Below, piece by piece: positions 1-64,000 of a stretch of 64,000 bases of DNA. The DNA comes from an uncultured delta proteobacterium (GTDB lineage: Bacteria; Desulfobacterota; Desulfobacteria; Desulfobacterales; Desulfosalsimonadaceae): positions 224,001-288,000 of the forward strand of contig CAWGYD010000001.1 of assembly GCA_963826785.1 (NCBI GenBank). Direction: 5' to 3'. Below the pieces are notes generated by a model. The model did not search any database, was not told where the DNA came from, and worked only from the letters and a program-made list of their open reading frames with translations. The position numbers and the translations under genes are program-made. Numbering within the stretch: position 1 is the first letter of the stretch; each line of letters begins with the position of its first letter.

Positions 1-1
1 A

Positions 2-463
2 TCCATCCGGTTTTCCTTTGTCACCTACCAGAACCGGTCTTCCTCGTTTACCCCCCCGGTGGTCATGAAGCCGTTTCAACCCGAGGGCACTTCCCTGGTG
101 ACCACCGACATGGGGGCGGTCCTGTCGGAATCGCTGCACCAGCGGCTGCTCAAGATCATCGCCAAGGAAACCGCCCGGGTTGCCGCCAAAGAAGCCATTT
201 CCCGGCAGATAGACGACCCGCTGGTGGAAGCGATCGTGCGCATCTCGTTTTTGCTGATGGAGGAGCCGGACACCCGCGGGTGGGAGACGCTTCCGGCCTA
301 TTTGAGCATGGTCCGGATACCCCTGCGCCCGGGAAGACAGCGGGTGACCATCGCCAATTTCGACAACACCGTCGAGATCCCGGAAATCGATGTCCGTCCG
401 GGCGGCCGCTATTACTATTATTTTTCCGTCCGGGACGGGTATCCGTCTCCGGTGGTTCCATAG
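2..463 (+). CDS. C-terminal part of a hypothetical protein, probably a COG3014-type lipoprotein (5' end outside the window)
   Basis: Frame is open from the window start. 'EEPDTRGWETLP...RIPLRPG' resembles the ADTRxWxTLP motif of that family. Confidence 0.5.
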   Translation, partial: SIRFSFVTYQNRSSSFTPPVVMKPFQPEGTSLVTTDMGAVLSESLHQRLLKIIAKETARVAAKEAISRQIDDPLVEAIVRISFLLMEEPDTRGWETLPAYLSMVRIPLRPGRQRVTIANFDNTVEIPEIDVRPGGRYYYYFSVRDGYPSPVVP

Positions 464-477
464 GAGGGTGTGATTTC

Positions 478-2931
478 ATGTCCGTAAGACGACCGCTCGG
501 TTTTTTTCTGCTGGCCTGCTTTCTGCTGATCACGGCCCGGCCGGCCCCCATAGCTGCAACTCCCGCCGATATCTTAAAACAGGTGCTGGGGACATCGGAA
601 AAAAATTCACCTTCGGATCAGCCGGCAGACAAAGCTTCGACGGACAAGAAATCCCCGCCGGTAACCGTTTCAGAAAATGCCGGGCGGTCCCTCCACAAGG
701 AAGCCACGGATGTCCGGCAGCAGCTGACCAGCGGGGCCCGGAACCTGTTTGTCCATGAACCCCTGGGCTGGGACACCGACACGCTCAAGTATGTGTACAG
801 GCTGATACTGGTTTCCCCCGCGCTCATTCCCCAGCTGATCAATGAAGTGCTGAAGCAGAGCCAGGTGCTGGGCGTGGCGGGGTCGATCATCATGCTGATT
901 TTTATCATTGCGTTGGTCTACAGCCTGATGGGCCGCCGGCATGTGCTCAACATGGCCGAAGAGCTGGCCAAGCCGCTCACGGACCGGCTCCCCAAGCAAA
1001 TCTATCCCTATATTCTGCTGGCCCTCAGATCGCTTACCGCAGCGCTGATCCCGGTGATTCTCTATTGGCTTTTCCTGTTGATCCGGGGGTTTATTGAATA
1101 TAATGCTCCCTGGTTCCTGCTGATCGGCCAGCTGCTGAAGCTCTGGTTTGTGGCCGCGCTGATCCTGAGCCTGATCAACGGGGCGGAGAGCCTCCAAATT
1201 ATCCGTCCGCGCAGCGACGCCGGCAAAAAAGTATTCACGCGCCTTCGCATCGTGGTGCTGTTCATCCTTTTCTGCATCGGCATTCTATGGGCGGCTGAGA
1301 CCTTCGCCCTGCGCGTGGACCTGATGGCACTGCTCCGGTTCATCATTTCCATCTCCATCGTCATCGTCCTGTTCCTGTTTTTCCTGAACAAGGAGGGGAT
1401 ACTCTCATTTTTACCCGATCTTCCCTATGAAGGGTATCAGAAATTCATCCGGGGGCTGGCCCGGTTTTACTACCCGGTCATCGGGCTCACCTTCCTGACC
1501 GGTATTTTGTGGTCAATCGGATTCAAGCACTTCAGCATGGTGGTCTGGCGCAAAACATGGGCCATCGCCGCCGTCTATGTGGCCGCATCCGTGATCTACC
1601 ACATCGTCATCAACCGGGTCCAGGCATGGTCCGAGCAACTCGACAGTGACAATGACGATGCCCGGCTGTTTATATCGTCTTTAAAAAGCCTGATCCTGTA
1701 TCTTGCCGTGATCATCACGGTCCTGATCATGACCGAACTGCTGGGCGTACTGGGCCCCATCAGGCAGCTGCTGTCTTTTCAGCTGCTCAGGGTGGGCGAA
1801 TCGACCCTGACGCCGTGGATACTGGTAAAAGCCATCCTTTTTGTGGTGGTGTTCGTCTACCTTTCCAAGATGGTGCGCTATTACCTTAATTACAAGGTAT
1901 ATCCTTCTCTGGGGGTGGAACCCGGCCCCGCTTATGCCATCAATACCTTTCTCCATTATTTTCTGCTGATCGCAAGCGTGCTCATCTCCCTTCAGATCGT
2001 CGGCTTCGACCTGCGGGCGCTGCTGGTCTTTGCGGGGGCCGTGGGTATCGGGCTCGGTTTTGCGCTGCAGTCCATGGCGTCCAACATGATCAGCGGATTC
2101 GCCATCATCTTCGGCGGTCAGATCCGTAAGGGGGATTGGGTGGAGGTGGAAGGCAGCGTGGGGGTGGTGACCGATATTTACATCCGGGCCACCAAGGTGC
2201 GGACCCGGGATAATATCGAGTATATCATCCCCAACAACACACTCATGTCGAGTACCATCATCAATTATTCCCTGTCCTCACCCTACATCCGCATTAAACT
2301 CCCTTTCGGCGTCTCCTATTCCGCCGATCCCAAGGTGGTCTCCAATATTGCCCTGGAAACGGCAGAAAACGAGTCTTCCGTCATGGTCTACCGGAAACCG
2401 GAAATCCGCTTTACCGGCTATGGAGACAGTTCCATCGATTTTGAGCTGCTGTTGTGGGTCGATATTCGTAAAACCGCCCGCAAGCTGGTTCGCAGCCGGA
2501 TGTATTTCGCCCTGTTCGATGCGTTCAAAGCGGCTGAAATCGAGATCCCCTTTCCCCAGCGGGACCTCAATATCCGTACCGGGATCCCCTGGGACCGGTT
2601 CACGGGGCAGATGCAATCACCGGAGGCCAAAGCGCCCCCCGATTTTCCGGATCGGCACGAAATGCCGGATCAATCGGATGAATCGGACCTGGAAGAGCTG
2701 GCCGAAGCGGTCAAGTCGGGAAAACGGATTTATGAAACCGGGCTGGGGCCGGCCATGGAAGAAGATGAAAAAGGCGAAAAACCTGAAAAGTCTGCATCCA
2801 GGGAGCTGCACCAGATGCCGGATCAATCCAATCATTCCGACCTGGAGCAGGTGGCGGAAGAAGTCAAGAAAGCGCCAAAGTCCTATACCGCCGCAGAAGA
2901 GGAATTCGGCGGCCCCAAACGGGAGAAGTAA
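478..2931 (+). CDS. Large MscS-family mechanosensitive channel (MscK-like, many transmembrane helices)
   Basis: AGGAGG at 462-467 precedes ATG 478. Signal peptide and many hydrophobic segments. MscS motifs GAVGIGLGFALQ, NMISGFAI, GDWVEVEG and IEIPFPQRDL. Confidence 0.9.
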   Translation: MSVRRPLGFFLLACFLLITARPAPIAATPADILKQVLGTSEKNSPSDQPADKASTDKKSPPVTVSENAGRSLHKEATDVRQQLTSGARNLFVHEPLGWDTDTLKYVYRLILVSPALIPQLINEVLKQSQVLGVAGSIIMLIFIIALVYSLMGRRHVLNMAEELAKPLTDRLPKQIYPYILLALRSLTAALIPVILYWLFLLIRGFIEYNAPWFLLIGQLLKLWFVAALILSLINGAESLQIIRPRSDAGKKVFTRLRIVVLFILFCIGILWAAETFALRVDLMALLRFIISISIVIVLFLFFLNKEGILSFLPDLPYEGYQKFIRGLARFYYPVIGLTFLTGILWSIGFKHFSMVVWRKTWAIAAVYVAASVIYHIVINRVQAWSEQLDSDNDDARLFISSLKSLILYLAVIITVLIMTELLGVLGPIRQLLSFQLLRVGESTLTPWILVKAILFVVVFVYLSKMVRYYLNYKVYPSLGVEPGPAYAINTFLHYFLLIASVLISLQIVGFDLRALLVFAGAVGIGLGFALQSMASNMISGFAIIFGGQIRKGDWVEVEGSVGVVTDIYIRATKVRTRDNIEYIIPNNTLMSSTIINYSLSSPYIRIKLPFGVSYSADPKVVSNIALETAENESSVMVYRKPEIRFTGYGDSSIDFELLLWVDIRKTARKLVRSRMYFALFDAFKAAEIEIPFPQRDLNIRTGIPWDRFTGQMQSPEAKAPPDFPDRHEMPDQSDESDLEELAEAVKSGKRIYETGLGPAMEEDEKGEKPEKSASRELHQMPDQSNHSDLEQVAEEVKKAPKSYTAAEEEFGGPKREK

Positions 2932-2939
2932 GACTCAGG

Positions 2940-3695
2940 TCAGGCCAGGTGCGCAATCCGTTTCCAGTCCAGGCCCAGAAGTCCGGCGGATTCCCGGTCC
3001 ACCGCCTTTGCATCGTATCCGGCAATCAGTTTGTTCACCGGCGGGTCGCAGGTGCGGCCGCCCAGGTGAAAATCGGGCATGCCGATGCTGGCGTCCATCA
3101 GGGTCAGATCCGGGGTCCGGTATTGGTTGAGATCGACGATGGCCTGATGGATGCGGTCGTGAAAGACGGCCTTTTTCCAGATACCGCCCCCGCCGGCATA
3201 ATACCGGGCAGGAGCGATTCCGATCATGTTCTTCATGGAGCCGGTGATGGCGGAAAATGAATGGGCCTTTAGCACCGGAAGCGATATCAGGTAGGAATCG
3301 AAAGCGATTTCCGGCAGGGTCATTTCCGGAAATCGGCTGCAGCCCGCTTTTCTGATAGTTGTGACCGGCACATCATCGAGGTCCACCAGCTTTACACCCA
3401 GTTGCCGTGCCATTTCCGAATATCCCAGCTGATCAAACACTGCCCGGGCGGTCAGCGAGGGATCACCGATGCCTTCGGCAATGACAATTTCCGGTGATCC
3501 CCCGGCCGCGCGGATGTATTCGATCACCGCACGGCAGCAGTCCGGGTGGGTGGTGACCGGATGTGCAGCCGCGGTGATCAGGTTGGGCTTGATCAGGATC
3601 CGTTTCTGCCGGGAAAGCATTTTTCCCGCACAAATCCGGTCAAACGCCATCCCCACAGACTCCGCGTAGGCGGTAAAGGAAACGGTGACCGCCAT
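2940..3695 (-). CDS. DUF362 domain protein
   Basis: Motifs ILIKPNL, TTHPD, LPVLKAH, ITGSMKNMIG and AVDRE. Confidence 0.85.
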   Translation of the reverse strand: MAVTVSFTAYAESVGMAFDRICAGKMLSRQKRILIKPNLITAAAHPVTTHPDCCRAVIEYIRAAGGSPEIVIAEGIGDPSLTARAVFDQLGYSEMARQLGVKLVDLDDVPVTTIRKAGCSRFPEMTLPEIAFDSYLISLPVLKAHSFSAITGSMKNMIGIAPARYYAGGGGIWKKAVFHDRIHQAIVDLNQYRTPDLTLMDASIGMPDFHLGGRTCDPPVNKLIAGYDAKAVDRESAGLLGLDWKRIAHLA

Positions 3696-3698
3696 GGG

Positions 3699-6698
3699 CT
3701 AATTAACGGTTTCGGCCTGGGCTGCCGGTTCGGTTTCAGCCGGGGGCGCAGCCGAATTTGCGGTTTGTTCTTCCGGAATGATCCGGATGGTGGCGGCCGC
3801 AGCATTGTTTAAGTAGACCTTGGCCATCTTTCCCAGTTCATCGGCATTGATGGAAGCATAATCCGACAGAAATGTTCGTGCCCAGTCAAACCGCTCGGGA
3901 TGATCCCCCGACCCTTTCAATACGCTGTCCAGCCAATAGCCGTTGGTCTTGATCCGCTCCCGGATGCCTTCCACAATGGGTTTTAATGCCCGCTGCAGTT
4001 CCTCTTGCGTCACCCCGGTCTGTGCCAGGTCGGCGGCGATTTCCCGGATGGCGGCGATCACCTCGTCGGCCCGGTCCGGATTGATCTGGGCCAGGGCGTG
4101 ATACACCCCATATCCCGGATAAGCCAGGCTGGGATCATTGTATGCCTCATAGGAATAGGCCGCCCCCATTTTCTCCCGGATGCGGATGCGCATCCGGTCG
4201 GACATGACGGAAGAGAGAACCGACAGCCGCCGGGTGGTGGAAATGTTCCAGAAGTCGTCCGTCGGATAGGTCACATCCACGATTCCCTTGTAGATCTTTG
4301 TGGGCACCCGCACGTTGAGCTTCTCCGTTTCGGGGAAATTCGGCATCCGCACGGTGTGGGCGGTGATTTTGCCGCTGCGCGCGGGAAGGGTGCCGAAATA
4401 GGTGGTGGCAAGATCGATGACCCGCTGCACGTCGATATCCCCCACGATGGAGAGTTCCAGCGGCGCGCTTTCAATGGCCGGCGTAAGCCAGTCGCGGATG
4501 TCGGAAAGTGAATTCTTCCGGAAGGTTTTAAAATCGGGCAGACCGAACCGCGGGTCACCCCCGGCCAGGAAGCGCGCCCCCTCAAATACCATCCCGCCGT
4601 AAATTTCATGCATCAGCGATTCATACTTCTGGGCGAACTGCTTCATCGACAGGGAATAGGCATCCGAGCGGAATGCAGGATCCTGCATATGCGCATACAG
4701 CAGATCAAACAAAAGCCCAATCTCATCGGGGATGGTGTTCCCGGTAAAAACGAACTTGTTTTCCTCCACCTTGAAGAAGGTGTAGGTGTTCTTGCCGGCC
4801 AGTGCCCGTTTCAGCTCGTCACGGGTCAGCTTCCCCAGTCCGCTCAGGTTGACCACACTGGCGCTCAATTCGGACAGCCCCGGTTTATCCAGCGGTTCTG
4901 ATGCCTGTCCACCGCCGAAGGCCAGGGCGGCCACCACCTGGTTGGCCTTGAAATCGGTTTTTTTAACGTTCAGGCGCACTCCGTTGCCGAATTCCACCAC
5001 CGTGATCCCCAGGTCCTCGACCCGTTCAATGCGGGGGGCGACGGTCGGGGTTTTGGGAACGGCAAGATACGGGAATTTAATATTGCCCCGCTCTTCGGGC
5101 TTGGCCACCTCTGTTTCCTGACTTTGTTTGAAGGCCGAAAGGATCTGCTGCTCCGGGGCTGGCGACTCTTTTCTGAGGTCCGCGTTTCCGGTGACCAGAA
5201 CCAGGCGCTGGTCCATTTTCCAGTAATCCATCAGGGCCTGGTGCAACGCTTCTGCCGTGGCGGTTTGCACGATGGGGAGCAAAAGCTTTTTTTCCTGCTC
5301 CGGGGATTGAAAAACCCGTATCTGGTTGAGGCCATTCATGATCTCGCGTGCCAGCTGGCGGCTTTCCCGGGTGGGAGCGGTCAGTACCGCCTTTTCCAGC
5401 GAGGCGACGAAATCCTTTTTGACCTCCGCCAGTTCGGATTCGGTGAATCCGTATTGAATGGCGCTTCTGATTTCCCGGTCGATGGCCCCCATGGCGGCCT
5501 TCCAGTTTTCCGGGGCGCAGTCCGCACTGATATCCGATGACAGGACGTATCCCAGATAGTTTCCGGAGCTGATATTGGCATCACTGAACGGGGTTTCGGG
5601 CTTGTCCAGCATTTCCTCCAACCGGTTGTTGATGATCCGGTTGGCCATAGCGCTATACAGGTTGGTTTTTTCAAGCGTTTTTGAATCCGGCGGGATCACC
5701 TTCTTGGTGATCACTTCGATGACCACCGAGGTGTTCCCGGCTTCGGGTTCATAATGATAAAATGACTGCGTGCCCTCGTGATGGATGGAGCCGGGGTCGT
5801 TATACGGCGAAAGGGGGGCGCGGGCTTTGATATCGGAGAAGCGCTCCCTGATCATGGAAACCGCCTTTTGGGGGTCAAAATCGCCCACCATGACGATCAC
5901 CATCCGTTCCGGACGATACCAGGTGTCATAGAAGGACTTGAGAAGAGGCCGGTCCGCCTTGGCCAGCACCTCCTCCGTTCCGATGGGGAGCCGGCTGGAA
6001 AGCAGCGCGTTGGGCATCTCAAAATTAAACACGGCTTCAAACGTCCGGTAATCCACCGAATCCCGGGTCCGCTTCTCCGCCAGCACGATGGGGCGCTCCT
6101 TTTCCACCTCTTTTTCAAGGATCAATGCGCCGGCGGCATAATCATGCAGAACCAGCATCCCTTTCGCCAGGCTGTCCGGATCGCCGGAGGGGAGATCGAT
6201 ATCATAGACGGTCTTGTAAAACCCGGTGCTGGCATTGGCATCGGCGCCGAACTGCATGCCGATGCTCTGGAAGTACTTGACCAGTTCCCCCGGCTTGAAA
6301 TGCTCGGAGCCGTTAAACAGCATGTGCTCCAGGTAATGCGCCAGCCCCCGCTGCTCATCGGTTTCATGCATGGAGCCGGCCTGGACGTACAGGTGCATGC
6401 TCACCCGGTTTTCCGGTTTTTTGTTTTTCATCACCACGTAGCGGAATCCGTTGTCCAGGGAGCCGTAAATGGCGTTGGGGTCCGGAGGAAGTTCACTGAG
6501 AAGGTGGGGCCATTTTTTCGAAGGATCGAAGATGGCGACTTTGTCCGGGATTTCATGTGCCGGGGATGCCGGCTGCACCTGCATCCGGGCGGTGCCGGAG
6601 CTCTGGGCAGCCGCTGCGCTGGGCAGTCGACTCTGGCCGCCGGGCAGCACCAGTGCTGCAATTAGAAGATATGCAAAAACGCGTATCGGTTTCTTCAT
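3699..6698 (-). CDS. Secreted M16 family zinc peptidase (PqqL/pitrilysin-like)
   Basis: Signal peptide, inverted zinc motif GLAHYLEHMLFNGS, ANAST. 999 aa with a two-half architecture. Confidence 0.92.
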   Translation of the reverse strand: MKKPIRVFAYLLIAALVLPGGQSRLPSAAAAQSSGTARMQVQPASPAHEIPDKVAIFDPSKKWPHLLSELPPDPNAIYGSLDNGFRYVVMKNKKPENRVSMHLYVQAGSMHETDEQRGLAHYLEHMLFNGSEHFKPGELVKYFQSIGMQFGADANASTGFYKTVYDIDLPSGDPDSLAKGMLVLHDYAAGALILEKEVEKERPIVLAEKRTRDSVDYRTFEAVFNFEMPNALLSSRLPIGTEEVLAKADRPLLKSFYDTWYRPERMVIVMVGDFDPQKAVSMIRERFSDIKARAPLSPYNDPGSIHHEGTQSFYHYEPEAGNTSVVIEVITKKVIPPDSKTLEKTNLYSAMANRIINNRLEEMLDKPETPFSDANISSGNYLGYVLSSDISADCAPENWKAAMGAIDREIRSAIQYGFTESELAEVKKDFVASLEKAVLTAPTRESRQLAREIMNGLNQIRVFQSPEQEKKLLLPIVQTATAEALHQALMDYWKMDQRLVLVTGNADLRKESPAPEQQILSAFKQSQETEVAKPEERGNIKFPYLAVPKTPTVAPRIERVEDLGITVVEFGNGVRLNVKKTDFKANQVVAALAFGGGQASEPLDKPGLSELSASVVNLSGLGKLTRDELKRALAGKNTYTFFKVEENKFVFTGNTIPDEIGLLFDLLYAHMQDPAFRSDAYSLSMKQFAQKYESLMHEIYGGMVFEGARFLAGGDPRFGLPDFKTFRKNSLSDIRDWLTPAIESAPLELSIVGDIDVQRVIDLATTYFGTLPARSGKITAHTVRMPNFPETEKLNVRVPTKIYKGIVDVTYPTDDFWNISTTRRLSVLSSVMSDRMRIRIREKMGAAYSYEAYNDPSLAYPGYGVYHALAQINPDRADEVIAAIREIAADLAQTGVTQEELQRALKPIVEGIRERIKTNGYWLDSVLKGSGDHPERFDWARTFLSDYASINADELGKMAKVYLNNAAAATIRIIPEEQTANSAAPPAETEPAAQAETVN

Positions 6699-6914
6699 CT
6701 GATCTTATTCCTGTATTCAAAATTGAAGTTGTAACGTCAGCCTTTTGGTATTCGGTATACCATAGTCACAGAAATTGGCAAGTTCAACCCGGCCCGGAAG
6801 CGGGGGGCTTTTTCCGGATTTTGCCTTGATGTTAACCTTGCCCTGTGCTATGACCCGATCAAATTTGCCCGGGCCGCATCAAGACGTCAATATGGAACGA
6901 AATACGGCAGAAAC

Positions 6915-8144
6915 ATGAGTATCGAACTGATCATTTTAATCTTGGGATTCGTCATCGGGTTTTACATGGCCTGGAATATCGGCGCCAATGATGTGGCCAA
7001 TTCCATGGCATCTGCGGTGGGCGCCAAGGCCATCACCCTCAGGCAGGCCGTTTTGATCGCCGGCATTTTAAACATCGTGGGGGCGGCCTTCATCGGGTCC
7101 CACGTGACCGACACCATCCGCAAGGGCATCATCTCCACCCAGGTGCTGGACAATCCGGACGTCATGCTGATCGGCGCCCTGGCTGCGCTGCTTTCCGCAT
7201 CCCTGTGGATTTCGTTTGCCACCTGGCGGTCGCTGCCGGTTTCCACCACCCATTCCATCGTCGGGGCCATGGTGGGGTTCGGGTTGATGGTGGGCGGTTT
7301 TTCCGTGATCAACTGGGCTAAACTGGGGGCGGTGGTGTTGAGCTGGATCATCTCCCCGATCTTTGCCCTTGCGCTCTCTTATCTCATGTTCAAGATCATC
7401 GTCTGGTCCATCCTGTCTCGAAACAACACCTATCAGGCCGCCATCCGTTTAAGTCCCCTGTTCATCGCCCTTGCCGTATTCGTTGTGATCATGTCGTTTT
7501 TGTTCAAAACGCCCCTGGGCGTGAGTCTGGCCCTGGGCACCGGGGCGGCATCGGCGGTCTCTCTCGTTTTGGCTTTTGCGGTGGGGTGGATCGGCAAGAT
7601 GTTGATTCACCGCTACCTGGGGCATGATCCGGAAAGCGCGGCCGAGGACATTTTCCGCCGCATTCAGATCGGGACCTCCTGCTACGTGGCCCTGGCACAG
7701 GGCGCCAATGATGTCGCCAATGCCATCGGGCCGCTGGCCATGATCTATTTTCTGGTGAAAACCGGTCATGCCGGCGTCACCGTGCCGGTTCCGTTTTTTC
7801 TGCTTCTGTTCGGCGGGGTGGGCATTGCCTTAGGAATTGCCATGGGCGGCGCCCGGGTCATTCGAACCGTGGGGGAGCGGATCACCACCTTGAGCAACAC
7901 CCGCGGCTTTTCCGTTGATTTTGCGGCCGCCACCACCGTACTGATCGCCTCCAAATTGGGACTGCCGGTCTCCACCACCCATGCGGCCGTGGGCGGTGTA
8001 ATGGGCGTCGGTCTGGCCAAGGGGCTCGAGGCGGTAAATTTCGGAATTATTTTTCAGATCGTGTTATACTGGATTTTGACCGTCCCCATGGCGGCCCTGA
8101 CCTGCATGGTCATATTCAAAATTCTCAAATTGATCTTGATGTAA
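6915..8144 (+). CDS. PiT family inorganic phosphate transporter
   Basis: Two GANDVAN signatures and two PVSTTH motifs. Confidence 0.95.
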   Translation: MSIELIILILGFVIGFYMAWNIGANDVANSMASAVGAKAITLRQAVLIAGILNIVGAAFIGSHVTDTIRKGIISTQVLDNPDVMLIGALAALLSASLWISFATWRSLPVSTTHSIVGAMVGFGLMVGGFSVINWAKLGAVVLSWIISPIFALALSYLMFKIIVWSILSRNNTYQAAIRLSPLFIALAVFVVIMSFLFKTPLGVSLALGTGAASAVSLVLAFAVGWIGKMLIHRYLGHDPESAAEDIFRRIQIGTSCYVALAQGANDVANAIGPLAMIYFLVKTGHAGVTVPVPFFLLLFGGVGIALGIAMGGARVIRTVGERITTLSNTRGFSVDFAAATTVLIASKLGLPVSTTHAAVGGVMGVGLAKGLEAVNFGIIFQIVLYWILTVPMAALTCMVIFKILKLILM

Positions 8145-8157
8145 AAGGAGGCGGTGC

Positions 8158-8826
8158 ATGCGCATACCATTTTTATATATGTTTATGTCTTCCCCGTTTG
8201 ATGCCCTGCAGGAGCACGCGGAGAAGGTGAAGGAGTGTTCATGGGCATTTCAGCAGGCCATCGAATGCTACTCTTCCAAAAGATGCGAAACATTTGAGGA
8301 GCACCGCCAGGAGGTCATCCGGTTCGAGCATGAGGCCGATGCCATCAAGCGCCGGATCCGGGGGCACCTGCCCAAGGGCGTGATGATGCCGGTGGAGAAA
8401 TTCCAGTTGTTCCGGTACCTGCGGGAGCAGGACAGTGTGCTGGATTCCGTGCAGGAAGCCGTGAACTGGCTGTCCTACCGGCCGGTGGCGGAAATCCCGG
8501 ATTACATGGAGAAGGACCTGTTTCTGCTGGTGGATGCGGTCATCGAACCCATTGAGGAATTGACACTGATGGTCATGGAGGCCCGGATCTATTTCAAGAA
8601 TTTCTCAGAGCGGCAGCGGCGCAAGGTCAAGGAAATCATCAAGAACATCCGCCAGATGGAGCACGAGGCCGACCAGCGGGAATACGCCCTGATTCACAAG
8701 ATTTTCAGCAATGAAACCAACCCCGTGGTGGTGTTTCACCACAGTAAGCTCGCTGAAATTATTGGAAATATCGCTGACCATGCGGAAAATACCGCAGACA
8801 TGATGCGGGCCATGATGGCCCGATAG
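8158..8826 (+). CDS. DUF47/TIGR00153 phosphate transport regulator (PhoU-like)
   Basis: Duplicated EHEAD motifs. AGGAGG RBS. Lies directly downstream of the PiT gene. Confidence 0.9.
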   Translation: MRIPFLYMFMSSPFDALQEHAEKVKECSWAFQQAIECYSSKRCETFEEHRQEVIRFEHEADAIKRRIRGHLPKGVMMPVEKFQLFRYLREQDSVLDSVQEAVNWLSYRPVAEIPDYMEKDLFLLVDAVIEPIEELTLMVMEARIYFKNFSERQRRKVKEIIKNIRQMEHEADQREYALIHKIFSNETNPVVVFHHSKLAEIIGNIADHAENTADMMRAMMAR

Positions 8827-8835
8827 GGCAGGGCA

Positions 8836-9111
8836 CTACTTGAGGAATGCCCACTTGATATAGAGGAAAAAGACACCCCAGGAAATAATGCATACGATGT
8901 AGGAAATCCAGTCGGGCCTTTTTCTGGCCCTGCCGTGTCGATCCGCCCGGGTGACTTTCGTATGGCAGGAGAAACATTGCGTCGCATCCAGGGGCAGGTT
9001 GATGAAACATTCCGGGCATCGCTTGACGAGGATGTCCTCTCTTTCCCCCTTTTGCTGCTTTTGCTGCCTACCTTCTCTTCTTGTCTTCTTTGCGCTTTCC
9101 AGAAATCCCAT
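8836..9111 (-). CDS. Small zinc-ribbon protein with a C-terminal transmembrane helix (start uncertain)
   Basis: CPEC-x10-CFSC followed by the hydrophobic tail WISYIVCIISWGVFFLYIKW. Confidence 0.6.
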   Translation of the reverse strand: MGFLESAKKTRREGRQQKQQKGEREDILVKRCPECFINLPLDATQCFSCHTKVTRADRHGRARKRPDWISYIVCIISWGVFFLYIKWAFLK

Positions 9112-9210
9112 TGCGGAAATGATCCTGTTTACGGATGAATTCCAAACTGCATCTCCTCTCGGATGCAAATCCGGATAAGCAATATGGCCTGTTTCATGTT
9201 TTAGAGGTTT

Positions 9211-9265
9211 GCGTCCTTTGGCGGGGGAGGCGATAGCCGCTTCCCGCCAAAGGACGCTTTATTTA
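9211..9265. terminator. Strong stem-loop, probable intrinsic terminator
   Basis: GCGTCCTTTGGCGGG...CCCGCCAAAGGACGC forms a perfect 15-bp stem, followed by TTTATTTA on the plus strand. Confidence 0.65.
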
Positions 9266-9350
9266 TGGGTGGAATTTCTGACCGAAAGTTGCCTTGCCTT
9301 TCAATCAGCGCCTCAAGATATGTGCTTTTCGGGTGGGCATGGCATGTTGA

Positions 9351-11243
9351 TCAATCCACCAGTTGCTTTGAAATGCTGATGTCACTCTTGCCGCGCAAGT
9401 AGGCAATATAGGATTCGAACAGCTGGGACTTCTTCTGGGACAGCAGCTGATTGATCACTGCGTCTTTTTCCTTGTTAAACTGTTCGTCCTCCGGGGTCTT
9501 GCGCTCCTTGTATGCGATCACGTAAAGGCCGGTATCGCCTTCCACCACCTTGTCAGAAAAAGGCTTGTCCCTGGACAGGTCAAAAGCGGCGCCGGACAGA
9601 GTTGAATCGTTTCCTATGTTGGGGATCGCCGCGCCGCGCCGGACAAATCCGCTTTCCTTGACTTCTTTGCCGTCAGCCGCGGCGGCTTTTGACAGAGACC
9701 CGGCAGTCTTGGCATCGGCCAGGAATTTGGCTGCCGCCTCTTTTGCCATTTCACGGCGTTTCTGCGCCACGGCGGCTTTGGTGACCGCGTCTTTAACGGT
9801 TTCAAATTCCGGGATCCGGGCATCCTGCTCATCCATCACCTGGATCAGGTAATATGACCCCCCGATTTCCACCACATCGCTGACTTCCATTTTCGGCAGT
9901 TCAAATACAGTCTGTGCAAATTCGGCCCCTGCCGGCATATTTTTCGGACCGCTGCGCAGGGTGAAAAAATCGGTGGTGACCATGTTGAGGCCGCGTTCGG
10001 CGGCATTATCGGCCAGTTCTTCCCCGGTAAAGGAGGCATCATAGAGGGCCAGTGCTTCGTCATAGGCTTTTGATTTGGCGGCCTGCTCCACCAGTTTGCG
10101 CCGGATGCCGTCTTTTACGGCTTCAAGGGGCTTGATCCCGGCTGCCTGCTCCCCTTCTTTTTTGATGAGGTGCCACCCGTAGCGGGTTTTCACCGGTTCG
10201 CTGATCTGGCCGACCTCCATGGAAAAGGCCTTGTCCGCAAAGGGCTTGACCATGTCTTCGCGTTTGAAGGACCCCAGGTCTCCGCCGTTGGCCTTTGAAG
10301 GATCTTCTGAATATTGCTTGGCCAGTTCGGCGAAATCCTCGCCGGCTTTGGCCTTTTCCAGAATTTTTTCAATTTCCTGCTTTTTTTCCGCAACCACTTC
10401 GGGGGTGGCTTTCGGGTCCACTTTGATCAGGATGTGGCGGGCGGAAACGGTTTCCGGCTGCTGATAATTATCCATGTTGTTGTTGTAAAATTCGGCGATT
10501 TCCGCGTCGGTGACCTCTACCTTGTCCTCGTAGGCCTTGGGATCGAAACGGAGATAGCGGGCCTTTTTCATGGGCTCGGTCTTGTATTCCTCCTGGTGGG
10601 CCTTGAAATATTCACGGGCCTCCTGATCGGAAACGGCCGGGGCTTCCACTGAGTCCGGGGCGAACTTGACGTATTCGAAATTCAGTTCACCGTTCTGCCA
10701 GTTGTACCACTGGTGGGCTTCATCTTCGCTCACCTTGGCGCCGCTGGTGACCACCGACTGGAGTTTATTGATCAGCATCTGCTCCCGCTGACCGGCCTCG
10801 AACGTCTCCGGGTTCAGCTTGTTCTGGGCAAGCACCATTTCATAGCGCTGGTTGCTGAAGGCGCCGTTTTGCTTGAAGACATCGATGTGGGTGATGGAAT
10901 CCACCAGTTCCTTTTTCGACACGCTCAAATCGTTTTCTCTCGCGGCCTGCCGAAGCAGGGCGCTGTCCACCAGCCGGTCGACGGCCTGTTTGCGGATATT
11001 GAACATTTTGAGCATATCGTCGTTCAGCTTATTTCCAAACTGCATGCGCAGGTTTTGAAGGATGGCGTTATAAGTCTGCTGGAATTCGGCCATGGATATC
11101 TTTTCCCCGTTGACTTCGGCCGCCCGGCTGTTCTTGTTGGCTTTATAACTCCCGGTGCCCACCAGGACGAAGGCCAAAACGATGATGCCCAGCAGCACTT
11201 TGATCATCCAGGAACCGGCACTTTCACGCATTTTATTCAGCAT
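9351..11243 (-). CDS. ppiD: PpiD/SurA-type membrane-anchored peptidyl-prolyl isomerase chaperone
   Basis: N-terminal anchor, SurA-N-like region and parvulin motifs ARHILIK, FAELAKQYSED, GGDLG and YGWHLIK. 630 aa. Confidence 0.9.
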   Translation of the reverse strand: MLNKMRESAGSWMIKVLLGIIVLAFVLVGTGSYKANKNSRAAEVNGEKISMAEFQQTYNAILQNLRMQFGNKLNDDMLKMFNIRKQAVDRLVDSALLRQAARENDLSVSKKELVDSITHIDVFKQNGAFSNQRYEMVLAQNKLNPETFEAGQREQMLINKLQSVVTSGAKVSEDEAHQWYNWQNGELNFEYVKFAPDSVEAPAVSDQEAREYFKAHQEEYKTEPMKKARYLRFDPKAYEDKVEVTDAEIAEFYNNNMDNYQQPETVSARHILIKVDPKATPEVVAEKKQEIEKILEKAKAGEDFAELAKQYSEDPSKANGGDLGSFKREDMVKPFADKAFSMEVGQISEPVKTRYGWHLIKKEGEQAAGIKPLEAVKDGIRRKLVEQAAKSKAYDEALALYDASFTGEELADNAAERGLNMVTTDFFTLRSGPKNMPAGAEFAQTVFELPKMEVSDVVEIGGSYYLIQVMDEQDARIPEFETVKDAVTKAAVAQKRREMAKEAAAKFLADAKTAGSLSKAAAADGKEVKESGFVRRGAAIPNIGNDSTLSGAAFDLSRDKPFSDKVVEGDTGLYVIAYKERKTPEDEQFNKEKDAVINQLLSQKKSQLFESYIAYLRGKSDISISKQLVD

Positions 11244-11627
11244 TGCGGATCAGTTTCTCCTTTATCGAAATTTACCCGAGCCCGGGCCTGTCCCGGCTCG
11301 ATATCGGGTCTATGGATGAAAACAGAAATATCCGTTTTCGCTCCGGTTAACGTTTTTTTACTCTTTTTAAAGCGAATGCGGCATCTTGTCAACACATTAT
11401 CATGGATGCCGTCACAGCAGCGCCTGAACTGACGGGCCTTTCTCCAATCCGCGGATCATCACGGCTGATACCGGACCGCCGTATTTCATCGAGTTGAGCC
11501 GAGCGCTTTCCACGGAGGGCAGATTTGAGAAACTCTGCTAAAGGGACGGCATTCATCTTTAAAGAAGTTTTTCCGCTTCGCTTTTCGTTTTACGTGGATC
11601 AACCTCGATCCAGGTTCAAAATAAATG

Positions 11628-11656
11628 TTGACAGGCAAGCCATGTTTTATTATTTT
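11628..11656 (+). promoter_or_regulatory. Sigma-70 promoter for the tRNA gene
   Basis: TTGACA (11628-11633), 17-nt spacer, then TATTTT just upstream of the tRNA. Confidence 0.6.
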
Positions 11657-11672
11657 TCTTGTTCATCCAAAC

Positions 11673-11748
11673 GGGGCTGTAGCTCAGCTGGGAGAGCGCA
11701 TGACTGGCAGTCATGAGGCCAGGGGTTCGAGCCCCCTCAGCTCCACCA
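11673..11748 (+). tRNA. tRNA-Ala(GGC)
   Basis: 76 nt, GGGGCTG...CAGCTCCACCA. Anticodon arm CATGA-CTGGCAG-TCATG, GTTCGA T-loop and an encoded CCA. Confidence 0.97.
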
Positions 11749-11759
11749 GAACATAAGAC

Positions 11760-11800
11760 AAGGCAGGGACGATGCAACACGCGTTCCTGCCTTTTTTATT
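11760..11800 (+). terminator. Intrinsic terminator after tRNA-Ala
   Basis: AAGGCAGGGACG...CGTTCCTGCCTT stem followed by a T-run. Confidence 0.8.
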
Positions 11801-11873
11801 TTGGGTGTGGGGGAGGACCGTGGTGAATCCGTTTTAAAGCGGGGGGGATAAGAAACCCCATCGTGAAAGGCGT

Positions 11874-12557
11874 CTAAATCGTTTTTTCCATCAACAGGAT
11901 GACCATCCCGGTCAGGGCCGGCACGTAAAGGTTGTCATTTACCGTAAATCTGGAAAGCCGCAGGGGGAAAAGTTCAAGCGCCATGATGCAAAACGAGGCC
12001 ACCAGGCCGATCATGAGCGGCAGGGCCCCGCCCCATCTGTCGTATAAAAGCGGAACATACGGAAACAATCCGAAAAACATGATCATGCATAAAATGAAAC
12101 ACGCCGCCGAGCCCTCGATGGTTTTTTTGCCCACGCGGATTTTGCCGATGCTGATCCCCACCAGCGCGGCCGCGCCATCTCCCCATAGGAATGTACTGAT
12201 GACCATACTCGAAATATCCGGACGATACATGAAAATGACGGAGCAGATAAGAGAGGAAAAAGCGATATACGTAGCGCCGGTCATTTTTACCGATTCTTCC
12301 CGCCGGAGCACGGTACCGAAAAGCGCACTGAAAATTTTCTGAACCCATCCCAGTCTGAACCGCGCGAGTTCCACGACAAAAAGAATCAGGGTGAAGCCTG
12401 CAAGTATCATCGTGGGATACATCCATGGTCTGATCATTTTGCCGCTGTGACTGACCACCAGAGGCATCAATGGAATATACAGGATGCCTGCCGGAATGAT
12501 GACTCCGAAAAAAAGGTGAAGCACCTTGCGCAAAATTTCTTCACGTGTCAGTTTCAT
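11874..12557 (-). CDS. Phytol/dolichol kinase-like membrane protein (CTP-dependent)
   Basis: Motifs RKVLHL, LRREE, GDGAAALVG, KKTIEGS and DNLYVP. Confidence 0.85.
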   Translation of the reverse strand: MKLTREEILRKVLHLFFGVIIPAGILYIPLMPLVVSHSGKMIRPWMYPTMILAGFTLILFVVELARFRLGWVQKIFSALFGTVLRREESVKMTGATYIAFSSLICSVIFMYRPDISSMVISTFLWGDGAAALVGISIGKIRVGKKTIEGSAACFILCMIMFFGLFPYVPLLYDRWGGALPLMIGLVASFCIMALELFPLRLSRFTVNDNLYVPALTGMVILLMEKTI

Positions 12558-12844
12558 ACGCTTCCTGTAAAAACAATGAACGAACAAGTCGGTTTCAATA
12601 TCAATGGCTTCGGCGGCAAATTACCGCCCCGGTACCCCGATGATTGTCATAGAGCCCGCATCACTTTCCGTCAAGATCAATTTCCATATTTGCTGCTGTA
12701 TCTCCGGTAAAAAGACCTCTTTTTGCCGGGTTATGATCCATACATCCATACACCGGCGGCTTGACAGTTCGTGTCAAAATATGGAAGATGCAAATTGAAG
12801 TGCTTCCTTCTCCCCAAAACGTTTTCAATCAAAACAGAAAAAAG

Positions 12845-13039
12845 ATGACCCCGGAACAATTTTTCGATGAAGTCGAAGCCATGGGCCTGACCCAGGATCA
12901 GGTGCTTTCATGCATGAAAGCCTACAGGGATAAAGGGGCTGAAGGCGCTTCGGCCCTGGCCCGGAAATTCAAAGATGAGAATCATCGTGCGAATTGCGCT
13001 TTAAAAGAATGGACCGGCAAAGAAGGGGGCGAAGCGTAA
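12845..13039 (+). CDS. Small hypothetical protein
   Basis: 64-aa ORF with plausible composition that fills the gap before the nuclease gene. Confidence 0.4.
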   Translation: MTPEQFFDEVEAMGLTQDQVLSCMKAYRDKGAEGASALARKFKDENHRANCALKEWTGKEGGEA

Positions 13040-13100
13040 AGAAGTTTTTCGCATAATGTAACACCAACCGAATCTTGCCATGAACCAAGGAAAGGGATCC

Positions 13101-14357
13101 ATGTTCACCTTCCTCCATGCGGCAGACATTCACCTGGACAGCCCCCTCAAAGGGCTTGAGATCCATGAGGATGCGCCGGTAGCCGCCATCCGGTCCGCTA
13201 CGCGGATGGCCTTTGAAAACATGATCGATCTGGCCATCGAAGAAGATGTCAATTTCGTGCTCATTGCCGGGGACCTGTATGACGGCGACTGGAAGGATTA
13301 CAATACCGGCCTGTTTTTCGTCAAACAGATGAGCCGGCTGGACAAGGCCGGTATCCGGGTGTTCATGGTTTCGGGCAACCATGATGCCGCCAGCCAGATT
13401 ACCCGGACCATGCCCCTGCCGGACAACGTGACCCATTTTCCCCACAAGAAGCCCCGGTCCGAAACCATTGAAGAGCTTAGCGTGATGATACACGGGCAGA
13501 GCTATGCCGCCCGCGCGGTCACGGAAAACCTCGCGCGGCAGTTTCCAGTGTATGACCCCGACTATTTCAACATCGGCCTTCTCCACACCTCCCTGACCGG
13601 CCGGGACGGGCACGAGGATTATGCCCCCTGCACGGCCGATGACCTCACATCCAAAGGCTATGACTACTGGGCCCTGGGGCATGTCCATCAGCGGGAGGTG
13701 GTGTCCGAAGAGCCCTGGATCATTTTTCCGGGAAACATCCAGGGGCGGCATATCAAGGAAACCGGGGCCAGGGGGGTGACCCTGGTCACCGTGGCGGATG
13801 GCCGCATTTCAAATATCGACGCGCGAAAAACCGATGTGCTTCGCTGGGCCGTTAGCCGGGTGGATCTGTCCGGATGTGAAAGGGTGGATGACATCTATGA
13901 TGCGGTTCGCCGGGCCCTTGAACAGGAATTTGACGCGGCGGAAACCAAACCCCTGGCCGTGCGCATGATTCTGACCGGCAAATGCGGCATGCATGCCGCC
14001 CTGTTTGACCGCATGCCGCAATGGATCGAAGAATTTCGCGGGATTGCTGCGGGCCTCGGCGACATCTGGCTGGAAAAGGTGGTCTTCGATACTCACCGGC
14101 GGGTCAGCCTTGAAGCGGTTGTCGGCAGGGATACCCCGGTGGCCGCCCTGCTGGAATCCATTGAAAAAATCGAGCTGGATGCCGATCGTCTCCGGGAACT
14201 GGTCCCGGATCTGGCGGTGTTAAAAAGCAAGCTGCCCCCGGAAATTCAGACCGGCACCGACCCCTTTCCGGATGGGACCGAAAATTTCTGCGAGATTCGA
14301 AAAGATGTGCGGGAACTCCTGATCGCCAGCCTGCTCCGGTCCGGGGGTGCCCGATGA
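13101..14357 (+). CDS. Mre11/SbcD-type metallophosphoesterase DNA exonuclease (YhaO-like)
   Basis: Motifs HAADIHLD, AGDLYD, GNHD, GLLHT, ALGHVH and PGNIQGR. Confidence 0.92.
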   Translation: MFTFLHAADIHLDSPLKGLEIHEDAPVAAIRSATRMAFENMIDLAIEEDVNFVLIAGDLYDGDWKDYNTGLFFVKQMSRLDKAGIRVFMVSGNHDAASQITRTMPLPDNVTHFPHKKPRSETIEELSVMIHGQSYAARAVTENLARQFPVYDPDYFNIGLLHTSLTGRDGHEDYAPCTADDLTSKGYDYWALGHVHQREVVSEEPWIIFPGNIQGRHIKETGARGVTLVTVADGRISNIDARKTDVLRWAVSRVDLSGCERVDDIYDAVRRALEQEFDAAETKPLAVRMILTGKCGMHAALFDRMPQWIEEFRGIAAGLGDIWLEKVVFDTHRRVSLEAVVGRDTPVAALLESIEKIELDADRLRELVPDLAVLKSKLPPEIQTGTDPFPDGTENFCEIRKDVRELLIASLLRSGGAR

Positions 14358-17300
14358 AGATCAAGCGGCTGGACCTGATCGCATTTGGCCCGTTTACCGA
14401 TCAGCGCCTGGAATTTGATTCGGGCACACCGGGGCTTCACATTATTTTTGGCCCCAACGAGGCGGGCAAAAGCAGCTCGCTCCGGGCGTTAAAAGCCCTG
14501 CTGTACGGTTTTCCCGAGCGTATTTCGGACAATTTCATGCATGCCAGCCCGCAGCTGCTGGTGGGCGGCGTCCTCGAGCGCGCAAACGGCCAGACCCTGT
14601 ATTTCCAGCGCCGGAAAAAGCGCAAAGGCGATATCATCGATATGGACGGTAACCCCATCGATGCAAGTGTTCTCGCGCCCTTTCTGCACGGGGTGGAACC
14701 GGAAATTTTCGAGTCGCTCTACGGCATCGATCATGAAACCCTGGTCCGCGGGGGCGAAGACATTCTGGCCCAGAAAGGCGAGGTGGGACAGGCGCTGTTT
14801 GCCGCCGGCGCCGGGCTTTCCTCATTGCGGGAGGTCATCGAGGCGCTCGATAAAGAAGCCTCGGACCTGTTCAAGGCGACGGGCAAAAACCCCGAGATCA
14901 ACAGCGCCATCCGGCAATACAAGGAGCTGCAGAAAGCCGCCCGGGATGCCAGCCTTTCTTCAAAAGAGTGGAAAGACCATCGAAAGGCCCTGCAGCTGGC
15001 CCAGGGCGAGCGGGCCGGACTGGAAGCGGAGCGGGTGGAGAAAAGCAGGGAACTGCGCCGCCTGGAGCGCCTGGCAAGAGCGATCCCCGAACTGGGTGCG
15101 TTGCGCAGCCTGCAGGATCAGAAAACAAACATGGGCGATGTGATTGTGCTGCCGCCTGATTTTTCCGACCGGTATCAGCTGATCGGCCGCCAGATCCGGG
15201 ATGCCGAGATTCAGCTGGAAAAGGATTCCGGCCGGCTTGCCCAGCTTGAAGAAAATAAAGCGGTCGTTTCGTTTAACCCCGAGCTGCTGAACCATTCCGA
15301 ACAGGTGGATGATTTTCACCAGCGTCTGGGCGAATACCGCAAGGGCCAGAAGGACAAACCGGAGCGAAACGGCATGCGCATCGCCCACCGCAAGGAGGCG
15401 GCGACGCTGTTAAAACAGGTGCGGCCGGACTTGCCCCTGGAGGATGTGGAAAAGCTGCGCCCCGCCCTTGCCCGGAAGCGCACCATCCAGACCCTGAGCG
15501 CAAAATACGAATCCATCGATCAGCAGCTGATTCAAGCACAGCAGCTGCACGCACAGGCTGTCCTGGAGCTTGCGGAAGCGGATAAACGCCTGGCGGCCAT
15601 GCCCGAAAAATCGGACAGCGCTGATCTCCTGCAGGCCGTGCGGCTGGCGCAAAAGGCGGGCCAGGTGGATGAGCAGTTTGAAAAAGAGCGCACTGCAGTT
15701 CAGGAAGGCCGGAAAGACTGCCATGCAAAACTTGCGCGGCTCGGCCTGTGGGCGGGGGAATTGTCCGAACTCACGGCCCTTGGCCTTCCCCTGTCTGAAA
15801 CCGTAAAGCAGTTCGAGCACCGCTGCGGCGATATGGCCGACGCGAAGCGGGCGCTTGAAAAAGAACGGGAAAACATCTGCAAAGAGCTGACCACCGTCAG
15901 GGCCGAAGCCCGGAAGCTGTCCTATTCCGGCGAGGTCCCTTCCGAGGAGGATCTGCGCCGGGTGCGGGAAAAACGGGAGCAGGGCTGGCAGCTCCTGCGC
16001 CGGCAGTGGATCGAAAAAGAAGAGGTGGAAAAAGAGACCCGGATCTATGACCCGGCCCAGCCGCTTCCCGAAGCATATGAAGGGCAGGTGGGCCTTTCCG
16101 ATCACATTGCCGACCGGCTGCGCAGGGAAGCGGGCAGGGTGGCCGCCGGGGCCGAGCTTCGGGCCCGGGAGGAACTGCTGGAAGAAAACCTTTCCGAATG
16201 CGGCCGGAAAAAAGAGGCGCTCGACCGGGCGGAAAACGCGTTCAATACTGAATGGGCCGATATCTGGAAGCCCCTTGGCATCACCCCGCGTTCCCCCCGG
16301 GAAATGAACGGCTGGTTGTCCGAGATGGACAAGCTTCGCTACCGGGTGGGCGACATTCTGAAGAAACAACGGGAAAACGAATGCGGCCGGGACTGCCGCG
16401 ACGATCTGCGCCGTGCGCTGATCAGCGCGTTAAAAGCCATGGGCGAGGATGAGATTCCGGATGGCCAAACCCTGGGGCCGGTCCTGGTGTTTGCCGAAGC
16501 CGTCCTGGAGAAAGCCGAGCGCCGGCGTGCCGAATTGGAAAAGTGCATTGAAAGGCGTGAAAATGCGCAAAAAGCCCTGTCCCGGGCCGATGATCAATTA
16601 AAGACCGCAAAGGCGCTGCTGTCCCGGTGGCAGGCGGACTGGCGTCAGGCGATAGCCGACATCGGACTTGAAAAAGCGGTGTCCCATCACGAGGCCATCG
16701 ACATGATGGAGTCGCTGCAGAACTGCTTCGACCAGCTGAAAAGTGCACAGGATCTGCAGAAGCGCATCGACGGCATCGACCGGGACGCAGAAGCGCTGGA
16801 GCGGGCAGTGCGGGAGATATGTAAAAAAGTGACCCCGGACATGCCGGAAATGCCCGTGGACCAGGCCATCCTGGAGCTGCGCAGCCGGGTGAACCAGGCG
16901 GAAAAGCAACGCACGCTCCACGACAAGCTCACCCATGAGATCGAGGCGCTCGATGCCGAAATCCTGAAGACCGCAAACACTTTAAAGAGCGCCAGCGCGC
17001 AATTGGAAGATATTTTGAAAATCGCCGGGTGCAAAAAGCCGGAAGACCTGGCCCGGACCATCAGCCGGTCGACCGAATACCAGAGGCTGCAGCAGCAGAT
17101 CTCGGACACCGAAGCGGCCATCGGCAGGATCGGCGAAGGCGTGCCCATCGAAGCGCTCGCCGAACAGGCCGCCCGGATCGATGCCGACGAACTGCCCGGC
17201 TTGATCGATGCATTGCGGGAGGATATCGACGGGCGGATCAATCCGGAGATCATCCGGATATCTGAAATCGTGGGCGATGAGAACAGGGCGCTTGCCGCCA

Positions 17301-17875
17301 TGGACGGCAGCTCGAAAGCCGCCGAGGCGGCTGCGGCCATGGAACAGGAACTGGCCCGGATCCGGCGGCTGTCCGAGCGGTATTTGCGGGTGAAGCTGGC
17401 CTCCGGCATTCTGCAGAAAGAAATCGAACGCTACCGGGAGGAGCACCAGGACCCGGTGTTGAAGATCGCCTCCGCGTATTTTGCCAACCTGACCATAGGC
17501 TCGTTTGCCGGCCTGCGCACCGATGTGGATGACAACGGCCGCCCCCTGCTGGTCGGCATCCGGCCCGACGCCGGCCGGGTGCCCATAGAAGGGATGAGCA
17601 GCGGCACCCGCGATCAGCTCTATCTCGCCCTGCGCCTGGCCACCCTGGAATGGCGGCTGGAAACCATCGAACCCATGCCCTTTATCGTGGATGATATCCT
17701 GATCAACTTCGACGACGATCGTTCACGGGCCACCCTCCAGGCCCTGGCGGATCTGTCCGGCAAAAACCAGGTGATCCTGTTTACCCACCACGGAAAGATC
17801 CTGGAGGAAGCAAAACAGATCGGAAAAGCAGAGATCCGCATCCATCACCTCGCCATGGAAAAAAGCGTCAATTGA
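14354..17875 (+). CDS. YhaN-like SMC/Rad50-type coiled-coil ATPase (AAA_27)
   Basis: Walker A GPNEAGKSS, long coiled coil, signature MSSGTRDQLYLALRL, Walker B IVDDILINFD, FTHH. ATGA overlap with the upstream nuclease. Confidence 0.92.
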   Translation: MKIKRLDLIAFGPFTDQRLEFDSGTPGLHIIFGPNEAGKSSSLRALKALLYGFPERISDNFMHASPQLLVGGVLERANGQTLYFQRRKKRKGDIIDMDGNPIDASVLAPFLHGVEPEIFESLYGIDHETLVRGGEDILAQKGEVGQALFAAGAGLSSLREVIEALDKEASDLFKATGKNPEINSAIRQYKELQKAARDASLSSKEWKDHRKALQLAQGERAGLEAERVEKSRELRRLERLARAIPELGALRSLQDQKTNMGDVIVLPPDFSDRYQLIGRQIRDAEIQLEKDSGRLAQLEENKAVVSFNPELLNHSEQVDDFHQRLGEYRKGQKDKPERNGMRIAHRKEAATLLKQVRPDLPLEDVEKLRPALARKRTIQTLSAKYESIDQQLIQAQQLHAQAVLELAEADKRLAAMPEKSDSADLLQAVRLAQKAGQVDEQFEKERTAVQEGRKDCHAKLARLGLWAGELSELTALGLPLSETVKQFEHRCGDMADAKRALEKERENICKELTTVRAEARKLSYSGEVPSEEDLRRVREKREQGWQLLRRQWIEKEEVEKETRIYDPAQPLPEAYEGQVGLSDHIADRLRREAGRVAAGAELRAREELLEENLSECGRKKEALDRAENAFNTEWADIWKPLGITPRSPREMNGWLSEMDKLRYRVGDILKKQRENECGRDCRDDLRRALISALKAMGEDEIPDGQTLGPVLVFAEAVLEKAERRRAELEKCIERRENAQKALSRADDQLKTAKALLSRWQADWRQAIADIGLEKAVSHHEAIDMMESLQNCFDQLKSAQDLQKRIDGIDRDAEALERAVREICKKVTPDMPEMPVDQAILELRSRVNQAEKQRTLHDKLTHEIEALDAEILKTANTLKSASAQLEDILKIAGCKKPEDLARTISRSTEYQRLQQQISDTEAAIGRIGEGVPIEALAEQAARIDADELPGLIDALREDIDGRINPEIIRISEIVGDENRALAAMDGSSKAAEAAAAMEQELARIRRLSERYLRVKLASGILQKEIERYREEHQDPVLKIASAYFANLTIGSFAGLRTDVDDNGRPLLVGIRPDAGRVPIEGMSSGTRDQLYLALRLATLEWRLETIEPMPFIVDDILINFDDDRSRATLQALADLSGKNQVILFTHHGKILEEAKQIGKAEIRIHHLAMEKSVN

Positions 17876-18034
17876 TCAAAAGGGCGAGAAGATGTTAATG
17901 TATCAGCTATAGAAAACCCTTGGGCGTTGATCTCCGCCGCAGAGGCGCTAAAAGGCGCTTTCGGGGCGGCGGCATCGTGATTTAGATGTGTGGGGTTTAT
18001 TTGCCGGACAACCATCAGCTGAGGAGGAAAAGTC

Positions 18035-19561
18035 ATGGATCTTGGAGGACTGGTTTCACGCAACGCACGCACGGTTCCTGAAAAAGAAGGGGTGATCTGC
18101 GAGGATCGCCGCTATAACTGGCGCGAGGTCAACGAACGGGTCAACACCGTTTCAAACGCCCTTCTGGCCGGGGGGTTGAAAAAGGGCGACAAGGTGGCCA
18201 TGTGGATGTTCAACTCGGACCTTTTCATCTTCACCTTCTATGGGATCGTCAAGGCCGGCGGGGTGGCCGTGCCGGTCAATTTCCGCCTGGCGCCGCGCGA
18301 GGCCGAATTCATTTTCGACAACTGCGATGCAGCGGCCCTGGTGTTCGACGACCAGTTCGCACCGGCAGTGGAGGAAATGCGTCCGCGGCTGGGCAAAATC
18401 AAGTCGGTCTACTCGGCCGGCACCGGCCGCTTCGAGGGCGCTGCGCCGCTGACCGATCTGTTTGAATCCGGTGACCGGAGTGAACCGGAGGCTCTGGTCG
18501 ACGAGTTCGATGAAAGCGAGATCATCTACACCTCGGGCACCACCGGCAGGCCCAAGGGCGCCCTGTTCATTCACCATAACCAGATGGTGGTGACCGCAAC
18601 CGTTTTGTCGCTGGTCGGGCTCCGGCCCCGGGACCGCGTCCTGCATGCCGCGCCGATGTTTCATTCGGCGGAACTGAACCTGTACATGAACCCCACCACC
18701 TATGTGGGCGGCACCCACGTGGTGCTGCGCGAGTTTCATCCCCAGAAGGCCCTGGAGCTGATCCAGAAAGAAAAGATCACCCAGTTTTTCGGGGCGCCGG
18801 TGATGTATTCGTTCATGATGGGCATGCCCGATTTCGACACCTACGATCTCTCATCGGTGCGCTACTTCGGATACGGCGCCGCGCCCATGGCGGCGGAATC
18901 CGTGCGCCAGATGATCGAAAAATTCAAGACCGACCAGTTCTTCTGCCTGTGCGGTCTGACCGAAGGCGGCCCGGGCGGAGTGGCGCTCTACCCGGAAGAC
19001 CAGATCCGCAAGGCCGGGGCCGGGGGCAAGTACATCGTCAACATGGAAACCCGCCTGGCCGATGTGTCGGGCAACACCATCACCGAACCCGATGTGGTGG
19101 GCGAACTGGTGATCAGGGGCGAAACCTGCATGCGCGAATACTACAAAAATCCCGAAGCGACGGCAAACACCATCCGTGACGGATGGGTCTACACCGGGGA
19201 TCTGGGCAAGATGGACGACGAGGGCTACATCACCCTGGTGGACCGAAGCAAGGACATGATCATCACCGGCGGGGAAAACGTCTACAGCAAAGAGGTCGAA
19301 GATGCCATCTACGAGCATCCGGCGGTGGCCGAGGCGGTGATCATCGGGGTGCCCCACCCGGTGTGGGGGGAGACGGTCATGTGCATTGCCGCCCTTCAAA
19401 AAGACAAAACATTGGAACTGGAAGAACTGCGCGAATTTTTAAAGACACGCCTGGCGGACTACAAGATCCCGCGCCTTCTTGAAATCGTTCCCGGCCTTCC
19501 CCGCAACGTATCGGGAAAGGTGCTCAAGTATCAGCTGCGCGATACCTTTGCCGAAAAATAA
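18035..19561 (+). CDS. Long-chain acyl-CoA synthetase (AMP-binding)
   Basis: Motifs YTSGTTGRPKG, GLTE, TGDLG, DMIITGGENVY and SGKVLK. GAGGAGG RBS. Confidence 0.93.
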   Translation: MDLGGLVSRNARTVPEKEGVICEDRRYNWREVNERVNTVSNALLAGGLKKGDKVAMWMFNSDLFIFTFYGIVKAGGVAVPVNFRLAPREAEFIFDNCDAAALVFDDQFAPAVEEMRPRLGKIKSVYSAGTGRFEGAAPLTDLFESGDRSEPEALVDEFDESEIIYTSGTTGRPKGALFIHHNQMVVTATVLSLVGLRPRDRVLHAAPMFHSAELNLYMNPTTYVGGTHVVLREFHPQKALELIQKEKITQFFGAPVMYSFMMGMPDFDTYDLSSVRYFGYGAAPMAAESVRQMIEKFKTDQFFCLCGLTEGGPGGVALYPEDQIRKAGAGGKYIVNMETRLADVSGNTITEPDVVGELVIRGETCMREYYKNPEATANTIRDGWVYTGDLGKMDDEGYITLVDRSKDMIITGGENVYSKEVEDAIYEHPAVAEAVIIGVPHPVWGETVMCIAALQKDKTLELEELREFLKTRLADYKIPRLLEIVPGLPRNVSGKVLKYQLRDTFAEK

Positions 19562-19751
19562 ACAAGCCCGGACAGGACTGACCGGCCCCGGTTGAACGGG
19601 TTTGACGCTATGAAAATGATGCCCGGTGGCCGAAAATGGTTTCAAGAGACTTAACCATGACGCCTATATTCCGGGCAAGTTCCTTTCTGCAAAAACACGG
19701 CACAGCAGGGGATAATACTTTTCACGATGATTTCAGTTGAGATATTGACTG

Positions 19752-20204
19752 ATGCAGCATAGCGACATCAAAGCCTTCATCGAGAAACCCTTTGCGTTTG
19801 TCGAACGCATCGGCCTCAAAGCCCTTGTTCTGGAGCGCGGCCGGGTGCGCCTGGCCGTGCCCCTGGAGGGCAACGTCAATCATATCGGGTCGATGTACGC
19901 CGGGGCGCTGTTCACCCTGGCCGAAATCCCCGGCGGCGCACTGTTTCTGACCAGTTTCGATACGAAGCGCTTCTATCCGGTGGTCAAGGAAATGACCCTG
20001 CGATTTATCAAACCGGTCACCACCGACGCCACCGTTGAAATCATTTTAGACGATGCGGCCATCACGCGCATCCAGACCGAGGCAGCCGCCAGCGGCAAAG
20101 CCGAGTTTATTCTGGAAGGCAGAATTCTGGATGCCGCCGGCCAGCTGGTGGCCGCCAGCCGCGGCGTCTATCAGCTGCGCTCCCTGGCAGAAATTGCAGG
20201 CTGA
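19752..20204 (+). CDS. Hot-dog fold thioesterase (PaaI/YiiD/DUF4442-like)
   Basis: NVNHIGSMYAGALFTLAE and LRFIKP. Confidence 0.85.
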   Translation: MQHSDIKAFIEKPFAFVERIGLKALVLERGRVRLAVPLEGNVNHIGSMYAGALFTLAEIPGGALFLTSFDTKRFYPVVKEMTLRFIKPVTTDATVEIILDDAAITRIQTEAAASGKAEFILEGRILDAAGQLVAASRGVYQLRSLAEIAG

Positions 20205-20380
20205 ACCCGTGAATCCGGGGCCAGAATCTTCAAGAACAAAGATTTGACCGGACAATCGGTTTCAGCCGTATCCGCATGCGGCATAACCGGGTCCGGGTTT
20301 ATAAAGACTGGATATCGATCGCGGGGGGCGTCTCAGCCGAATAGACCACTAATACCAGGGAAAGGACACTCAGCACAGCC

Positions 20381-21730
20381 ATGAAAAAGGTACTCCTCTT
20401 CTCAATTCTGCTTTTGCTCGGCTTGATCGGGTCGCAGTGGCTGCCGGCCTATATCGGTCCCGGGTACGCCAGGGTGGCCGACGTCGTCCGGATCCTGACC
20501 ATGGCAGGTCTTTCATTTATCATGATCCGGGTCGGCTATGAGTTCGACATCGATAAGACCAATCTTCGGCAATACGGCTGGGATTATTTCGTCGCTTTCA
20601 CGGCAGCAAGCTTTCCCTGGGTCTTCGTCACACTTTACTTCGTATTCGTTCTCCTTCCGCCGGAGGCCTGGGGCACCCTGGCCGCATGGCAGGAGACGCT
20701 GCTGGCGGGAAGATTTGCAGCGCCGACGTCGGCGGGTGTGTTGTTTTCCATGCTCGCTGCGGCCGGACTGGGCGCGACCTGGTTGTTCCGAAAGGCCCGG
20801 GTCCTGGCAATCTTCGATGACCTCGACACCGTGCTGCTCATGATTCCACTCAAAATGCTGATGGTTGGAGTGGCCTGGCAGCTGGGTCTGATTGTGGTCG
20901 TCATGGCCGGCATGCTCTCAGCGGCCTATATATTTCTGCATAAGATCCGTATCCCGGTAACCTGGCCGTGGGTTTTGGGGTACGCCGGGGTCATCACCGG
21001 GCTCAGCGAGGTAGTCTATCAGGGTACCAAACTCATAGACGAATCGATCCCCATTCACATCGAGGTGATCCTGCCGGCATTCGTGCTCGGCTGCGTCATG
21101 GCTTACCCGAAGGCACACGCTGTCGAATCACCGGTACGGGGCGACAACCATGATGGTCATGAGGCGATAAACACACCTCAGGAACAGCATGTCTCAACGA
21201 TTGTCGCGGCTGCTTTCATGGTACTGGTCGGATTGTCGATGCCGATGATACCGAGGGGCGGCTCTGCCGTTCTAGCTGGAGCTCAGACTGAACAGGTGGA
21301 ACTTTCACTGCGGGGCGCCGGAAATCCTTCCGCAGAGGCCGCGGCTGGCGAAGTCGGCTCGGCAATGCAGATCGGTCGTGTCACCGCCGCTCAACCGCCC
21401 ATGGGCTGGGCTCAGATCGTGCTGCACGTTCTTGTCATCACCATCATCTCCAACATCGGCAAGATGTTTCCTGCGTTTTGCTACAGGAAAGAGGCGCACT
21501 GGCGCGAACGGTTGGCCCTTGCGATCGGCATGTGGCCCCGTGGAGAGGTGGGTGCGGGCGTGCTGGTGATTTCGCTCAGCTACGGCATCGGGGGGCCTAT
21601 CGTCACCGTGGCCATGCTCAGCCTTGCGGTCAATCTGCTGCTGACGGGAGTGTTCATCTACATCGTTAAACAACTTACGGGTTCATTGCCAGCCTACGGG
21701 CAGCAAACGCCGTCAGAAAGAATGGCCTGA
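20381..21730 (+). CDS. Cation:proton antiporter (Na+/H+ exchanger family)
   Basis: Many transmembrane segments, with PTSAG, AIFDDL and MWPRGEVG motifs. Confidence 0.85.
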   Translation: MKKVLLFSILLLLGLIGSQWLPAYIGPGYARVADVVRILTMAGLSFIMIRVGYEFDIDKTNLRQYGWDYFVAFTAASFPWVFVTLYFVFVLLPPEAWGTLAAWQETLLAGRFAAPTSAGVLFSMLAAAGLGATWLFRKARVLAIFDDLDTVLLMIPLKMLMVGVAWQLGLIVVVMAGMLSAAYIFLHKIRIPVTWPWVLGYAGVITGLSEVVYQGTKLIDESIPIHIEVILPAFVLGCVMAYPKAHAVESPVRGDNHDGHEAINTPQEQHVSTIVAAAFMVLVGLSMPMIPRGGSAVLAGAQTEQVELSLRGAGNPSAEAAAGEVGSAMQIGRVTAAQPPMGWAQIVLHVLVITIISNIGKMFPAFCYRKEAHWRERLALAIGMWPRGEVGAGVLVISLSYGIGGPIVTVAMLSLAVNLLLTGVFIYIVKQLTGSLPAYGQQTPSERMA

Positions 21731-21798
21731 TCTGCCGCCGGCACACCCCCCTATAATTTTCCCTCGGGGGGAGGCCGGGGTGGGTATTGGATACTCGC

Positions 21799-22581
21799 CT
21801 ATTTTTTCTTGCCGGCCCGGAGCTTTTCCAGCAGGGAATCGATACGCGCATGGTTGTCTTCGGAACCGACGTAGGTGCGAAAAAGCCATTCCTGGATTTT
21901 CATGGAGCTGTCCAGGCTGTTGTGCAGCAGTTCGATGGAAAGCTTCTTGGTTTCCACCAGGCAGGTGCGGTCGGAGGCGGCCATTTCAGCGGCAATGGCC
22001 TTAACTTTTTCCACCACCGTGCCTTCCGGGAAGACCTGGCTGACGTATCCGGCGCGAAGCGCTTCCTGTGCATCGATGATTTTTCCGGTCAGCGCCCATT
22101 CCCTGGCCGTGCCCAGGCCGACGACGCGCCACAGCGGATCGAGCAGGGGCGTGAGCGACAGGATGATTTCGCGCTGGCTGAATTTCGCGCGCTCCGAGGC
22201 GTAACGCAGATCGCACATGAGCGTCAGGTCGAACCCCCCGGCCATGGCGGCCCCGCCGACTGCGGCAATGACGGGCTGGCTGCAGAACATGATCGACCGG
22301 TAGGCCCGGTGGAAAAGGGCGGTGAAGGCTTCATTGGCATCCTTGCGCACGGTCTTTAAAAAATCCAGGTCAAACCCGGCCGAGAATATCTTCTCGCCGC
22401 CGGTCAGGATGATCACCGAAACATCCGTGCGAGAATCGAGGTGTTCGAAAACTGCCGCCAGTTCTTCCAGGACATCGGGCGACAGCGCGTTTCCCTTATC
22501 CTGCCGGTTCAGCAATACGGTTGCGACCTGGTTTTCCACATTCACGGACAGGTAGTTCAAAGACGGGACGTTCGGTTCCAT
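21799..22581 (-). CDS. Enoyl-CoA hydratase/isomerase family protein
   Basis: Motifs FSAGFDL, AAVGGAAMAGG and CDLRYAS. Confidence 0.9.
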   Translation of the reverse strand: MEPNVPSLNYLSVNVENQVATVLLNRQDKGNALSPDVLEELAAVFEHLDSRTDVSVIILTGGEKIFSAGFDLDFLKTVRKDANEAFTALFHRAYRSIMFCSQPVIAAVGGAAMAGGFDLTLMCDLRYASERAKFSQREIILSLTPLLDPLWRVVGLGTAREWALTGKIIDAQEALRAGYVSQVFPEGTVVEKVKAIAAEMAASDRTCLVETKKLSIELLHNSLDSSMKIQEWLFRTYVGSEDNHARIDSLLEKLRAGKKK

Positions 22582-22696
22582 GGAAATTCCTTTTCATTAG
22601 ATTAAACAGCAACTTCCTGATTTTTTCCTTTATATCCCATCTTTTTTCACCTGACGCAAGGCCCTTGATGAAACACCTCAGAAGCCGTTTTGGGCT

Positions 22697-23827
22697 TTAC
22701 TGATCGAGTTCGATACGAAGGGACAGGAACTTGAGCAGGTCTTTTAATGAAACCACCCCCGCCAGATGACCGCCTTCGGTGACCATCAGCCGGCTTTTGC
22801 CGCTCCGGTTCATCAGGGAAAGTGCTTTGATCGCATCCGTGTCGGGCTGAATGGTATTGTCCCCGTCACAGGGCGAGGAAATATCCGCCACTCTTTTTTC
22901 ATGCCATTGCGCTTTTGGAATCTCTTTGATCTGCCGGGTGGTGACGCAGCCTTCCACCTTGTCCGCCCCGGAAATCACCGGGTACATTTTGTAATGGTAC
23001 CGGTAGACATAATTTTCCACCAGGTCGTCGATGGTCGTGTCCGGCGAAATGGTGACGGGGTCCGTGTTCATGAAGCGGCGAACGGATTCGCCTTCCAGCG
23101 CCCGGCGGGTCAGAAGCTGTTGGTAGGACATGCTGGCTGCGCTGTACAGGAACATGCCGATGAGGAACCACCACATTCCGCCGATGAAATTGCCGCCGAA
23201 AAGATTGAATACACCGAGAATGATCAAAAAGATGCCGAATGCCGAGCCGATCCGGGAAGAAATGCGGGTCGCCCAGCGCAGGTTGTCTTTGGCGCCCCAG
23301 AGGATCGATCGCAGCACCCGGCCGCCGTCCAGCGGAAAGGCCGGAATGAGATTGAATATGGCCAGGATGAGGTTGATGATGGCAAGGTACTCCAGCACCC
23401 CGTTGACCGGCATGGGAATGGCCGATGCAGTGCCGGCGATGTACATGGCGTAAAACAGGCCCGCGAGTACGAGGCTCGACAGGGGGCCGACGGCGGCCAT
23501 CATGAATTCGGCTTTGGGGCTCTCCGGTTCGTCGGGCATTTCCGCCATTCCCCCGAATATGAAAAGTGTGATGCCTTTCATCTGGATGCCGTACTTCCGG
23601 GCCACCAGCGAGTGGGAGAATTCATGGATGACAATGGAGGCAAACAGGCCCAGTGCACCGATGATGCCCATGCCCCAGTAGGTTCCGGCGGAAAGGCCGG
23701 CAAACTTGAAGGGGAAAAACCCGGTTGACAATGACCAGGCAATCAGCACGGCGATGATGATCCAGGAAAAGTCGATGCGCACCTGGAACCCGAGCAGCTT
23801 GAATAAATTGATCCGTCTTCCAAACAT
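22697..23827 (-). CDS. Site-2 protease (M50) with a C-terminal CBS pair
   Basis: HEFSH, FNLIPAFPLDGGR and two CBS domains. Confidence 0.93.
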   Translation of the reverse strand: MFGRRINLFKLLGFQVRIDFSWIIIAVLIAWSLSTGFFPFKFAGLSAGTYWGMGIIGALGLFASIVIHEFSHSLVARKYGIQMKGITLFIFGGMAEMPDEPESPKAEFMMAAVGPLSSLVLAGLFYAMYIAGTASAIPMPVNGVLEYLAIINLILAIFNLIPAFPLDGGRVLRSILWGAKDNLRWATRISSRIGSAFGIFLIILGVFNLFGGNFIGGMWWFLIGMFLYSAASMSYQQLLTRRALEGESVRRFMNTDPVTISPDTTIDDLVENYVYRYHYKMYPVISGADKVEGCVTTRQIKEIPKAQWHEKRVADISSPCDGDNTIQPDTDAIKALSLMNRSGKSRLMVTEGGHLAGVVSLKDLLKFLSLRIELDQ

Positions 23828-23947
23828 GGGCGCTCCTTTCAGGGCACGGTTTCATTCAATTTCAAATCTGATGAACTCGTAAAAAGCATCGCACTGCTGA
23901 TTCCGATGCAAGAGAACCCAGCCGCTGTCCGGCGGGTTTCGTATTTC

Positions 23948-24535
23948 TTACGTCAGATGGTATGCGCCGGCCCCGAACGCGATGACCAGAAAGATCGTGG
24001 CGAGCAGGGCGATCAGTCCATCCCGGGCGGTCAACGACAGGCCGAAAGCGGTCAGTGCGACGCCCGCGATATTGGCGCTGAAGGGCACCATTTCCATAAG
24101 CGGCATGACGGCGGCCACCAGGATGCATATCATGGCAATGGCGTAGCTGCCCAGATCCCGGGTCAGCATGGTCAGCCGCGGTTTGGAGAAGCGGTCCAGG
24201 AAGCGGGCCACGGGCCGCAGCCAGCCGATCGTCCTGCAGAACCGATCCTGGCGGATGGACCGCGCAAGCATCCATTGGGGAAGCCAGAGATGGTCCCGGC
24301 TGAACAGCAGCTGTCCCGCAGTCAGCACCACGATGGCGGCCATGATCGTCGGCACACCCGGGATATCCCCCAAAAGCGGTGCAAGCGTGATTAAGCCGGC
24401 CAGAAGGAGGATCGGACCGAAGGACCGGCTGCCCAGCGTCTCCAGAATTCTGCCGATGGAAACCCGGTCTGTTTCCCGGGCCGCCTGTTCCGTCAGATCC
24501 AGGAGTTCCTCTACGCTGGTGGGTTCCGGGTCCAT
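23948..24535 (-). CDS. ExoD family (exopolysaccharide synthesis) membrane protein
   Basis: Motifs GSRSFG, DIPGV, LWLP, PRL and ARDGL. Confidence 0.85.
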   Translation of the reverse strand: MDPEPTSVEELLDLTEQAARETDRVSIGRILETLGSRSFGPILLLAGLITLAPLLGDIPGVPTIMAAIVVLTAGQLLFSRDHLWLPQWMLARSIRQDRFCRTIGWLRPVARFLDRFSKPRLTMLTRDLGSYAIAMICILVAAVMPLMEMVPFSANIAGVALTAFGLSLTARDGLIALLATIFLVIAFGAGAYHLT

Positions 24536-24536
24536 G

Positions 24537-25055
24537 TCAGGCGGCTCCCGGCTGCCGGATGTTTTCCAGGGCGGATGCATCCCCGGCCGCCGATTTTGAA
24601 ATCACGCTTAAATTGCCGTTGGTCTCGAGCACCACAAAATCGACCCCATCGAGGGACGACATTCCCTGGCTGCGGATGGCCTGGAGGATTTCTTCCCGGC
24701 TCACCCGTTCTTCTTCCATGGCCGTTTCCAGAAAATTTCCCCGCTGAAACAAGAGGCGCGGATCGGACTTGATCACCTCCTTAGACCATTTTAACTGGGG
24801 TGAATAGCGGGCGACGATCAGCTGCAGAAAAATCAGGAGGCCAAGGGCGAGAACTCCGTCTGTCAGCCCGATGTTTGTGCTCAAGATGGTGGTGGCCAGG
24901 GTGGAGCCGAAAGCCACGGTGACCACGAAATCAAAGGCATTCAATTGGGAAAGCGTCCGCTTGCCCGAGATCCGGAGCATGATCACCAGGGCGGCATAGG
25001 AAAGCGGGGCGATGATGAGTATCCTGAAAATGGTGTTCCAGCTGCTGAAAAGCAT
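24537..25055 (-). CDS. DUF421 (YetF-like) membrane protein
   Basis: Motifs SGKRTLSQLNAFD and VLETNGNLSVI. Confidence 0.9.
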   Translation of the reverse strand: MLFSSWNTIFRILIIAPLSYAALVIMLRISGKRTLSQLNAFDFVVTVAFGSTLATTILSTNIGLTDGVLALGLLIFLQLIVARYSPQLKWSKEVIKSDPRLLFQRGNFLETAMEEERVSREEILQAIRSQGMSSLDGVDFVVLETNGNLSVISKSAAGDASALENIRQPGAA

Positions 25056-25303
25056 CGTTATTCTCCATAATCAAAGGGAAATGGAATTCATTATTCAAAA
25101 ATATGGAAGGCGCAGCTGTTTTTGTCAAATGTGAGTGGGAAAGAGAAGGCAGCTCAAATTCGGCTATCTTAAAAACCGGCGGAAAGAAGATACCCGGATC
25201 ATATTTTCTTTGCTATTTGCCCGGGAATGTCTTTTATTATCCCGTAGTCGTTGCCCGAAGGTTTCTTGCTGATAATTCAAAAAAGATGGGCCTGTCAATC
25301 CCC

Positions 25304-25696
25304 ATGCCGGAAAACCCCAGAGTCTTGATCGTTGATGATGAAGCCAATTTCTGCCGCTCCCTGCAAAAAATCCTGGGGGCCCGGAAAATTTTTGCTTCTG
25401 CGGTGAACCGGGGGGAGGATGCCCTGGAGGCGCTTTCCCGGGATCCCTATGATGTGGTGCTGCTGGATGTGAAAATGCCTGGGATCAGTGGGATCGAAGT
25501 GCTCAAACAGATGAAGGCCAGCGGATGCAAAGCCGAGGTCATCGTCCTGTCGGGCCATGCATCCATGGAAACCGCCCTGGAAATCGTCCAACACGGGGCC
25601 TACGATTACCTGATGAAACCCTGCCAAACTGACGAACTCCTGTTGAAAATTTCCAATGCCTATGAACAGCGCCTGGAAAAAGAAAAGATTCGTTAA
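25304..25696 (+). CDS. Stand-alone response regulator receiver protein
   Basis: Motifs LIVDDE, LLDVKMPG, LSGH and YLMKP. About 130 aa with no output domain. Confidence 0.9.
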   Translation: MPENPRVLIVDDEANFCRSLQKILGARKIFASAVNRGEDALEALSRDPYDVVLLDVKMPGISGIEVLKQMKASGCKAEVIVLSGHASMETALEIVQHGAYDYLMKPCQTDELLLKISNAYEQRLEKEKIR

Positions 25697-25754
25697 TCTT
25701 GTTGCCGGGCAGGCGCCTCCACACAGAAACGATAACTTGTTTTAAGACGGACCC

Positions 25755-28341
25755 TCAATGCGGCCGGCCGGCGGGATCCAGGTGATAGCGGCCCTCGAGG
25801 AAATGGGCCGAGAGCGTTTTGACGCTTTCTTCGGAATTCATCAGCATGTCCATCTGGCGGGTGTAGATAATCAGCCGGCCCAGTAAATCCAGCTTTTCCC
25901 ATGTAATGTCATGCTCCTGCTTGGCCAGGCGGGCATTGACACGATCCCCCTGGACCTCCACCAGGAAACCGCCGGCTTCGAGGACATTCTGGATCAGCCG
26001 GGCCCTCCGGTTGCGCCGGACGTCGTCGGCGGCACCCCCCTTGAACTGAAAATTGATGTAGTTCTTCATGGCCGTCTGTCCGCAGTAACTGTCCAGAATG
26101 CTGTAGTGGTATCCCACGCGGGAGCTGAAATTCAAGTACTTGTCCGAAACAATGGCGTAGCTGCGGTCTCCGAACCGCTCCGTGACGGGATTGGGAGGGG
26201 AGAGCATCTGCTGGCTCATGACGGACAAAAAACCCTTGATGTTGACGGGCCTGGGCTCAAAGGGCTTGAGATCACTGTGAAGCATCCCCGAAAGCAGCGC
26301 CTTGAATGGCGCCGACACCACCTGATCGATTCCGATCTTTGCGGTTTTTTCCGTCATGTTCAGCCCGCCGCCGAGATCGATCACATACAAATCGATGGGA
26401 AGAGGGGCGTCGAGCTTGACCGAAATCCTGCCGTGGTCAGTGGTGAAGTCGCTGATCTGGAAGATCTCGTTATAGGACCACTCATGGGTCAGGCGCATGA
26501 TGTCATGAATGGTCCTGCAGTTTGCGGGGGTGAACTTGCGGGACTTGGGGTGGGTGAGGTTCAGCGGGACGATCAACTGCGAGAGCCTTTGAAGCGTTTG
26601 ATACACGGGGGTGTCTTTCATGAAAGCGCCTCTTTCCCACTGCATTTCCAGCAGTTCGGGGACTTTTCCCGCATAGACCCTGCCGGCAAACGCATCGACC
26701 GTGATGCGCATGCCGGGTTCGATGACGGTGGTGGCGTTTCGGGTGTTCAGTACCGTGGGGACCTTGAATTCCCGTGCCACGGAGGCCATGTGGCCGGTGA
26801 TGCTTCCGGAATTGGTGACCACGGCCTGTGCTTTTTCCATGACGAGGACGTACTGGGGGGAAGAATGCGCCGCCACCAGCACGCCGCCTTCCGGAAACGA
26901 CAGCAGGTCTTTTTCCGAATGGATGATGTGCGCCGGCCCGCAGCCCACTCCGGGGCAGGCGACGCTGCCATTCTCCAGCAGAATGGGATAGCTGGTCGAA
27001 CCGCTGGGTGGAAAAAAAAGCCCCCTTGTCGCCTTCCAGGCGCAGGGGCCGGGTCTGAAGAATTACCGGACGGCCGTCGGCATCGATGGCCCACTCGATG
27101 TCCTGGGGCATTTGGTAGTGCGCCTCCAGTTTCATGGCATAGTCGGTCAGCACGAGGGCCTGTTCTTCAGACAGGCTTGCCGCATCCTGCAGATCGGGAT
27201 CGACGCCCGTTTCCGAAAGATTCCCGTCCGGGAGAGTGACCAGGCGCTTCTCCTTGTGGGATATGACAGATTTTAAGAGCACCGGGGGATTTGTTTTGGA
27301 CACCTCGAAGGTATCCGGCGCAACGGATCCGTCCACTACAAGAGCGCCCAGTCCCCAGGTGGCATGGATGATGAGGCTGTTTTCCATCAGGCGGAAGGGA
27401 TGCCGGGTATAAATGACGCCGCCGGCTTTTGCCGGGATCATCTCCAGGCATCCCACGCTCATGGCGGCTTCTTCGAAGGAAATCCCCATGTGGTGGCGGT
27501 AGGAGATGGCCCGGGGGGTAAACAGGCTGGCAATGACCTCCTTGTATTTTAAAATGATGTCATCGCGCGAAACATTCAGGCAGCTCTGGTACTGACCGGC
27601 AAACGACAGTTCGCTGTCCTCGCCGATGGCGCTGCTGCGCAGCGACACCCGGGCGCTTCTGTCCGGGCTGATCAGCCGGTCACAGGCATCGAAGATCGCC
27701 TGCTCGACCTTGGGCGGAACCTCGGCGGCCAGGAAAATGGACTGGATGTCTTGACTGATGCGCATGATGGATTCCGGATCACTGGCATCGAGCGCCATCT
27801 TGTGCTTGCGGATCTCATCTGACAGATCGTTGTATTCGATCAGTTCATCAAACGCGGTGGTGGTGATGGCAAACCCTTTGGGGATGGGGAGTCCGACCCG
27901 GCTTTTGATTTCACCCAGGTTGGCGTTCTTGCCGCCCACAAAATCGACGCTGTCCTTTCCGATGCGGTCGTAGGGCAGGACGAAATCGATCCCCCGGACA
28001 ACGTTTTTAAGATCGAGCTCCCCGTCGATGGCTTCCCGGATGTGCTTGAGCGTGGCGCTGAGCTCGGGAAATTTCCTCCCGGAAAGCCCTTCGAAACTGC
28101 CGATCATCCGGGCCGTGTGAAAAATCGTCCGGGCCGTTTCGGAGCGGATATACGACATTCCGAAAACATGCTGCCCGGTCAGCTTCTCCTCCATGCCCGA
28201 GATGATTTTCAGCAGCTCGGCATTGGATTCCAGGAGGGCCTTGAAATTGGCGTATTTTACCCGGAAGACATTCATCATCCCGCCCGGGTCCGGCGGCTGC
28301 TTACGGTTTTTCCGGAGCAGTGCGGTCAACCGCCTGAACAT
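25755..28341 (-). CDS. PEP/pyruvate-binding (PPDK/PEP synthase-like) protein, split by a frameshift at about 26990-27020
   Basis: The 5' frame carries VGGKNANLGE, RSSAIGED, SFAGQY, QDIEWA and LQTRPL. The 3' frame carries YPILLENGSVACPGVG and the phospho-His swivel GSITGHMASVARE. Confidence 0.85.
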
Positions 28342-28354
28342 GAGATCCTCCCGG

Positions 28355-30883
28355 CTATTCGCCTTCTATGAGGGTGTAGCGGGTGGCGGGCCCGCTGCCT
28401 TCTTTCCGCAGCACGCCTTTTTTCACCAGGTCCTGCAAATCATATATGGCGGTGCGTGCGGATATGTTCTCGCCCACCCGGGCCTGGTATTCATTGCGGG
28501 TAATCGTCTTTTTGTCCAGAATGTGCGCATACGCCTTCTGCTGGCGGCTGTTCATGGGGATGTCCGCAGGTGCAGAAGCGGGTACTTCCGGGCTGCTTTC
28601 CGGGTATGGCGAAGCGCAATCATCTTCAGTGGATTGAAAAGCCGCATTTTCACCGGCGGCCTGGATCTCTTCCCCGATGAACTGCGATTTTGAATAGCCT
28701 GCGGATTCGCCTTCGAGCAGCACATCACCGGCCTGGATAATGTGAGACTCCGCCATGACCACCGCCCGGGTAATGCAGTTCATCAGTTCCCGGATATTTC
28801 CCGGCCAGTCATACTGTTTCATCTTTTCCAGGGCACCCTTGCTGATGCCCAGGTCCTCCCGGCCGGTGGAATGCTGCAATTGCGTCAGGTAATGATTGAT
28901 CAGCACGGGGATGTTTTCCCTGTGCGCCCGCAGGGGCGGCGTAAAAACCGTAATCACTTTGAGCCGGAAATACAGGTCCGACCTGAATTGCCGGCTGTCG
29001 ATGAGCTGGCGAAGGTCCACATTGGTGGCGCAGATGAGCCTTACGTCCACGCCGTATTCTTTATCCGTCCCCAGGGGCTTTACCTTTCGCATGGCCACCG
29101 CCCGCAGCAGGGCCTGCTGAACGGTAAGGGAAGCCGTCTGGATCTCATCCAGAAAAAGCGTCCCGTGGTCCGCCATCAAAAAGGCGCCTTTCCGGTCTGC
29201 CTTGGCCTCGGTAAAGGCCCCTTTCACATGGCCGAACAGGCTGTCCAGCAGCAGGTTTTCCGCAAGTTCCCCGCAATTGATGGAGATAAACGGCCCTTCC
29301 CCCCGCCCGCTGTGCGCATGAATCGCTTCTGCCGCCAGCTGCTTGCCGGTGCCGGTCTCTCCCATGATCAATACGTCGGCATCGACGCCGGCGGCTTTTA
29401 GAATATCCGATTTAAACCGGTCGATTCTGGGCCCATACCCGATGATTTCGGGCAGGGTGTCGATTGCGGCCGAGGGGGGGCTGCTGTTGAGCCCCGGCTG
29501 AATATCAATCCGCTCTTTGGATTCAACATCCTGTATTTTTAGATCTTTTCTCCTGATTTCAGCAATCTGTGAATTGAGGATCTTCATCATATTGTTGATG
29601 GCATGCTGAAGCAGATTGACCTCGTAAACCGATGTGCGGATATCGATGGGGGCCAGTTTCCGGTTTCTGTGAATGCTGTCCACCGCATCCGTGAGTTTGT
29701 AAATCGGTTGAGTGACCACACGGGAGAAGACGAAGATGATCAAAGATACCGCCAGTATGGTGATAATGGACAGAATCAGCATGATATCCAAATGTCTGTA
29801 TCCGGCGGCCAGGGTAAACCGGGTTCGATCGATATAGGCGACCCCTGCAATGATCCGGCCCTGGAAACTGACCGGTGAATAGGCCAGAAAATAGTTTTTG
29901 ACCTCCGAACCTGTCTGCGATTTCCCCGCCAGTTCGATAGCGTTGAATTTTCCCTCTTTGGTATCGCTTATCATCTTCCAGAATGCCTGAAACTGGGAAC
30001 CGGGCCGAAAGGCGGCCGGGTGTCCCGGCTTTCCCAGGGTGCCGTCGGCATAATCCATTCTGGCCAGATCGGTGGTGAAATCCAGATTTTTTTCCCCGGG
30101 GTCCTCGGATTGAAACAAAATCCAGCCATCCAGGTCATAAAAATAGGCCAGCCGTACTTCCGGGGTGCGCGCAAACGCCCACAACGGGGACTGGGGGGAG
30201 TCATACAGGGACAGGATATTGCGCAGCACCCGGGTATCGACGGACATCAGCAGGAAACCGGAGCGCTCCCCCGATTGGGACGTGCAGGGGGTCCCGAAAT
30301 ATATCACATGTGAACGGATTTTCTGATTCGGGTTTGAAGATATGGGAAAGGGATATTCCACCTCCACGATGTCTGAAATCCAGATTTCCCCCGGTTTTAG
30401 TCGCGCAAGCGGCTCCAGATACAATCCGGGATCGGGATTGACTTCCGGAATCATTGAGGATTCCAGTTCGACAATCTGTTTTTCACCGGCGACGAAATAG
30501 GTATGGTTTTTGTCTTTTTGCGAGATAAAGCCGATTTCGCGAAAATCGATCCCCTCCAGGCGGATAAAATCGGCAAAGTTCTGCCGCAGCTTTGCGCTAT
30601 TTGAATAATTTTGCGCAATAAAAAGCAGGTCCTGTCCGGTCCTTGCAAGAGCCGCCTCGATTTCATGCGCCATGGCTCTTGCCTGAAGCCGCGCGCTCCT
30701 TTCCAGGGCCTGGGTCAAAAATTTTGAAGAGGTGAGGTAGGTAATATAGCCCGTGATGAGCAGAATCAGGATCACCGACGGAATCAGGGTGAAGAGCAGT
30801 TTCGTCCGGAGACTCAACCCGTTCCCGTTTTTGGGCGGGAGGATGAATTCACCTTCTGTAAATTTATCGAAGATTGTCATCAT
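28355..30883 (-). CDS. Membrane-anchored sigma-54 enhancer-binding protein (TM, extracytoplasmic sensor, TM, HAMP, AAA+, C-terminal winged HTH)
   Basis: Two TM helices flank a ~300-aa domain. Motifs GETGTGKQ, GAFTEA, FLDEI and WPGNIREL. C-terminal 'SARTAIYDLQDLVKKG'. Confidence 0.9.
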   Translation of the reverse strand: MMTIFDKFTEGEFILPPKNGNGLSLRTKLLFTLIPSVILILLITGYITYLTSSKFLTQALERSARLQARAMAHEIEAALARTGQDLLFIAQNYSNSAKLRQNFADFIRLEGIDFREIGFISQKDKNHTYFVAGEKQIVELESSMIPEVNPDPGLYLEPLARLKPGEIWISDIVEVEYPFPISSNPNQKIRSHVIYFGTPCTSQSGERSGFLLMSVDTRVLRNILSLYDSPQSPLWAFARTPEVRLAYFYDLDGWILFQSEDPGEKNLDFTTDLARMDYADGTLGKPGHPAAFRPGSQFQAFWKMISDTKEGKFNAIELAGKSQTGSEVKNYFLAYSPVSFQGRIIAGVAYIDRTRFTLAAGYRHLDIMLILSIITILAVSLIIFVFSRVVTQPIYKLTDAVDSIHRNRKLAPIDIRTSVYEVNLLQHAINNMMKILNSQIAEIRRKDLKIQDVESKERIDIQPGLNSSPPSAAIDTLPEIIGYGPRIDRFKSDILKAAGVDADVLIMGETGTGKQLAAEAIHAHSGRGEGPFISINCGELAENLLLDSLFGHVKGAFTEAKADRKGAFLMADHGTLFLDEIQTASLTVQQALLRAVAMRKVKPLGTDKEYGVDVRLICATNVDLRQLIDSRQFRSDLYFRLKVITVFTPPLRAHRENIPVLINHYLTQLQHSTGREDLGISKGALEKMKQYDWPGNIRELMNCITRAVVMAESHIIQAGDVLLEGESAGYSKSQFIGEEIQAAGENAAFQSTEDDCASPYPESSPEVPASAPADIPMNSRQQKAYAHILDKKTITRNEYQARVGENISARTAIYDLQDLVKKGVLRKEGSGPATRYTLIEGE

Positions 30884-30972
30884 TCCAACTTGTATATCAA
30901 TGAATTCGGGTGGGTTGAAATGTCATCGCGCAATAATTGTAAGCCGTTGCGCAAAAGAGTCAATACTTTTGT

Positions 30973-30988
30973 TGGCACAGGAGCTGCA
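30973..30988 (+). promoter_or_regulatory. Sigma-54 (-24/-12) promoter of the DVU0150-like/TSUP operon
   Basis: TGGCAC-AGGAG-CTGCA (GG-N10-GC), divergent from an enhancer-binding protein gene. Confidence 0.8.
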
Positions 30989-31067
30989 TTTCAGAAAGCG
31001 CAACCGGAAAGTCGGACCAGGGGAAATCAAAATAAAATCAAACGATGTGAGAAAAAGGAGGCGCAAC

Positions 31068-31379
31068 ATGAAACAGGTAAAGACGTGGGTTATCATCGGC
31101 GTGCTGCTCGGCTTCGTCCTGCCGGGCATTGCGGCAGCCGGCGGCGGGGCGGCCACCGAACTGGTGGTGGTGGCGGACACCCGGGTTATTCAGGACACCG
31201 GGCACTATCATGCGTTCATGAAATACATGGCGGACGCATACAATTCGAACATTCTGGTGTTCGCCATCTGGTGCACGGTATTGACCGCCTGCTATGGCGC
31301 ATTTCTCGGCTTTGCCATGGACTTTCTCATGTCCCGGACCGGCCTGGATTTGAAGAGCCGTAAAATCATCGAACATTAA
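31068..31379 (+). CDS. DVU0150 family small membrane protein
   Basis: AGGAGG RBS. Motifs 'AAGGGAATELVVVADTR' and 'MDFLMSRTGLDLKSRKIIEH'. Sits next to a TSUP gene. Confidence 0.8.
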   Translation: MKQVKTWVIIGVLLGFVLPGIAAAGGGAATELVVVADTRVIQDTGHYHAFMKYMADAYNSNILVFAIWCTVLTACYGAFLGFAMDFLMSRTGLDLKSRKIIEH

Positions 31380-31423
31380 GCCATCATTTTATGTAATCGA
31401 TTCTTAAAAAGGAGGATGTTCAT

Positions 31424-32452
31424 ATGGAATGGTTATTCATGTACATGCCGATTGCCGGCATTGAGATTTTCTGGCCGGGTCTCGTGCTCATCGGGTTTGC
31501 CGTAGGGACCATCGGCGGTTTCTTCGGAATGGGCGGGGCTTGGATGGTGACGCCGGGGCTGAATATCCTGGGATTTCCCATGGCTTTTGCCATCGGGACG
31601 GACATGGCCCATATTGCCGGCAAATCGATGATTTCGACCATGCGGCATTCCAAATTTGGAAATGTCGACTACAAACTGGGGCTGGTGATGGTGGTGGGAA
31701 CCATGGCCGGCATCGAAATCGGCGCCCAACTGGTCATGTACCTTGAAAAGCTGGGCAATGTTGGTTCGGTGGTGCGGTGGGTGTATGTTTGCCTGCTGGC
31801 GCTGATCTCCAGCCTGGTATTTTATGATTATTACAAGGCCACCCGGAAAAAGAAGAAGGGGGATGTGGGGGAGCACGGCGCCGAAGGGATTACCTGGTAC
31901 AAGGCCCTTCATAAAATAAAGATTCCGCCCATGGTCTATTTCAAAACCGCCGGTTTCACCGTTTCCGTGTGGCTGCCCATGTTTGTCAGTTTCATCACCG
32001 GCATCCTCGCCGGTTTCCTGGGCATCGGCGGCGGTTTGATCCGCATGCCGTCGCTGGTCTACCTCATCGGCTGCCCCACCCACATCGCAGTGGGCACCGA
32101 CTTGTTCGAGGTGATGATTTCAGGGCTTTACGGGGCGTTCACCTACTCCATGAAGGGGCGCATCGAAATTGTGGCCGTGTTTGTCATGCTGACCGGGGCC
32201 GCCATCGGTGCACAGATCGGCACAGTCGCCACCAAGTATGCCAAAGGCTACGGCATCCGTGTGGCCTTCGGGATCGCCGTGATCTGCTGCATGATTTCGA
32301 TTATCTTAAAAGAATTCAAGTATAACAGTTCCGCCACGGTTCTGATCCTGGGCACCATTGCCCTCATCTGCGCCTACATTGTCAAGATCATGCTGCAGGG
32401 GGCGTTTCAGGAGCTTCGGGACAAGAAGATGGCCCATGCATTTCAGCCGTAA
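31424..32452 (+). CDS. TSUP (TauE/SafE sulfite exporter family) transporter
   Basis: Motifs GGFFGMGGA, AIGTD, GFLGIGGG and AVGTDL. AGGAGG RBS. Confidence 0.9.
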   Translation: MEWLFMYMPIAGIEIFWPGLVLIGFAVGTIGGFFGMGGAWMVTPGLNILGFPMAFAIGTDMAHIAGKSMISTMRHSKFGNVDYKLGLVMVVGTMAGIEIGAQLVMYLEKLGNVGSVVRWVYVCLLALISSLVFYDYYKATRKKKKGDVGEHGAEGITWYKALHKIKIPPMVYFKTAGFTVSVWLPMFVSFITGILAGFLGIGGGLIRMPSLVYLIGCPTHIAVGTDLFEVMISGLYGAFTYSMKGRIEIVAVFVMLTGAAIGAQIGTVATKYAKGYGIRVAFGIAVICCMISIILKEFKYNSSATVLILGTIALICAYIVKIMLQGAFQELRDKKMAHAFQP

Positions 32453-32482
32453 AATGAAAATGGATTTGAAAGGAGAACGCAC

Positions 32483-32813
32483 ATGAAAAAGCCTGTTATT
32501 GCCCTATGCATCCTGCTGATGGGACTGTTTTTTGCCGTCGATGTGATTGCGGCCGAAGTGGCCCAGGGAGAGTGCATCGAATATAATGCCGAGAATCATG
32601 TGATAAAAATTCGGGAGCATGACACGAATTTTTCAAAGAATAAATACGGCAATCCCACCAGCATCGAATCCGAATTCGATGTCTCACTATGCCAAAATCG
32701 GAATGCTGCCCGAACCCGGAGACATGCTGCGAATCGCCTACGATATCGGCGGCAGCAAGAAAATGGCCATCAAGGTCATGAACGTCAGCAAACAGGATAT
32801 AATGAAGAAATAG
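32483..32813 (+). CDS. Small secreted protein, frameshifted at about 32687
   Basis: Signal peptide, then AEVAQGEC...SEFDVS, which continues in another frame as YAKIGMLPEPGDMLRIAY...KQDIMKK. Confidence 0.65.
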
Positions 32814-32886
32814 CGGATTTACATCAAACCAGGCAAAGCGCCCGGAAAAGAGGCGCTTTGCCTGCCTGAAAGAAAGTGTGCGCAAT

Positions 32887-33117
32887 ATGAATATCAAACA
32901 GAAGCTGTTTGTCGTTTTTCTGGACATGGTGGTGCTGGCTGAACTGGCCGCATCCCTTTACTGGTCAAATCAGTTCGGCGACCTGATGACCCCCTTGTTT
33001 CTCAAAATCTATCTGCCCACGGTTCTGGCGACATTGATCATCGGCAAATTCTGCCTCAGCCGGCTCCGGTCCAAAGAGATTGCTGGGGAAACTGCGGATG
33101 CCGTTGCTTCCCACTGA
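32887..33117 (+). CDS. Small two-TM membrane protein
   Basis: Two hydrophobic segments. Co-directional with the operon. Confidence 0.6.
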   Translation: MNIKQKLFVVFLDMVVLAELAASLYWSNQFGDLMTPLFLKIYLPTVLATLIIGKFCLSRLRSKEIAGETADAVASH

Positions 33118-33205
33118 TCCGGATTTAAGCAGGCGCAGCTCAAGGGGTGAACCCTTTTATTGCGCTATAGACCGGATGATCACAATGGATCTGAGATAAA
33201 AGCGG

Positions 33206-33577
33206 CTATTTCTGGTACCATTGCCCGTTTTCATTCTGGAGCCATTCCCCCGGTTTGGCCAGATCCCTGAGCTGTGCGGCCCGCCGTTTCCCCACCAGTT
33301 CGGGGGTGACCCCCTGCTGTTTGGCAATGGCCTCGTAAACCTGGGCCCGGTCACTGTTTTCGGCCTGGACCACATCCGCCTTTTCATGCTGGCCGCCCAC
33401 AAATTCCAGGAAGCCCTTGTTGTTCTCCCCCACGATCCCCTTGGACTTGAGTTCGATGATGACCGGCAGCCGCGCTTTCATCCGCGCCTTGATATCCTGG
33501 GCCTCCGCCGGTCTGACCAGAAACAGGGGCACGGCCAGAAAAGCCAGTAGGAATATGCATATCACATGATTTTTCAT
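33206..33577 (-). CDS. YdbL family (DUF1318) periplasmic protein
   Basis: Motifs GIVGENNKGFL, ENSDRAQVYEAIAK and GEWLQ. Follows ydbH- and ynbE-like genes. Confidence 0.88.
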   Translation of the reverse strand: MKNHVICIFLLAFLAVPLFLVRPAEAQDIKARMKARLPVIIELKSKGIVGENNKGFLEFVGGQHEKADVVQAENSDRAQVYEAIAKQQGVTPELVGKRRAAQLRDLAKPGEWLQNENGQWYQK

Positions 33578-33641
33578 CCTGAAATCTCCCTTATCATTCA
33601 AATATTTATTTTTCAAAAAGGATACCCCGTCTGCAAACCCG

Positions 33642-33869
33642 CTACTGGGCCTGGTCTTCTTGCCGGGCGGCATCGATATCACTGAAATAGTCCTCCAGCG
33701 CCCGATCCACTTTTACCCTCACGTTGACGTTGATGGTCATCGGTTTGACTTCCACCACGTGCTCCGTCCGGATCGGATCCACATGGACCCGGTGCTCCGT
33801 GCAGGCCGTTGCCAGAAGCAAAAGCGCGCCGGCCGCCAGCACGTGCCATCCATTTTTATTGAACCTCAT
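33642..33869 (-). CDS. YnbE-like lipoprotein
   Basis: Lipobox LATAC and 'KPMTINVNVRVKVDRALEDYF'. Lies between ydbH and ydbL. Confidence 0.8.
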   Translation of the reverse strand: MRFNKNGWHVLAAGALLLLATACTEHRVHVDPIRTEHVVEVKPMTINVNVRVKVDRALEDYFSDIDAARQEDQAQ

Positions 33870-33880
33870 TTCTGATCTCC

Positions 33881-36619
33881 TTATTGCAGTGTGTCCCAAA
33901 TGCTTTTATAGCGTAAAATTTTGTTCAGCGGAACCTGAAGGTTTACATTGATCCGGATGCCCTGGAAATGGGATACCTGTCCGCTTCCTTTCATCCGGAT
34001 GAAGCCGCCGGCCGCTTCATCGTAGACGAAAGGAAGCGGATTGACCGGTTTTCCGTTAAACTGCAGGTCGAGAATGAGCATCTCCGCTTCCGTCCGCATG
34101 CGGATTCTCGCCCATTCATACTCATAATCCTTGAGGGCCTCGCGTGCCAGATCGATCTGGTCATACTGGGGCGAGCCCTTGGGGATGCCGGAAGTCAGCA
34201 TCTGGGCGCCGGTCACCTGGATGGTCCCCCCGTCGCCCGGCGTGGTAAAGAGAAATCCGTCATCAAAGATGATCTTTCCCCGGGTATAGTGAACCGGAAC
34301 GTAGCCGTTGACCGTTCCCTTGCCCGCGGCCTGTGCCGCCCCCAGCTGTTCCAGCAGGTCGGCGAGTTCCAGGCGGTCGCAGTACAGGGTGACATCGTAG
34401 TCGTTTACCCCGGGGAAGATCCGCAGGGCCTGGGCATTGACCTGTCCGCCGCACCATTTGAACCCCGATTTTTCCACCAGTATCGATTTTCCCGACTCGA
34501 TCTGAAACTGCATCTGAAGTTCGTTCATGTGGATTTTCCCCATGGACAGCTGCGCTATGCTCAGTTCCTGGGCCGGTGCGCTGCGCAGCGTCAAAAGCTC
34601 CGGCATGTCGATCTTCAGCCGGATATTTTTTGCGGTCATGTCGCCTGATTTGATCCGCACGTCGCAATTTTCAAGTGTTGCGGATGCCGAAGCGTGAAGA
34701 CCGCCAGGGCCGGATGCCATCGTTCCGGACACGGTCAGGTCGCCGTTTACACTCACCCCTTTGAGGTCCGGCATCACCTTTGCCAGGTCCAAGTCGTTTT
34801 TGACGTGATATCCGCCGTCGAACCGCACCTCGCTTTTGCCGGATTCGGAAAGAAAATGAGAAAACCCCGTAAGCCGGACCACCGCGCCCGGCAGCAGGTC
34901 CCCTGCCAATGTGCCCGTGAAGGCCAGCCCTGCCAGATCCTGATAAACAATGCCCTTGAGGCTGCCGACCCGGCGATTGGCATATTGAATGCCGGCTGCG
35001 GAGAATTTACCCGCTGGAGAAGGCGCCCAGGGCCAGTGCAAGGGAAGGCGGGCATCGATGCCGGTGACCTCAAGTCCGGATTCGGGATTGCTCAGGCGCC
35101 CCTTGCCCAGGGTGAATGCCCCGTCGAATTCCCGATTCTGGTCTCCGGCTGATTTCCATCCTCCGGATAGGCCGAAATCGGGGATTTCCAGGGTGTTTTT
35201 TCCCAGTCGAACCCGCCCTTTTGTACCGGCAACCGCAATGGTCCCGCTGGCCGCGCTGTCCGCGCCCCAAAGCACGTCTCCGTTTACGGACACCAAGCTG
35301 CTGTTAAGATCGATGCCGATCGTGGCCCGGGGATGGGGCAGAACCGCGTGATACTCTATTTTTCCATTATCCGGTCCTCCCCGGCCCGAAATATCGAGTT
35401 CGGGCCGGCCCGCTGCAAAAAAACGCTCATCCGCTTCGATGCTCCACTGCCGGGCCTCTGCTTCGGCAGGGGCATTGCCTAAATTAAAACGCCAGCTGTC
35501 TTTGTCATCGTATGCGCCGGAAAAATTGACATCCAGGTGCAGAGGGGCGGTGACTTTAAATGCGCCGGGGCCTTTTGTTTCATCTGTTTTAACAAAAAGA
35601 GCTGCGTGCCCGGAGGTATCGATGCCACCCCCCGCTACCCGCCGAATTTGGCCTTCCAGGGTGGAAATTCCCATGAAAAGAGGCGATTGGATGGCCAGGC
35701 CGGAAGCGGAGAAGCCCCATTCACGCCCATTGACGCTTTTGACCTGTATCTGCAGGGGCGGATTGGTTTGCGCATCCGCCCTCGTGGTTTGGAGTTGATA
35801 CGCCTTGTAGGCGGAGCCGGCATTGCAAAATTGCGCTTCGGCCTGGGCCGATGCGATCTCAAACGGATTCAGGCGGATGTCTCCACCGGCCACCAGGTTA
35901 AGCGCGCCTTTCAGGGTAAGGCCTTGAATGTTTCCGATGATATCGGCAAACCGCTGGGGGGCAAACTCATCGGATTTCATCTTCCAGTGAACCGTTTTGT
36001 CCGCCATGTCGTAATCGGCTTCCAGTGCGATCTCCTGCTGCCGGGGAAGCAGGTGGACCGTTCCGTGCAGCACCTGGGCATTATCTGTTTCTGAAAACCG
36101 GGCATTTAAGGGGATGCGATAGATGCTGCCCTGCCACTCAAAAAGGATGACCGCGCTGCGGATCTCCATGGTGTCAAAGGAAAACGGCAGGTCCGTACCG
36201 GTTGATGCGGCCGGGGATGTGCCCGGAGGGGAAGGGCGGCCGGCCGGCTGCTTCAAATCGAATCCGCGGATGGAGAATTCACCTTCCCGGTAGGCGCAAT
36301 GAAGCTCAAGCCCGCTGATAAGGAGGTGCCGGACATGCCGGCGCATCAATCCGGCCGGGGTGTACTCGAGCCGCACCAGGTCGGCTTTAAGCGCCTGGGC
36401 CCGATCCGGGCCGATGCGCACTGATGCGATCACCGCGCCCGTGGCACCGATTTTGCCCACATCCCAGTCAAACCCGGCCAGCCCCTTTCCCCGGATCGTC
36501 TGTAAAAAGGATTCCGAATTCAGGTAGAGCGGGAGCAGGAAGCACCATGCCGACAGCAGGGCGATGATCAGGACCAGAAAAGCCGGCAGAATATAACAAA
36601 TTTTTTGTTTCCATGCCAT
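33881..36619 (-). CDS. YdbH/AsmA-like intermembrane lipid transport protein
   Basis: N-terminal TM, long beta-rich body and C-terminal 'GTVNGYVPV...EALKDYEY...INVNL'. Syntenic with ynbE-ydbL. Confidence 0.82.
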   Translation of the reverse strand: MAWKQKICYILPAFLVLIIALLSAWCFLLPLYLNSESFLQTIRGKGLAGFDWDVGKIGATGAVIASVRIGPDRAQALKADLVRLEYTPAGLMRRHVRHLLISGLELHCAYREGEFSIRGFDLKQPAGRPSPPGTSPAASTGTDLPFSFDTMEIRSAVILFEWQGSIYRIPLNARFSETDNAQVLHGTVHLLPRQQEIALEADYDMADKTVHWKMKSDEFAPQRFADIIGNIQGLTLKGALNLVAGGDIRLNPFEIASAQAEAQFCNAGSAYKAYQLQTTRADAQTNPPLQIQVKSVNGREWGFSASGLAIQSPLFMGISTLEGQIRRVAGGGIDTSGHAALFVKTDETKGPGAFKVTAPLHLDVNFSGAYDDKDSWRFNLGNAPAEAEARQWSIEADERFFAAGRPELDISGRGGPDNGKIEYHAVLPHPRATIGIDLNSSLVSVNGDVLWGADSAASGTIAVAGTKGRVRLGKNTLEIPDFGLSGGWKSAGDQNREFDGAFTLGKGRLSNPESGLEVTGIDARLPLHWPWAPSPAGKFSAAGIQYANRRVGSLKGIVYQDLAGLAFTGTLAGDLLPGAVVRLTGFSHFLSESGKSEVRFDGGYHVKNDLDLAKVMPDLKGVSVNGDLTVSGTMASGPGGLHASASATLENCDVRIKSGDMTAKNIRLKIDMPELLTLRSAPAQELSIAQLSMGKIHMNELQMQFQIESGKSILVEKSGFKWCGGQVNAQALRIFPGVNDYDVTLYCDRLELADLLEQLGAAQAAGKGTVNGYVPVHYTRGKIIFDDGFLFTTPGDGGTIQVTGAQMLTSGIPKGSPQYDQIDLAREALKDYEYEWARIRMRTEAEMLILDLQFNGKPVNPLPFVYDEAAGGFIRMKGSGQVSHFQGIRINVNLQVPLNKILRYKSIWDTLQ

Positions 36620-36785
36620 GGCGGGCTAAATTCCAGGTGTTTGTCCGGCATTTTATGGGCCTTCGGGGATGCGCCCTTTACGTTTTTGCGTCGTCGGACT
36701 TTCGTAAAAACGATGCCGGTGAGGTCAAAATGTATGACATATTCGGCAGGGGTGTCAAATGTATAACTGCTTATTCTTAAACTCT

Positions 36786-36931
36786 TACAAGCCATCTCAA
36801 AAAAACATCTAACCTCCAATAGCTGCGTTATGGACCTTTTCAAAATACTCACATATATGAGATATGCTCCGTTTTTTCATCGGCCCATGCCTTGCTCTTG
36901 GGGGCGATCTGCTTTTTTGAGATGGCTTGTA
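36786..36931. mobile_element. MITE (non-autonomous inverted-repeat element)
   Basis: Perfect 19-bp inverted ends TACAAGCCATCTCAAAAAA / TTTTTTGAGATGGCTTGTA. The outer TA may be a target-site duplication. No transposase ORF. Confidence 0.75.
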
Positions 36932-37169
36932 GTATCGGTTTATGGTGCCATTGACTGCCCCACCTTAAAATCCCCCTAAATCCTCATTTTTCCAAGGGAA
37001 CTTTTAAATTTTTACATAAAAACGCTTTTGTTGAAATGAATTGGGGTTTTACGCGGACCCTCCATTCCGGCCCATCTTATGAAATGGAGGCATAAAAAGG
37101 AACAACCGGGGCAGAAATGAAATCCATGCCCCGGTGTTTTTGCGGGGGGTGTGGCGCAGTTTTTATAGA

Positions 37170-37790
37170 TCAGCCGCGCGCGCTGGTGGGCTGCAGCCTC
37201 TCGCTGATAATGGTGCACACCGATTCGATCACATCCGTTGCGGTCAGGGTGGAGTCGGGTTTTGTGGTTTCCGAAACCGCCGACCAAATCACCTTTTTCG
37301 TTTCCGCATCATAAAGACGGGTCTGCAGTTTGACAAATTTTTCAGGCACGCGTCTGTTTTTGCGAAACTTTTCCAGCATGCCGTAATAGTTGCCGCCGGA
37401 TTCATATGCATGCAGGATGGGATTGTATTCCGGCACCCACGTGTCCTTTTCCCCGATTTCGACCACTTGCGTGAGCAGGACAAAATCGATTCCCTGCCTG
37501 TGGGCTTCCGCCAGGGCCGTATCCGCATCAGGATTTAACCCATCCATGCTGTCCGTGCTTTTAACAACCTGGATCCCTTTCTGGGTGAATTCCGCAGCCA
37601 GCGTTTCTTCAAAAAGGGTTCGGATTTTAAGATCATCTGCTGCGCCAACGATCAGCAATTTTTTCGCAAGGGGCTGTTGAGATCCTATATCCGACCAATT
37701 TGAAACCATTCGCGTGCTGGCGCAGGAAGTCAGCATGAGTACTGCCAGCAGGATCATTGCTGATCTGGATGCATAATCTTTCATTTTCAT
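37170..37790 (-). CDS. Putative lipoprotein (DUF4136-like)
   Basis: AGGAGG RBS, lipobox LTSC and C-terminal 'LYDAETKKVIWSAVSET'. Confidence 0.75.
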   Translation of the reverse strand: MKMKDYASRSAMILLAVLMLTSCASTRMVSNWSDIGSQQPLAKKLLIVGAADDLKIRTLFEETLAAEFTQKGIQVVKSTDSMDGLNPDADTALAEAHRQGIDFVLLTQVVEIGEKDTWVPEYNPILHAYESGGNYYGMLEKFRKNRRVPEKFVKLQTRLYDAETKKVIWSAVSETTKPDSTLTATDVIESVCTIISERLQPTSARG

Positions 37791-37944
37791 TTCTATCTCC
37801 TCCTTTTTAAAAGTTTGATAAGCCGTAAGTCGGATTTTTCGCTTTGTCTTCCGACGGAGCCCGGCTGGGTGTACTGGCGGGATATAATGCTTTTTTTACC
37901 GGGCCATCAAATTCGGTCGCTCCGTGAATTCATGTTCAACGTAA

Positions 37945-37960
37945 TGCCAGAATGATGCCA
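37945..37960 (-). promoter_or_regulatory. Sigma-54 promoter for the lipoprotein gene
   Basis: Minus strand reads TGGCATCATTCTGGCA (GG-N10-GC). Divergent from an enhancer-binding protein gene. Confidence 0.6.
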
Positions 37961-38013
37961 AAACAAAATTGGTTACTATTCCAGAGGTTTGGATTCTGAC
38001 TCATACAAAATGA

Positions 38014-38051
38014 CCGTATATGGCTAATAATAATTGCCGTATATGGCTAAT
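38014..38051. promoter_or_regulatory. Tandem 15-bp repeat, candidate enhancer (UAS) for the adjacent activator
   Basis: CCGTATATGGCTAAT at 38014-38028 and 38037-38051, each with a near-palindromic core. Confidence 0.6.
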
Positions 38052-38098
38052 CGTGCCATAATGTTCATATGTGAACATCATGCGGATGGAATATCGAA

Positions 38099-39682
38099 AT
38101 GAACGCGGCCTTGAATATTGATCCCAATGAATTTTTTCGGCAGGCCACCGTCCGGATCTGCAGCAGCCTGGACATCGAAATTGCCCTGAAACGGATGCAG
38201 CAGTACGTCAACCGGTTCATCCCGGCAGAATCAGTATCGTTGATGATCTTTGATCCTGCAAAAAGCATTTTTTTCAGCGTTGCCGGCAGTATCGCCAAAA
38301 CCGAACAGGGCATGGGGAAAAATTTTTCCCTGCCGCCGGACAGGGAAATCCGGGCGAGGTGGGTAAAACGGCACCTGGAATTTGAAAAATTCGTGGTGGT
38401 CAATGATCTTGAGCAGGATCGGGATCTTTCCGAATTATTTTCGATCCTGGGGCTCAATACCCATATTTCTTTTATTACCATCCGGCTGGAACTCGAAGGC
38501 AATCGATTGGGCGCCCTCTGGGTCTCCACCCCCGGTAAACATCAGTACACCGACCGGCAGGCGGAATTGCTCTACATCCTGCGCGAACCCATCGCCATTG
38601 CCATGTCCAATGCGCTTCGGCACCGGGAAGTGCTCGACCGCAACGATGCCCTGCTCGATGACATCCGCTACCTCCATGACCAGCTGCATGAGCGATCCGG
38701 AGATGCAATTATCGGTGCGGACCTGGGATTAAAGCCGGTCATGGAAATGGTGCATCAGGTGGCCGGCCTCGACAGCCCGGTGCTCATCCTGGGGGAAACC
38801 GGGGTGGGAAAGGAAATGATCGCCGATGCCATCCATTTCGGGTCGAACAGGAGAAACGGACCGCTGATCAAGGTCAACTGCGGGGCCATTCCCGAAAGCC
38901 TGATGGACAGTGAACTGTTCGGGCATGAAAAAGGGGCGTTTACCGGGGCATCGGCCCGGACAAGGGGGCGGTTCGAGCGGGCCGACCGGGGCACCATCTT
39001 TCTGGATGAAATCGGCGAACTATCGGCCCAGGCCCAGGTCCGCCTGCTGCGGGTGCTTCAGGAAAAAAAAATCGAGCGGGTGGGGGGCACGAAAGAAATC
39101 CCCGTGGATGTGCGGATTGTTTCGGCCACCCACCGCAACCTTCAGGACATGCTGGCGGCCGGTGCATTTCGGGAGGACCTGTGGTTCCGCCTCAATGTCT
39201 TTCCGATCATGATTCCGCCGCTGCGGGAACGCCGGGAGGACATACCGGCGCTGGTGGCGTATTTCGTGGCCGAAAAAGCCAAAGAACTGAAGATGAAGCC
39301 GCCGCCGGAACTGCACCCGGGCGAGCTCAAACCGCTGTTTTCCCATGACTGGCCCGGAAATGTCAGGGAACTGCAGAACCTGATTGAACGCGCTCTGATC
39401 CGCTACCGGGGCGGCCGTCTTTCCTTTGAAACCATCCTCGGCGCAGAGCCTCGGGCGGCCCGGACCGAATCGCAGGCCTGCCGTGCCCCGGGCGACATGG
39501 CCACCCTGGATGAGGCCATGGCCGGCCATATCCGGTCGGTCCTGGAAAAGACCGGCGGAAAGATCAGCGGCGCAAATGGCGCTGCTGAAATTCTGGGTCT
39601 GCCCTACAGCACCCTGCGCAACCGGATGATCCGTCTGGGCATTTCGTTTGGCAGAAGCAGCAGGGAAAAAAAATTCACCTGA
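38099..39682 (+). CDS. GAF-domain sigma-54-dependent Fis family activator (FhlA/NifA-like)
   Basis: N-terminal GAF-like region, GETGVGKE, GAFTGA and WPGNVREL, then a Fis HTH 'GAAEILGLPYSTLRNRM'. Confidence 0.93.
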   Translation: MNAALNIDPNEFFRQATVRICSSLDIEIALKRMQQYVNRFIPAESVSLMIFDPAKSIFFSVAGSIAKTEQGMGKNFSLPPDREIRARWVKRHLEFEKFVVVNDLEQDRDLSELFSILGLNTHISFITIRLELEGNRLGALWVSTPGKHQYTDRQAELLYILREPIAIAMSNALRHREVLDRNDALLDDIRYLHDQLHERSGDAIIGADLGLKPVMEMVHQVAGLDSPVLILGETGVGKEMIADAIHFGSNRRNGPLIKVNCGAIPESLMDSELFGHEKGAFTGASARTRGRFERADRGTIFLDEIGELSAQAQVRLLRVLQEKKIERVGGTKEIPVDVRIVSATHRNLQDMLAAGAFREDLWFRLNVFPIMIPPLRERREDIPALVAYFVAEKAKELKMKPPPELHPGELKPLFSHDWPGNVRELQNLIERALIRYRGGRLSFETILGAEPRAARTESQACRAPGDMATLDEAMAGHIRSVLEKTGGKISGANGAAEILGLPYSTLRNRMIRLGISFGRSSREKKFT

Positions 39683-39731
39683 AGCGCCGGTAATCTCTGA
39701 TTGAATGTCGGTATCCGGTTAAAACCGGCAC

Positions 39732-40566
39732 TTATTCGACCGAAATTTCGGCATCTTCGATGATGACCGGGTATTTGAGCCCGAATCCGAAATCCCGGTC
39801 CACGGAAACAGTGCCGTTGATCAGGACCGTATCTCCAACCTTTGCCGTACCGGTCGTCGTGACGATCAGGTCGTTGGCGCCTTCCTCGCCGGTGCCGTCC
39901 TGCACGTGGAGCCAGTTTTTTCCCATGATATCTGCGGTGAATTTGACCACCCGGGCCCGGATCTTTACTTTTTTTCCGGCCAGGCTTTCCCGCTGGGTGA
40001 TAATTTCAGACACCGTCTGCCCGCCTTGTGCCTTTTGAATGGACTCCTGCTTCAATCCCGGCATCCGGGGCCGCTCCGCCCATCATGGGCGAGGGTGTCA
40101 TCTGCCCGTCCGCCGGCTCGCCGATGGGGGGATGTCCTTCGGGCAGCGCCGTTTCCGCCGGGTTTGCCGACGGTTCTCCTTCCTTGCGGATCTGGCCCAC
40201 AAAATAGATCATGTCAAAATCGCGGTTAAGCGTTTTGCTGTGGAAATCCGCCATGGGCATTCCGGGCGGCACCTCGACCACATCACCGGCCTTGCCGTTG
40301 AAGACGGGGACTGCCACCCAGACTTTTTTCGTACCCGTATCGATCTGGACGTAGGCGTATCTGCCGGTATCGATCTTCTCCACCACCTCTCCTTTAAATG
40401 GCTCCGACATTTCGCCGGCATTTTCCGAAGCCGGCTGATCGCTGCCGGCGGATTTCGCGGACGACTTTCCATCCGTCCCGCCGGTCACCGGGTTGCAGCC
40501 GGCAAGGATCGTCAGTGACAGAAGCGCCAGCATGCACGCCAGCCAATGGTGAGATATTCTTTTCAT
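39732..40566 (-). CDS. NrfJ-like lipoprotein with OB-fold domains, frameshifted at about 40040
   Basis: Lipobox LAGC, 'GEVVEKIDTGRYAYVQI...VWVAVP' and 'LPEGHPP'. The second frame reads 'VVKFTADIMGKNWLHVQDGTG...DFGFGLKY'. Confidence 0.65.
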
Positions 40567-40583
40567 TTTTATCATTCCTCCTT

Positions 40584-42294
40584 TTATTGGGGGTAATTTT
40601 GTGACTGATGCGCTTTTCCGTGGCATTTTAGAAAACATTGCCCCCGGAAGCGGCCGAGATCATTATATTCAAGCCGTCCCGTGTCATCGGGCATGACGAT
40701 GGTCCGATCAAAATTGATGAGATGGCTGTTGCGGATGGAATTTCCCTGCATGTAATTGATGCCGTGGGGATCATGACAGGCCGAACAGGGCGTCTTTTGA
40801 TCCACCACATGCGTCTTGTGCGGGAAGCTTTCATCATTCAGCAGGGTCGCCCGGCTGTGGCAAGTATAGCACAGGGCGTAGCTGGAGGGGGACTCTATCG
40901 TGTAATCATCGGTGACATACCGGTCGGTGAGCAGATGCGGCCAGTCCGATCCGTGGGGTCCCTTGGGTGCGGAGGGATCGCTGCTGCCATGACAGTCCGA
41001 GCAGGTGATGGTGCTGCTGACGGTATAGGGCGGCAGCAGGCTTAACACATCCGGGTTTTTTCCCCGGACTTCCACCGGGTGAAAGGAAGGATTGGCCGGA
41101 TCAAATTCCAGCCGGGTGTTGACCTGATCAATCTGCCGGGCAACGTTTAGCGTATCGACGACATTGTTGTCGCCGTGGCATTTGAAGCAGATTTCATATT
41201 CATAGCGGGCTTCGGGCAGCATCTGGCCGGCCCCGGACATGCCCGATGCCCCCCGGGTCGCCCCCGATACCCGGGAGCCGTCCATGGACGGATCGGCGTT
41301 TGCCTGGTGGGGATCGTGGCAGTCGCTGCATTCAACATGTTTTTGGACGCCCCCCGATGCGAAATTTTCGCCCGGATCGTGAACGCCCGTATAGGCATCC
41401 ACGGGATGCCGGTACCGCTTGGTGATGACCGACGCGATATCGGTGGCGGCCACCTTGCCGTCATGGCAGGCAAGGCAGTTGTCCTCTTCATACACGAAGC
41501 GCAGCAGCCGCTCGATTTTCTCCTGCAGAATGGGGCCGGTGGCAATTTTCACATCCGTTTTCGGCGACGGTCACGTAGTCGGTATTCGGCCAGAGCGTAC
41601 CGGACCGGTCCAGTACCGCAGGGGAGCGTGAATGGGAAGAGGCGTTCCAGCCCTTTTCGTCATGGCAGGTAATGCACAGGGATGATCCCGTATTGTCCAT
41701 CACCAGAAACTGGCCGAACGTGTCATCATGGGGGTCATGGCAGGTGATGCACTGCAGCACGCGATTATTTTCGAGCCGGATTTCCCGGGGGAGCGTGGAC
41801 GGATCCCTGATCTCCCGGTTCTCCAGGGAAAGTCCGGTATCGTAGACAAATGAAACCGGATGGTCATCGGACAGGTCCGTGCCCAGTCCCGAGGGCCGCT
41901 GCTCGGGCAGATACCGGATGCCGCCCCGAAAAGGGATCTCGGTTTCCCCCGCAGCGGTCGCGCCAAGCGCAATGGTGCCGTCGTGGCAGCTCAGGCACAT
42001 CCGGGAAGATCCGGTGGGCTGCCCCACGTCGGCGGTGAGGGTGGAACTGTAATAGGGGGTATAATGGCTTTCATTGACGCTGCGGTTCCACAGATACGGC
42101 ATGTTCGAGCCTTCCCGGTGGGGAATGTGGCAGAAAATGCATATCCTCTCTTCCGATGAAGCGGTAATGGCGCCGGGGCCGCTGATGGACAGGTTGTGCC
42201 GGGTCGCGCGTATGTTTCCGCCCAGGGCGGACGTGGATAAACAGCACAGGAACAGGGCGAGGCCCGCAAGTTTTTTGTTTTTCATCCGTTTCAT
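40584..42294 (-). CDS. Multiheme cytochrome c (11 CxxCH + 1 CxxxCH) with an N-terminal OmcE-like domain, frameshifted at about 41518
   Basis: Signal peptide, then RHNLS/CIFCHIPH/LWNR/CLSCHDG/DLSDDHPVSF/CITCHDPH/CITCH and CENCH. The second frame adds six more CxxCH and CFLKCH. Confidence 0.88.
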
Positions 42295-43328
42295 TTCAGG
42301 GCATCTTCTTTCAGGTATTTAAATACCTGGATCCGTTTATTGCTTGAATCCGACACGTAGATATAATCATTTTGATCGATGTAGATCCCGGTGGGAAGCC
42401 AGAATTCTCCGCTCCCCGAGCCGTGGTTGCCAAAGGCCATCAGCAGGCGGCCCTTCGGGTCAAACATCTGGACATTGTCGAAGAGCGCATCCACCACATA
42501 GAGATTGCCGTCGCTGTCGGCTGCCACACCCTTGGGCCTGGCAAAGGTCCCGGGCGCATCGCCCATCCGGCCAAAGGCGGTTTGAAACGCGCCTGTGCGG
42601 GAAAACACCTGGACCCGGGCATTTAGCGAGTCGGACACGATAATGTCGCCGGTGGGTGATGTGCATATGTGGGTGGGATAGTGCAGCCGGCCGTTTTGCG
42701 ACCCGCTGCCGCCAAATGATCCTTTCGGGGAAAGGGTTTTCAGGTCGTATCTGAATACCCGGGAAAGAAGCGTGTCCACCACGAGCAGTTCCGATGTCTG
42801 CTTATTGACGGCAATCCCGGTGGGCCGTTTGAACACATCGCGGCCCAGCTCCGCAACGAATGTGTCCCCGCGGTCCTTGAATATCCTGACCACGGCATCT
42901 TTCGAGTCGGTGACGTAGATCCGCCCCCCGTCATCTATGGCAATATCCACCGGGGAGGCCGGCAACGACTGTGCCGGGGAGAAGGAAGAATAGCGGTTCC
43001 CCTTTGCATCGAACACATGGACCTTCTTCAGGAAGGTATCGACAACATAAAGCCTGCCGTCGGCGTCGGATGACACGCCATAGGGGGAAACAATGGATGC
43101 CCCCGGTCTGCCGCCGATATAATCGACCAGTTTTTTAAACACCCCGGGTGCGATCCCGGCATCTTCCGGTCCGGATATGGTGTCAACAAATTCGATGCGC
43201 TTTGTCTCCGGCGGTTTCGGCCAGAAGAGATCCGCCCGCGGGCGCAGAGGTTCCGCGTGCTTGACGCATCCGGCCGCAACTGCCCATATGATCAGTGCCG
43301 CCGCGAATATAGGGATCATCCTGCGCAT
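42291..43328 (-). CDS. NHL-repeat six-bladed beta-propeller lipoprotein
   Basis: Lipobox AAGC, FWPKPPET and repeated PxGIAV/YVxD/RVQVF units. Confidence 0.9.
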   Translation of the reverse strand: MRRMIPIFAAALIIWAVAAGCVKHAEPLRPRADLFWPKPPETKRIEFVDTISGPEDAGIAPGVFKKLVDYIGGRPGASIVSPYGVSSDADGRLYVVDTFLKKVHVFDAKGNRYSSFSPAQSLPASPVDIAIDDGGRIYVTDSKDAVVRIFKDRGDTFVAELGRDVFKRPTGIAVNKQTSELLVVDTLLSRVFRYDLKTLSPKGSFGGSGSQNGRLHYPTHICTSPTGDIIVSDSLNARVQVFSRTGAFQTAFGRMGDAPGTFARPKGVAADSDGNLYVVDALFDNVQMFDPKGRLLMAFGNHGSGSGEFWLPTGIYIDQNDYIYVSDSSNKRIQVFKYLKEDALK

Positions 43329-43335
43329 GACCGGG

Positions 43336-45306
43336 CTACCACAGGCTCCGGGTGATGCCCAGGTAAATCCGCTGCTGCCGGTAGCTGTCCCCATTTTTCT
43401 TGTCCTCCTGATTGCCCAGCCGGTAGGAGAGGGTCCCTGTCCAGACCCCGTACGCCAGTTGGACGGTCGGGGCGATTTCCGTGTATACCATATCCTGATG
43501 GTCTCCGGAAACCCTGTCCCACAGACCCACCATGCTGAAAGTGCACCACCATCTGGGCGTCCAGCCGATGTTGGTCCCCAGGCTGTAAAAATCTTCCGAT
43601 TCATCGATGTCCGGAAAATCTCTGTTTCCGTAATCTCCGGAAAAATTGAAATAAAAATTTCGCAGGGGCCTGAAGTTGATGAGTTGGCGAACGCTCCGGG
43701 TGATGATGGAATTGCCGTTGCTCCGGTCCTGATCCTCATAGAAAAACTGGGTCTCCGTCCAGTCGGTGTCGAACCGGATGCGGACACTGTTGCGGGTATC
43801 ATCAATGGGATCATACAGCGATTCACCGGATATCACGTTCTGGTTGAGACGGCCGTGCGCCAGGGTGAGATAGAAAAACGACCACAGATCCAGATCGAAA
43901 CGGTAGTCCTGGCCGAAGCGGGCATCGTCCACCGAGGCATCGATCCGGTAGCTGTAGCGGATGAGCACCTCCTGACCGTCGGCGATGGAGCCCAGCAGGG
44001 AGCGGCTGATGCTCACATCGGGCCCGATCTCCTGGATCCGGTAATCGATATTTTCAGCGTAGACGGTGGCGCCGGTAATGCTGGTCACCAGGATGGATTG
44101 GCGCAAAATGTTTTCTTCCCGCAGCAGCGTTTCCTCACCGATTTTCAATACATGGGGCTCCTGGGTCGAAATGATGTCCTGGTCGCCGCTTCGTTGGGTG
44201 AGATCATAGGTGTACCCCGCGCCCAGCTCCACGTTTCCCCAGGGGATCGGCCGATTGTAGGTAAAGCCCAGGTTGCTGCGGTACAGGTCTTCGCTTCCGC
44301 CGGAAAAATCGGTAAATGCCGCCTCCCCGCCAAGATCCGTGGTCAGGCGGTCATACAGGCGATGGGTCAAACCGGCCCTCAGTGCGGTTTCCTCGTTTAC
44401 GAAGCTGTCGAAGTCGTTCCGGTTGTAATTGATGCTGTACCGGGTCAGCAGGCTTCTGCTGTGGGTCCAGAAAAGATTCTCCGAAGCCGACCAGATATCA
44501 CTGTCCGCATCGGCGTATTCGGCCCGGTTGTTGTAAAAAAGCGAGTCGAGTCTGACCCTGTTGTCATCCGTAAAAAAGAGGGTGTTGGTCAGTTCCGTGT
44601 TCAGGGCATTGGATGAAATATCGGTGCTGTCATACAGTGTCCGGGTGGTTCGGTCCGCGTCGTCGTAAAGCATTTCGAGCTGGGTAACGCTGTTTCCCGC
44701 ATTGTGACGGACATCGACCTGCAGTTCATTGCGATCTTCATCCCACCCGTAAAATCCGCTCTGGGAGGATTTCTGACTGCTGAATCCGATGGAGGCCGGC
44801 AGCGTGGGGTTGGTGAAATTCAGCCGGGTGCCCCAGGTTTCATTATCGAAATCCGTATCCTGGACGGTCGACAGATCGAGCCGGCGGGTGTTACGGTAGG
44901 CAAAGAAATCCATGGAGAACGGTTTGCGCTTCAGCAGCGTCGCCCGCGCGTCATAGGCCATAACCGATGTGTCCCTCCGCTCTGTATGGGATTGTTCAAA
45001 TATTTCCTGGCGCCACTCGGGCATGAAGGTAAAGCGGTATTCCATCAGGTTGGGATGATAAAGCCAGCCACCGGTGCGGATGGTTGCAGTCTCCAGAAAG
45101 TCATGGGTGGTGGTCTTTGTTTCCGCCTCCGGCGTTTTTAGCGTTTCATCCTCAAATTCATAGGAAGTGCCAAGCCCCAGCTTGGGCCGCTCCATGAAAA
45201 AAAATCCATTCTCCTGCGCATGGGCTGAAGTCGCCGCCGTCATCAGGGCGGCACATGACAGCATAAACAGGATCATATGGGTTACTCTATTGCGGGAAAA
45301 CATCAT
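43336..45306 (-). CDS. Outer-membrane beta-barrel (candidate porin of a porin-cytochrome conduit)
   Basis: Signal peptide ending AHA, no internal TM helices, many alternating Y/F/L-S/T/D/R strands and an aromatic C-terminal Trp. Flanked by cytochrome genes. Confidence 0.75.
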   Translation of the reverse strand: MMFSRNRVTHMILFMLSCAALMTAATSAHAQENGFFFMERPKLGLGTSYEFEDETLKTPEAETKTTTHDFLETATIRTGGWLYHPNLMEYRFTFMPEWRQEIFEQSHTERRDTSVMAYDARATLLKRKPFSMDFFAYRNTRRLDLSTVQDTDFDNETWGTRLNFTNPTLPASIGFSSQKSSQSGFYGWDEDRNELQVDVRHNAGNSVTQLEMLYDDADRTTRTLYDSTDISSNALNTELTNTLFFTDDNRVRLDSLFYNNRAEYADADSDIWSASENLFWTHSRSLLTRYSINYNRNDFDSFVNEETALRAGLTHRLYDRLTTDLGGEAAFTDFSGGSEDLYRSNLGFTYNRPIPWGNVELGAGYTYDLTQRSGDQDIISTQEPHVLKIGEETLLREENILRQSILVTSITGATVYAENIDYRIQEIGPDVSISRSLLGSIADGQEVLIRYSYRIDASVDDARFGQDYRFDLDLWSFFYLTLAHGRLNQNVISGESLYDPIDDTRNSVRIRFDTDWTETQFFYEDQDRSNGNSIITRSVRQLINFRPLRNFYFNFSGDYGNRDFPDIDESEDFYSLGTNIGWTPRWWCTFSMVGLWDRVSGDHQDMVYTEIAPTVQLAYGVWTGTLSYRLGNQEDKKNGDSYRQQRIYLGITRSLW

Positions 45307-45380
45307 CGGTTCATTTATCGCCCATGGTCTTTCAGCTTCTCACGAGATGGAAACTGCGGGTTCATCGAAATTCAAGCCGG

Positions 45381-46121
45381 CTACTCAGTCTTTTTGCAAT
45401 CCACGGGGGACAAATTTTCACCACTCGGGTCCGGCTTCAAAAAAGCCGTATGTTTTTCTTCCATGTAGTCTTTCTTCAACATAAACCGGTCTTTCCCCAG
45501 GTGGACATTGTGGCACGACAGGCACGGTTTGGGTTGATCTGCATCCTTGATGCATTTTGCAGCGCCGATTTTATTGCCTTCATTGTGGCAGCTGACGCAC
45601 AAGCGGTCCGGATCGTCATTGAGCCGAAAAGGGTACCGGCTCTGATGGGCCGCGTGGCACGCCAGGCATTTTCCCTCGGCTGAAAGCTTTTGCAGATACA
45701 GCCCCCTTTGGATCGCCCACTCGGGGGACAGGTCCTTGTGACAGGTTTGGCAGAGCTTTTGGGCCGGGGCCACCAGGGGGCCCGGCTTTCCCCCGCCGCT
45801 TCTGAAAATGCCGTCCCAGCTGTTCCCGAAAATGGGGGTGGAAAAGGCGGAGGCCCCTTCATGGCAGGCCGCGCATTTTCTTCCGATATAAGGTTTGTGA
45901 GAAACCAGGGGGCGCTCGAGCACCCCGGCGTCGGCGGTCTGCACGACCGTAGATGCCGGGGTTTGGGCTTCCAGGGGCTTGGGTTTTTCGGCGGAAATTT
46001 CCTCTTCAGGAAACAGGAAGCGAAAGGCCGCACTTTCAGGATGCTTCTGGCACCCTGGCGTCAGAAACATCAAGACGCCCGTAAAAACAGCGAGGGCAAA
46101 AATGCTTATCTGCTTATCCAT
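45381..46121 (-). CDS. Pentaheme cytochrome c lipoprotein
   Basis: Lipobox-like TPGC. Motifs CAACH, CQTCH, CLACH, CVSCH and CLSCH. Confidence 0.85.
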   Translation of the reverse strand: MDKQISIFALAVFTGVLMFLTPGCQKHPESAAFRFLFPEEEISAEKPKPLEAQTPASTVVQTADAGVLERPLVSHKPYIGRKCAACHEGASAFSTPIFGNSWDGIFRSGGGKPGPLVAPAQKLCQTCHKDLSPEWAIQRGLYLQKLSAEGKCLACHAAHQSRYPFRLNDDPDRLCVSCHNEGNKIGAAKCIKDADQPKPCLSCHNVHLGKDRFMLKKDYMEEKHTAFLKPDPSGENLSPVDCKKTE

Positions 46122-46194
46122 AAGACTCCAGTAAAATCCGTTTTCTCGCCGGAACAGCGTGCGGGTCGCAAGATATTTTCAAGTCGTCGGACCA

Positions 46195-47271
46195 TCACCG
46201 CCCTATGCTCTGGTTTTCCGGGAGCGTATCGCCGACCCATTTTCCGAATCCATAGACATTGAGTTTGCTGGATCCGAACATGCTGGTGACATAAACGAGG
46301 TACTCGATTTTAAAATTCGGGGAGGCAAATTTGGAAAAATAGCCGACATTGGCGTAATCGATGGCGATGCCGGCAGGAAGATACAGGCTGCCCGGGGCGC
46401 TGCCGGAGCCGCCGAAAAAGAGCAGCAGCCGGCTCTGATCATCAAAGATCTGCACGTTCTCAAAGGCGGCATCCACCGCATAGAGATTGTTCGCTTTATC
46501 CACCGCCAGCCCTTTGGGCCGCGCAAAACCGCCGATCTGGTCGCCGTGGAACCCGATGGTCCGGCGCAGATCACCGTCGGGGGAGAGCACCTTGACACGG
46601 AAGTTGAAGGCGTCGTTGACAAAGACCTCGCCGCCCGGCCCCACGGTGAGGTGGGAGGGTTTGAAAAAATCCCCTTTTTTCCCCACGGCCCTGATCAGGC
46701 CGCCGGTGTCCTTATCCAGGATGAACAGCTGCTCTTTATCGATATCGATCACATACACCCGGTTTCCATGCACCGCCACATCCACCGGCTTTTCAAATAT
46801 CTCCGCATTGCCGTAGGCCCTCAGAAATTCGTTGTTCCGGTTAAAGACCACCACCTGTTTTCGCTGCATGTCCGCAACGTATTTGAGGTCGTCATCTGAA
46901 ATCCAGATGCCGGAAGGATTGCCCAGGCTTCCCATTCCGCTGTCATCGATGAAGGAAAGGGTCTGATCCGCCAGATCAAGCACCACGATTTTTCGGTAGA
47001 CCCGGTCCAGGACGTAAATTTTGCCCTTTGAAGACCCCACATCATAGGGCCGCCCCAGTTTTTCATTGTCGGGTTTGCCCAGGATGAACTCCTGAAGGGC
47101 ACTTTGCTTTTTGCCCAGGTCGTGGGCGTCCGTTATGGAATGGAGAAACTGCAGCCGCGGTTCCTGGGGCAGCGGCGGGTAGTATATAGGATTTTGATGC
47201 ATCCCCTCCCTGGGCACGGAGGCGCACCCGATGAAGACGATAAACAGTGAAAACAGGAAGATCTTTTTCAT
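46195..47271 (-). CDS. NHL-repeat beta-propeller lipoprotein
   Basis: Lipobox FIGC, YYPPLPQEPRLQFL, FARPKGLAVD and ENVQIFD. Confidence 0.9.
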   Translation of the reverse strand: MKKIFLFSLFIVFIGCASVPREGMHQNPIYYPPLPQEPRLQFLHSITDAHDLGKKQSALQEFILGKPDNEKLGRPYDVGSSKGKIYVLDRVYRKIVVLDLADQTLSFIDDSGMGSLGNPSGIWISDDDLKYVADMQRKQVVVFNRNNEFLRAYGNAEIFEKPVDVAVHGNRVYVIDIDKEQLFILDKDTGGLIRAVGKKGDFFKPSHLTVGPGGEVFVNDAFNFRVKVLSPDGDLRRTIGFHGDQIGGFARPKGLAVDKANNLYAVDAAFENVQIFDDQSRLLLFFGGSGSAPGSLYLPAGIAIDYANVGYFSKFASPNFKIEYLVYVTSMFGSSKLNVYGFGKWVGDTLPENQSIGR

Positions 47272-47288
47272 TTTGCAGGGCGGATCCT

Positions 47289-47948
47289 TTATTTGTCGTG
47301 ACAGGTCAGGCAAAGGGCCGACCCTGTATTGTCCTTGATCAGCAGTTTGGTTCCCGGGACCGCCCGGGTGTTGTGAACGTCATGGCAGGATGAACATTCC
47401 ATCCGGCTTTGAAAAAGCATATCGTCATGAATGGTCCCGCTGCTGCCGACCAGGCCCGAAAGCTTGGCCAGCGGGTCGTAAAGCTCACCGTCCTGGGTGG
47501 CCAGAGAGGTGTCATAAACAAATGAAATGGGATGATCATTGCTCAGGTCGGTGCCGATCAGGACATCTCCGAACAGATAAACGGTCCCGTTTCGGATATC
47601 GCCGAAATTTTCCAGGGCCACGGTCCCGTCATGGCAGGAGAGGCAGATTTTGGAAAGCCCGTCCGGCTGACTGCTGACATTCGCATCCATGGTGGGGGAG
47701 CGGGTGCTGTTATACATGGTGTAGACCTCCGTGGACAGTTCATGATTCCACAGCGGGGCCGGAAGGGGTTTGGTGTGATGGGGCGTGTGGCAGGGCTTGC
47801 AGATTTCCCCGCTTTCGTTCCACAGATACCCGCGAAAGTCATGGGCGGATCCGACGATGGTCCCCGCCAGTGCGACAGACGAACAGACGAGCAGCAGAGA
47901 CAGTATGGCCGCCGGTATTTTTCTCTTCATCTTCAACTTTATCCGCAT
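47289..47948 (-). CDS. Tetraheme cytochrome c, OmcE-like (candidate nanowire subunit)
   Basis: AGAGGA RBS and a signal peptide ending ALA. Motifs AHDF, CKPCHTPH, PLWNH, CLSCHDG, GTDLSNDHPISF, CSSCHDVH and GSALCLTCHDK. Confidence 0.85.
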   Translation of the reverse strand: MRIKLKMKRKIPAAILSLLLVCSSVALAGTIVGSAHDFRGYLWNESGEICKPCHTPHHTKPLPAPLWNHELSTEVYTMYNSTRSPTMDANVSSQPDGLSKICLSCHDGTVALENFGDIRNGTVYLFGDVLIGTDLSNDHPISFVYDTSLATQDGELYDPLAKLSGLVGSSGTIHDDMLFQSRMECSSCHDVHNTRAVPGTKLLIKDNTGSALCLTCHDK

Positions 47949-48099
47949 GTTTGATCCTCTATGATTATTGTTCGTTTCCATCAACTTTGCTGGTGAATGC
48001 TTTATCTTCGTTCCTGGCGGAAAAATGAGATTTTAGTGCAAGACAGGCCAAAAAAAGGCAATCCCGGGCTAAAAGATGCGTTTTTCGCCTATGCACGAT

Positions 48100-49053
48100 T
48101 TACATTTGGTGACATTCCTTGCACAGGTTTTCCGGCAGCCGATGCCGGTATTTGCTGTCCGCCCCCTTGGCCCCGGGCCGATCCTCCGGGATGACCCCTT
48201 TCTGGTGGGGGTTGTGGCAGGTGATGCAGGTCATCTCGCCCTTTTCATCCAATGGGAGCCTGACCTGATATTTTTCCTCCATGTGTTGAATCCGCTTCAT
48301 TCCATCCGGGGAGGGCTTGATGCCCATGTGATCGGCATTTCCGGAATGGTTCCCGGCAATCCGGTGGCACCGGCGGCACATGGTTTCGATATTGCCGATG
48401 AACTTGACGTCCTTGAAGGTCGCATGCTTTTCGTCGGGTTTCTCTTCGTGGCAGATCAGGCAGTTTTGAATGATGATCTCGCCGTTCTCATCGATCTGGT
48501 GATGGGGGTCGAGCTTCTGGTAGTTTTGTTCGGCATGGCATTTATAGCAAAAATCCGTCCGCCTGGGATAAGGGGCGCCGCGCAGGGAATTGCGGTCAAA
48601 CAGCCGCTTTTCGCACTGCAGGAAAACGTTGTGGCAGGTGTTGCAGGTGAGCCGTCCCTCCTGCAGCGGAAAATCGGCCGGCATCCGTTTTTTCTTTTCG
48701 GGCGACGGCGCGATGTCGAAGGGGTGGATGTACTCGGCCGGGGCTTCGGCATGACAGCGGCATAACCGTCCATAATCGGCCTCGAACTTGAGCCAGGGCT
48801 GTCCGCTCCCCTTGACGGGCGTGGTTTCATGGCATTCGCTGCAATATTGTCCGGTGTAATGGATATTGGTGGCGGCCGTGACGCCTTCGTTTACAAACGT
48901 GAAGTCAGGGGCAAAGCGGGGCGCTTCTGCCGCCGCCGTCTCCGGCGATGGGCCAACGTCCGCATCTTCATGATAACTTTGCGTCGAAACGGATTGGCAG
49001 GACACCATCATCAGGCAGAAGGCCAGGGTGATGAGGCGCGTTCTCTTGAACAT
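48100..49053 (-). CDS. Multiheme cytochrome c lipoprotein (7 CxxCH + 1 CxCH; the start could be 49101)
   Basis: Lipobox-like MVSC. Motifs CSECH, CRCH, CNTCH, CYKCH, CLICH, CRRCH, CITCH and CKECH. Confidence 0.85.
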   Translation of the reverse strand: MFKRTRLITLAFCLMMVSCQSVSTQSYHEDADVGPSPETAAAEAPRFAPDFTFVNEGVTAATNIHYTGQYCSECHETTPVKGSGQPWLKFEADYGRLCRCHAEAPAEYIHPFDIAPSPEKKKRMPADFPLQEGRLTCNTCHNVFLQCEKRLFDRNSLRGAPYPRRTDFCYKCHAEQNYQKLDPHHQIDENGEIIIQNCLICHEEKPDEKHATFKDVKFIGNIETMCRRCHRIAGNHSGNADHMGIKPSPDGMKRIQHMEEKYQVRLPLDEKGEMTCITCHNPHQKGVIPEDRPGAKGADSKYRHRLPENLCKECHQM

Positions 49054-49075
49054 GCCCAGGAGACGGCATCTGTGG

Positions 49076-51593
49076 TTATGCAAATACGCTTTTTCTGTCA
49101 TCGGCTGCGTTGGTCGTCGGCTTGTGAAAATATTTGAATTTATACAGCGCCTCGACCCCGTGGCAATCCTTGCACACCCGGTCGGCCAGGTGGGGCCTCA
49201 GGAAACTGTTGACGGCATCGCCTTCTGCGGGAAGGGCTTGCGCCGGCCCTCCCGTGGAATTTGCGGTCCAGCGATGCGCATCGTGGCACGTCGGGCACGA
49301 AATATTGCCCGCCTTTACGTGTTTAGCCGTGTTCTTGTCAAATAAGGGGAACACGGGCGGCATCCGTTTGACCCGATGTCCACGGGTTGACCACGATGGT
49401 GTCGGGATGGGGGATACCTGGGGGACTTTTCTGGCTGCCGCACCCGTTTTGGAATGGCAGGAATTGCACATCCGGTCCATCATATTTTCCCCTTCCCCCA
49501 GGTCCCGGGCCCACAGCTTGATCCCCACCGTGCCGTTATGGACGAGGTGGCACGCACCGCATACCCCGGATTCAAATGGGGTTCTGCCGGCGGCATTCCT
49601 GGCCTCGGGCGCGGTTTCGATCAGGTTGTGATCCGTCTTCTGGACTTCGGCCTGATCCTTGTGGCAGCCGATGCACAAATCAGGCGGATGGGCTGATCCG
49701 GCGGCGCAGAAACCGGGTCACCGGCCGTCCGTCAACAGATACTAAATCGCCGTCTTTTCGGGTGACGGGAGACCCGCGATGGGGATCATGGCAGGTGTGG
49801 CAGGTCATGATCCCGTTTTCCAGCAGGCGGCCGTCTTCATCAAAGAGCGGCAGTCCCGTTTGGGCCATGCCTTCCGGAAGGCGGACATTGACCGGGTGCG
49901 AGTTTTTCTCAATGGCCATCTTGGGCGCAAGCCCGTCCTTTTCATGGCAGCCGGTACATCCGTCGTTTACGAGTTCGCCCGATGCCGTGGCCGTTTTTCG
50001 GCGCCAGATAAATCCGTCCGGCCCGGCGGCATGGATGCGGTGGCAATTCCGGCACAGGTCCGATTCGGAAACGTTTTGCCGCAAAATCGGGCTGCCCTCC
50101 GGAAAAACGCGGCCAAGGTCATGCCGGGTATTTTCGATAGCAAATTTTTCCGCATGGCACGTTTGGCAGATCTCCGGCGACGGCTTTCGCAGCAAAGGAT
50201 TTTTGGGGGCAGATTCCCCGTTTGCCGTCGCCGGGGGTGCCTGCTGGATTCCGGTGCCGCCGCCATGGGCGTCATGGCAGGTGGCGCAGGTCATTTTGCC
50301 CTGGGGGTCGACCACCCCGAGCGCATTGAACAGGGGCAGATCGATTACCTTTTTTTCCATGGCCACCGGGGGTTGCAGCCCGCCTCCGGTGCTGTCCGCC
50401 GGTTCAGGAAGGCCCATGCCCACCGGATGGGTGTAGCCGGCAAGATTTTTGTTTTCGGCAAACTTTCCCCTGGCGTGGCAGCTCAGGCACATGGCCGTGG
50501 TCCGATCGGCTCCGTCCGGGTTTTCATAGGGCGTTCGGGCCGCCTTGTGCGGCAGGTGGCAGGCGGAGCATGCGCCGGATTCTGCAACGGTTTTTCCTTC
50601 CAGGTTCTTTTGCGTCCTGGCCGAGAGCGCCAGGTTGTGGCGGGTCTTTTCCAGGCGCTGTTTGTCCGGATGGCAGGTCAGGCACAGACTTGATTTGAAA
50701 TTTTCTTCAATCAGCAGCGCCGCTTGTTTTTTAATCGGGTTGTTATGGATCTTATGGCAGGTCTGACAGGTCAGCATGCCTTCATATCCCAGTTTTGCCC
50801 CTTTTTTTTGCAGCGCATCCGGTATGACCGCTTTTCCGGGTTTGACGTTGATGACGTGGCCGGCGTTTCGCTTGCCTGAATCGGTGAACATGTTCTTGTC
50901 CGTGTGACACTCCAGGCAAAGGCCGCTGTCGCCGGCCCCCTTCACCAGGTACCCCTCGCTTTTCGCGCCATGGGCGGTATGGCAGGTTTCACAGATGACC
51001 TGATTTTTTTGACTCCCCTCGTGGGCGCCGCGCATCTTCAGGTTCTGCGGAATCTTTTTTTCGCTTTTGGAAAGGGAGTGATTGCCCGCATCCGTGCCGC
51101 CGTCTTTATCGGGGTGGCACTTTTTGCACATGGCCGAATCAATGTTCGACATGCGCAGAAAAATGGTTTCCTTCACCCCGGGCCCGCTCTCCACACCATG
51201 GGCGGTGTGGCAGGTGGCGCACTGAATTTTTCCGTTTTCATCCAGGGGAAAACCCTCCGGTATGATCATGCCCGCCGGCGGTTTCACCCCGGTTTTGTGC
51301 GCCTTGCCGTACATCACCCGGTCCCGGGAATCCACCACGCTGCCGTCATGGCAGGACATGCACATTTCCGGGTCCGCGGCCACCTTTTCCGACTGATATG
51401 GGACCAGGTCGGTTCCTCTTCCTTCCACAAAGAAGGTATCGATCCACCGGTAGTGGCATATGGCGCATCCTTTTGCCGAATTCGGGTTCTTGGGCGGCTC
51501 CACGGTGGCCGCAAACAGGCTGCCGGCCAGTATCTGAAACATGAATAGAAAATGGATATACAAGATGCGTCGGCGACGCCGGTTTCGTATCAT
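49076..51593 (-). CDS. Large multiheme cytochrome c (20 CxxCH), frameshifted at about 49688
   Basis: Signal peptide. 15 CxxCH in 49680-51593 and 5 in 49076-49678. The junction reads SPS/PDLCIGCH, matching internal repeats. Confidence 0.88.
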
Positions 51594-52591
51594 TTGCCTG
51601 CTTCAATCCGGTAGACGCTGACTTTCTGCGCTGCCATTTCGACCACGTACAAGCGATTGTGATCGTCAATGTATATGCCCGTCGGCGTCTTGAATCGTTG
51701 AATCGCCTCACCGGCGCCATCTCCGAGAACACCCCGGAATTCCCCCCAGGTGTCGAATACCTGGATCACGCCCATGTAGCTGTCGCTCACGTAAATCCGG
51801 TTGGCCGTATCCACGGCAACACCCTTGGGCCGGAAGAATTGGCCTTTTTCAACGCCCCAGCCGCCGATGGCGGTGACAAACAGGCCGTCGGGATTGATCA
51901 CCTGCACGCGCGTGTTGATGACGTCGACGATGTAGACGTATTGTTCCTGGTTGAGGGCGATGAAAAAAGGATACCTGAACATCAGGTCCTGTTCTCCAGG
52001 CTCTCCCACGGTGTTGGTGAGTTTCAGGGTGGAAAGGTCGTAGACCAGAAAATGGTGGTGATCGTTGTCCACCACGTACAGCCGGTTTCGGGACTCATCG
52101 ACTGCGACATCGGTGGGGTCCGCCGGCCTGCCGTTTTTGGGGGAAAGCGTGATCATGGCGGTAAAAACATGATTCTTGTCAAAAATCTGCACCCGGTGGT
52201 TGCCCGAGTCGGCAATGTAGATGTTTCCGGCATTGTCCACGTCGATGCCGAGCGGATAGCGAAACTGCCCCTTGCCGTCTCCGGGTTCCCCAAAGGCGGT
52301 GAGCGCCTTTCCGTCAGGTTTGAATACCTTGATTTTGCTGTTTACGCCGTCGACGACATAGATTTTACCGTCCTTTGACACCGCCACATCGCTGGGTTCT
52401 TTAAAATCGCAGGTGATGGCAAACTCAAAATCGATATTGACGATCTCCACGGCCAATGCGGGTCGTGCCGGCACAGCAGCGAAAAACAGCAGTTGCAAAA
52501 CGACTGAAATGCCGAAGGTTAAAAAGCTCCGACCTTTTTTGATCCATGTCACCAGGTCGAATTGAAGGTGATGCGTATCGGTTTTCTGCAT
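51590..52591 (-). CDS. NHL-repeat beta-propeller, secreted
   Basis: Motifs PSDVAV, FRYPLGIDVD, NHRVQIFD and FFRPKGVAVD. ATGA overlap with the 20-heme gene. Confidence 0.9.
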   Translation of the reverse strand: MQKTDTHHLQFDLVTWIKKGRSFLTFGISVVLQLLFFAAVPARPALAVEIVNIDFEFAITCDFKEPSDVAVSKDGKIYVVDGVNSKIKVFKPDGKALTAFGEPGDGKGQFRYPLGIDVDNAGNIYIADSGNHRVQIFDKNHVFTAMITLSPKNGRPADPTDVAVDESRNRLYVVDNDHHHFLVYDLSTLKLTNTVGEPGEQDLMFRYPFFIALNQEQYVYIVDVINTRVQVINPDGLFVTAIGGWGVEKGQFFRPKGVAVDTANRIYVSDSYMGVIQVFDTWGEFRGVLGDGAGEAIQRFKTPTGIYIDDHNRLYVVEMAAQKVSVYRIEAGK

Positions 52592-52615
52592 GTTGATCCG
52601 GGGTGTAATTCTGAT

Positions 52616-53557
52616 TTAATCCACTGGTGAAAGCAGGTGCGGCAAGTAAAAGACCTTGTATTTGGTCACGAGCCCCTTGATGTTCAATGATTTGAGATCA
52701 TGGGCCCTTTTTTCTGAAAAGCCGAGCTGATGAAAATCGAGGATGCTGTCTTTTGAATGGCACTCCCCGCAGGTAACGCTGATTTCACTCTTGTGGATAT
52801 CCTGATGGAAGCCGCTCAATCGCTTTTTCTTTTCATCGGCGCTCAGCGTCTTTTCTTCTGCCGTGTATGCCTTTGCCTTATCGGTATCCCAGGTGTTTAC
52901 CAGTGATTTTCGCCTGCCGTTCTCATTTGAAAAAACACAGATGCGCGAAATGAAATGAGAAGATTTGGCGTCATTTCCGATTTTCGGGTTAAACCGCGCT
53001 CCAAAAGGCTCTCCCGCAAATTCGGCGGTTTCCGAGCTGGTCCAGTCATACTGAAGCGATTGAAATTTTTCCCTGTTGATGTGGCAGGTTTCACAGGTCA
53101 TAAACCCAATGTGCATGTTGATGAATGCCCTTGCCAGCTCATTGCTCTGGTGCGGGTACAGGCGGTGGCATTCCCGGCAGGAAGAGCCGTCCGCCAGTTG
53201 GGTGATATATGATTTTTCTTTATCATGGATCGTCTTTAAATCAAAATCGGCGATGCGCTTTTTGTCTTTTTCCGCCAGGTGGCACCCATTGGTGCAGTTG
53301 ACCGCTGTCTGCCCGGCATGGGGAACCTTTGTCACCGTCGTGTGGCATTTTACGCAGTCTGTCTTGCCGTGGGGCGACTGACGGTATCGGTTTTCATCAA
53401 TGTGGAACACCTTGAATCCCGCCGGATCCTCCGGCCGGACCAGCCCGGGGTACTGGTGGCAGGTGAGACATCCGCTTTCATCCATGGCAAAGCTGTTTTT
53501 GACACCGGGCATCAGCATCAGCATCGATATCAACGCAGTGAAAAGATATTTGGTCAT
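52616..53557 (-). CDS. Periplasmic multiheme cytochrome c (5 CxxCH + 1 CxxxCH)
   Basis: Signal peptide. Motifs CLTCH, CVKCH, CTNGCH, CRECH, CETCH and CGECH. Confidence 0.88.
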   Translation of the reverse strand: MTKYLFTALISMLMLMPGVKNSFAMDESGCLTCHQYPGLVRPEDPAGFKVFHIDENRYRQSPHGKTDCVKCHTTVTKVPHAGQTAVNCTNGCHLAEKDKKRIADFDLKTIHDKEKSYITQLADGSSCRECHRLYPHQSNELARAFINMHIGFMTCETCHINREKFQSLQYDWTSSETAEFAGEPFGARFNPKIGNDAKSSHFISRICVFSNENGRRKSLVNTWDTDKAKAYTAEEKTLSADEKKKRLSGFHQDIHKSEISVTCGECHSKDSILDFHQLGFSEKRAHDLKSLNIKGLVTKYKVFYLPHLLSPVD

Positions 53558-53580
53558 GTGAATTCCTTCATACCGGCAAA

Positions 53581-54432
53581 TCAGTCCTTGCTGAAATCGA
53601 GCACCGACGGCAGGTAGAACGTTTTGTACTTATCGATCATGCCGACAAATTCGCTCGAAACCAGGTGCTCCACCCGCCTTTCGGGGAACCCGAGCTTTTT
53701 GAAATCGAGATAACCGTTCTTCTGGTGGCAATCCGCGCAGAATACCGGTTTTTTGGAAAGCGGTCCGTGAAGCTTGGCTTTGGCTTCGGCCACCTGGTCA
53801 GATGTCAGGTCAGGCCGCATTTTCAGAAACTGCTGGGCCGCCTCCGTCTTGATCGGTGTAAATATCCGCGAAGGACCCTGTTTAGTGAACTTGATGGGAT
53901 AAATTTTGGCGGGGTATTTGCCGTATTCCCCTTTTACGGTATTTTCAATTTCTCCGGTCTTTCGGTCCACCCACAAAAAATCGATTTTCTCCTTCTGGGA
54001 TCCGTCCAACTCCGTCCCGGCGTTTTCATCCTGGCGGGCGTGGCATACGGCACAGGCGATAAAACCGGTGTGCAGGTTCAGCAGGGCGCGGACCTTTTTC
54101 TCCTTGCCGTGGGGATAAGTCCCGTGGCAAACCACGCAAATCGGCGGATTGGGCTCCTGGTGGTCCACATACTGGTCGATCATGTGGAAATGTTCCCGGG
54201 GTGTCGATTCGCTTTTATGGGTGACGAGCTTGAGCATATCCGCATCGCCATTGTATTTTGAAAGAACGACCGATGCATTCAAGCCAAAGCCGGGAAAATA
54301 GACGACACTGATCAGCCATAGCCCGAAGATAAAAAAGGGAAGGAGATAGACGACCTTCAGGAAAAACAGAAGAATGCCCCTGACCCTGTGAAAGGCGCTG
54401 CCCAAAAGAGAAGATCCTTTTTTTTCAATCAT
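53581..54432 (-). CDS. Membrane-anchored triheme cytochrome c (paralog 3)
   Basis: N-terminal TM, HFHM, then CVVCH, CAVCH and CADCH. Confidence 0.85.
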   Translation of the reverse strand: MIEKKGSSLLGSAFHRVRGILLFFLKVVYLLPFFIFGLWLISVVYFPGFGLNASVVLSKYNGDADMLKLVTHKSESTPREHFHMIDQYVDHQEPNPPICVVCHGTYPHGKEKKVRALLNLHTGFIACAVCHARQDENAGTELDGSQKEKIDFLWVDRKTGEIENTVKGEYGKYPAKIYPIKFTKQGPSRIFTPIKTEAAQQFLKMRPDLTSDQVAEAKAKLHGPLSKKPVFCADCHQKNGYLDFKKLGFPERRVEHLVSSEFVGMIDKYKTFYLPSVLDFSKD

Positions 54433-55184
54433 TTTGTTTCCGATCCCTCCCGCAGGTAAATTTTCTGGAGCTCCGGGTCGCTCATGATTTTGTCATAATG
54501 AAGGCGGTACTCTTCTTTCATTTCTTCCTCATCGATGAGTCCGGTCAGCCACATGTTGTCAATGGGAAACTTGTGCGGCCGCAGGTGAATCTCATATAAA
54601 TGCCAGACCATCACCGCCAGGCAGGCCAGTATGGCTTCCATCCCGTGCACCAGGGAAGCGATGTCGACGAAAAATTTGTCCCAGGCGGATTCAGACCATA
54701 ACATCAGGCCGGTAACAGACATCAACGTGGTGCCGACAATCAGGGCCATGTATTCCGCTTTGTGCTTGTAGGAGAACCGGTCAAATGCCGGCGGCTGATC
54801 TTTAAACCCGATCAGGTACGCCATATTGTGTAAAAATTCTTTCATATCGCGCGGCCGGGGCATCATGTCCTTGAACCAGCGCCGTCCGGCCGGCTTGAAG
54901 ATCAGATAATAGATGTGGTAGGTGCTCACGATGATCATGAGGGTGCCGAAGACGCGGTGCACCACCCCCCGGGCAATAAAAACGGGCTCCTTTGCGCTTC
55001 CGAGAAAGTGAAACGCCTGCTCGGGGAGCCAGACCATGAAACCGGTGAAGGCCAGCATGAAAAAGCAGACCACAAATATCAGGTGCTGTACTTTTTCGCT
55101 GGAATTCAGCCGGACAAAATACCGGGAAACGCCGGAAGGCTTATTCTCCCATTGGATATCGCTGTGACTAATGTTGCGGGTCAT
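54429..55184 (-). CDS. Cytochrome b subunit (FdnI/CbcB-like), paralog 3
   Basis: Four TM helices with His in QHLIF, VHRVFG, LVHGMEA and WHLYEIH. Also FDRFSYKHKAEY. Confidence 0.88.
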   Translation of the reverse strand: MTRNISHSDIQWENKPSGVSRYFVRLNSSEKVQHLIFVVCFFMLAFTGFMVWLPEQAFHFLGSAKEPVFIARGVVHRVFGTLMIIVSTYHIYYLIFKPAGRRWFKDMMPRPRDMKEFLHNMAYLIGFKDQPPAFDRFSYKHKAEYMALIVGTTLMSVTGLMLWSESAWDKFFVDIASLVHGMEAILACLAVMVWHLYEIHLRPHKFPIDNMWLTGLIDEEEMKEEYRLHYDKIMSDPELQKIYLREGSETK

Positions 55185-56370
55185 GCATCGCCTCTTTTTT
55201 CATTTTCTTGCGGGCGCGCCGGAAATCCAGCAGCTGGTGGACAAACATGAAGCCGATCACCGCCGCAATGAGTATCTGGTATACCATTTTGATCATCGAC
55301 AGGACCTTGTAATGGAATACCTCTTTTTCTGAAATTTCCTTGCGGGCCCGAACCAGGATGAGCGGTTCCTCCGCAGCTTCCTCGACCTGTATCGCCTCCT
55401 GGCTGGCCATGAGCTGGACCTTGGTCCCGTAGGCATGGACCCGGCCTTCGGCGAAGTTTGCCGTCGCACCGGGATGACAGTTCTGGATGCCCCCCTGGTT
55501 GCTGCATGTTCTGACCCGGTTTTCTTTGTGGATGGGTGAAACAGTGTCGGTTCGGGGCTGGATCTCGTGAGTGGTGTACCCCACCGGTACATGGCAGGTG
55601 ATGCAGTCGGGCGCGTTTTTGACGTCGTATTTCACCAGCGCCCAGTGAAACGTGTCCTTGAAGGTCGATACCGCCTCAAGCCCATGCCGTTTCATCTTCT
55701 GCTCATCTTCGTGGCAGCTGGTGCATAAGCGTATGATTTCGTTCTGATCTCTTCGCCGTCGCATGCGATGGGTGAAATGGGCGTAAATGGTTTGGGTCCA
55801 TTCTTTATCCGTATGGCAGCCCTGGCAGCGGGCCAGCGTTTCCATGGACAATTCCTCGCTTTTGCCCCAGAACCCGGCATAGGGGTTATACGACCGGTTG
55901 CCGTGGCAATAGGTGCATGTGGGCCGGTCCTCGGGAAACTGCTTTTCGCCGTCTGCGCCTTGTCCGTGAACGCTGTGCTGATACTTTTCCACCATGTTCT
56001 TGTGGGAAAATTCCCGGTTGGAGGAGGGGTCCTTGATATGGCACTGGGTGGAGCAATCGACTTTTTTCACCTCTTCATGCGGGATTTTATCCAGATCCGT
56101 GTGACAGCTTTTGCATTTGAGCTTTCCGTGAACGGAATGGGCAAACAGCTGGTCATTGATGTAATAGACCCTTTTCGTCCCGTTTTCGTCATAGCGCCCC
56201 AGGCCGGGGTATCGATGGCAGATCAGGCAGTTCTCCTGATCCGAGGCCGCATCGGACTGGGTAAGACCCGGTGCGGCAAAGAAGATGACGATGACAGCCG
56301 ATAGCACCGCCATTTCAAAGATCCGGCGGGTCTTGAATCCTGCCGATTTCCTTTTGCTGCCTTGCCTCAT
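55168..56370 (-). CDS. Multiheme cytochrome c with a C-terminal TM anchor (6 CxxCH + CxxxCH + CX8CH; start uncertain)
   Basis: Motifs CLICH, CKSCH, CSTQCH, CTYCH, CQGCH, CTSCH, CITCH and CSNQGGIQNCH. C-terminal hydrophobic helix followed by LDFRR. Confidence 0.88.
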   Translation of the reverse strand: MRQGSKRKSAGFKTRRIFEMAVLSAVIVIFFAAPGLTQSDAASDQENCLICHRYPGLGRYDENGTKRVYYINDQLFAHSVHGKLKCKSCHTDLDKIPHEEVKKVDCSTQCHIKDPSSNREFSHKNMVEKYQHSVHGQGADGEKQFPEDRPTCTYCHGNRSYNPYAGFWGKSEELSMETLARCQGCHTDKEWTQTIYAHFTHRMRRRRDQNEIIRLCTSCHEDEQKMKRHGLEAVSTFKDTFHWALVKYDVKNAPDCITCHVPVGYTTHEIQPRTDTVSPIHKENRVRTCSNQGGIQNCHPGATANFAEGRVHAYGTKVQLMASQEAIQVEEAAEEPLILVRARKEISEKEVFHYKVLSMIKMVYQILIAAVIGFMFVHQLLDFRRARKKMKKEAMHDPQH

Positions 56371-56428
56371 AGAACCTGACTTTCGTTTTAAACCATTTGG
56401 GGGATGCATGATGTTGATTTCGCCGAAC

Positions 56429-57313
56429 CTATTTTCCCGTAATACCGGCCGCCTCATCTTCGCTCATCCCGGGATGCAGCATCCGCGGGACGTGGAATTT
56501 GGTATAGTCCCTGATCATTCCGACAACTTCCGTGCTGACCAGCATATCGGTCCTTTTTTTGGAATAGCCCAGGGCTTCGAAGGGCAGCAGCGGGTCCTGT
56601 TTGCGGTGGCAGTCCTCACAGAGATACGGCTTTTCGTTGATGAATTTGTGAATGATCTTCTTGGCCTTGGACTTCTGGCGCTCGGACAGGGTTTTTTCCG
56701 TTTTCTGGTATTCTTTTGCAAATTCGATCCGGTCCGGGTTGTCCATCCGTTGGATTTTGCCATCGACCCGTTCAAAAGGGATGATTTTCGCGTGGTATCT
56801 TCCCGGGGCCACGCCTTCCTTGATGGGGCTTTCGATGATCTGACCGGTTTTTCGGTCGTACCATTTAAAGACGCCGGTTTTCTGGTCGCCCTCCAGCCGG
56901 ACATGGCATGTCTCGCAGGAGATGAAAGCCGAATGCATATTCCCGAAGGCCCGTATTTCCTTCTTTTCGTCATGGGGGATATCGCCGTGGCACTCCACGC
57001 AGGATGAACGGTTATCGGGGGCCATGTCATAATCGATGTGATGGAAATGACCCTTGATCTTCATCTCCTCCAGAACCCGGTACCCCAGGTAGTGCTTCAC
57101 CTTGTCATCGCTTTCCAGGATGATCTTTTTAAAGGACTGGGCCTCTTTTTTTTCTTCGAGCCGGGCCGTCAGTGAATCGGTCTGATCGAGCACTTCCCGC
57201 TCATGGTATTCTTCGAAAAGATGACCGAAAGTGATATTCCAGATCACGACCATGAAGAACACGGTCATGGCCATGAACGCCAGTATGTACACTTTGAATA
57301 AAAAATTTTTCAT
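56429..57313 (-). CDS. Membrane-anchored triheme cytochrome c (paralog 2)
   Basis: N-terminal TM, HFHH, then CVECH, CETCH and CEDCH. Confidence 0.85.
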   Translation of the reverse strand: MKNFLFKVYILAFMAMTVFFMVVIWNITFGHLFEEYHEREVLDQTDSLTARLEEKKEAQSFKKIILESDDKVKHYLGYRVLEEMKIKGHFHHIDYDMAPDNRSSCVECHGDIPHDEKKEIRAFGNMHSAFISCETCHVRLEGDQKTGVFKWYDRKTGQIIESPIKEGVAPGRYHAKIIPFERVDGKIQRMDNPDRIEFAKEYQKTEKTLSERQKSKAKKIIHKFINEKPYLCEDCHRKQDPLLPFEALGYSKKRTDMLVSTEVVGMIRDYTKFHVPRMLHPGMSEDEAAGITGK

Positions 57314-57328
57314 TAAATGCCCCTGTTT

Positions 57329-58150
57329 CTAATTTTCAAGGGGGGGTGCTGCAGGAGCCCCATGCGGAGGACGTATTTCATCTTCAAACCCCTCCCGTTT
57401 CATGACTTCGACATAGTATTCATAATGTTCTTCCACCATCAGCTCCTCGGAAAGGTACCCGGTCAGAAAGACGGTTCCCATGGGGAAGACGGACATTGAA
57501 AAATGGACGTTGTACCAGTGCCACAAAAACAGGAACAGGGCGGCCAGAAGCGCCTCGTCGCTGTGGGCGATCAGCGCAAAACTGATGACCTCGCCGGGCA
57601 GGATCTTCGTTGCCAGTTCCTGTCCCCACATGATGATGCCCGAAGACCCGATGATGACAATCCCCCAGAAGGGGGCCCAGTAATCGAATTTTTCCTTCCA
57701 GTTGAACTGGGTCCCCATGGGCCGCTGGTCGGTCAAAAACAACAGATATTTCAACAGGGCGAATATATCCCTGGCATCCTTCAGGCTGGGGATCAGCGGC
57801 TGCCGCAGAACGGCCTTGATCATCGAAACCGGACCCAGTTTCCCGCTTTTCTTCAAGGGCACAATCTCGCCGGTATAGAACACGTACGCCAGGTACCCGA
57901 TGTGATAGGTGAACAGAAGCAGCAGGGTGACCCCGGCAAACCGATGAATGATCGGCGCCAGGTGGATCCCGCCGAACAGGCTGTAGAGATGCGGCGCCCA
58001 GAAGGTATCATGAAACTTGAGCGGCATGCCGGTCAAAACGAGCGTGATCACACAAGAGGCCAGAATGATATGCTGCAGCCGTTGATTGACGGTAAACCGG
58101 AAAAAGTATTTCCTGCCGTCCTTGATTTTGATGACGTATTTCTTCTCCAC
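57329..58150 (-). CDS. Cytochrome b subunit (FdnI/CbcB-like), paralog 2
   Basis: GTG start. Motifs RLQHII, IHRFAG, KEKFDYWA, IAHSDEA and WHWYNVH. Confidence 0.88.
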   Translation of the reverse strand: MEKKYVIKIKDGRKYFFRFTVNQRLQHIILASCVITLVLTGMPLKFHDTFWAPHLYSLFGGIHLAPIIHRFAGVTLLLLFTYHIGYLAYVFYTGEIVPLKKSGKLGPVSMIKAVLRQPLIPSLKDARDIFALLKYLLFLTDQRPMGTQFNWKEKFDYWAPFWGIVIIGSSGIIMWGQELATKILPGEVISFALIAHSDEALLAALFLFLWHWYNVHFSMSVFPMGTVFLTGYLSEELMVEEHYEYYVEVMKREGFEDEIRPPHGAPAAPPLEN

Positions 58151-58153
58151 GGC

Positions 58154-59206
58154 CTATTCCTCCGATTTCTTTTTCCGGGAAAACAGTCTTCTGGCCAGGT
58201 CCAGAAACATGATTCCGGTCAGGGGCAGCAGGGTTCCGCCGGTCAGCATGAGAAAAAAAGCGGAAAAGTAGAATTCCGACGGACTCTTTTCTTTGTCCAG
58301 TTCCGGATGGACATCATACTCGGCCAGTTTCGGAGAGGCATTGGGATGGCAGTCCACCATCCTGCAGCTCTTGATCTTGTTTTGTTCATTGGTGATGGAG
58401 GCCGGGTTTTTATAGCTGAGCATCTGGTGGACCGATTCCCCGGTGTTGACGTGGCAGTTGAGGCAGTCCGGGATTCTTTCATCCAGGTAATTTGCGGCCT
58501 TGCCGTGAAAGGTCTTCTCATAGGAAGCCACCGCCTTGTTGGACAATTCATGCCGCGCGATGAGCTGGTCATCATCGTGGCACCGGGCGCAGACTTCGGC
58601 GATATTCTTGGGGCTTCGGATGGCGTGCAGCCGGGTCGTGATGTGGTTGTAGAACCGGAAAATGAATTCATCCTTTTTGTGGCATACCCGGCATCTTCCC
58701 AGGGCGATTTCTGAAATGCCCGGGCGCACCTTCTTGAAAAAGGAGAGCGGCCGGTACAGGGGATTGTCATGGCAATCCTTGCAGACCGGATAGTCCTCGG
58801 CATATTTTTTGGGCTTTCCATCCGCATCCACCTTGCTGTGAACACTTCTGGACAAAAATTTCGCCGCGTCCTCATGGGAAAATTTCTTTTCGCTGGTGGG
58901 TTCAATGATGTGGCACTGGGCCAGGCAGTCCACCTTTTTGACATCCTCATGGGGGATTTTCTTGATGTCCGCATGGCAGCCTTCACACTTGACGTTGGCA
59001 TGAACGCTGTTGTTGAAAACCTCTTCGTTGACAAAGAGCAGTTTCATGTCTCCATTTTCATCGATCCGGCTCAATCCCGGATACTTATGGCATAACAGAC
59101 AGTTGCCGACATCCGCCGCCTGCACGGGGCCGGACAGGAGCAAAACGGCCAGCAAAACGGCGGCCGCCATGCCGGCGGCATATTCAAGACGGTATTTTTC
59201 TATCAT
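58154..59206 (-). CDS. Multiheme cytochrome c with a C-terminal TM anchor (6 CxxCH + CxxxCH + CX4CH)
   Basis: Signal peptide ending VQA. Motifs CLLCH, CEGCH, CLAQCH, CKDCH, CRVCH, CARCH, CLNCH and CRMVDCH. C-terminal helix followed by LDLARR. Confidence 0.88.
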   Translation of the reverse strand: MIEKYRLEYAAGMAAAVLLAVLLLSGPVQAADVGNCLLCHKYPGLSRIDENGDMKLLFVNEEVFNNSVHANVKCEGCHADIKKIPHEDVKKVDCLAQCHIIEPTSEKKFSHEDAAKFLSRSVHSKVDADGKPKKYAEDYPVCKDCHDNPLYRPLSFFKKVRPGISEIALGRCRVCHKKDEFIFRFYNHITTRLHAIRSPKNIAEVCARCHDDDQLIARHELSNKAVASYEKTFHGKAANYLDERIPDCLNCHVNTGESVHQMLSYKNPASITNEQNKIKSCRMVDCHPNASPKLAEYDVHPELDKEKSPSEFYFSAFFLMLTGGTLLPLTGIMFLDLARRLFSRKKKSEE

Positions 59207-59274
59207 TTTGAGAATCTGCTTGCCCTCCTCGTTTAGATGATCCGACCCATCGCGCCATGCGCTCCAAAAGCCTT

Positions 59275-61856
59275 CTATTCCGGCCGCCTGCCCTCGAGCA
59301 TCTCTCTTTTGGCAGGCGAGTGAAAGTACGTGTAGCGCCAGATGGCGGTTTCGCCATGACAGTCGATGCAGACCGCCTTGTCGCTGGATGTCCGCAGAAA
59401 ACTGGTGTCGGCATTACCCTCGGTGTTTTTGCCCGGGCCTTTTTGCCTGACCCGGTGGTCCCACATGAAGAAAGAATGGCAGGAAGAACATGACAGATCG
59501 CCGACATGGCTTTCTTTCCAGCCGCTGTCAAACAGCTTGATATGATTCGCGGGCAGGGCATGGGAGCGCATGATGTTATTCATGAGCTGTCCGGGCGGAT
59601 GTTCCGCCACCGCCGGGATCTTTTTTTCCGCGATTTGCCCTTTGGAATGGCAGCCCGTACACAGGCCGTTCATGGGATGCTGATGTTCACCTGAAGGGCC
59701 ATAAGCCCTGGCCCACAGCAGATGTTTTTTATCACTGTGATGGGCGGCATGGCACGCCCCGCACGGTCCAGATTCGGCCACCGTCTGCCCCTGCTGATTT
59801 GTCGCGGCGGGCGCGGTCACGAACAGGTCGTGGTCGGTTCCGGTCAGAAGTGCGGTATCTTCGTGGCAGACCACGCAAAGGTCCGGGGAAGGGGAGGCCG
59901 GTTTTCTCAGGAAACTGGTTTTCGCATTCCCCTCAATGTTTTTGACCGCTGAACCCTCTGCCGGTGAGGGCCGCGCAGGCATTGCCGTCTTCGGGTTTCC
60001 GGACGACCAGATATGGGGATCATGGCAGGTGCGGCACCTGATGATGTCGCCGTTTTCTCTGCCGCCCTCCGGGTTGAACAGGGGCAGCAGTCCACTGACG
60101 CTTGCGGACGGCGGGATTTGCGGCCCCTTAGAGACGACATCGACCGGATGATCGTTTTCTCCCGCCCGTTTTTCTTTTGCCGGGCCATTTTGGGAGTGGC
60201 ACCCGGTGCAGTATGGCCGGGCGGATTTATTTCCATCGGGGAGATTCCGGGCCCACAGGGTTTTATCCAGGGCGTTGTGCGGGATATGGCACGCGCCGCA
60301 GGGCCCGGCGACTTGCGCGGTAAAGCCCTGGATGTTGGTCGCCTCCGGTGCGGTCAATGCCAGGTTGTGATCAAATGACAGCAGCTGCTCTTTATCCCGG
60401 TGGCATGAAACGCACAGCGCCGATGTCTTGCTGGCGGATATCCTTAAAAAACTGTTGGCGGCGTCTCCTTCGGCGTCTTTTCCGCCCCTGACGGTCCGGT
60501 GCGGCCGGATCCCATTGATGAAGGTTGTGGCAGGTGGCGCACTGGACCGTGCCGCCGGCCCGGGGGTGGCCGTCTTTGGCAAAAACCGGAAGTTTATCCG
60601 TGAGCCCGGGCCGGGAAGGTTTCGGGTCCGTTTTTGAAACCGGACCCATATCGATGGGGTGGGAATATTTGCCGATGCCCTTGATCTTGTCTGTTTTTGT
60701 TTCACCGTGGCAGGACAGGCAGGTCCGGGAGGCCGGGTTGCCGGGCCCGAGCTTCCGGGCCCAGAGCCGGTATCCGGCCGAATTGTGGGGGATATGGCAG
60801 GCCCCGCACGGCCCGGATTCGGACAGCGGCTGTCCTTTCAGATTGGTTTCTTCGGGCAGGGTCATCCTCAGGTCATGCTGGGTTTTTACGATGCTTCGTT
60901 CCTTGTGGCAGGTCATGCAGAGCTGTGAATCGCGGTTATCCATCAGGGTTAAATTGCGTCCTTTCGCCCCGTGGACCCGGTGGCAGGTCTGGCAGGTGAC
61001 CGTATCTTTTTTTTCTGCTTCGACGGCCCCCAGCGCAAACAGCCTGTCCGGGATCTTGAGTTTATCCGTGTGCACCGGGTGGCTGTGGGTGCGCGTAAAG
61101 TCGGCTTCATTCACATGGCAGGTCTCGCACAGCCCGGAATCGATATTGCCGAGGCGAAGAAAGGACATGGGGCCGGGTATGGCTTCCTCGAGGGGGGTTG
61201 AAGGCTTTGCCGTTTCCCCGCTGTGCGGCGAATGGCACGTACCGCAGTAGATTTCGTCCTTGTTGCTCAAGGTCAGCGCATCCGGGATCTTCACATTCTC
61301 GGATGGCTTTTTGAAGGTGGTGTGGTTGTTTCCTTTCCACACCACATGGCGCGAATCGAGAACATAGCCGTCATGGCAGCTGTAACAGATCTCTTCGGAG
61401 CTGACGATCCCCTGGGTGTCTTTCATCAAGACATTTCCCGGCTGAAATTCGATCAACGTCTCCCGGTTGGTTCTAAACACATCCAGCCACATGACATGGC
61501 ACATGGCGCATTCTTTTTTAGACGATTTTTCAAGTGCGGCCAAAGCGGGCGGTGCAGCTGACCAGAATGAGCATGCATACAACGGAAAAGATATGGAGGC
61601 CGGGGCGGCCCGACACCCCCCTAAAGCCCCCCTCGAGGGGGGAATGGGGATGGGCTTGCCCCCCAAGCGGAGAAAGCTTTAAAAATTCCCCTATGATTGG
61701 AGAAATCTTTTTGAACCCGCTTTTGAGCGGGGAAATCTTCTTGAATCCCCCTTTGAGGGGGGAATTAAAGGGGGGTGTCCCCCCGGATGGATAAAAGCCC
61801 CCCCCAATGTGAGCTGCCTTCTCAGCTATGGTGCGACAGTGTAAAAAGTGTTTCAT
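59275..61856 (-). CDS. Large multiheme cytochrome c (18 CxxCH), frameshifted at about 60490 and about 61550
   Basis: ATG 61856 overlaps the NHL stop codon (ATGA). 9 CxxCH in 60392-61530 and 9 in 59275-60430. N- and C-termini are paralogous to the 20-heme protein. Confidence 0.82.
61612..61779. repeat. REP/MITE-like palindromic composite element within the 5' part of the 18-heme gene
   Basis: Inverted ends GACACCCCCC...GGGGGGTGTC, hairpins CCCCCCTCGAGGGGGG and CCCCCTTTGAGGGGG, and internal 30-nt tandem units. 168 bp long. Confidence 0.7.
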
Positions 61857-62800
61857 TGCGCCACTTTCAACACACGTATCCGGTTGGCGCGCATTTCCAC
61901 CACGTGGAGCCGGTTTTTCGCATCGAAGGCAATCCCCACGGGGGTGGTAAACTCCCTTTTGGTGCCGTTGTCGCAGACCACCCCGATAAACCCGCCCAGA
62001 TCCGTGAACGCCTGGATGCATCCCATGAAGCTGTCCGTCACAAACACCCGTCCGGATCCGTCGACGGCCACGCCCTTGGGCTTGAACAGTTCCCCCGGGC
62101 TCACCCCCCAGGTGCCGATTTCGGTGATATAGTTGCCGTAGGGATCAAACTCCTGGATTCTTGTGTTCAAGACATCGACGACAAATATCTGGTTGAATTC
62201 GTTTACCGCCAGGATGCCGGGGTAGCGGAACTTGCCCCGCACTTCGCCGAATCCGCCCCATTCGAACATGAAGGTGCCGTCCTGCTGGTGGACCTTTATC
62301 TTGTGGTTGTCGTTGTCCGAGACATACAAAAAATTCTTGAGATCGATGGCCAGCACATCCACGGGATCGGCCGGTTTTTCGCCCGCCGACGTCTTGACCG
62401 GGAACATGTATAAAAAGGCGCCGTTTGAATCAAACACCTGGATCCGGTGATTGCCGGTGTCCGCCACAAAAACCCGACCCTGTTTTGACACATCGATGCC
62501 CATGGGGAACTGAAACTCGCCCGGCCCGCTCCCGTTTTTGCCGAAGGTGAGCCGCACGGCACCCCGGCTGTCCATCACAATGATCCGGTTATTGACGCCG
62601 TCCACAAGGTACATGTCCCCCTGCGGGCCGATGGCCAGGTCGCTCGGCTGGTCGGCGCCCGAAGGCTCAAGGGTTGCAAGAACTTCGCTGCTGACGCACT
62701 CCATGGCCGCCAGCGGGTTTGCCGGGACCAGCAGCAGAAAGACAATTGCGGCCGCAGGGACCAGAAGATCCCTGATCCTGATGTGAAAGGGGCGTTTCAT
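61853..62800 (-). CDS. NHL-repeat beta-propeller, secreted
   Basis: Signal peptide and motifs PSDLAI, FQFPMGIDV, NHRIQVFD and FKPKGVAVD. Paralog of 51590-52591. Confidence 0.9.
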   Translation of the reverse strand: MKRPFHIRIRDLLVPAAAIVFLLLVPANPLAAMECVSSEVLATLEPSGADQPSDLAIGPQGDMYLVDGVNNRIIVMDSRGAVRLTFGKNGSGPGEFQFPMGIDVSKQGRVFVADTGNHRIQVFDSNGAFLYMFPVKTSAGEKPADPVDVLAIDLKNFLYVSDNDNHKIKVHQQDGTFMFEWGGFGEVRGKFRYPGILAVNEFNQIFVVDVLNTRIQEFDPYGNYITEIGTWGVSPGELFKPKGVAVDGSGRVFVTDSFMGCIQAFTDLGGFIGVVCDNGTKREFTTPVGIAFDAKNRLHVVEMRANRIRVLKVAQ

Positions 62801-63684
62801 CGTCCGTCCTGATCCTGATTCTGGTTCTGGTCCTGTGCGTTGGATCCCATTTGATCCGATTGCTTGAACAAGTCGGGGAGATAGAATTCATCGTACTTGG
62901 TGATCATCCCCTTGATGCTCAGGTTTTCCAGATCGGTGATCCGTTTTTGGGAAAACCCCAGTTTCGTAAAATCGAGGATGCTCTTTGATGAATGGCAGGT
63001 CTGGCATTCCGGCCCCTTGGGGCGGATGTCCACGTGAAATTTTTTGGTGATCCCCCCCCGCTGTTCGGGGGTGAGCTGATCCCGGATCTTTACATAGTCC
63101 TTTGCCAGTTCCGCCTTCTGCATGTGCAGGGTGGGGGAAAGATTTGCGCCGTTTTGGTAAAAGGGGGCGATTTTTGAAAGATGATCCACCGCACGCTTCA
63201 ACTCCCCGGTTTCAGGGTCGTAGGCGGTACCGAAAAAGGGGCCTTCCGGGTGCTCCTGGATCGGTGAATACCATTTGTATACAATGGTTTCGCCTTCCTT
63301 GACGTCTAAATGGCATGTCTCACAGGCGAAGAAATTGGTGTGCATGTTCAGCATGGCCCGGATCTTCTTGGTTTTGCCGTGGGGCAGCTTGGAATGACAG
63401 ATGAAGCAAGTCGGTTGGAGCGCTTCCGGAGCCTCCGGCAGATCGGCAAAGTGATGAAAGTGCCGGTGCTCCTCCATTTTCTTTTGCTGTTTGAATTCTT
63501 TGAGGATCGGTGATTCCTTTTCCTGGAATTTTTCCACCAGCGGGATCAAAAGCCCGGGCCCGTGGCTGGAAAAGGCAAGGTGGTTGACCACGCCGCCCAG
63601 CACGAAGAGGACCATGAACCACACGAAAAACCCGATCAGGTAAACCGGCCAGGGATGTTCCTGCCGTTTGGGGTCTCTATCCAT
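62797..63684 (-). CDS. Membrane-anchored triheme cytochrome c (paralog 1)
   Basis: GGGGAGG RBS before ATG 63684. N-terminal TM, HRHFHH, then CFICH, CETCH and CQTCH. Confidence 0.85.
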   Translation of the reverse strand: MDRDPKRQEHPWPVYLIGFFVWFMVLFVLGGVVNHLAFSSHGPGLLIPLVEKFQEKESPILKEFKQQKKMEEHRHFHHFADLPEAPEALQPTCFICHSKLPHGKTKKIRAMLNMHTNFFACETCHLDVKEGETIVYKWYSPIQEHPEGPFFGTAYDPETGELKRAVDHLSKIAPFYQNGANLSPTLHMQKAELAKDYVKIRDQLTPEQRGGITKKFHVDIRPKGPECQTCHSSKSILDFTKLGFSQKRITDLENLSIKGMITKYDEFYLPDLFKQSDQMGSNAQDQNQNQDQDGR

Positions 63685-64000
63685 TGCCTCCCCCTTCCTG
63701 ATCCGCATATCCCAGTTCGGATAACAGCGACCGCATGTATTCACGCTCTTCGGGAATTTCAGACAGGTTGCGCAGGTATTCCAGGAAATGCTCTTCCAGT
63801 TGATGCTCCCGCGTGATCCTGCCTGTAAAGACCGTCCATTGGGCGGGGAATCTGCCCGGTACGAGATGCACATTGGACAGATGCCAGAACGCAACGACGA
63901 TCAGGGCCATGATGGCCTCGTCCGCATGCATGATCCTGGCCAGGTCCTGGACAAACGACGGGTCAAAGGGCCACAGCAGCGCCACATATTCCGGGAACAG
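63677..64000 (-). CDS. C-terminal part of a cytochrome b subunit, paralog 1 (5' end outside the window)
   Basis: IMHADEAIMA...WHLSNVH...FTGRITREHQLEEH matches the other two cytochrome b genes. Confidence 0.85.
   Translation of the reverse strand: MFPEYVALLWPFDPSFVQDLARIMHADEAIMALIVVAFWHLSNVHLVPGRFPAQWTVFTGRITREHQLEEHFLEYLRNLSEIPEEREYMRSLLSELGYADQEGGGNG

Follow-up and report, generated by a model that had tools for sequence, protein, structure and literature searches.

A cytochrome nanowire gene set joined to a triplicated, little-described inner-membrane b/c complex in a probable Desulfobacterales bacterium

The window analysed here, a 64,000-nucleotide stretch of DNA, contains a gene block that links a known kind of cytochrome nanowire set with an inner-membrane complex, little described so far and present three times. 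We give slightly better than even odds (about 55%) to the reading that the two joined modules work in series, menaquinol electrons being exported to extracellular acceptors, and that the frame breaks in some of the genes are assembly errors.

Extent and gene content of the locus

The cluster comprises 23 genes over 26.9 kb on the minus strand and extends two genes past the window end. The original prediction listed 21 genes, whose order and co-directionality hold, but the 18-, 20- and 12-haem cytochrome genes (c18, c20, c12) and the last lipoprotein gene are not single reading frames here. The cluster also does not end at position 64000: in the upstream sequence, the recovery of which had been suggested, two more genes were found, for an 8-haem c subunit and another 8-haem lipoprotein, reaching 2.6 kb past the end (L001:4594). 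Within the window, the 12 cytochrome genes hold exactly 91 CxxCH motifs, as counted before, and the seven variant haem motifs reported with them are recovered if CX3CH, CX4CH, one CX8CH (c8C) and one CxCH (8-haem lipoprotein) are counted, the last two having been read by eye from translations. Of 232 CxxCH motifs counted across the 42 reading frames of the genome that have at least two, 104 fall in the cluster, far more than expected by chance. The largest gap within the cluster, of ~150–170 bp, lies immediately upstream of omcE and counts against the serial reading.

The 5' half forms a conserved cassette made up of three anciently diverged module copies, NHL proteins and 18–20-haem cytochromes. 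The cluster's first gene, copy 1 of the 8-haem lipoprotein (L001:3701-4594), and the 8-haem c subunit of module A (L001:2605 to about 3678) lie outside the window, and the module A FdnI-type dihaem cytochrome b, with four conserved His, starts past the window end (L001:2597), its 3' part occupying 63677..64000. All further genes are on the minus strand in the order given. The module A trihaem c subunit with an N-terminal membrane anchor (62797..63684) is followed by NHL beta-propeller 1 with a signal peptide (61853..62800; Pfam PF01436) and the repeat cytochrome c18 (59275..61856), which is interrupted by a +1 break at about 61550 and another at about 60490 and has a palindromic repeat element carried in frame in its leader; c18 is unbroken in the relatives G019, G581 and G600. 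Module B consists of an 8-haem c subunit with a C-terminal anchor (58154..59206), homologous to the c domain of nine-haem CbcL-architecture proteins, an FdnI-type cytochrome b (57329..58150) and an anchored trihaem c subunit (56429..57313). The corresponding genes of module C lie at 55168..56370, 54429..55184 and 53581..54432, and the anchor helix of its 8-haem subunit carries the His of CbcL-architecture helix 1. Next come a soluble 6-haem cytochrome (52616..53557) matching the 8-haem and trihaem subunits alike, NHL beta-propeller 2 (51590..52591; 42% identical to propeller 1), the repeat cytochrome c20, a paralogue of c18 (49076..51593; +1 break at about 49680), and copy 2 of the 8-haem lipoprotein (48100..49053; 7 CxxCH plus CxCH), 61% identical to copy 1.

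The 3' half begins with the candidate filament subunit, an OmcE-type tetrahaem cytochrome (47289..47948) whose predicted likeness to OmcE was confirmed (PDB 7TFS, E 8.6e-22; 9YUQ, E 7.8e-19); when aligned with OmcE, all eight His of its four CxxCH and four distal His are kept. It is followed by NHL beta-propeller lipoprotein 3 (46195..47271), the 5-haem lipoprotein c5 (45381..46121), which is missing in several related clusters, an outer-membrane beta-barrel of ~28 strands that ends in Trp and contains a small beta-domain insertion (43336..45306), NHL beta-propeller lipoprotein 4 (42291..43328), the 12-haem cytochrome c12 with an OmcE-like N-terminal domain (40584..42294; +1 break at 41511) and the last lipoprotein (39732..40566; +1 break at 40041). 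The lipoboxes of the two propeller lipoproteins were read by eye, and the NHL domains were assigned by Pfam. The barrel, already proposed as such, was modelled with AlphaFold (pLDDT 87.4) and gave MtrB as the top Foldseek match (6R2Q_B, E 9.7e-10; VIA Z 16.2), although a Pfam search returned no PF11854 match. An intact c12 orthologue in G019 matches OmcE (E 7.5e-27). The last lipoprotein, previously called NrfJ-like, matched nothing in Pfam or NCBIfam and nothing convincingly in the PDB, so that this name could not be confirmed. With its OmcE homologue, two propeller lipoproteins, large barrel and two further multihaem cytochromes (c5, c12), this half is, as judged from homology, the minimal omcE nanowire cluster published for Desulfuromonadia (PMC13712944).

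The three b/c modules

The module of 8-haem c, FdnI-type cytochrome b and trihaem c is a split sister family of CbcL. Its cytochrome b matches FdnI, as does the dihaem b domain of CbcL (Cbc1) with its His ligands, and the four His are invariant in 94 of 94 alignment rows. Because natural gene fusions occur among 150 representatives (c8–b in 46, b–c3 in 7 and c8–b–c3 in 2), the products probably form a three-subunit complex. Sixteen nine-haem CbcL-architecture proteins were recovered, and pairwise alignment of six of them matched both domains to the subunits encoded in the window. In a quick tree the modules do not nest among these 16 rows, identified as CbcL by architecture rather than by a named CbcL sequence in the tree: the rows group together (SH-aLRT 100), and types A, B and C fall outside that clade. 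The single polypeptide of CbcL (Cbc1), with nine CxxCH and six helices, is replaced here by separate genes with 6 CxxCH plus 2 variants and 1 + 4 (+1) helices. A CbcBA (Cbc5) type, with three His in b and the fourth from the c subunit, was also rejected, all four His lying in the cytochrome b. The helix that follows the c domain carries a fifth His in module C and in orthologues of it, and none in A and B.

The full trihaem domain was found in 23 of 400 genomes of the phylum, where its neighbours include cytochrome b (22), the 8-haem subunit (22), an NHL gene (23) and a 12–49-haem repeat cytochrome (20); the missing 8-haem and repeat-cytochrome genes fall at contig ends. A NapH-like membrane polyferredoxin takes the place of cytochrome b where the latter is absent, in G172 and in three gammaproteobacterial loci tested. 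NapH is part of a quinol dehydrogenase, and this replacement speaks for the export reading.

Proposed electron route and its alternatives

In the proposed mechanism, three paralogous three-subunit quinol:cytochrome c oxidoreductases, each an FdnI-type dihaem b flanked by a C-terminally anchored 8-haem c and an N-terminally anchored trihaem c, would oxidise menaquinol at the inner membrane and pass electrons to the periplasm. The b/c homology and haem ligands are seen in the alignments, and quinol oxidation would follow from what is known of the family. Signal peptides and conserved gene order suggest that the periplasmic relay consists of the 18- and 20-haem repeat cytochromes together with the 6-haem protein and both 8-haem lipoproteins, and that the NHL propellers are scaffolds or chaperones. 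At the surface, the barrel and two NHL lipoproteins would secrete and anchor the OmcE-type tetrahaem filament, with the 12-haem protein, OmcE-like at its start, as the likeliest filament base and point of electron entry; here we infer filament assembly and barrel crossing from the homology of the components. The electron sink could be Fe(III)/Mn(IV) oxide, humic material or a partner cell.

Sequence does not fix the direction of flow, because CbcL-family proteins are found in metal reducers and metal oxidisers alike (PMC6295460). The filament might instead serve for uptake, with a partner cell, FeS/Fe(0) or conductive particles as the electron source, and menaquinone would then be reduced by the b/c complexes for sulfate reduction, as proposed for ANME partners; we regard this as unlikely. 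The host is, as predicted, a probable Desulfobacterales organism and a sulfate reducer, and its dsrA, dsrD, aprA and acetyl-CoA synthase genes and the only NiFe hydrogenase large subunit found in the genome would suit such uptake, as would the reverse operation proposed for CbcBA in Seep-SRB2 (PMC10553843), the CbcL/MtoC homologues of Fe(II) oxidisers (PMC6295460) and a division of two directions among three paralogues. However, small purpose-built HMMs did not find the ANME-partner hallmark, the Oet 26-haem plus 16-haem pair with an OmcS-like protein, in the 88%-complete genome (one weak motif-level match, to c5 only), the genome encodes the alpha subunit of a formate dehydrogenase, and the window contains fatty-acid genes. 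Moreover, the sole expression data for a look-alike cassette point to the Fe(III)-reducing direction: in the supplements of PMC12545173 (Extended Data Fig. 3 source table, Table S3), cluster gc5 of Desulfurivibrio alkaliphilus (DA_2136–2141) is induced ~5–15-fold (log2FC 2.4–3.9) on ferrihydrite vs. nitrate.

A serial route also presupposes that the halves belong together. They could be neighbours in a 'cytochrome island', the cassette feeding a periplasmic reductase or a haem capacitor (c18/c20 with NHL) and the omcE filament being charged by another route or adhesive, which we doubt. Ten of the 22 trihaem-family genomes of the order, two of them single-contig, have no omcE-type barrel match; the two halves have an inverted or divergent arrangement in L012 and L021, are separated by ~3.7 kb in G705 and fall on two contigs in G649; and the Desulfuromonadia omcE cluster was described without inner-membrane b/c genes (PMC13712944). 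Against this, 12 of the 13 genomes with an omcE-type barrel (order-wide, 400 genomes) carry the trihaem family, nine of the 400 hold cassette and barrel on one contig, and unrelated outer-membrane sets for electron transfer repeatedly lie next to the cassette (omcE-type, c26/c16-type, MtrB/PioB-type and c9–porin–c7). In the same supplementary data, the gc5 porin, outer cytochromes and b/c gene were induced jointly and to similar levels (PMC12545173). The single locus originally predicted, with inner-membrane b/c, periplasmic multihaem, outer-membrane barrel and OmcE-type genes, stands, and quinol oxidoreductase, periplasmic relays and OmcE secretion set are kept together in seven families.

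The five frame breaks in c18, c20, c12 and the last lipoprotein gene, each one extra base, are probably assembly errors, since these genes are intact in relatives and the genome-wide insertion rate is matched. Genome-wide, 11 of 115 conserved genes are broken, with 10 insertions vs. 3 deletions, so that one-base insertions are the commonest type; at 0.10 breaks per kb with the same aligner, 2.65 would be expected in the cluster (P(≥5) 0.13). An intrinsic scan placed one of 159 frame shifts in the cluster, and a short-read contig of 151 nt, 98% alike, was without the base at 49682 (depth 2, single contig). Decay of the locus in this strain, with real breaks and a pathway non-functional here though intact in relatives, is therefore very improbable, despite five breaks in ~25.5 kb that are not obviously in homopolymer runs, the repeat element within the c18 leader and a cruder first test (3 broken genes in 100) that pointed to enrichment in the cluster (p 0.019).

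Beyond serial export, we tentatively suggest, at less than even odds, that the cassette is a widespread, undescribed quinone-pool adaptor for interchangeable outer-membrane conduits. Types A, B and C might be kept side by side for different potential windows or directions, one operon doing the work of the separate-locus ImcH, CbcL and CbcBA of Geobacter; here the cassette might charge an OmcE nanowire via the 12-haem base, and a scattering of uncultured Desulfobacterales sulfate reducers would then be electroactive nanowire formers, possibly bidirectional. The seven-family conservation names candidate links, which D. alkaliphilus, as a cultured bacterium with a look-alike cassette, makes testable. 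Were the locus active, mineral respiration or electron exchange with partners could be open to a few per cent of Desulfobacterales, with a bearing on iron-sulfur-methane coupling in sediments.

Comparison with known systems

The arrangement had been presented as not recognised from earlier descriptions, which was overstated, because the 3' half is published, loci from inner membrane to surface are known and a look-alike of the 5' half is tabulated in D. alkaliphilus. In gc5, likened by order, size and haem counts, an 8-haem protein is followed by a membrane 8-haem protein and then by a 3-haem 'CbcL-like' gene, as here; in the supplementary tables the last is entered as CbcL-like, without description of a three-part architecture (PMC12545173). 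There, gc5 is a single copy with fused b and trihaem parts and a c9–porin–c7 partner, whereas the partner here is the omcE set. With CbcL/MtrH/MtoC (PMC9129911, PMC6295460, bioRxiv 2021.04.15.440034) the modules share a homologous multihaem c domain, an FdnI-type dihaem b domain and helix order; module C alone also has the helix 1 His. They differ in the splitting of c and b into separate genes, in 8 instead of 9 c-haem motifs and in the presence of three paralogues and in their placement apart from the CbcL-architecture clade; an extra anchored trihaem subunit stands at the place of CbcL's last helix.

Like the Oet/osc clusters of ANME-partner SRB and Geobacter (PMC5539420, PMC10553843, PMC13194489), the cluster combines large multihaem cytochromes and propellers with a barrel and filament candidates in Desulfobacterota. 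An Oet/osc-type assignment was nevertheless ruled out, since the cluster has neither a 26-haem/16-haem pair nor an OmcS-like gene; it is also without a PPIase, and its filament subunit is OmcE-type. Single loci reaching from inner membrane to surface are known from mtrH/cymA–mtrABC (Rhodoferax) and PCC3/PCC4 (PMC6295460, PMC5566968), but their barrel and cytochrome families differ and they contain neither a filament subunit nor three paralogous b/c complexes. The closest counterpart of the 3' half, the minimal omcE cluster (G. sulfurreducens OmcE, 7TFS; D. soudanensis OmcE, 9YUQ; PMC13712944), shares OmcE, two propeller lipoproteins, two multihaem cytochromes and a large barrel, c5 and c12 being matched by type. 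In contrast to that cluster, the one described here has no purine/resB-ccsB/ffh context or glycosylation block among its annotated flanking genes, resides in a probable Desulfobacterales sulfate reducer, and has its omcE directly preceded by 16 cassette genes.

Extent, haem content and surroundings of the cluster

Upstream sequence recovered past the window end, a check named in the original prediction, contained an 8-haem c subunit and a second 8-haem lipoprotein, reaching 2.6 kb further to where an unrelated MORN-repeat gene on the opposite strand borders the cluster. The full cluster comprised 23 genes over 26.9 kb, including 14 c-type cytochromes (labelled by haem number, e.g., c18) and three cytochromes b, and held 104 of the 232 CxxCH motifs in the 42 frames with at least two motifs in this genome (4.43 Mb, 11 contigs, completeness 87.8%). 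Every gene named in the prediction lay on the minus strand in the predicted order; a recount gave exactly the 91 CxxCH motifs claimed, and the seven variant motifs were reached by adding CX3CH, CX4CH, one CX8CH and one CxCH. No curated NCBIfam family named a cluster gene, and only a doubled-CXXCH domain model scored above cut-off; the NrfJ label that the prediction gave the last lipoprotein (39732..40566) was returned by no search.

Genes for dsrA, dsrD, aprA, acetyl-CoA synthase, the formate dehydrogenase alpha subunit and CcsA were detected in the genome, and the named sequences closest to the 8-haem lipoprotein were mostly from MAGs titled Desulfococcus, Desulfobacteraceae or Desulfobacterales. 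Together, the sulfate-reduction genes and these relatives point to a Desulfobacterales sulfate reducer as the probable host, in agreement with the prediction. A ccsA gene and a 5-haem cytochrome gene adjoin a molybdoenzyme-like gene (218942-220513 of the window's contig), about 44 kb from the cluster.

Sigma-70 promoter scans returned fewer sites than shuffled sequences did (4 vs. 7.1; 6 vs. 7.5), and scans for terminators and sigma-54 sites at the cluster returned none that was convincing. A GAF-domain sigma-54 activator gene (38099-39682) lies at the 3′ end of the cluster in convergent orientation, for which reason it was left unassigned as a cluster regulator, and no regulatory link was found. 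The c18 leader is lengthened by a palindromic repeat element that keeps the frame (61609-61779); the core of this element, CCCCCCTnnAGGGGGG, occurs 320 times genome-wide with at most one mismatch, and a similar sequence sits upstream of the formate dehydrogenase gene. An OmcA/MtrC-family decahaem gene (scoring over the TIGR03507 cut-off) and an 8-haem gene with a broken frame lie some 14-19 kb upstream of where the cluster starts (contig positions 304529-309434, in the fetched stretches L001/L002), and homologues of one or both directly adjoin the cluster head in the comparison genomes G019, G581, and G600. The OmcA/MtrC-family gene is itself adjoined by genes of hopanoid biosynthesis: hpnJ and hpnK, both scoring over cut-off, and one resembling hpnI (L002:4320-7868). 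A search of the genome for MtrB found none.

The b/c modules and the omcE gene set

Modules A, B and C in the 5′ half share one layout: an 8-haem subunit that ends in a helix at its C-terminus, a cytochrome b of four helices, and a trihaem subunit whose helix is N-terminal. The cytochromes b match FdnI, with four histidines kept in 94 of the 94 rows examined. Natural fusions among 150 representatives joined c8 to b (46), b to c3 (7), or all three (2), and these fusions, together with their fit to the helix topology, argue for a single predicted complex of the three subunits.

Regions picked for a 596–652-aa frame (16 of 20 fetched) all encoded a nine-CxxCH protein, mostly with the helix pattern of CbcL. 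When six of these proteins were aligned pairwise, both domains matched the window subunits, at about 25% identity for the c domain (E 1e-14 to 1e-23) and 25–38% for the b domain. A quick tree placed the nine-haem CbcL-architecture proteins in a clade of their own and types A, B and C in separate deep clades, each with members of other families. Cytochromes b of G600 were 69–80% identical to their window orthologues, compared to 27–30% among the window's three paralogues. By these domain matches, clades and identities, the modules are predicted to form a family sister to CbcL, split and extended relative to it and triplicated long ago. The family would be CbcL-like in its working, yet it is not CbcL: the latter carries nine CxxCH motifs, whereas here c and b are on separate polypeptides and a trihaem subunit is added; among the three types, only C keeps the histidine of CbcL helix 1. 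Three fetched loci (L139-L141) showed other families, in which genes for 9-13-haem c proteins and cytochromes b stand in tandem next to a 16-haem cytochrome and the trihaem subunit is absent.

In the 3′ half, c4 (47289..47948), originally proposed as OmcE-like, matched the OmcE structure 7TFS (E 8.6e-22) and 9YUQ (E 7.8e-19), with four distal histidines in register. The 9YUQ entry is presumably the D. soudanensis filament protein. The predicted beta-barrel (43336..45306, 656 aa) was modelled as such, with a small inserted beta domain, at pLDDT 87.4 from an alignment of 116 sequences, an earlier model from three sequences (pLDDT 28) being unusable. About 28 strands were counted by hand from the DSSP output, and MtrB ranked first in Foldseek; the barrel had no match to PF11854 in Pfam. 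An intact orthologue of c12 (40584..42294) starts with an OmcE-like domain at its N-terminus. When the barrel and the C-terminal portion of c12 were modelled together, without controls, the score was 0.28 against a mark of 0.32, a result counted neither for nor against a complex. In the available text of PMC13712944, the smallest omcE clusters always consist of two multihaem cytochromes, two beta-propeller lipoproteins, OmcE and a large barrel, the last called a putative secretion pore or anchor; by predicted gene content, the 3′ half is this minimal cluster. In L146-L155 (genomes G595, G551, G652, and G705), omcE is followed by another OmcE-like gene, which has five CxxCH and resembles a 5-haem OmcE-like family proposed in the same text.

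Linkage, proposed function and frame integrity

Among 400 genomes of the order, the barrel was found in 13, the trihaem family in 22 and both in 12, nine of which, from six families, carried both on one contig; named loci that duplicate counted genomes were not added. The hypergeometric p of 2.8e-16 overstates this co-occurrence, since related genomes are not independent samples. G600 showed the full gene order of the window with all three modules, its genes all intact and c5 the one missing, and G019 and G581 had the cluster without module B. That the cassette and the omcE set are independent modules is a doubtful reading, which draws on two observations against obligatory coupling: 10 of 22 cassette genomes are without a barrel, and in L012, L021, G705, and G649 the two halves are inverted, set apart or split between contigs. 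Within the cluster, genes mostly overlap or are less than 75 bp apart, and a gap of 150–170 bp ahead of omcE makes two transcription units plausible.

The analysis established the parts and their homologies, the haem ligands, the gene fusions and the conservation of linkage; the mechanism is proposed. The module b subunits would oxidise menaquinol, electrons would be relayed via the 6-, 8-, 18-, and 20-haem proteins, and secretion and anchoring of the OmcE filament may fall to the barrel together with the NHL lipoproteins. The likeliest filament base would be c12, because it has the OmcE-like domain and goes with the barrel also in clusters that lack c5. We assign outward respiration a probability of roughly 0.55 as the function of the cluster; electron uptake, the opposite direction, we consider unlikely.

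Of the 21 genes named in the prediction, c18, c20, c12 and the last lipoprotein are split here; in G019 of the same family each is one unbroken frame, as are the two that G010, also of that family, covers. Frame-aware alignment to orthologues placed one-base insertions at about 61550 (one of four alignments, plus the leader sequence) and about 60490 in c18, about 49680 in c20, 41511 in c12 and 40041 in the last lipoprotein. A possible compensated pair in c20 (49410 and about 49370; two of three full-length alignments) was left out of the count. Elsewhere in the genome, the identical aligner found 11 of 115 conserved genes broken, with 13 breaks in 125 kb (10 insertions vs. 3 deletions), a result that replaced a tblastn count of 3 in 100. 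The base at 49682 is missing from one 151-nt contig of run X1, which has three further differences. No RNA run was listed as containing this genome; the read evidence came from small shares of two DNA runs, both from a single study, whose contigs covered only scattered pieces of 41001–61000 and gave no row on the breaks at 41511 and about 60490. Genuine decay of the locus in this strain is very improbable, since, although the cruder count gave p 0.019 for break enrichment, the genome-wide rate predicts 2.65 breaks in the cluster (P(≥5) = 0.13) and the X1 contig lacks the inserted base. Assembly error is the likely cause of the five insertions. A PEP synthase-like gene in two overlapping frames (25755-28341) is another probable assembly error.

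Distribution of the cassette and comparison with known systems

The full trihaem domain was present in 23 of 400 genomes of the phylum, 14 further genomes with weak motif matches being left out, and was accompanied by a cytochrome b (22), an 8-haem subunit (22), an NHL gene (23) and a 12–49-haem repeat cytochrome (20). In G172 and three gammaproteobacterial loci tested, the cytochrome b slot was taken by a polyferredoxin that we take to be NapH-like; for these genes Pfam returned 4Fe-4S domains only. Gammaproteobacterial proteins of 750–780 aa, considered as c8–cytochrome b fusions, were rejected since they carry the NapH-like domain. A conserved, largely gammaproteobacterial variant (L035-L038, L042-L053, L113; Methylococcales, Chromatiales, Ca. 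Thiodiazotropha and others) comprised a large 7-8-haem protein, a possible porin of ~430 aa, c7, c8, a c6 lipoprotein, a NapH-like/c8 fusion or pair, the trihaem protein and an NHL-multihaem fusion.

Four different kinds of outer-membrane set neighboured the cassette: an omcE-type set in Desulfobacterales, the taxonomic order of the window, and in L040; a 26/16-haem type set in L028 and G075; MtrB/PioB with a decahaem cytochrome in G160 (Pfam-confirmed), G252 and G281 having a comparable pair; and a c9–porin–c7 set in G113, G323, and G372, whose subunits were 42% (c8) and 48–52% (b) identical to those of module B. The source tables of PMC12545173 list Desulfurivibrio alkaliphilus gc5 (DA_2136–2141) with the c9–porin–c7-type layout in order, size and haem count, all six listed genes being up with ferrihydrite (log2FC 2.4–3.9 vs. 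nitrate, 1.4–2.0 vs. sulfur disproportionation). We liken gc5 to the cassette by its layout; the same tables call this look-alike 'CbcL-like'.

The literature covered, which took in few subscription papers and 12 of 17 supplements of PMC10553843, yielded no account of the three-subunit cassette, of its triplication or of its joining to omcE in Desulfobacterales. Nor did any paper found describe the cluster's gene order, although Fig. 3D/4D of PMC13712944 could include such a genome. The accessible portion of PMC11492766 does not describe the cassette, and those of the peat paper (10.64898/2026.05.27.727921) and of studies on Methylobacter (PMC13322032), Desulfatiglans (PMC13343851) and D. acetexigens (PMC12133095) describe other systems, the Methylobacter cluster differing from the gammaproteobacterial variant. 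As far as the accessible text of PMC5539420 and PMC10553843 goes, the Oet cluster found in ANME partners differs in its gene set from the cluster here. The original view that the arrangement was undescribed is therefore correct in part: the omcE set and, judging from the available text of PMC6295460 and PMC5566968, single loci spanning the envelope were already known, and the three-subunit cassette, its triplication and its pairing with omcE appear to be new within the literature covered.

Follow-up and report, generated by a model that had tools for sequence, protein, structure and literature searches.

A probable OmcE-type filament subunit encoded beside an OmcE-headed 12-haem cytochrome in a sulfate-reducing member of the Desulfobacterales

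We report a tetrahaem cytochrome gene from an uncultured bacterium of the Desulfobacterales, located in a 64,000-nucleotide stretch of one contig (hereafter the window); its product is probably the unit that repeats along an OmcE-type cytochrome filament. With this subunit a family already described gains a member. The earlier note had implied that its occurrence outside Geobacteraceae would be new; this was already known, as the OmcE filament of Desulfuromonas soudanensis has been solved (9YUQ) and homologues with a barrel and a propeller gene nearby are reported from five phyla (PMC13712944, mBio 2026, cited throughout from the sections available to us). The cassette around the gene includes a candidate end-piece for the filament, and in the literature searched, mostly without subscription journals, we found no description of this variant. 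It is possible, if still doubtful, that it represents a second, widespread OmcE nanowire system which encodes its own end-piece, in which the head of a 12-haem protein would cap the terminal subunit at its open haem 4 and the rest of that protein would prolong the haem chain by eight more haems, inward to the barrel as anchor and terminator or outwards as a tip that makes contact.

Results

The tetrahaem subunit belongs to the OmcE family

The gene occupies exactly the positions assigned to it in the earlier note and is read from the minus strand, running from 47948 to 47289, a point left unstated there; the plus-strand frame of 47289..47948 is broken by stops (Table 1). Its product answers to the secreted four-haem protein of about 220 aa that had been described, with four CxxCH motifs starting at residues 50, 102, 185 and 213 and a leader that, judged by eye and from hydropathy, appears to be a Sec-type signal peptide ending ALA at 28. 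All seven motifs named at the outset occur in the order claimed, namely HDF (36), CKPCHTPH (50), PLWN (65), CLSCHDG (102), GTDLSNDHP (132), CSSCHDVH (185) and GSALCLTCH (209), and even two CxxCH motifs arise in just 9 of 100,000 shuffles of the protein. The ribosome-binding site is as clear as was stated, and the next gene is indeed an NHL lipoprotein gene, which starts 17 nt after the subunit stop. A gap of about 150 bp to the upstream gene was likewise found (151 nt, 47949-48099), whereas the separate expression it was thought to allow drew no support from scans for promoters and terminators: the stretch 47100-48300 yielded not one sigma-70-like promoter, where chance alone would give 0.7, and around the subunit gene no minus-strand terminator was detected, so that separate expression is possible but unsupported.

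Table 1. Features of the cassette and of the adjoining cytochrome island (positions in the window)
Feature	Position	Strand	Remarks
Ribosome-binding site GAGGA	47955..47959	-	6 nt before ATG of subunit gene
OmcE-family tetrahaem subunit gene	47289..47948	-	one open frame, 219 aa
NHL beta-propeller lipoprotein 1	46195..47271	-	358 aa, lipobox-like FIGC
5-haem paired-CXXCH cytochrome, probable lipoprotein	45381..46121	-	246 aa
Probable outer-membrane beta-barrel	43336..45306	-	656 aa; fold predicted from sequence pattern
NHL beta-propeller lipoprotein 2	42291..43328	-	~345 aa, start codon uncertain
OmcE-headed 12-haem cytochrome	40584..42285	-	11 CxxCH + 1 CxxxCH; split by frame break near 41510
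Upstream part of cytochrome island	48100..64000	-	continues to ~66600, past window end

Full-length similarity, distal histidines, fold, C-terminus and gene context all agree with the OmcE assignment that had been proposed, and the subunit is a member of that family. A phmmer search against all PDB sequences returned only two significant chains, both matched over their full length: OmcE of Geobacter sulfurreducens (GSU0618; 7TFS, residues 10-219 aligned to 6-232, E 8e-22) and OmcE of D. soudanensis WTL (DSOUD_2954; 9YUQ, residues 15-219, E 7e-19). A profile built from 137 relatives reached 2.7e-49 and 3.3e-46 with the solved chains 7TFS and 9YUQ, and OmcS came next at 3e-10, through short, motif-sized stretches only. 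The alignment to both proteins that the earlier note had suggested thus extends along the whole of OmcE, beyond the CxxCH motifs, and stays at motif level in OmcS; low similarity outside CxxCH and missing distal histidines, which it had named as grounds for doubt, were not seen. Membership of the OmcS family was rejected, as OmcS carries six haems on ~430 aa, the subunit has four haems on 219 aa, and the match is confined to motifs.

Four distal (non-CxxCH) histidines of the subunit, at residues 36, 57, 139 and 192, align with histidines in 7TFS and 9YUQ. Across the 137 diverse relatives H36, H139 and H192 are each present in 137/137 and H57 in 131/137; among 104 close homologues H57 is kept in 92. 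The remaining 12 (P0033, P0066, P0072, P0081, P0096, P0102, P0103, P0106, P0112, P0113, P0115 and P0119) carry Q, R or K in its place and retain the other seven ligands; such variants could be non-donating forms, for example caps for the haem-1 end. Four haem motifs are found in 133 of the 137 relatives, and the chain ends two residues past the last CxxCH in 131 (within three residues in 135), as it does past haem 4 in the window's subunit.

An AF2 model of the mature chain, built with a diverse alignment, had a pLDDT of 93.7; a model from the full precursor and the 104 close homologues reached 43.9 and was not used. Foldseek matched the former to 7TFS with E 2e-10 and TM 0.63, and structural alignment gave a VIA Z of 14.3 with an rmsd of 2.8 Å over 170 residues, the runner-up among the 4 chains aligned having a Z of 2.4. 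Compared with G. sulfurreducens OmcE, the subunit has the same length, CxxCH spacing, four distal histidines, C-terminus and fold, shares the PLWN, CxSCHDG and GTDLSNDHP blocks and is likewise encoded near an NHL lipoprotein and a barrel. In contrast, structural identity is ~31-35%, the lineage and the cassette are separate, and the host is a sulfate reducer. To D. soudanensis OmcE the match is also full length, with the same ligand set.

A cassette with a candidate barrel lies within a large cytochrome island

The cassette genes follow one another on the same strand in the order subunit, NHL lipoprotein, 5-haem cytochrome, probable barrel, NHL lipoprotein and 12-haem cytochrome. The 656-aa protein has a signal peptide, 14 alternating amphipathic 9-mers and a terminal Trp; it gave no match in Pfam or NCBIfam, and its neighbours in the Atlas were unnamed clusters at 0.99, the best named one being Porin_4 (33% of members, 0.89), which we take as a lead only. 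A barrel plus a propeller nearby is the criterion by which PMC13712944 recognizes likely nanowires, and the window cassette has both, with two NHL lipoproteins and a barrel predicted from its sequence pattern. The minimal cluster of D. soudanensis, as described there, matches the window's inventory of two multihaem cytochromes, two propeller lipoproteins, subunit and barrel; it differs in that the window's operon contains the OmcE-headed 12-haem gene, whereas the anchor candidate of D. soudanensis lies elsewhere in the genome. The same logic, likened here by description, is seen in the OmcS/OetABI clusters of ANME-partner sulfate reducers (Desulfobacterota) and of Geobacter, where a porin-cytochrome conduit is encoded next to what may be a filament cytochrome (Murali et al. 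2023, PMC10553843); that paper names OmcX, OmcS-like and Apc2a proteins, and the term OmcE is absent from the text available to us.

A lipoprotein gene closes the operon (39732-40566, minus strand); it is frame-broken here and whole (292 aa) in locus L010, and neither of its two pieces matched Pfam. Converging on this end of the island is a gene for a GAF and sigma-54 activator (38099-39682, plus strand), a possible regulator.

Upstream of the subunit the island encodes 7-haem and long multihaem cytochromes, two further NHL proteins and three paralogous tandem modules (53581-59206 and 62797 to ~65800, minus strand), each consisting of a 6-haem cytochrome, a cytochrome b561-like membrane protein and a 3-haem cytochrome; the copies are 27-40% identical to each other. 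With nine c-haems and a b-type domain, a module may be likened to a split quinol oxidoreductase of the CbcL type, and this upstream part is probably the inner-membrane and periplasmic arm of the system. The whole island contains 104 CxxCH motifs. Its GC content of 0.51-0.59 does not differ from that of the flanks, giving no sign of recent transfer. Elsewhere on the host contig, a ResB/CcsA-like haem maturation pair was recognized by eye at 216554-222097, just before the window and ~40 kb away, beside a 5-haem cytochrome and a molybdopterin-type subunit (Qrc/Act-like, also by eye), and a second small multihaem lipoprotein-like group (9, 2 and 6 CxxCH) lies at 304529-309434, 16 kb past the window end.

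Frame breaks interrupt the 12-haem gene in the assembly, and at least two more genes of the island. Within the island, 20 kb contained 3 frame switches (1.5 per 10 kb), against 14 in 161 kb outside it (0.87 per 10 kb), the latter from 139 ORFs aligned to 20 regions of one relative, where overlapping frames double-count a few. The breaks are most likely assembly errors, because their frequency is comparable to the genome-wide rate. The subunit's own frame is unbroken, and its nearest named relatives, at 80-84% identity, come from Desulfobacteraceae, Desulfobacterales and Desulfococcus; the top two loci are syntenic over 20 kb.

The 12-haem protein carries an OmcE-like head that docks on the subunit in a model

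Copies of the 12-haem protein in relatives are ~570 aa long and carry 11 CxxCH, followed at the end by one CxxxCH. Over the first 210 residues the protein matches 7TFS (8e-27) and 9YUQ (2e-21), and its tail has no match among PDB sequences at E 0.01. The four distal histidines of OmcE type and the next two histidines after haem 4 are invariant in 49/49 copies. According to PMC13712944, an anchor needs an OmcE-like body and a ninth histidine, and the sole candidate described lies outside the cluster; the paper further states that OmcE operons contain no candidate for the tip, and it calls filament termination and the tip open questions. We found no published OmcE-headed anchor or tip in a search that mostly excluded subscription journals and yielded PMC13712944 as the only relevant paper.

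For a model of the complex, the mature subunit was paired with the window's own 12-haem head (residues 23-253), and four haems were included. The pair gave an ipSAE of 0.65 (runs 0.65, 0.65 and 0.71), the best of three controls 0.00, with a contact agreement of at least 94% and a partner pLDDT of at least 83; the mark applied to complexes was reached by 116/157 solved and 2/215 mismatched pairs, counts that apply only roughly here. The model was of a hetero-pair, was built from custom alignments and contained 4 of 9 haems. In the modelled interface the C-terminal, haem-4 end of the subunit (precursor residues 207-219 and 137-139) faces the haem-1 region of the partner (46-65). Partner H56, the equivalent of subunit H57, is among the best modelled contacts, and the geometry is what a polymer needs. 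The histidine of HDF is absent from the named interface contacts, which is not evidence against its contact. The docking may reflect memory of 7TFS, and we read the model as showing that the 12-haem head can take the place of a subunit in the known geometry, a weaker statement than binding of the pair.

In an alignment with OmcS, the histidine three places after the first CxxCH corresponds to residue 16, and His16 of OmcS is presumably its inter-subunit ligand. By this analogy and from the model, the inter-subunit ligand here is more likely to be H57, in the xxH that follows the first CxxCH, than the HDF histidine, which the earlier note seems to have had in view as its N-terminal His ligand. 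Because it docked head-to-tail on the haem-4 end of the subunit, the 12-haem protein is a candidate anchor or tip of the filament, a role to which we would give almost, though not quite, an even chance.

The cassette is accessory in its order and occurs widely beyond it

The host is a dissimilatory sulfate reducer, since dsrA, dsrD and aprA are present in its genome, all above cut-offs; to our knowledge, Geobacteraceae lack dsrAB. The cassette is accessory, being found in 4/41 relatives and in 9/201 genomes of the host's order, its own included. All nine carriers also encode an OmcE-headed long cytochrome, which in eight lies within about 7 kb of the subunit on the same contig. A sequence search recovered 3,841 relatives of the subunit at 90% clustering and, within a set of 50% representatives, 3,007 with E no higher than 1e-10, the named ones including Desulfobacterales, Acidobacteriota, Verrucomicrobiota, Pseudomonadota, Nitrospirota and others, so that the subunit alone would be ordinary, one among thousands of homologues.

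We fetched 80 loci by similarity to the subunit and kept the 65 in which the short subunit was matched, dropping 15 in which a fragment or the long protein had been hit; since selection was by similarity to the subunit, this set is biased to the window's cassette type, and the order-wide search is less so. An NHL gene follows the subunit directly in 53/59 loci with enough flank. Where 7.5 kb downstream could be read (44 loci), an intact OmcE-headed cytochrome with nine or more haems was present in 36, a barrel match in 32, and OmcE-headed cytochrome, NHL protein and barrel together in 27; several of the 8 loci without the intact cytochrome are cut by the locus edge or have it split.

Variants of the subunit itself were also observed. 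Five CxxCH motifs occur in some of the subunit paralogues carried in tandem by L040, L021, L022 and L031, which fits the 5-haem OmcE-like group proposed in PMC13712944. P0121 (1400 aa) and P0122 (965 aa) hold four and three OmcE-like stretches in one chain and are possibly covalent versions of the filament.

The window's subunit falls outside the Geobacter-type lineage

Searching 81 genomes from the class Desulfuromonadia, we hand-picked 18 regions, which comprised 8 of type A, 6 of type B, arranged like the window's cassette, 2 with head and tail as adjacent separate genes and 2 with other arrangements. Type A has the order 9/10-haem cytochrome, 8-haem cytochrome, NHL protein, subunit and a barrel of 740-800 aa, and none of its eight regions contained an OmcE-headed long cytochrome in the 20 kb that were read. 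Such an order agrees with gsu0615-0616-0617-omcE of G. sulfurreducens, as far as it is described in the accessible part of PMC1829397, and 7TFS is closely matched by the single type-A subunit that was compared with it (6e-62). In some type-B cassettes the subunit occurs as two to four tandem paralogues (L040, L046, L057, L065; G215, G249, G270).

In a quick, unrooted tree of 77 rows, type A subunits, type B subunits and heads each formed one group (SH-aLRT 96, 93 and 96), and the window's subunit fell in the type B group, not in type A. Assignment of the cassette to the Geobacter-type cluster, which is syntenic with purHDE-ffh, was therefore rejected: its subunit is of type B, its barrel has 656 aa, and its cytochromes are one with 5 haems and one with 12 haems and an OmcE-like head. 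Against 9YUQ, the type-A protein tested scored better (6e-32) than both type-B proteins compared (2e-27 and 7e-19). Judged from sequence, neither 7TFS nor 9YUQ is a close relative of the window's subunit (E 8e-22 and 7e-19). Because its lineage and cassette are distinct from the solved Geobacter type, that the subunit forms filaments is something we infer.

Further arrangements were seen in the class. In L118:7959-9834 and L127:8195-10147 an OmcE-like head and a 7-haem tail are adjacent separate genes behind an NHL gene, a split pair common to many genomes of Desulfuromonadia. In a third context (L081:3150-9724 and L126:9760-18985) an OmcE-like tetrahaem protein is flanked on one side by a large NHL protein and on the other by a giant cytochrome of 1911 aa and of 2792 aa with 58 CxxCH, respectively; both tetrahaem proteins group with the heads in the tree.

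Discussion

We propose that the subunit is exported by Sec and then loaded with four c-type haems. Homologues are published to polymerise head-to-tail, one haem being closed by a histidine of the neighbour; in the same way, eight ligand histidines would serve the four haems here, one haem staying open in the monomer until the next subunit supplies its ligand. The model and the OmcS analogy suggest that H57 would reach haem 4 of the neighbour, and head-to-tail stacking would then give an insulated chain of haems. From the gene context and a published porin hypothesis, the filament may leave through the adjacent barrel, aided by the two NHL lipoproteins. The 12-haem protein would join the haem-4 end through its OmcE-like head, and its own haem 4 would be closed in cis by a further invariant histidine, so that the polymer would end there. 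Were this protein to leave the cell first, it would form the tip of a filament growing at its base; were it added last, it would serve as an anchor, and its eight further haems could then pass through the barrel. Connection of the wire to the quinone pool would fall to the 5-haem lipoprotein together with the upstream cytochrome b and multihaem modules. Electrons could be drawn from a partner, a mineral or metal, or discharged to Fe(III); electron uptake has been proposed for the OmcS-like and OmcX filaments of ANME partners (PMC10553843, available sections).

The modelled docking would fit a defined hetero-complex equally well, and we have therefore considered a conduit of fixed length, in which one or a few subunits, in or on the barrel, are docked to the 12-haem protein and to the 5-haem lipoprotein; this would give a wire of porin and cytochromes comparable to MtrAB or OetABI, and no filament of micrometre length. 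The constant company of the 12-haem partner in all nine carriers among the 201 genomes agrees with such a conduit, as does the failure of our scans to reveal a terminator or separate promoter that would yield a large excess of subunit. Yet the subunit keeps both a donor and an acceptor end, ending two residues past haem 4 as 131 of 137 relatives do, and both solved homologues polymerise, which makes the conduit an unlikely alternative to the filament. That the protein is instead a monomeric periplasmic tetrahaem carrier, or that the cassette is decaying and no longer works here, is very improbable. The frame breaks in the 12-haem gene and at least two others might suggest decay, but frame switches occur genome-wide and are explained by assembly indels, and we rejected decay on this ground and because the subunit is intact and has close relatives; a monomer would moreover have one haem left open if the OmcE ligation pattern holds.

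The subunit might also polymerise into a filament that serves mainly as a biofilm scaffold, cell tether or electron store. Bundles of D. soudanensis OmcE have been proposed to tether cells (PMC13712944), and one study found Fe(III) oxide reduction and current unimpaired by omcE deletion in G. sulfurreducens, whose OmcE filaments were obtained from mutants only (PMC11077965, accessible part); for these reasons a role in long-range conduction is disputed even for that protein, and a review, so far as its text was available, reads the Fe(III) oxide data the opposite way. However, the purified D. soudanensis bundles conduct, the loops by which they form are not conserved among homologues (PMC13712944), and an island of 104 CxxCH motifs with three cytochrome b modules points to a wired respiratory role, so that we hold a mainly structural or storage filament to be quite improbable. 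The preferred reading remains an OmcE-type filament wired to respiration.

For this family, the cassette supplies a co-encoded candidate for the filament end, a question left open by PMC13712944 in the sections available to us, and the 12-haem candidate has a ligand pattern suited to an end-piece and is kept across many phyla. If the proposal is true, it would answer how OmcE-type wires start or stop and how they join the cell, and the host would be a free-living sulfate reducer with a complete path from quinone to nanowire. The cassette also marks its carriers, 9 of 201 genomes of the host's order, as likely exchangers of electrons with minerals, metal or partner cells.
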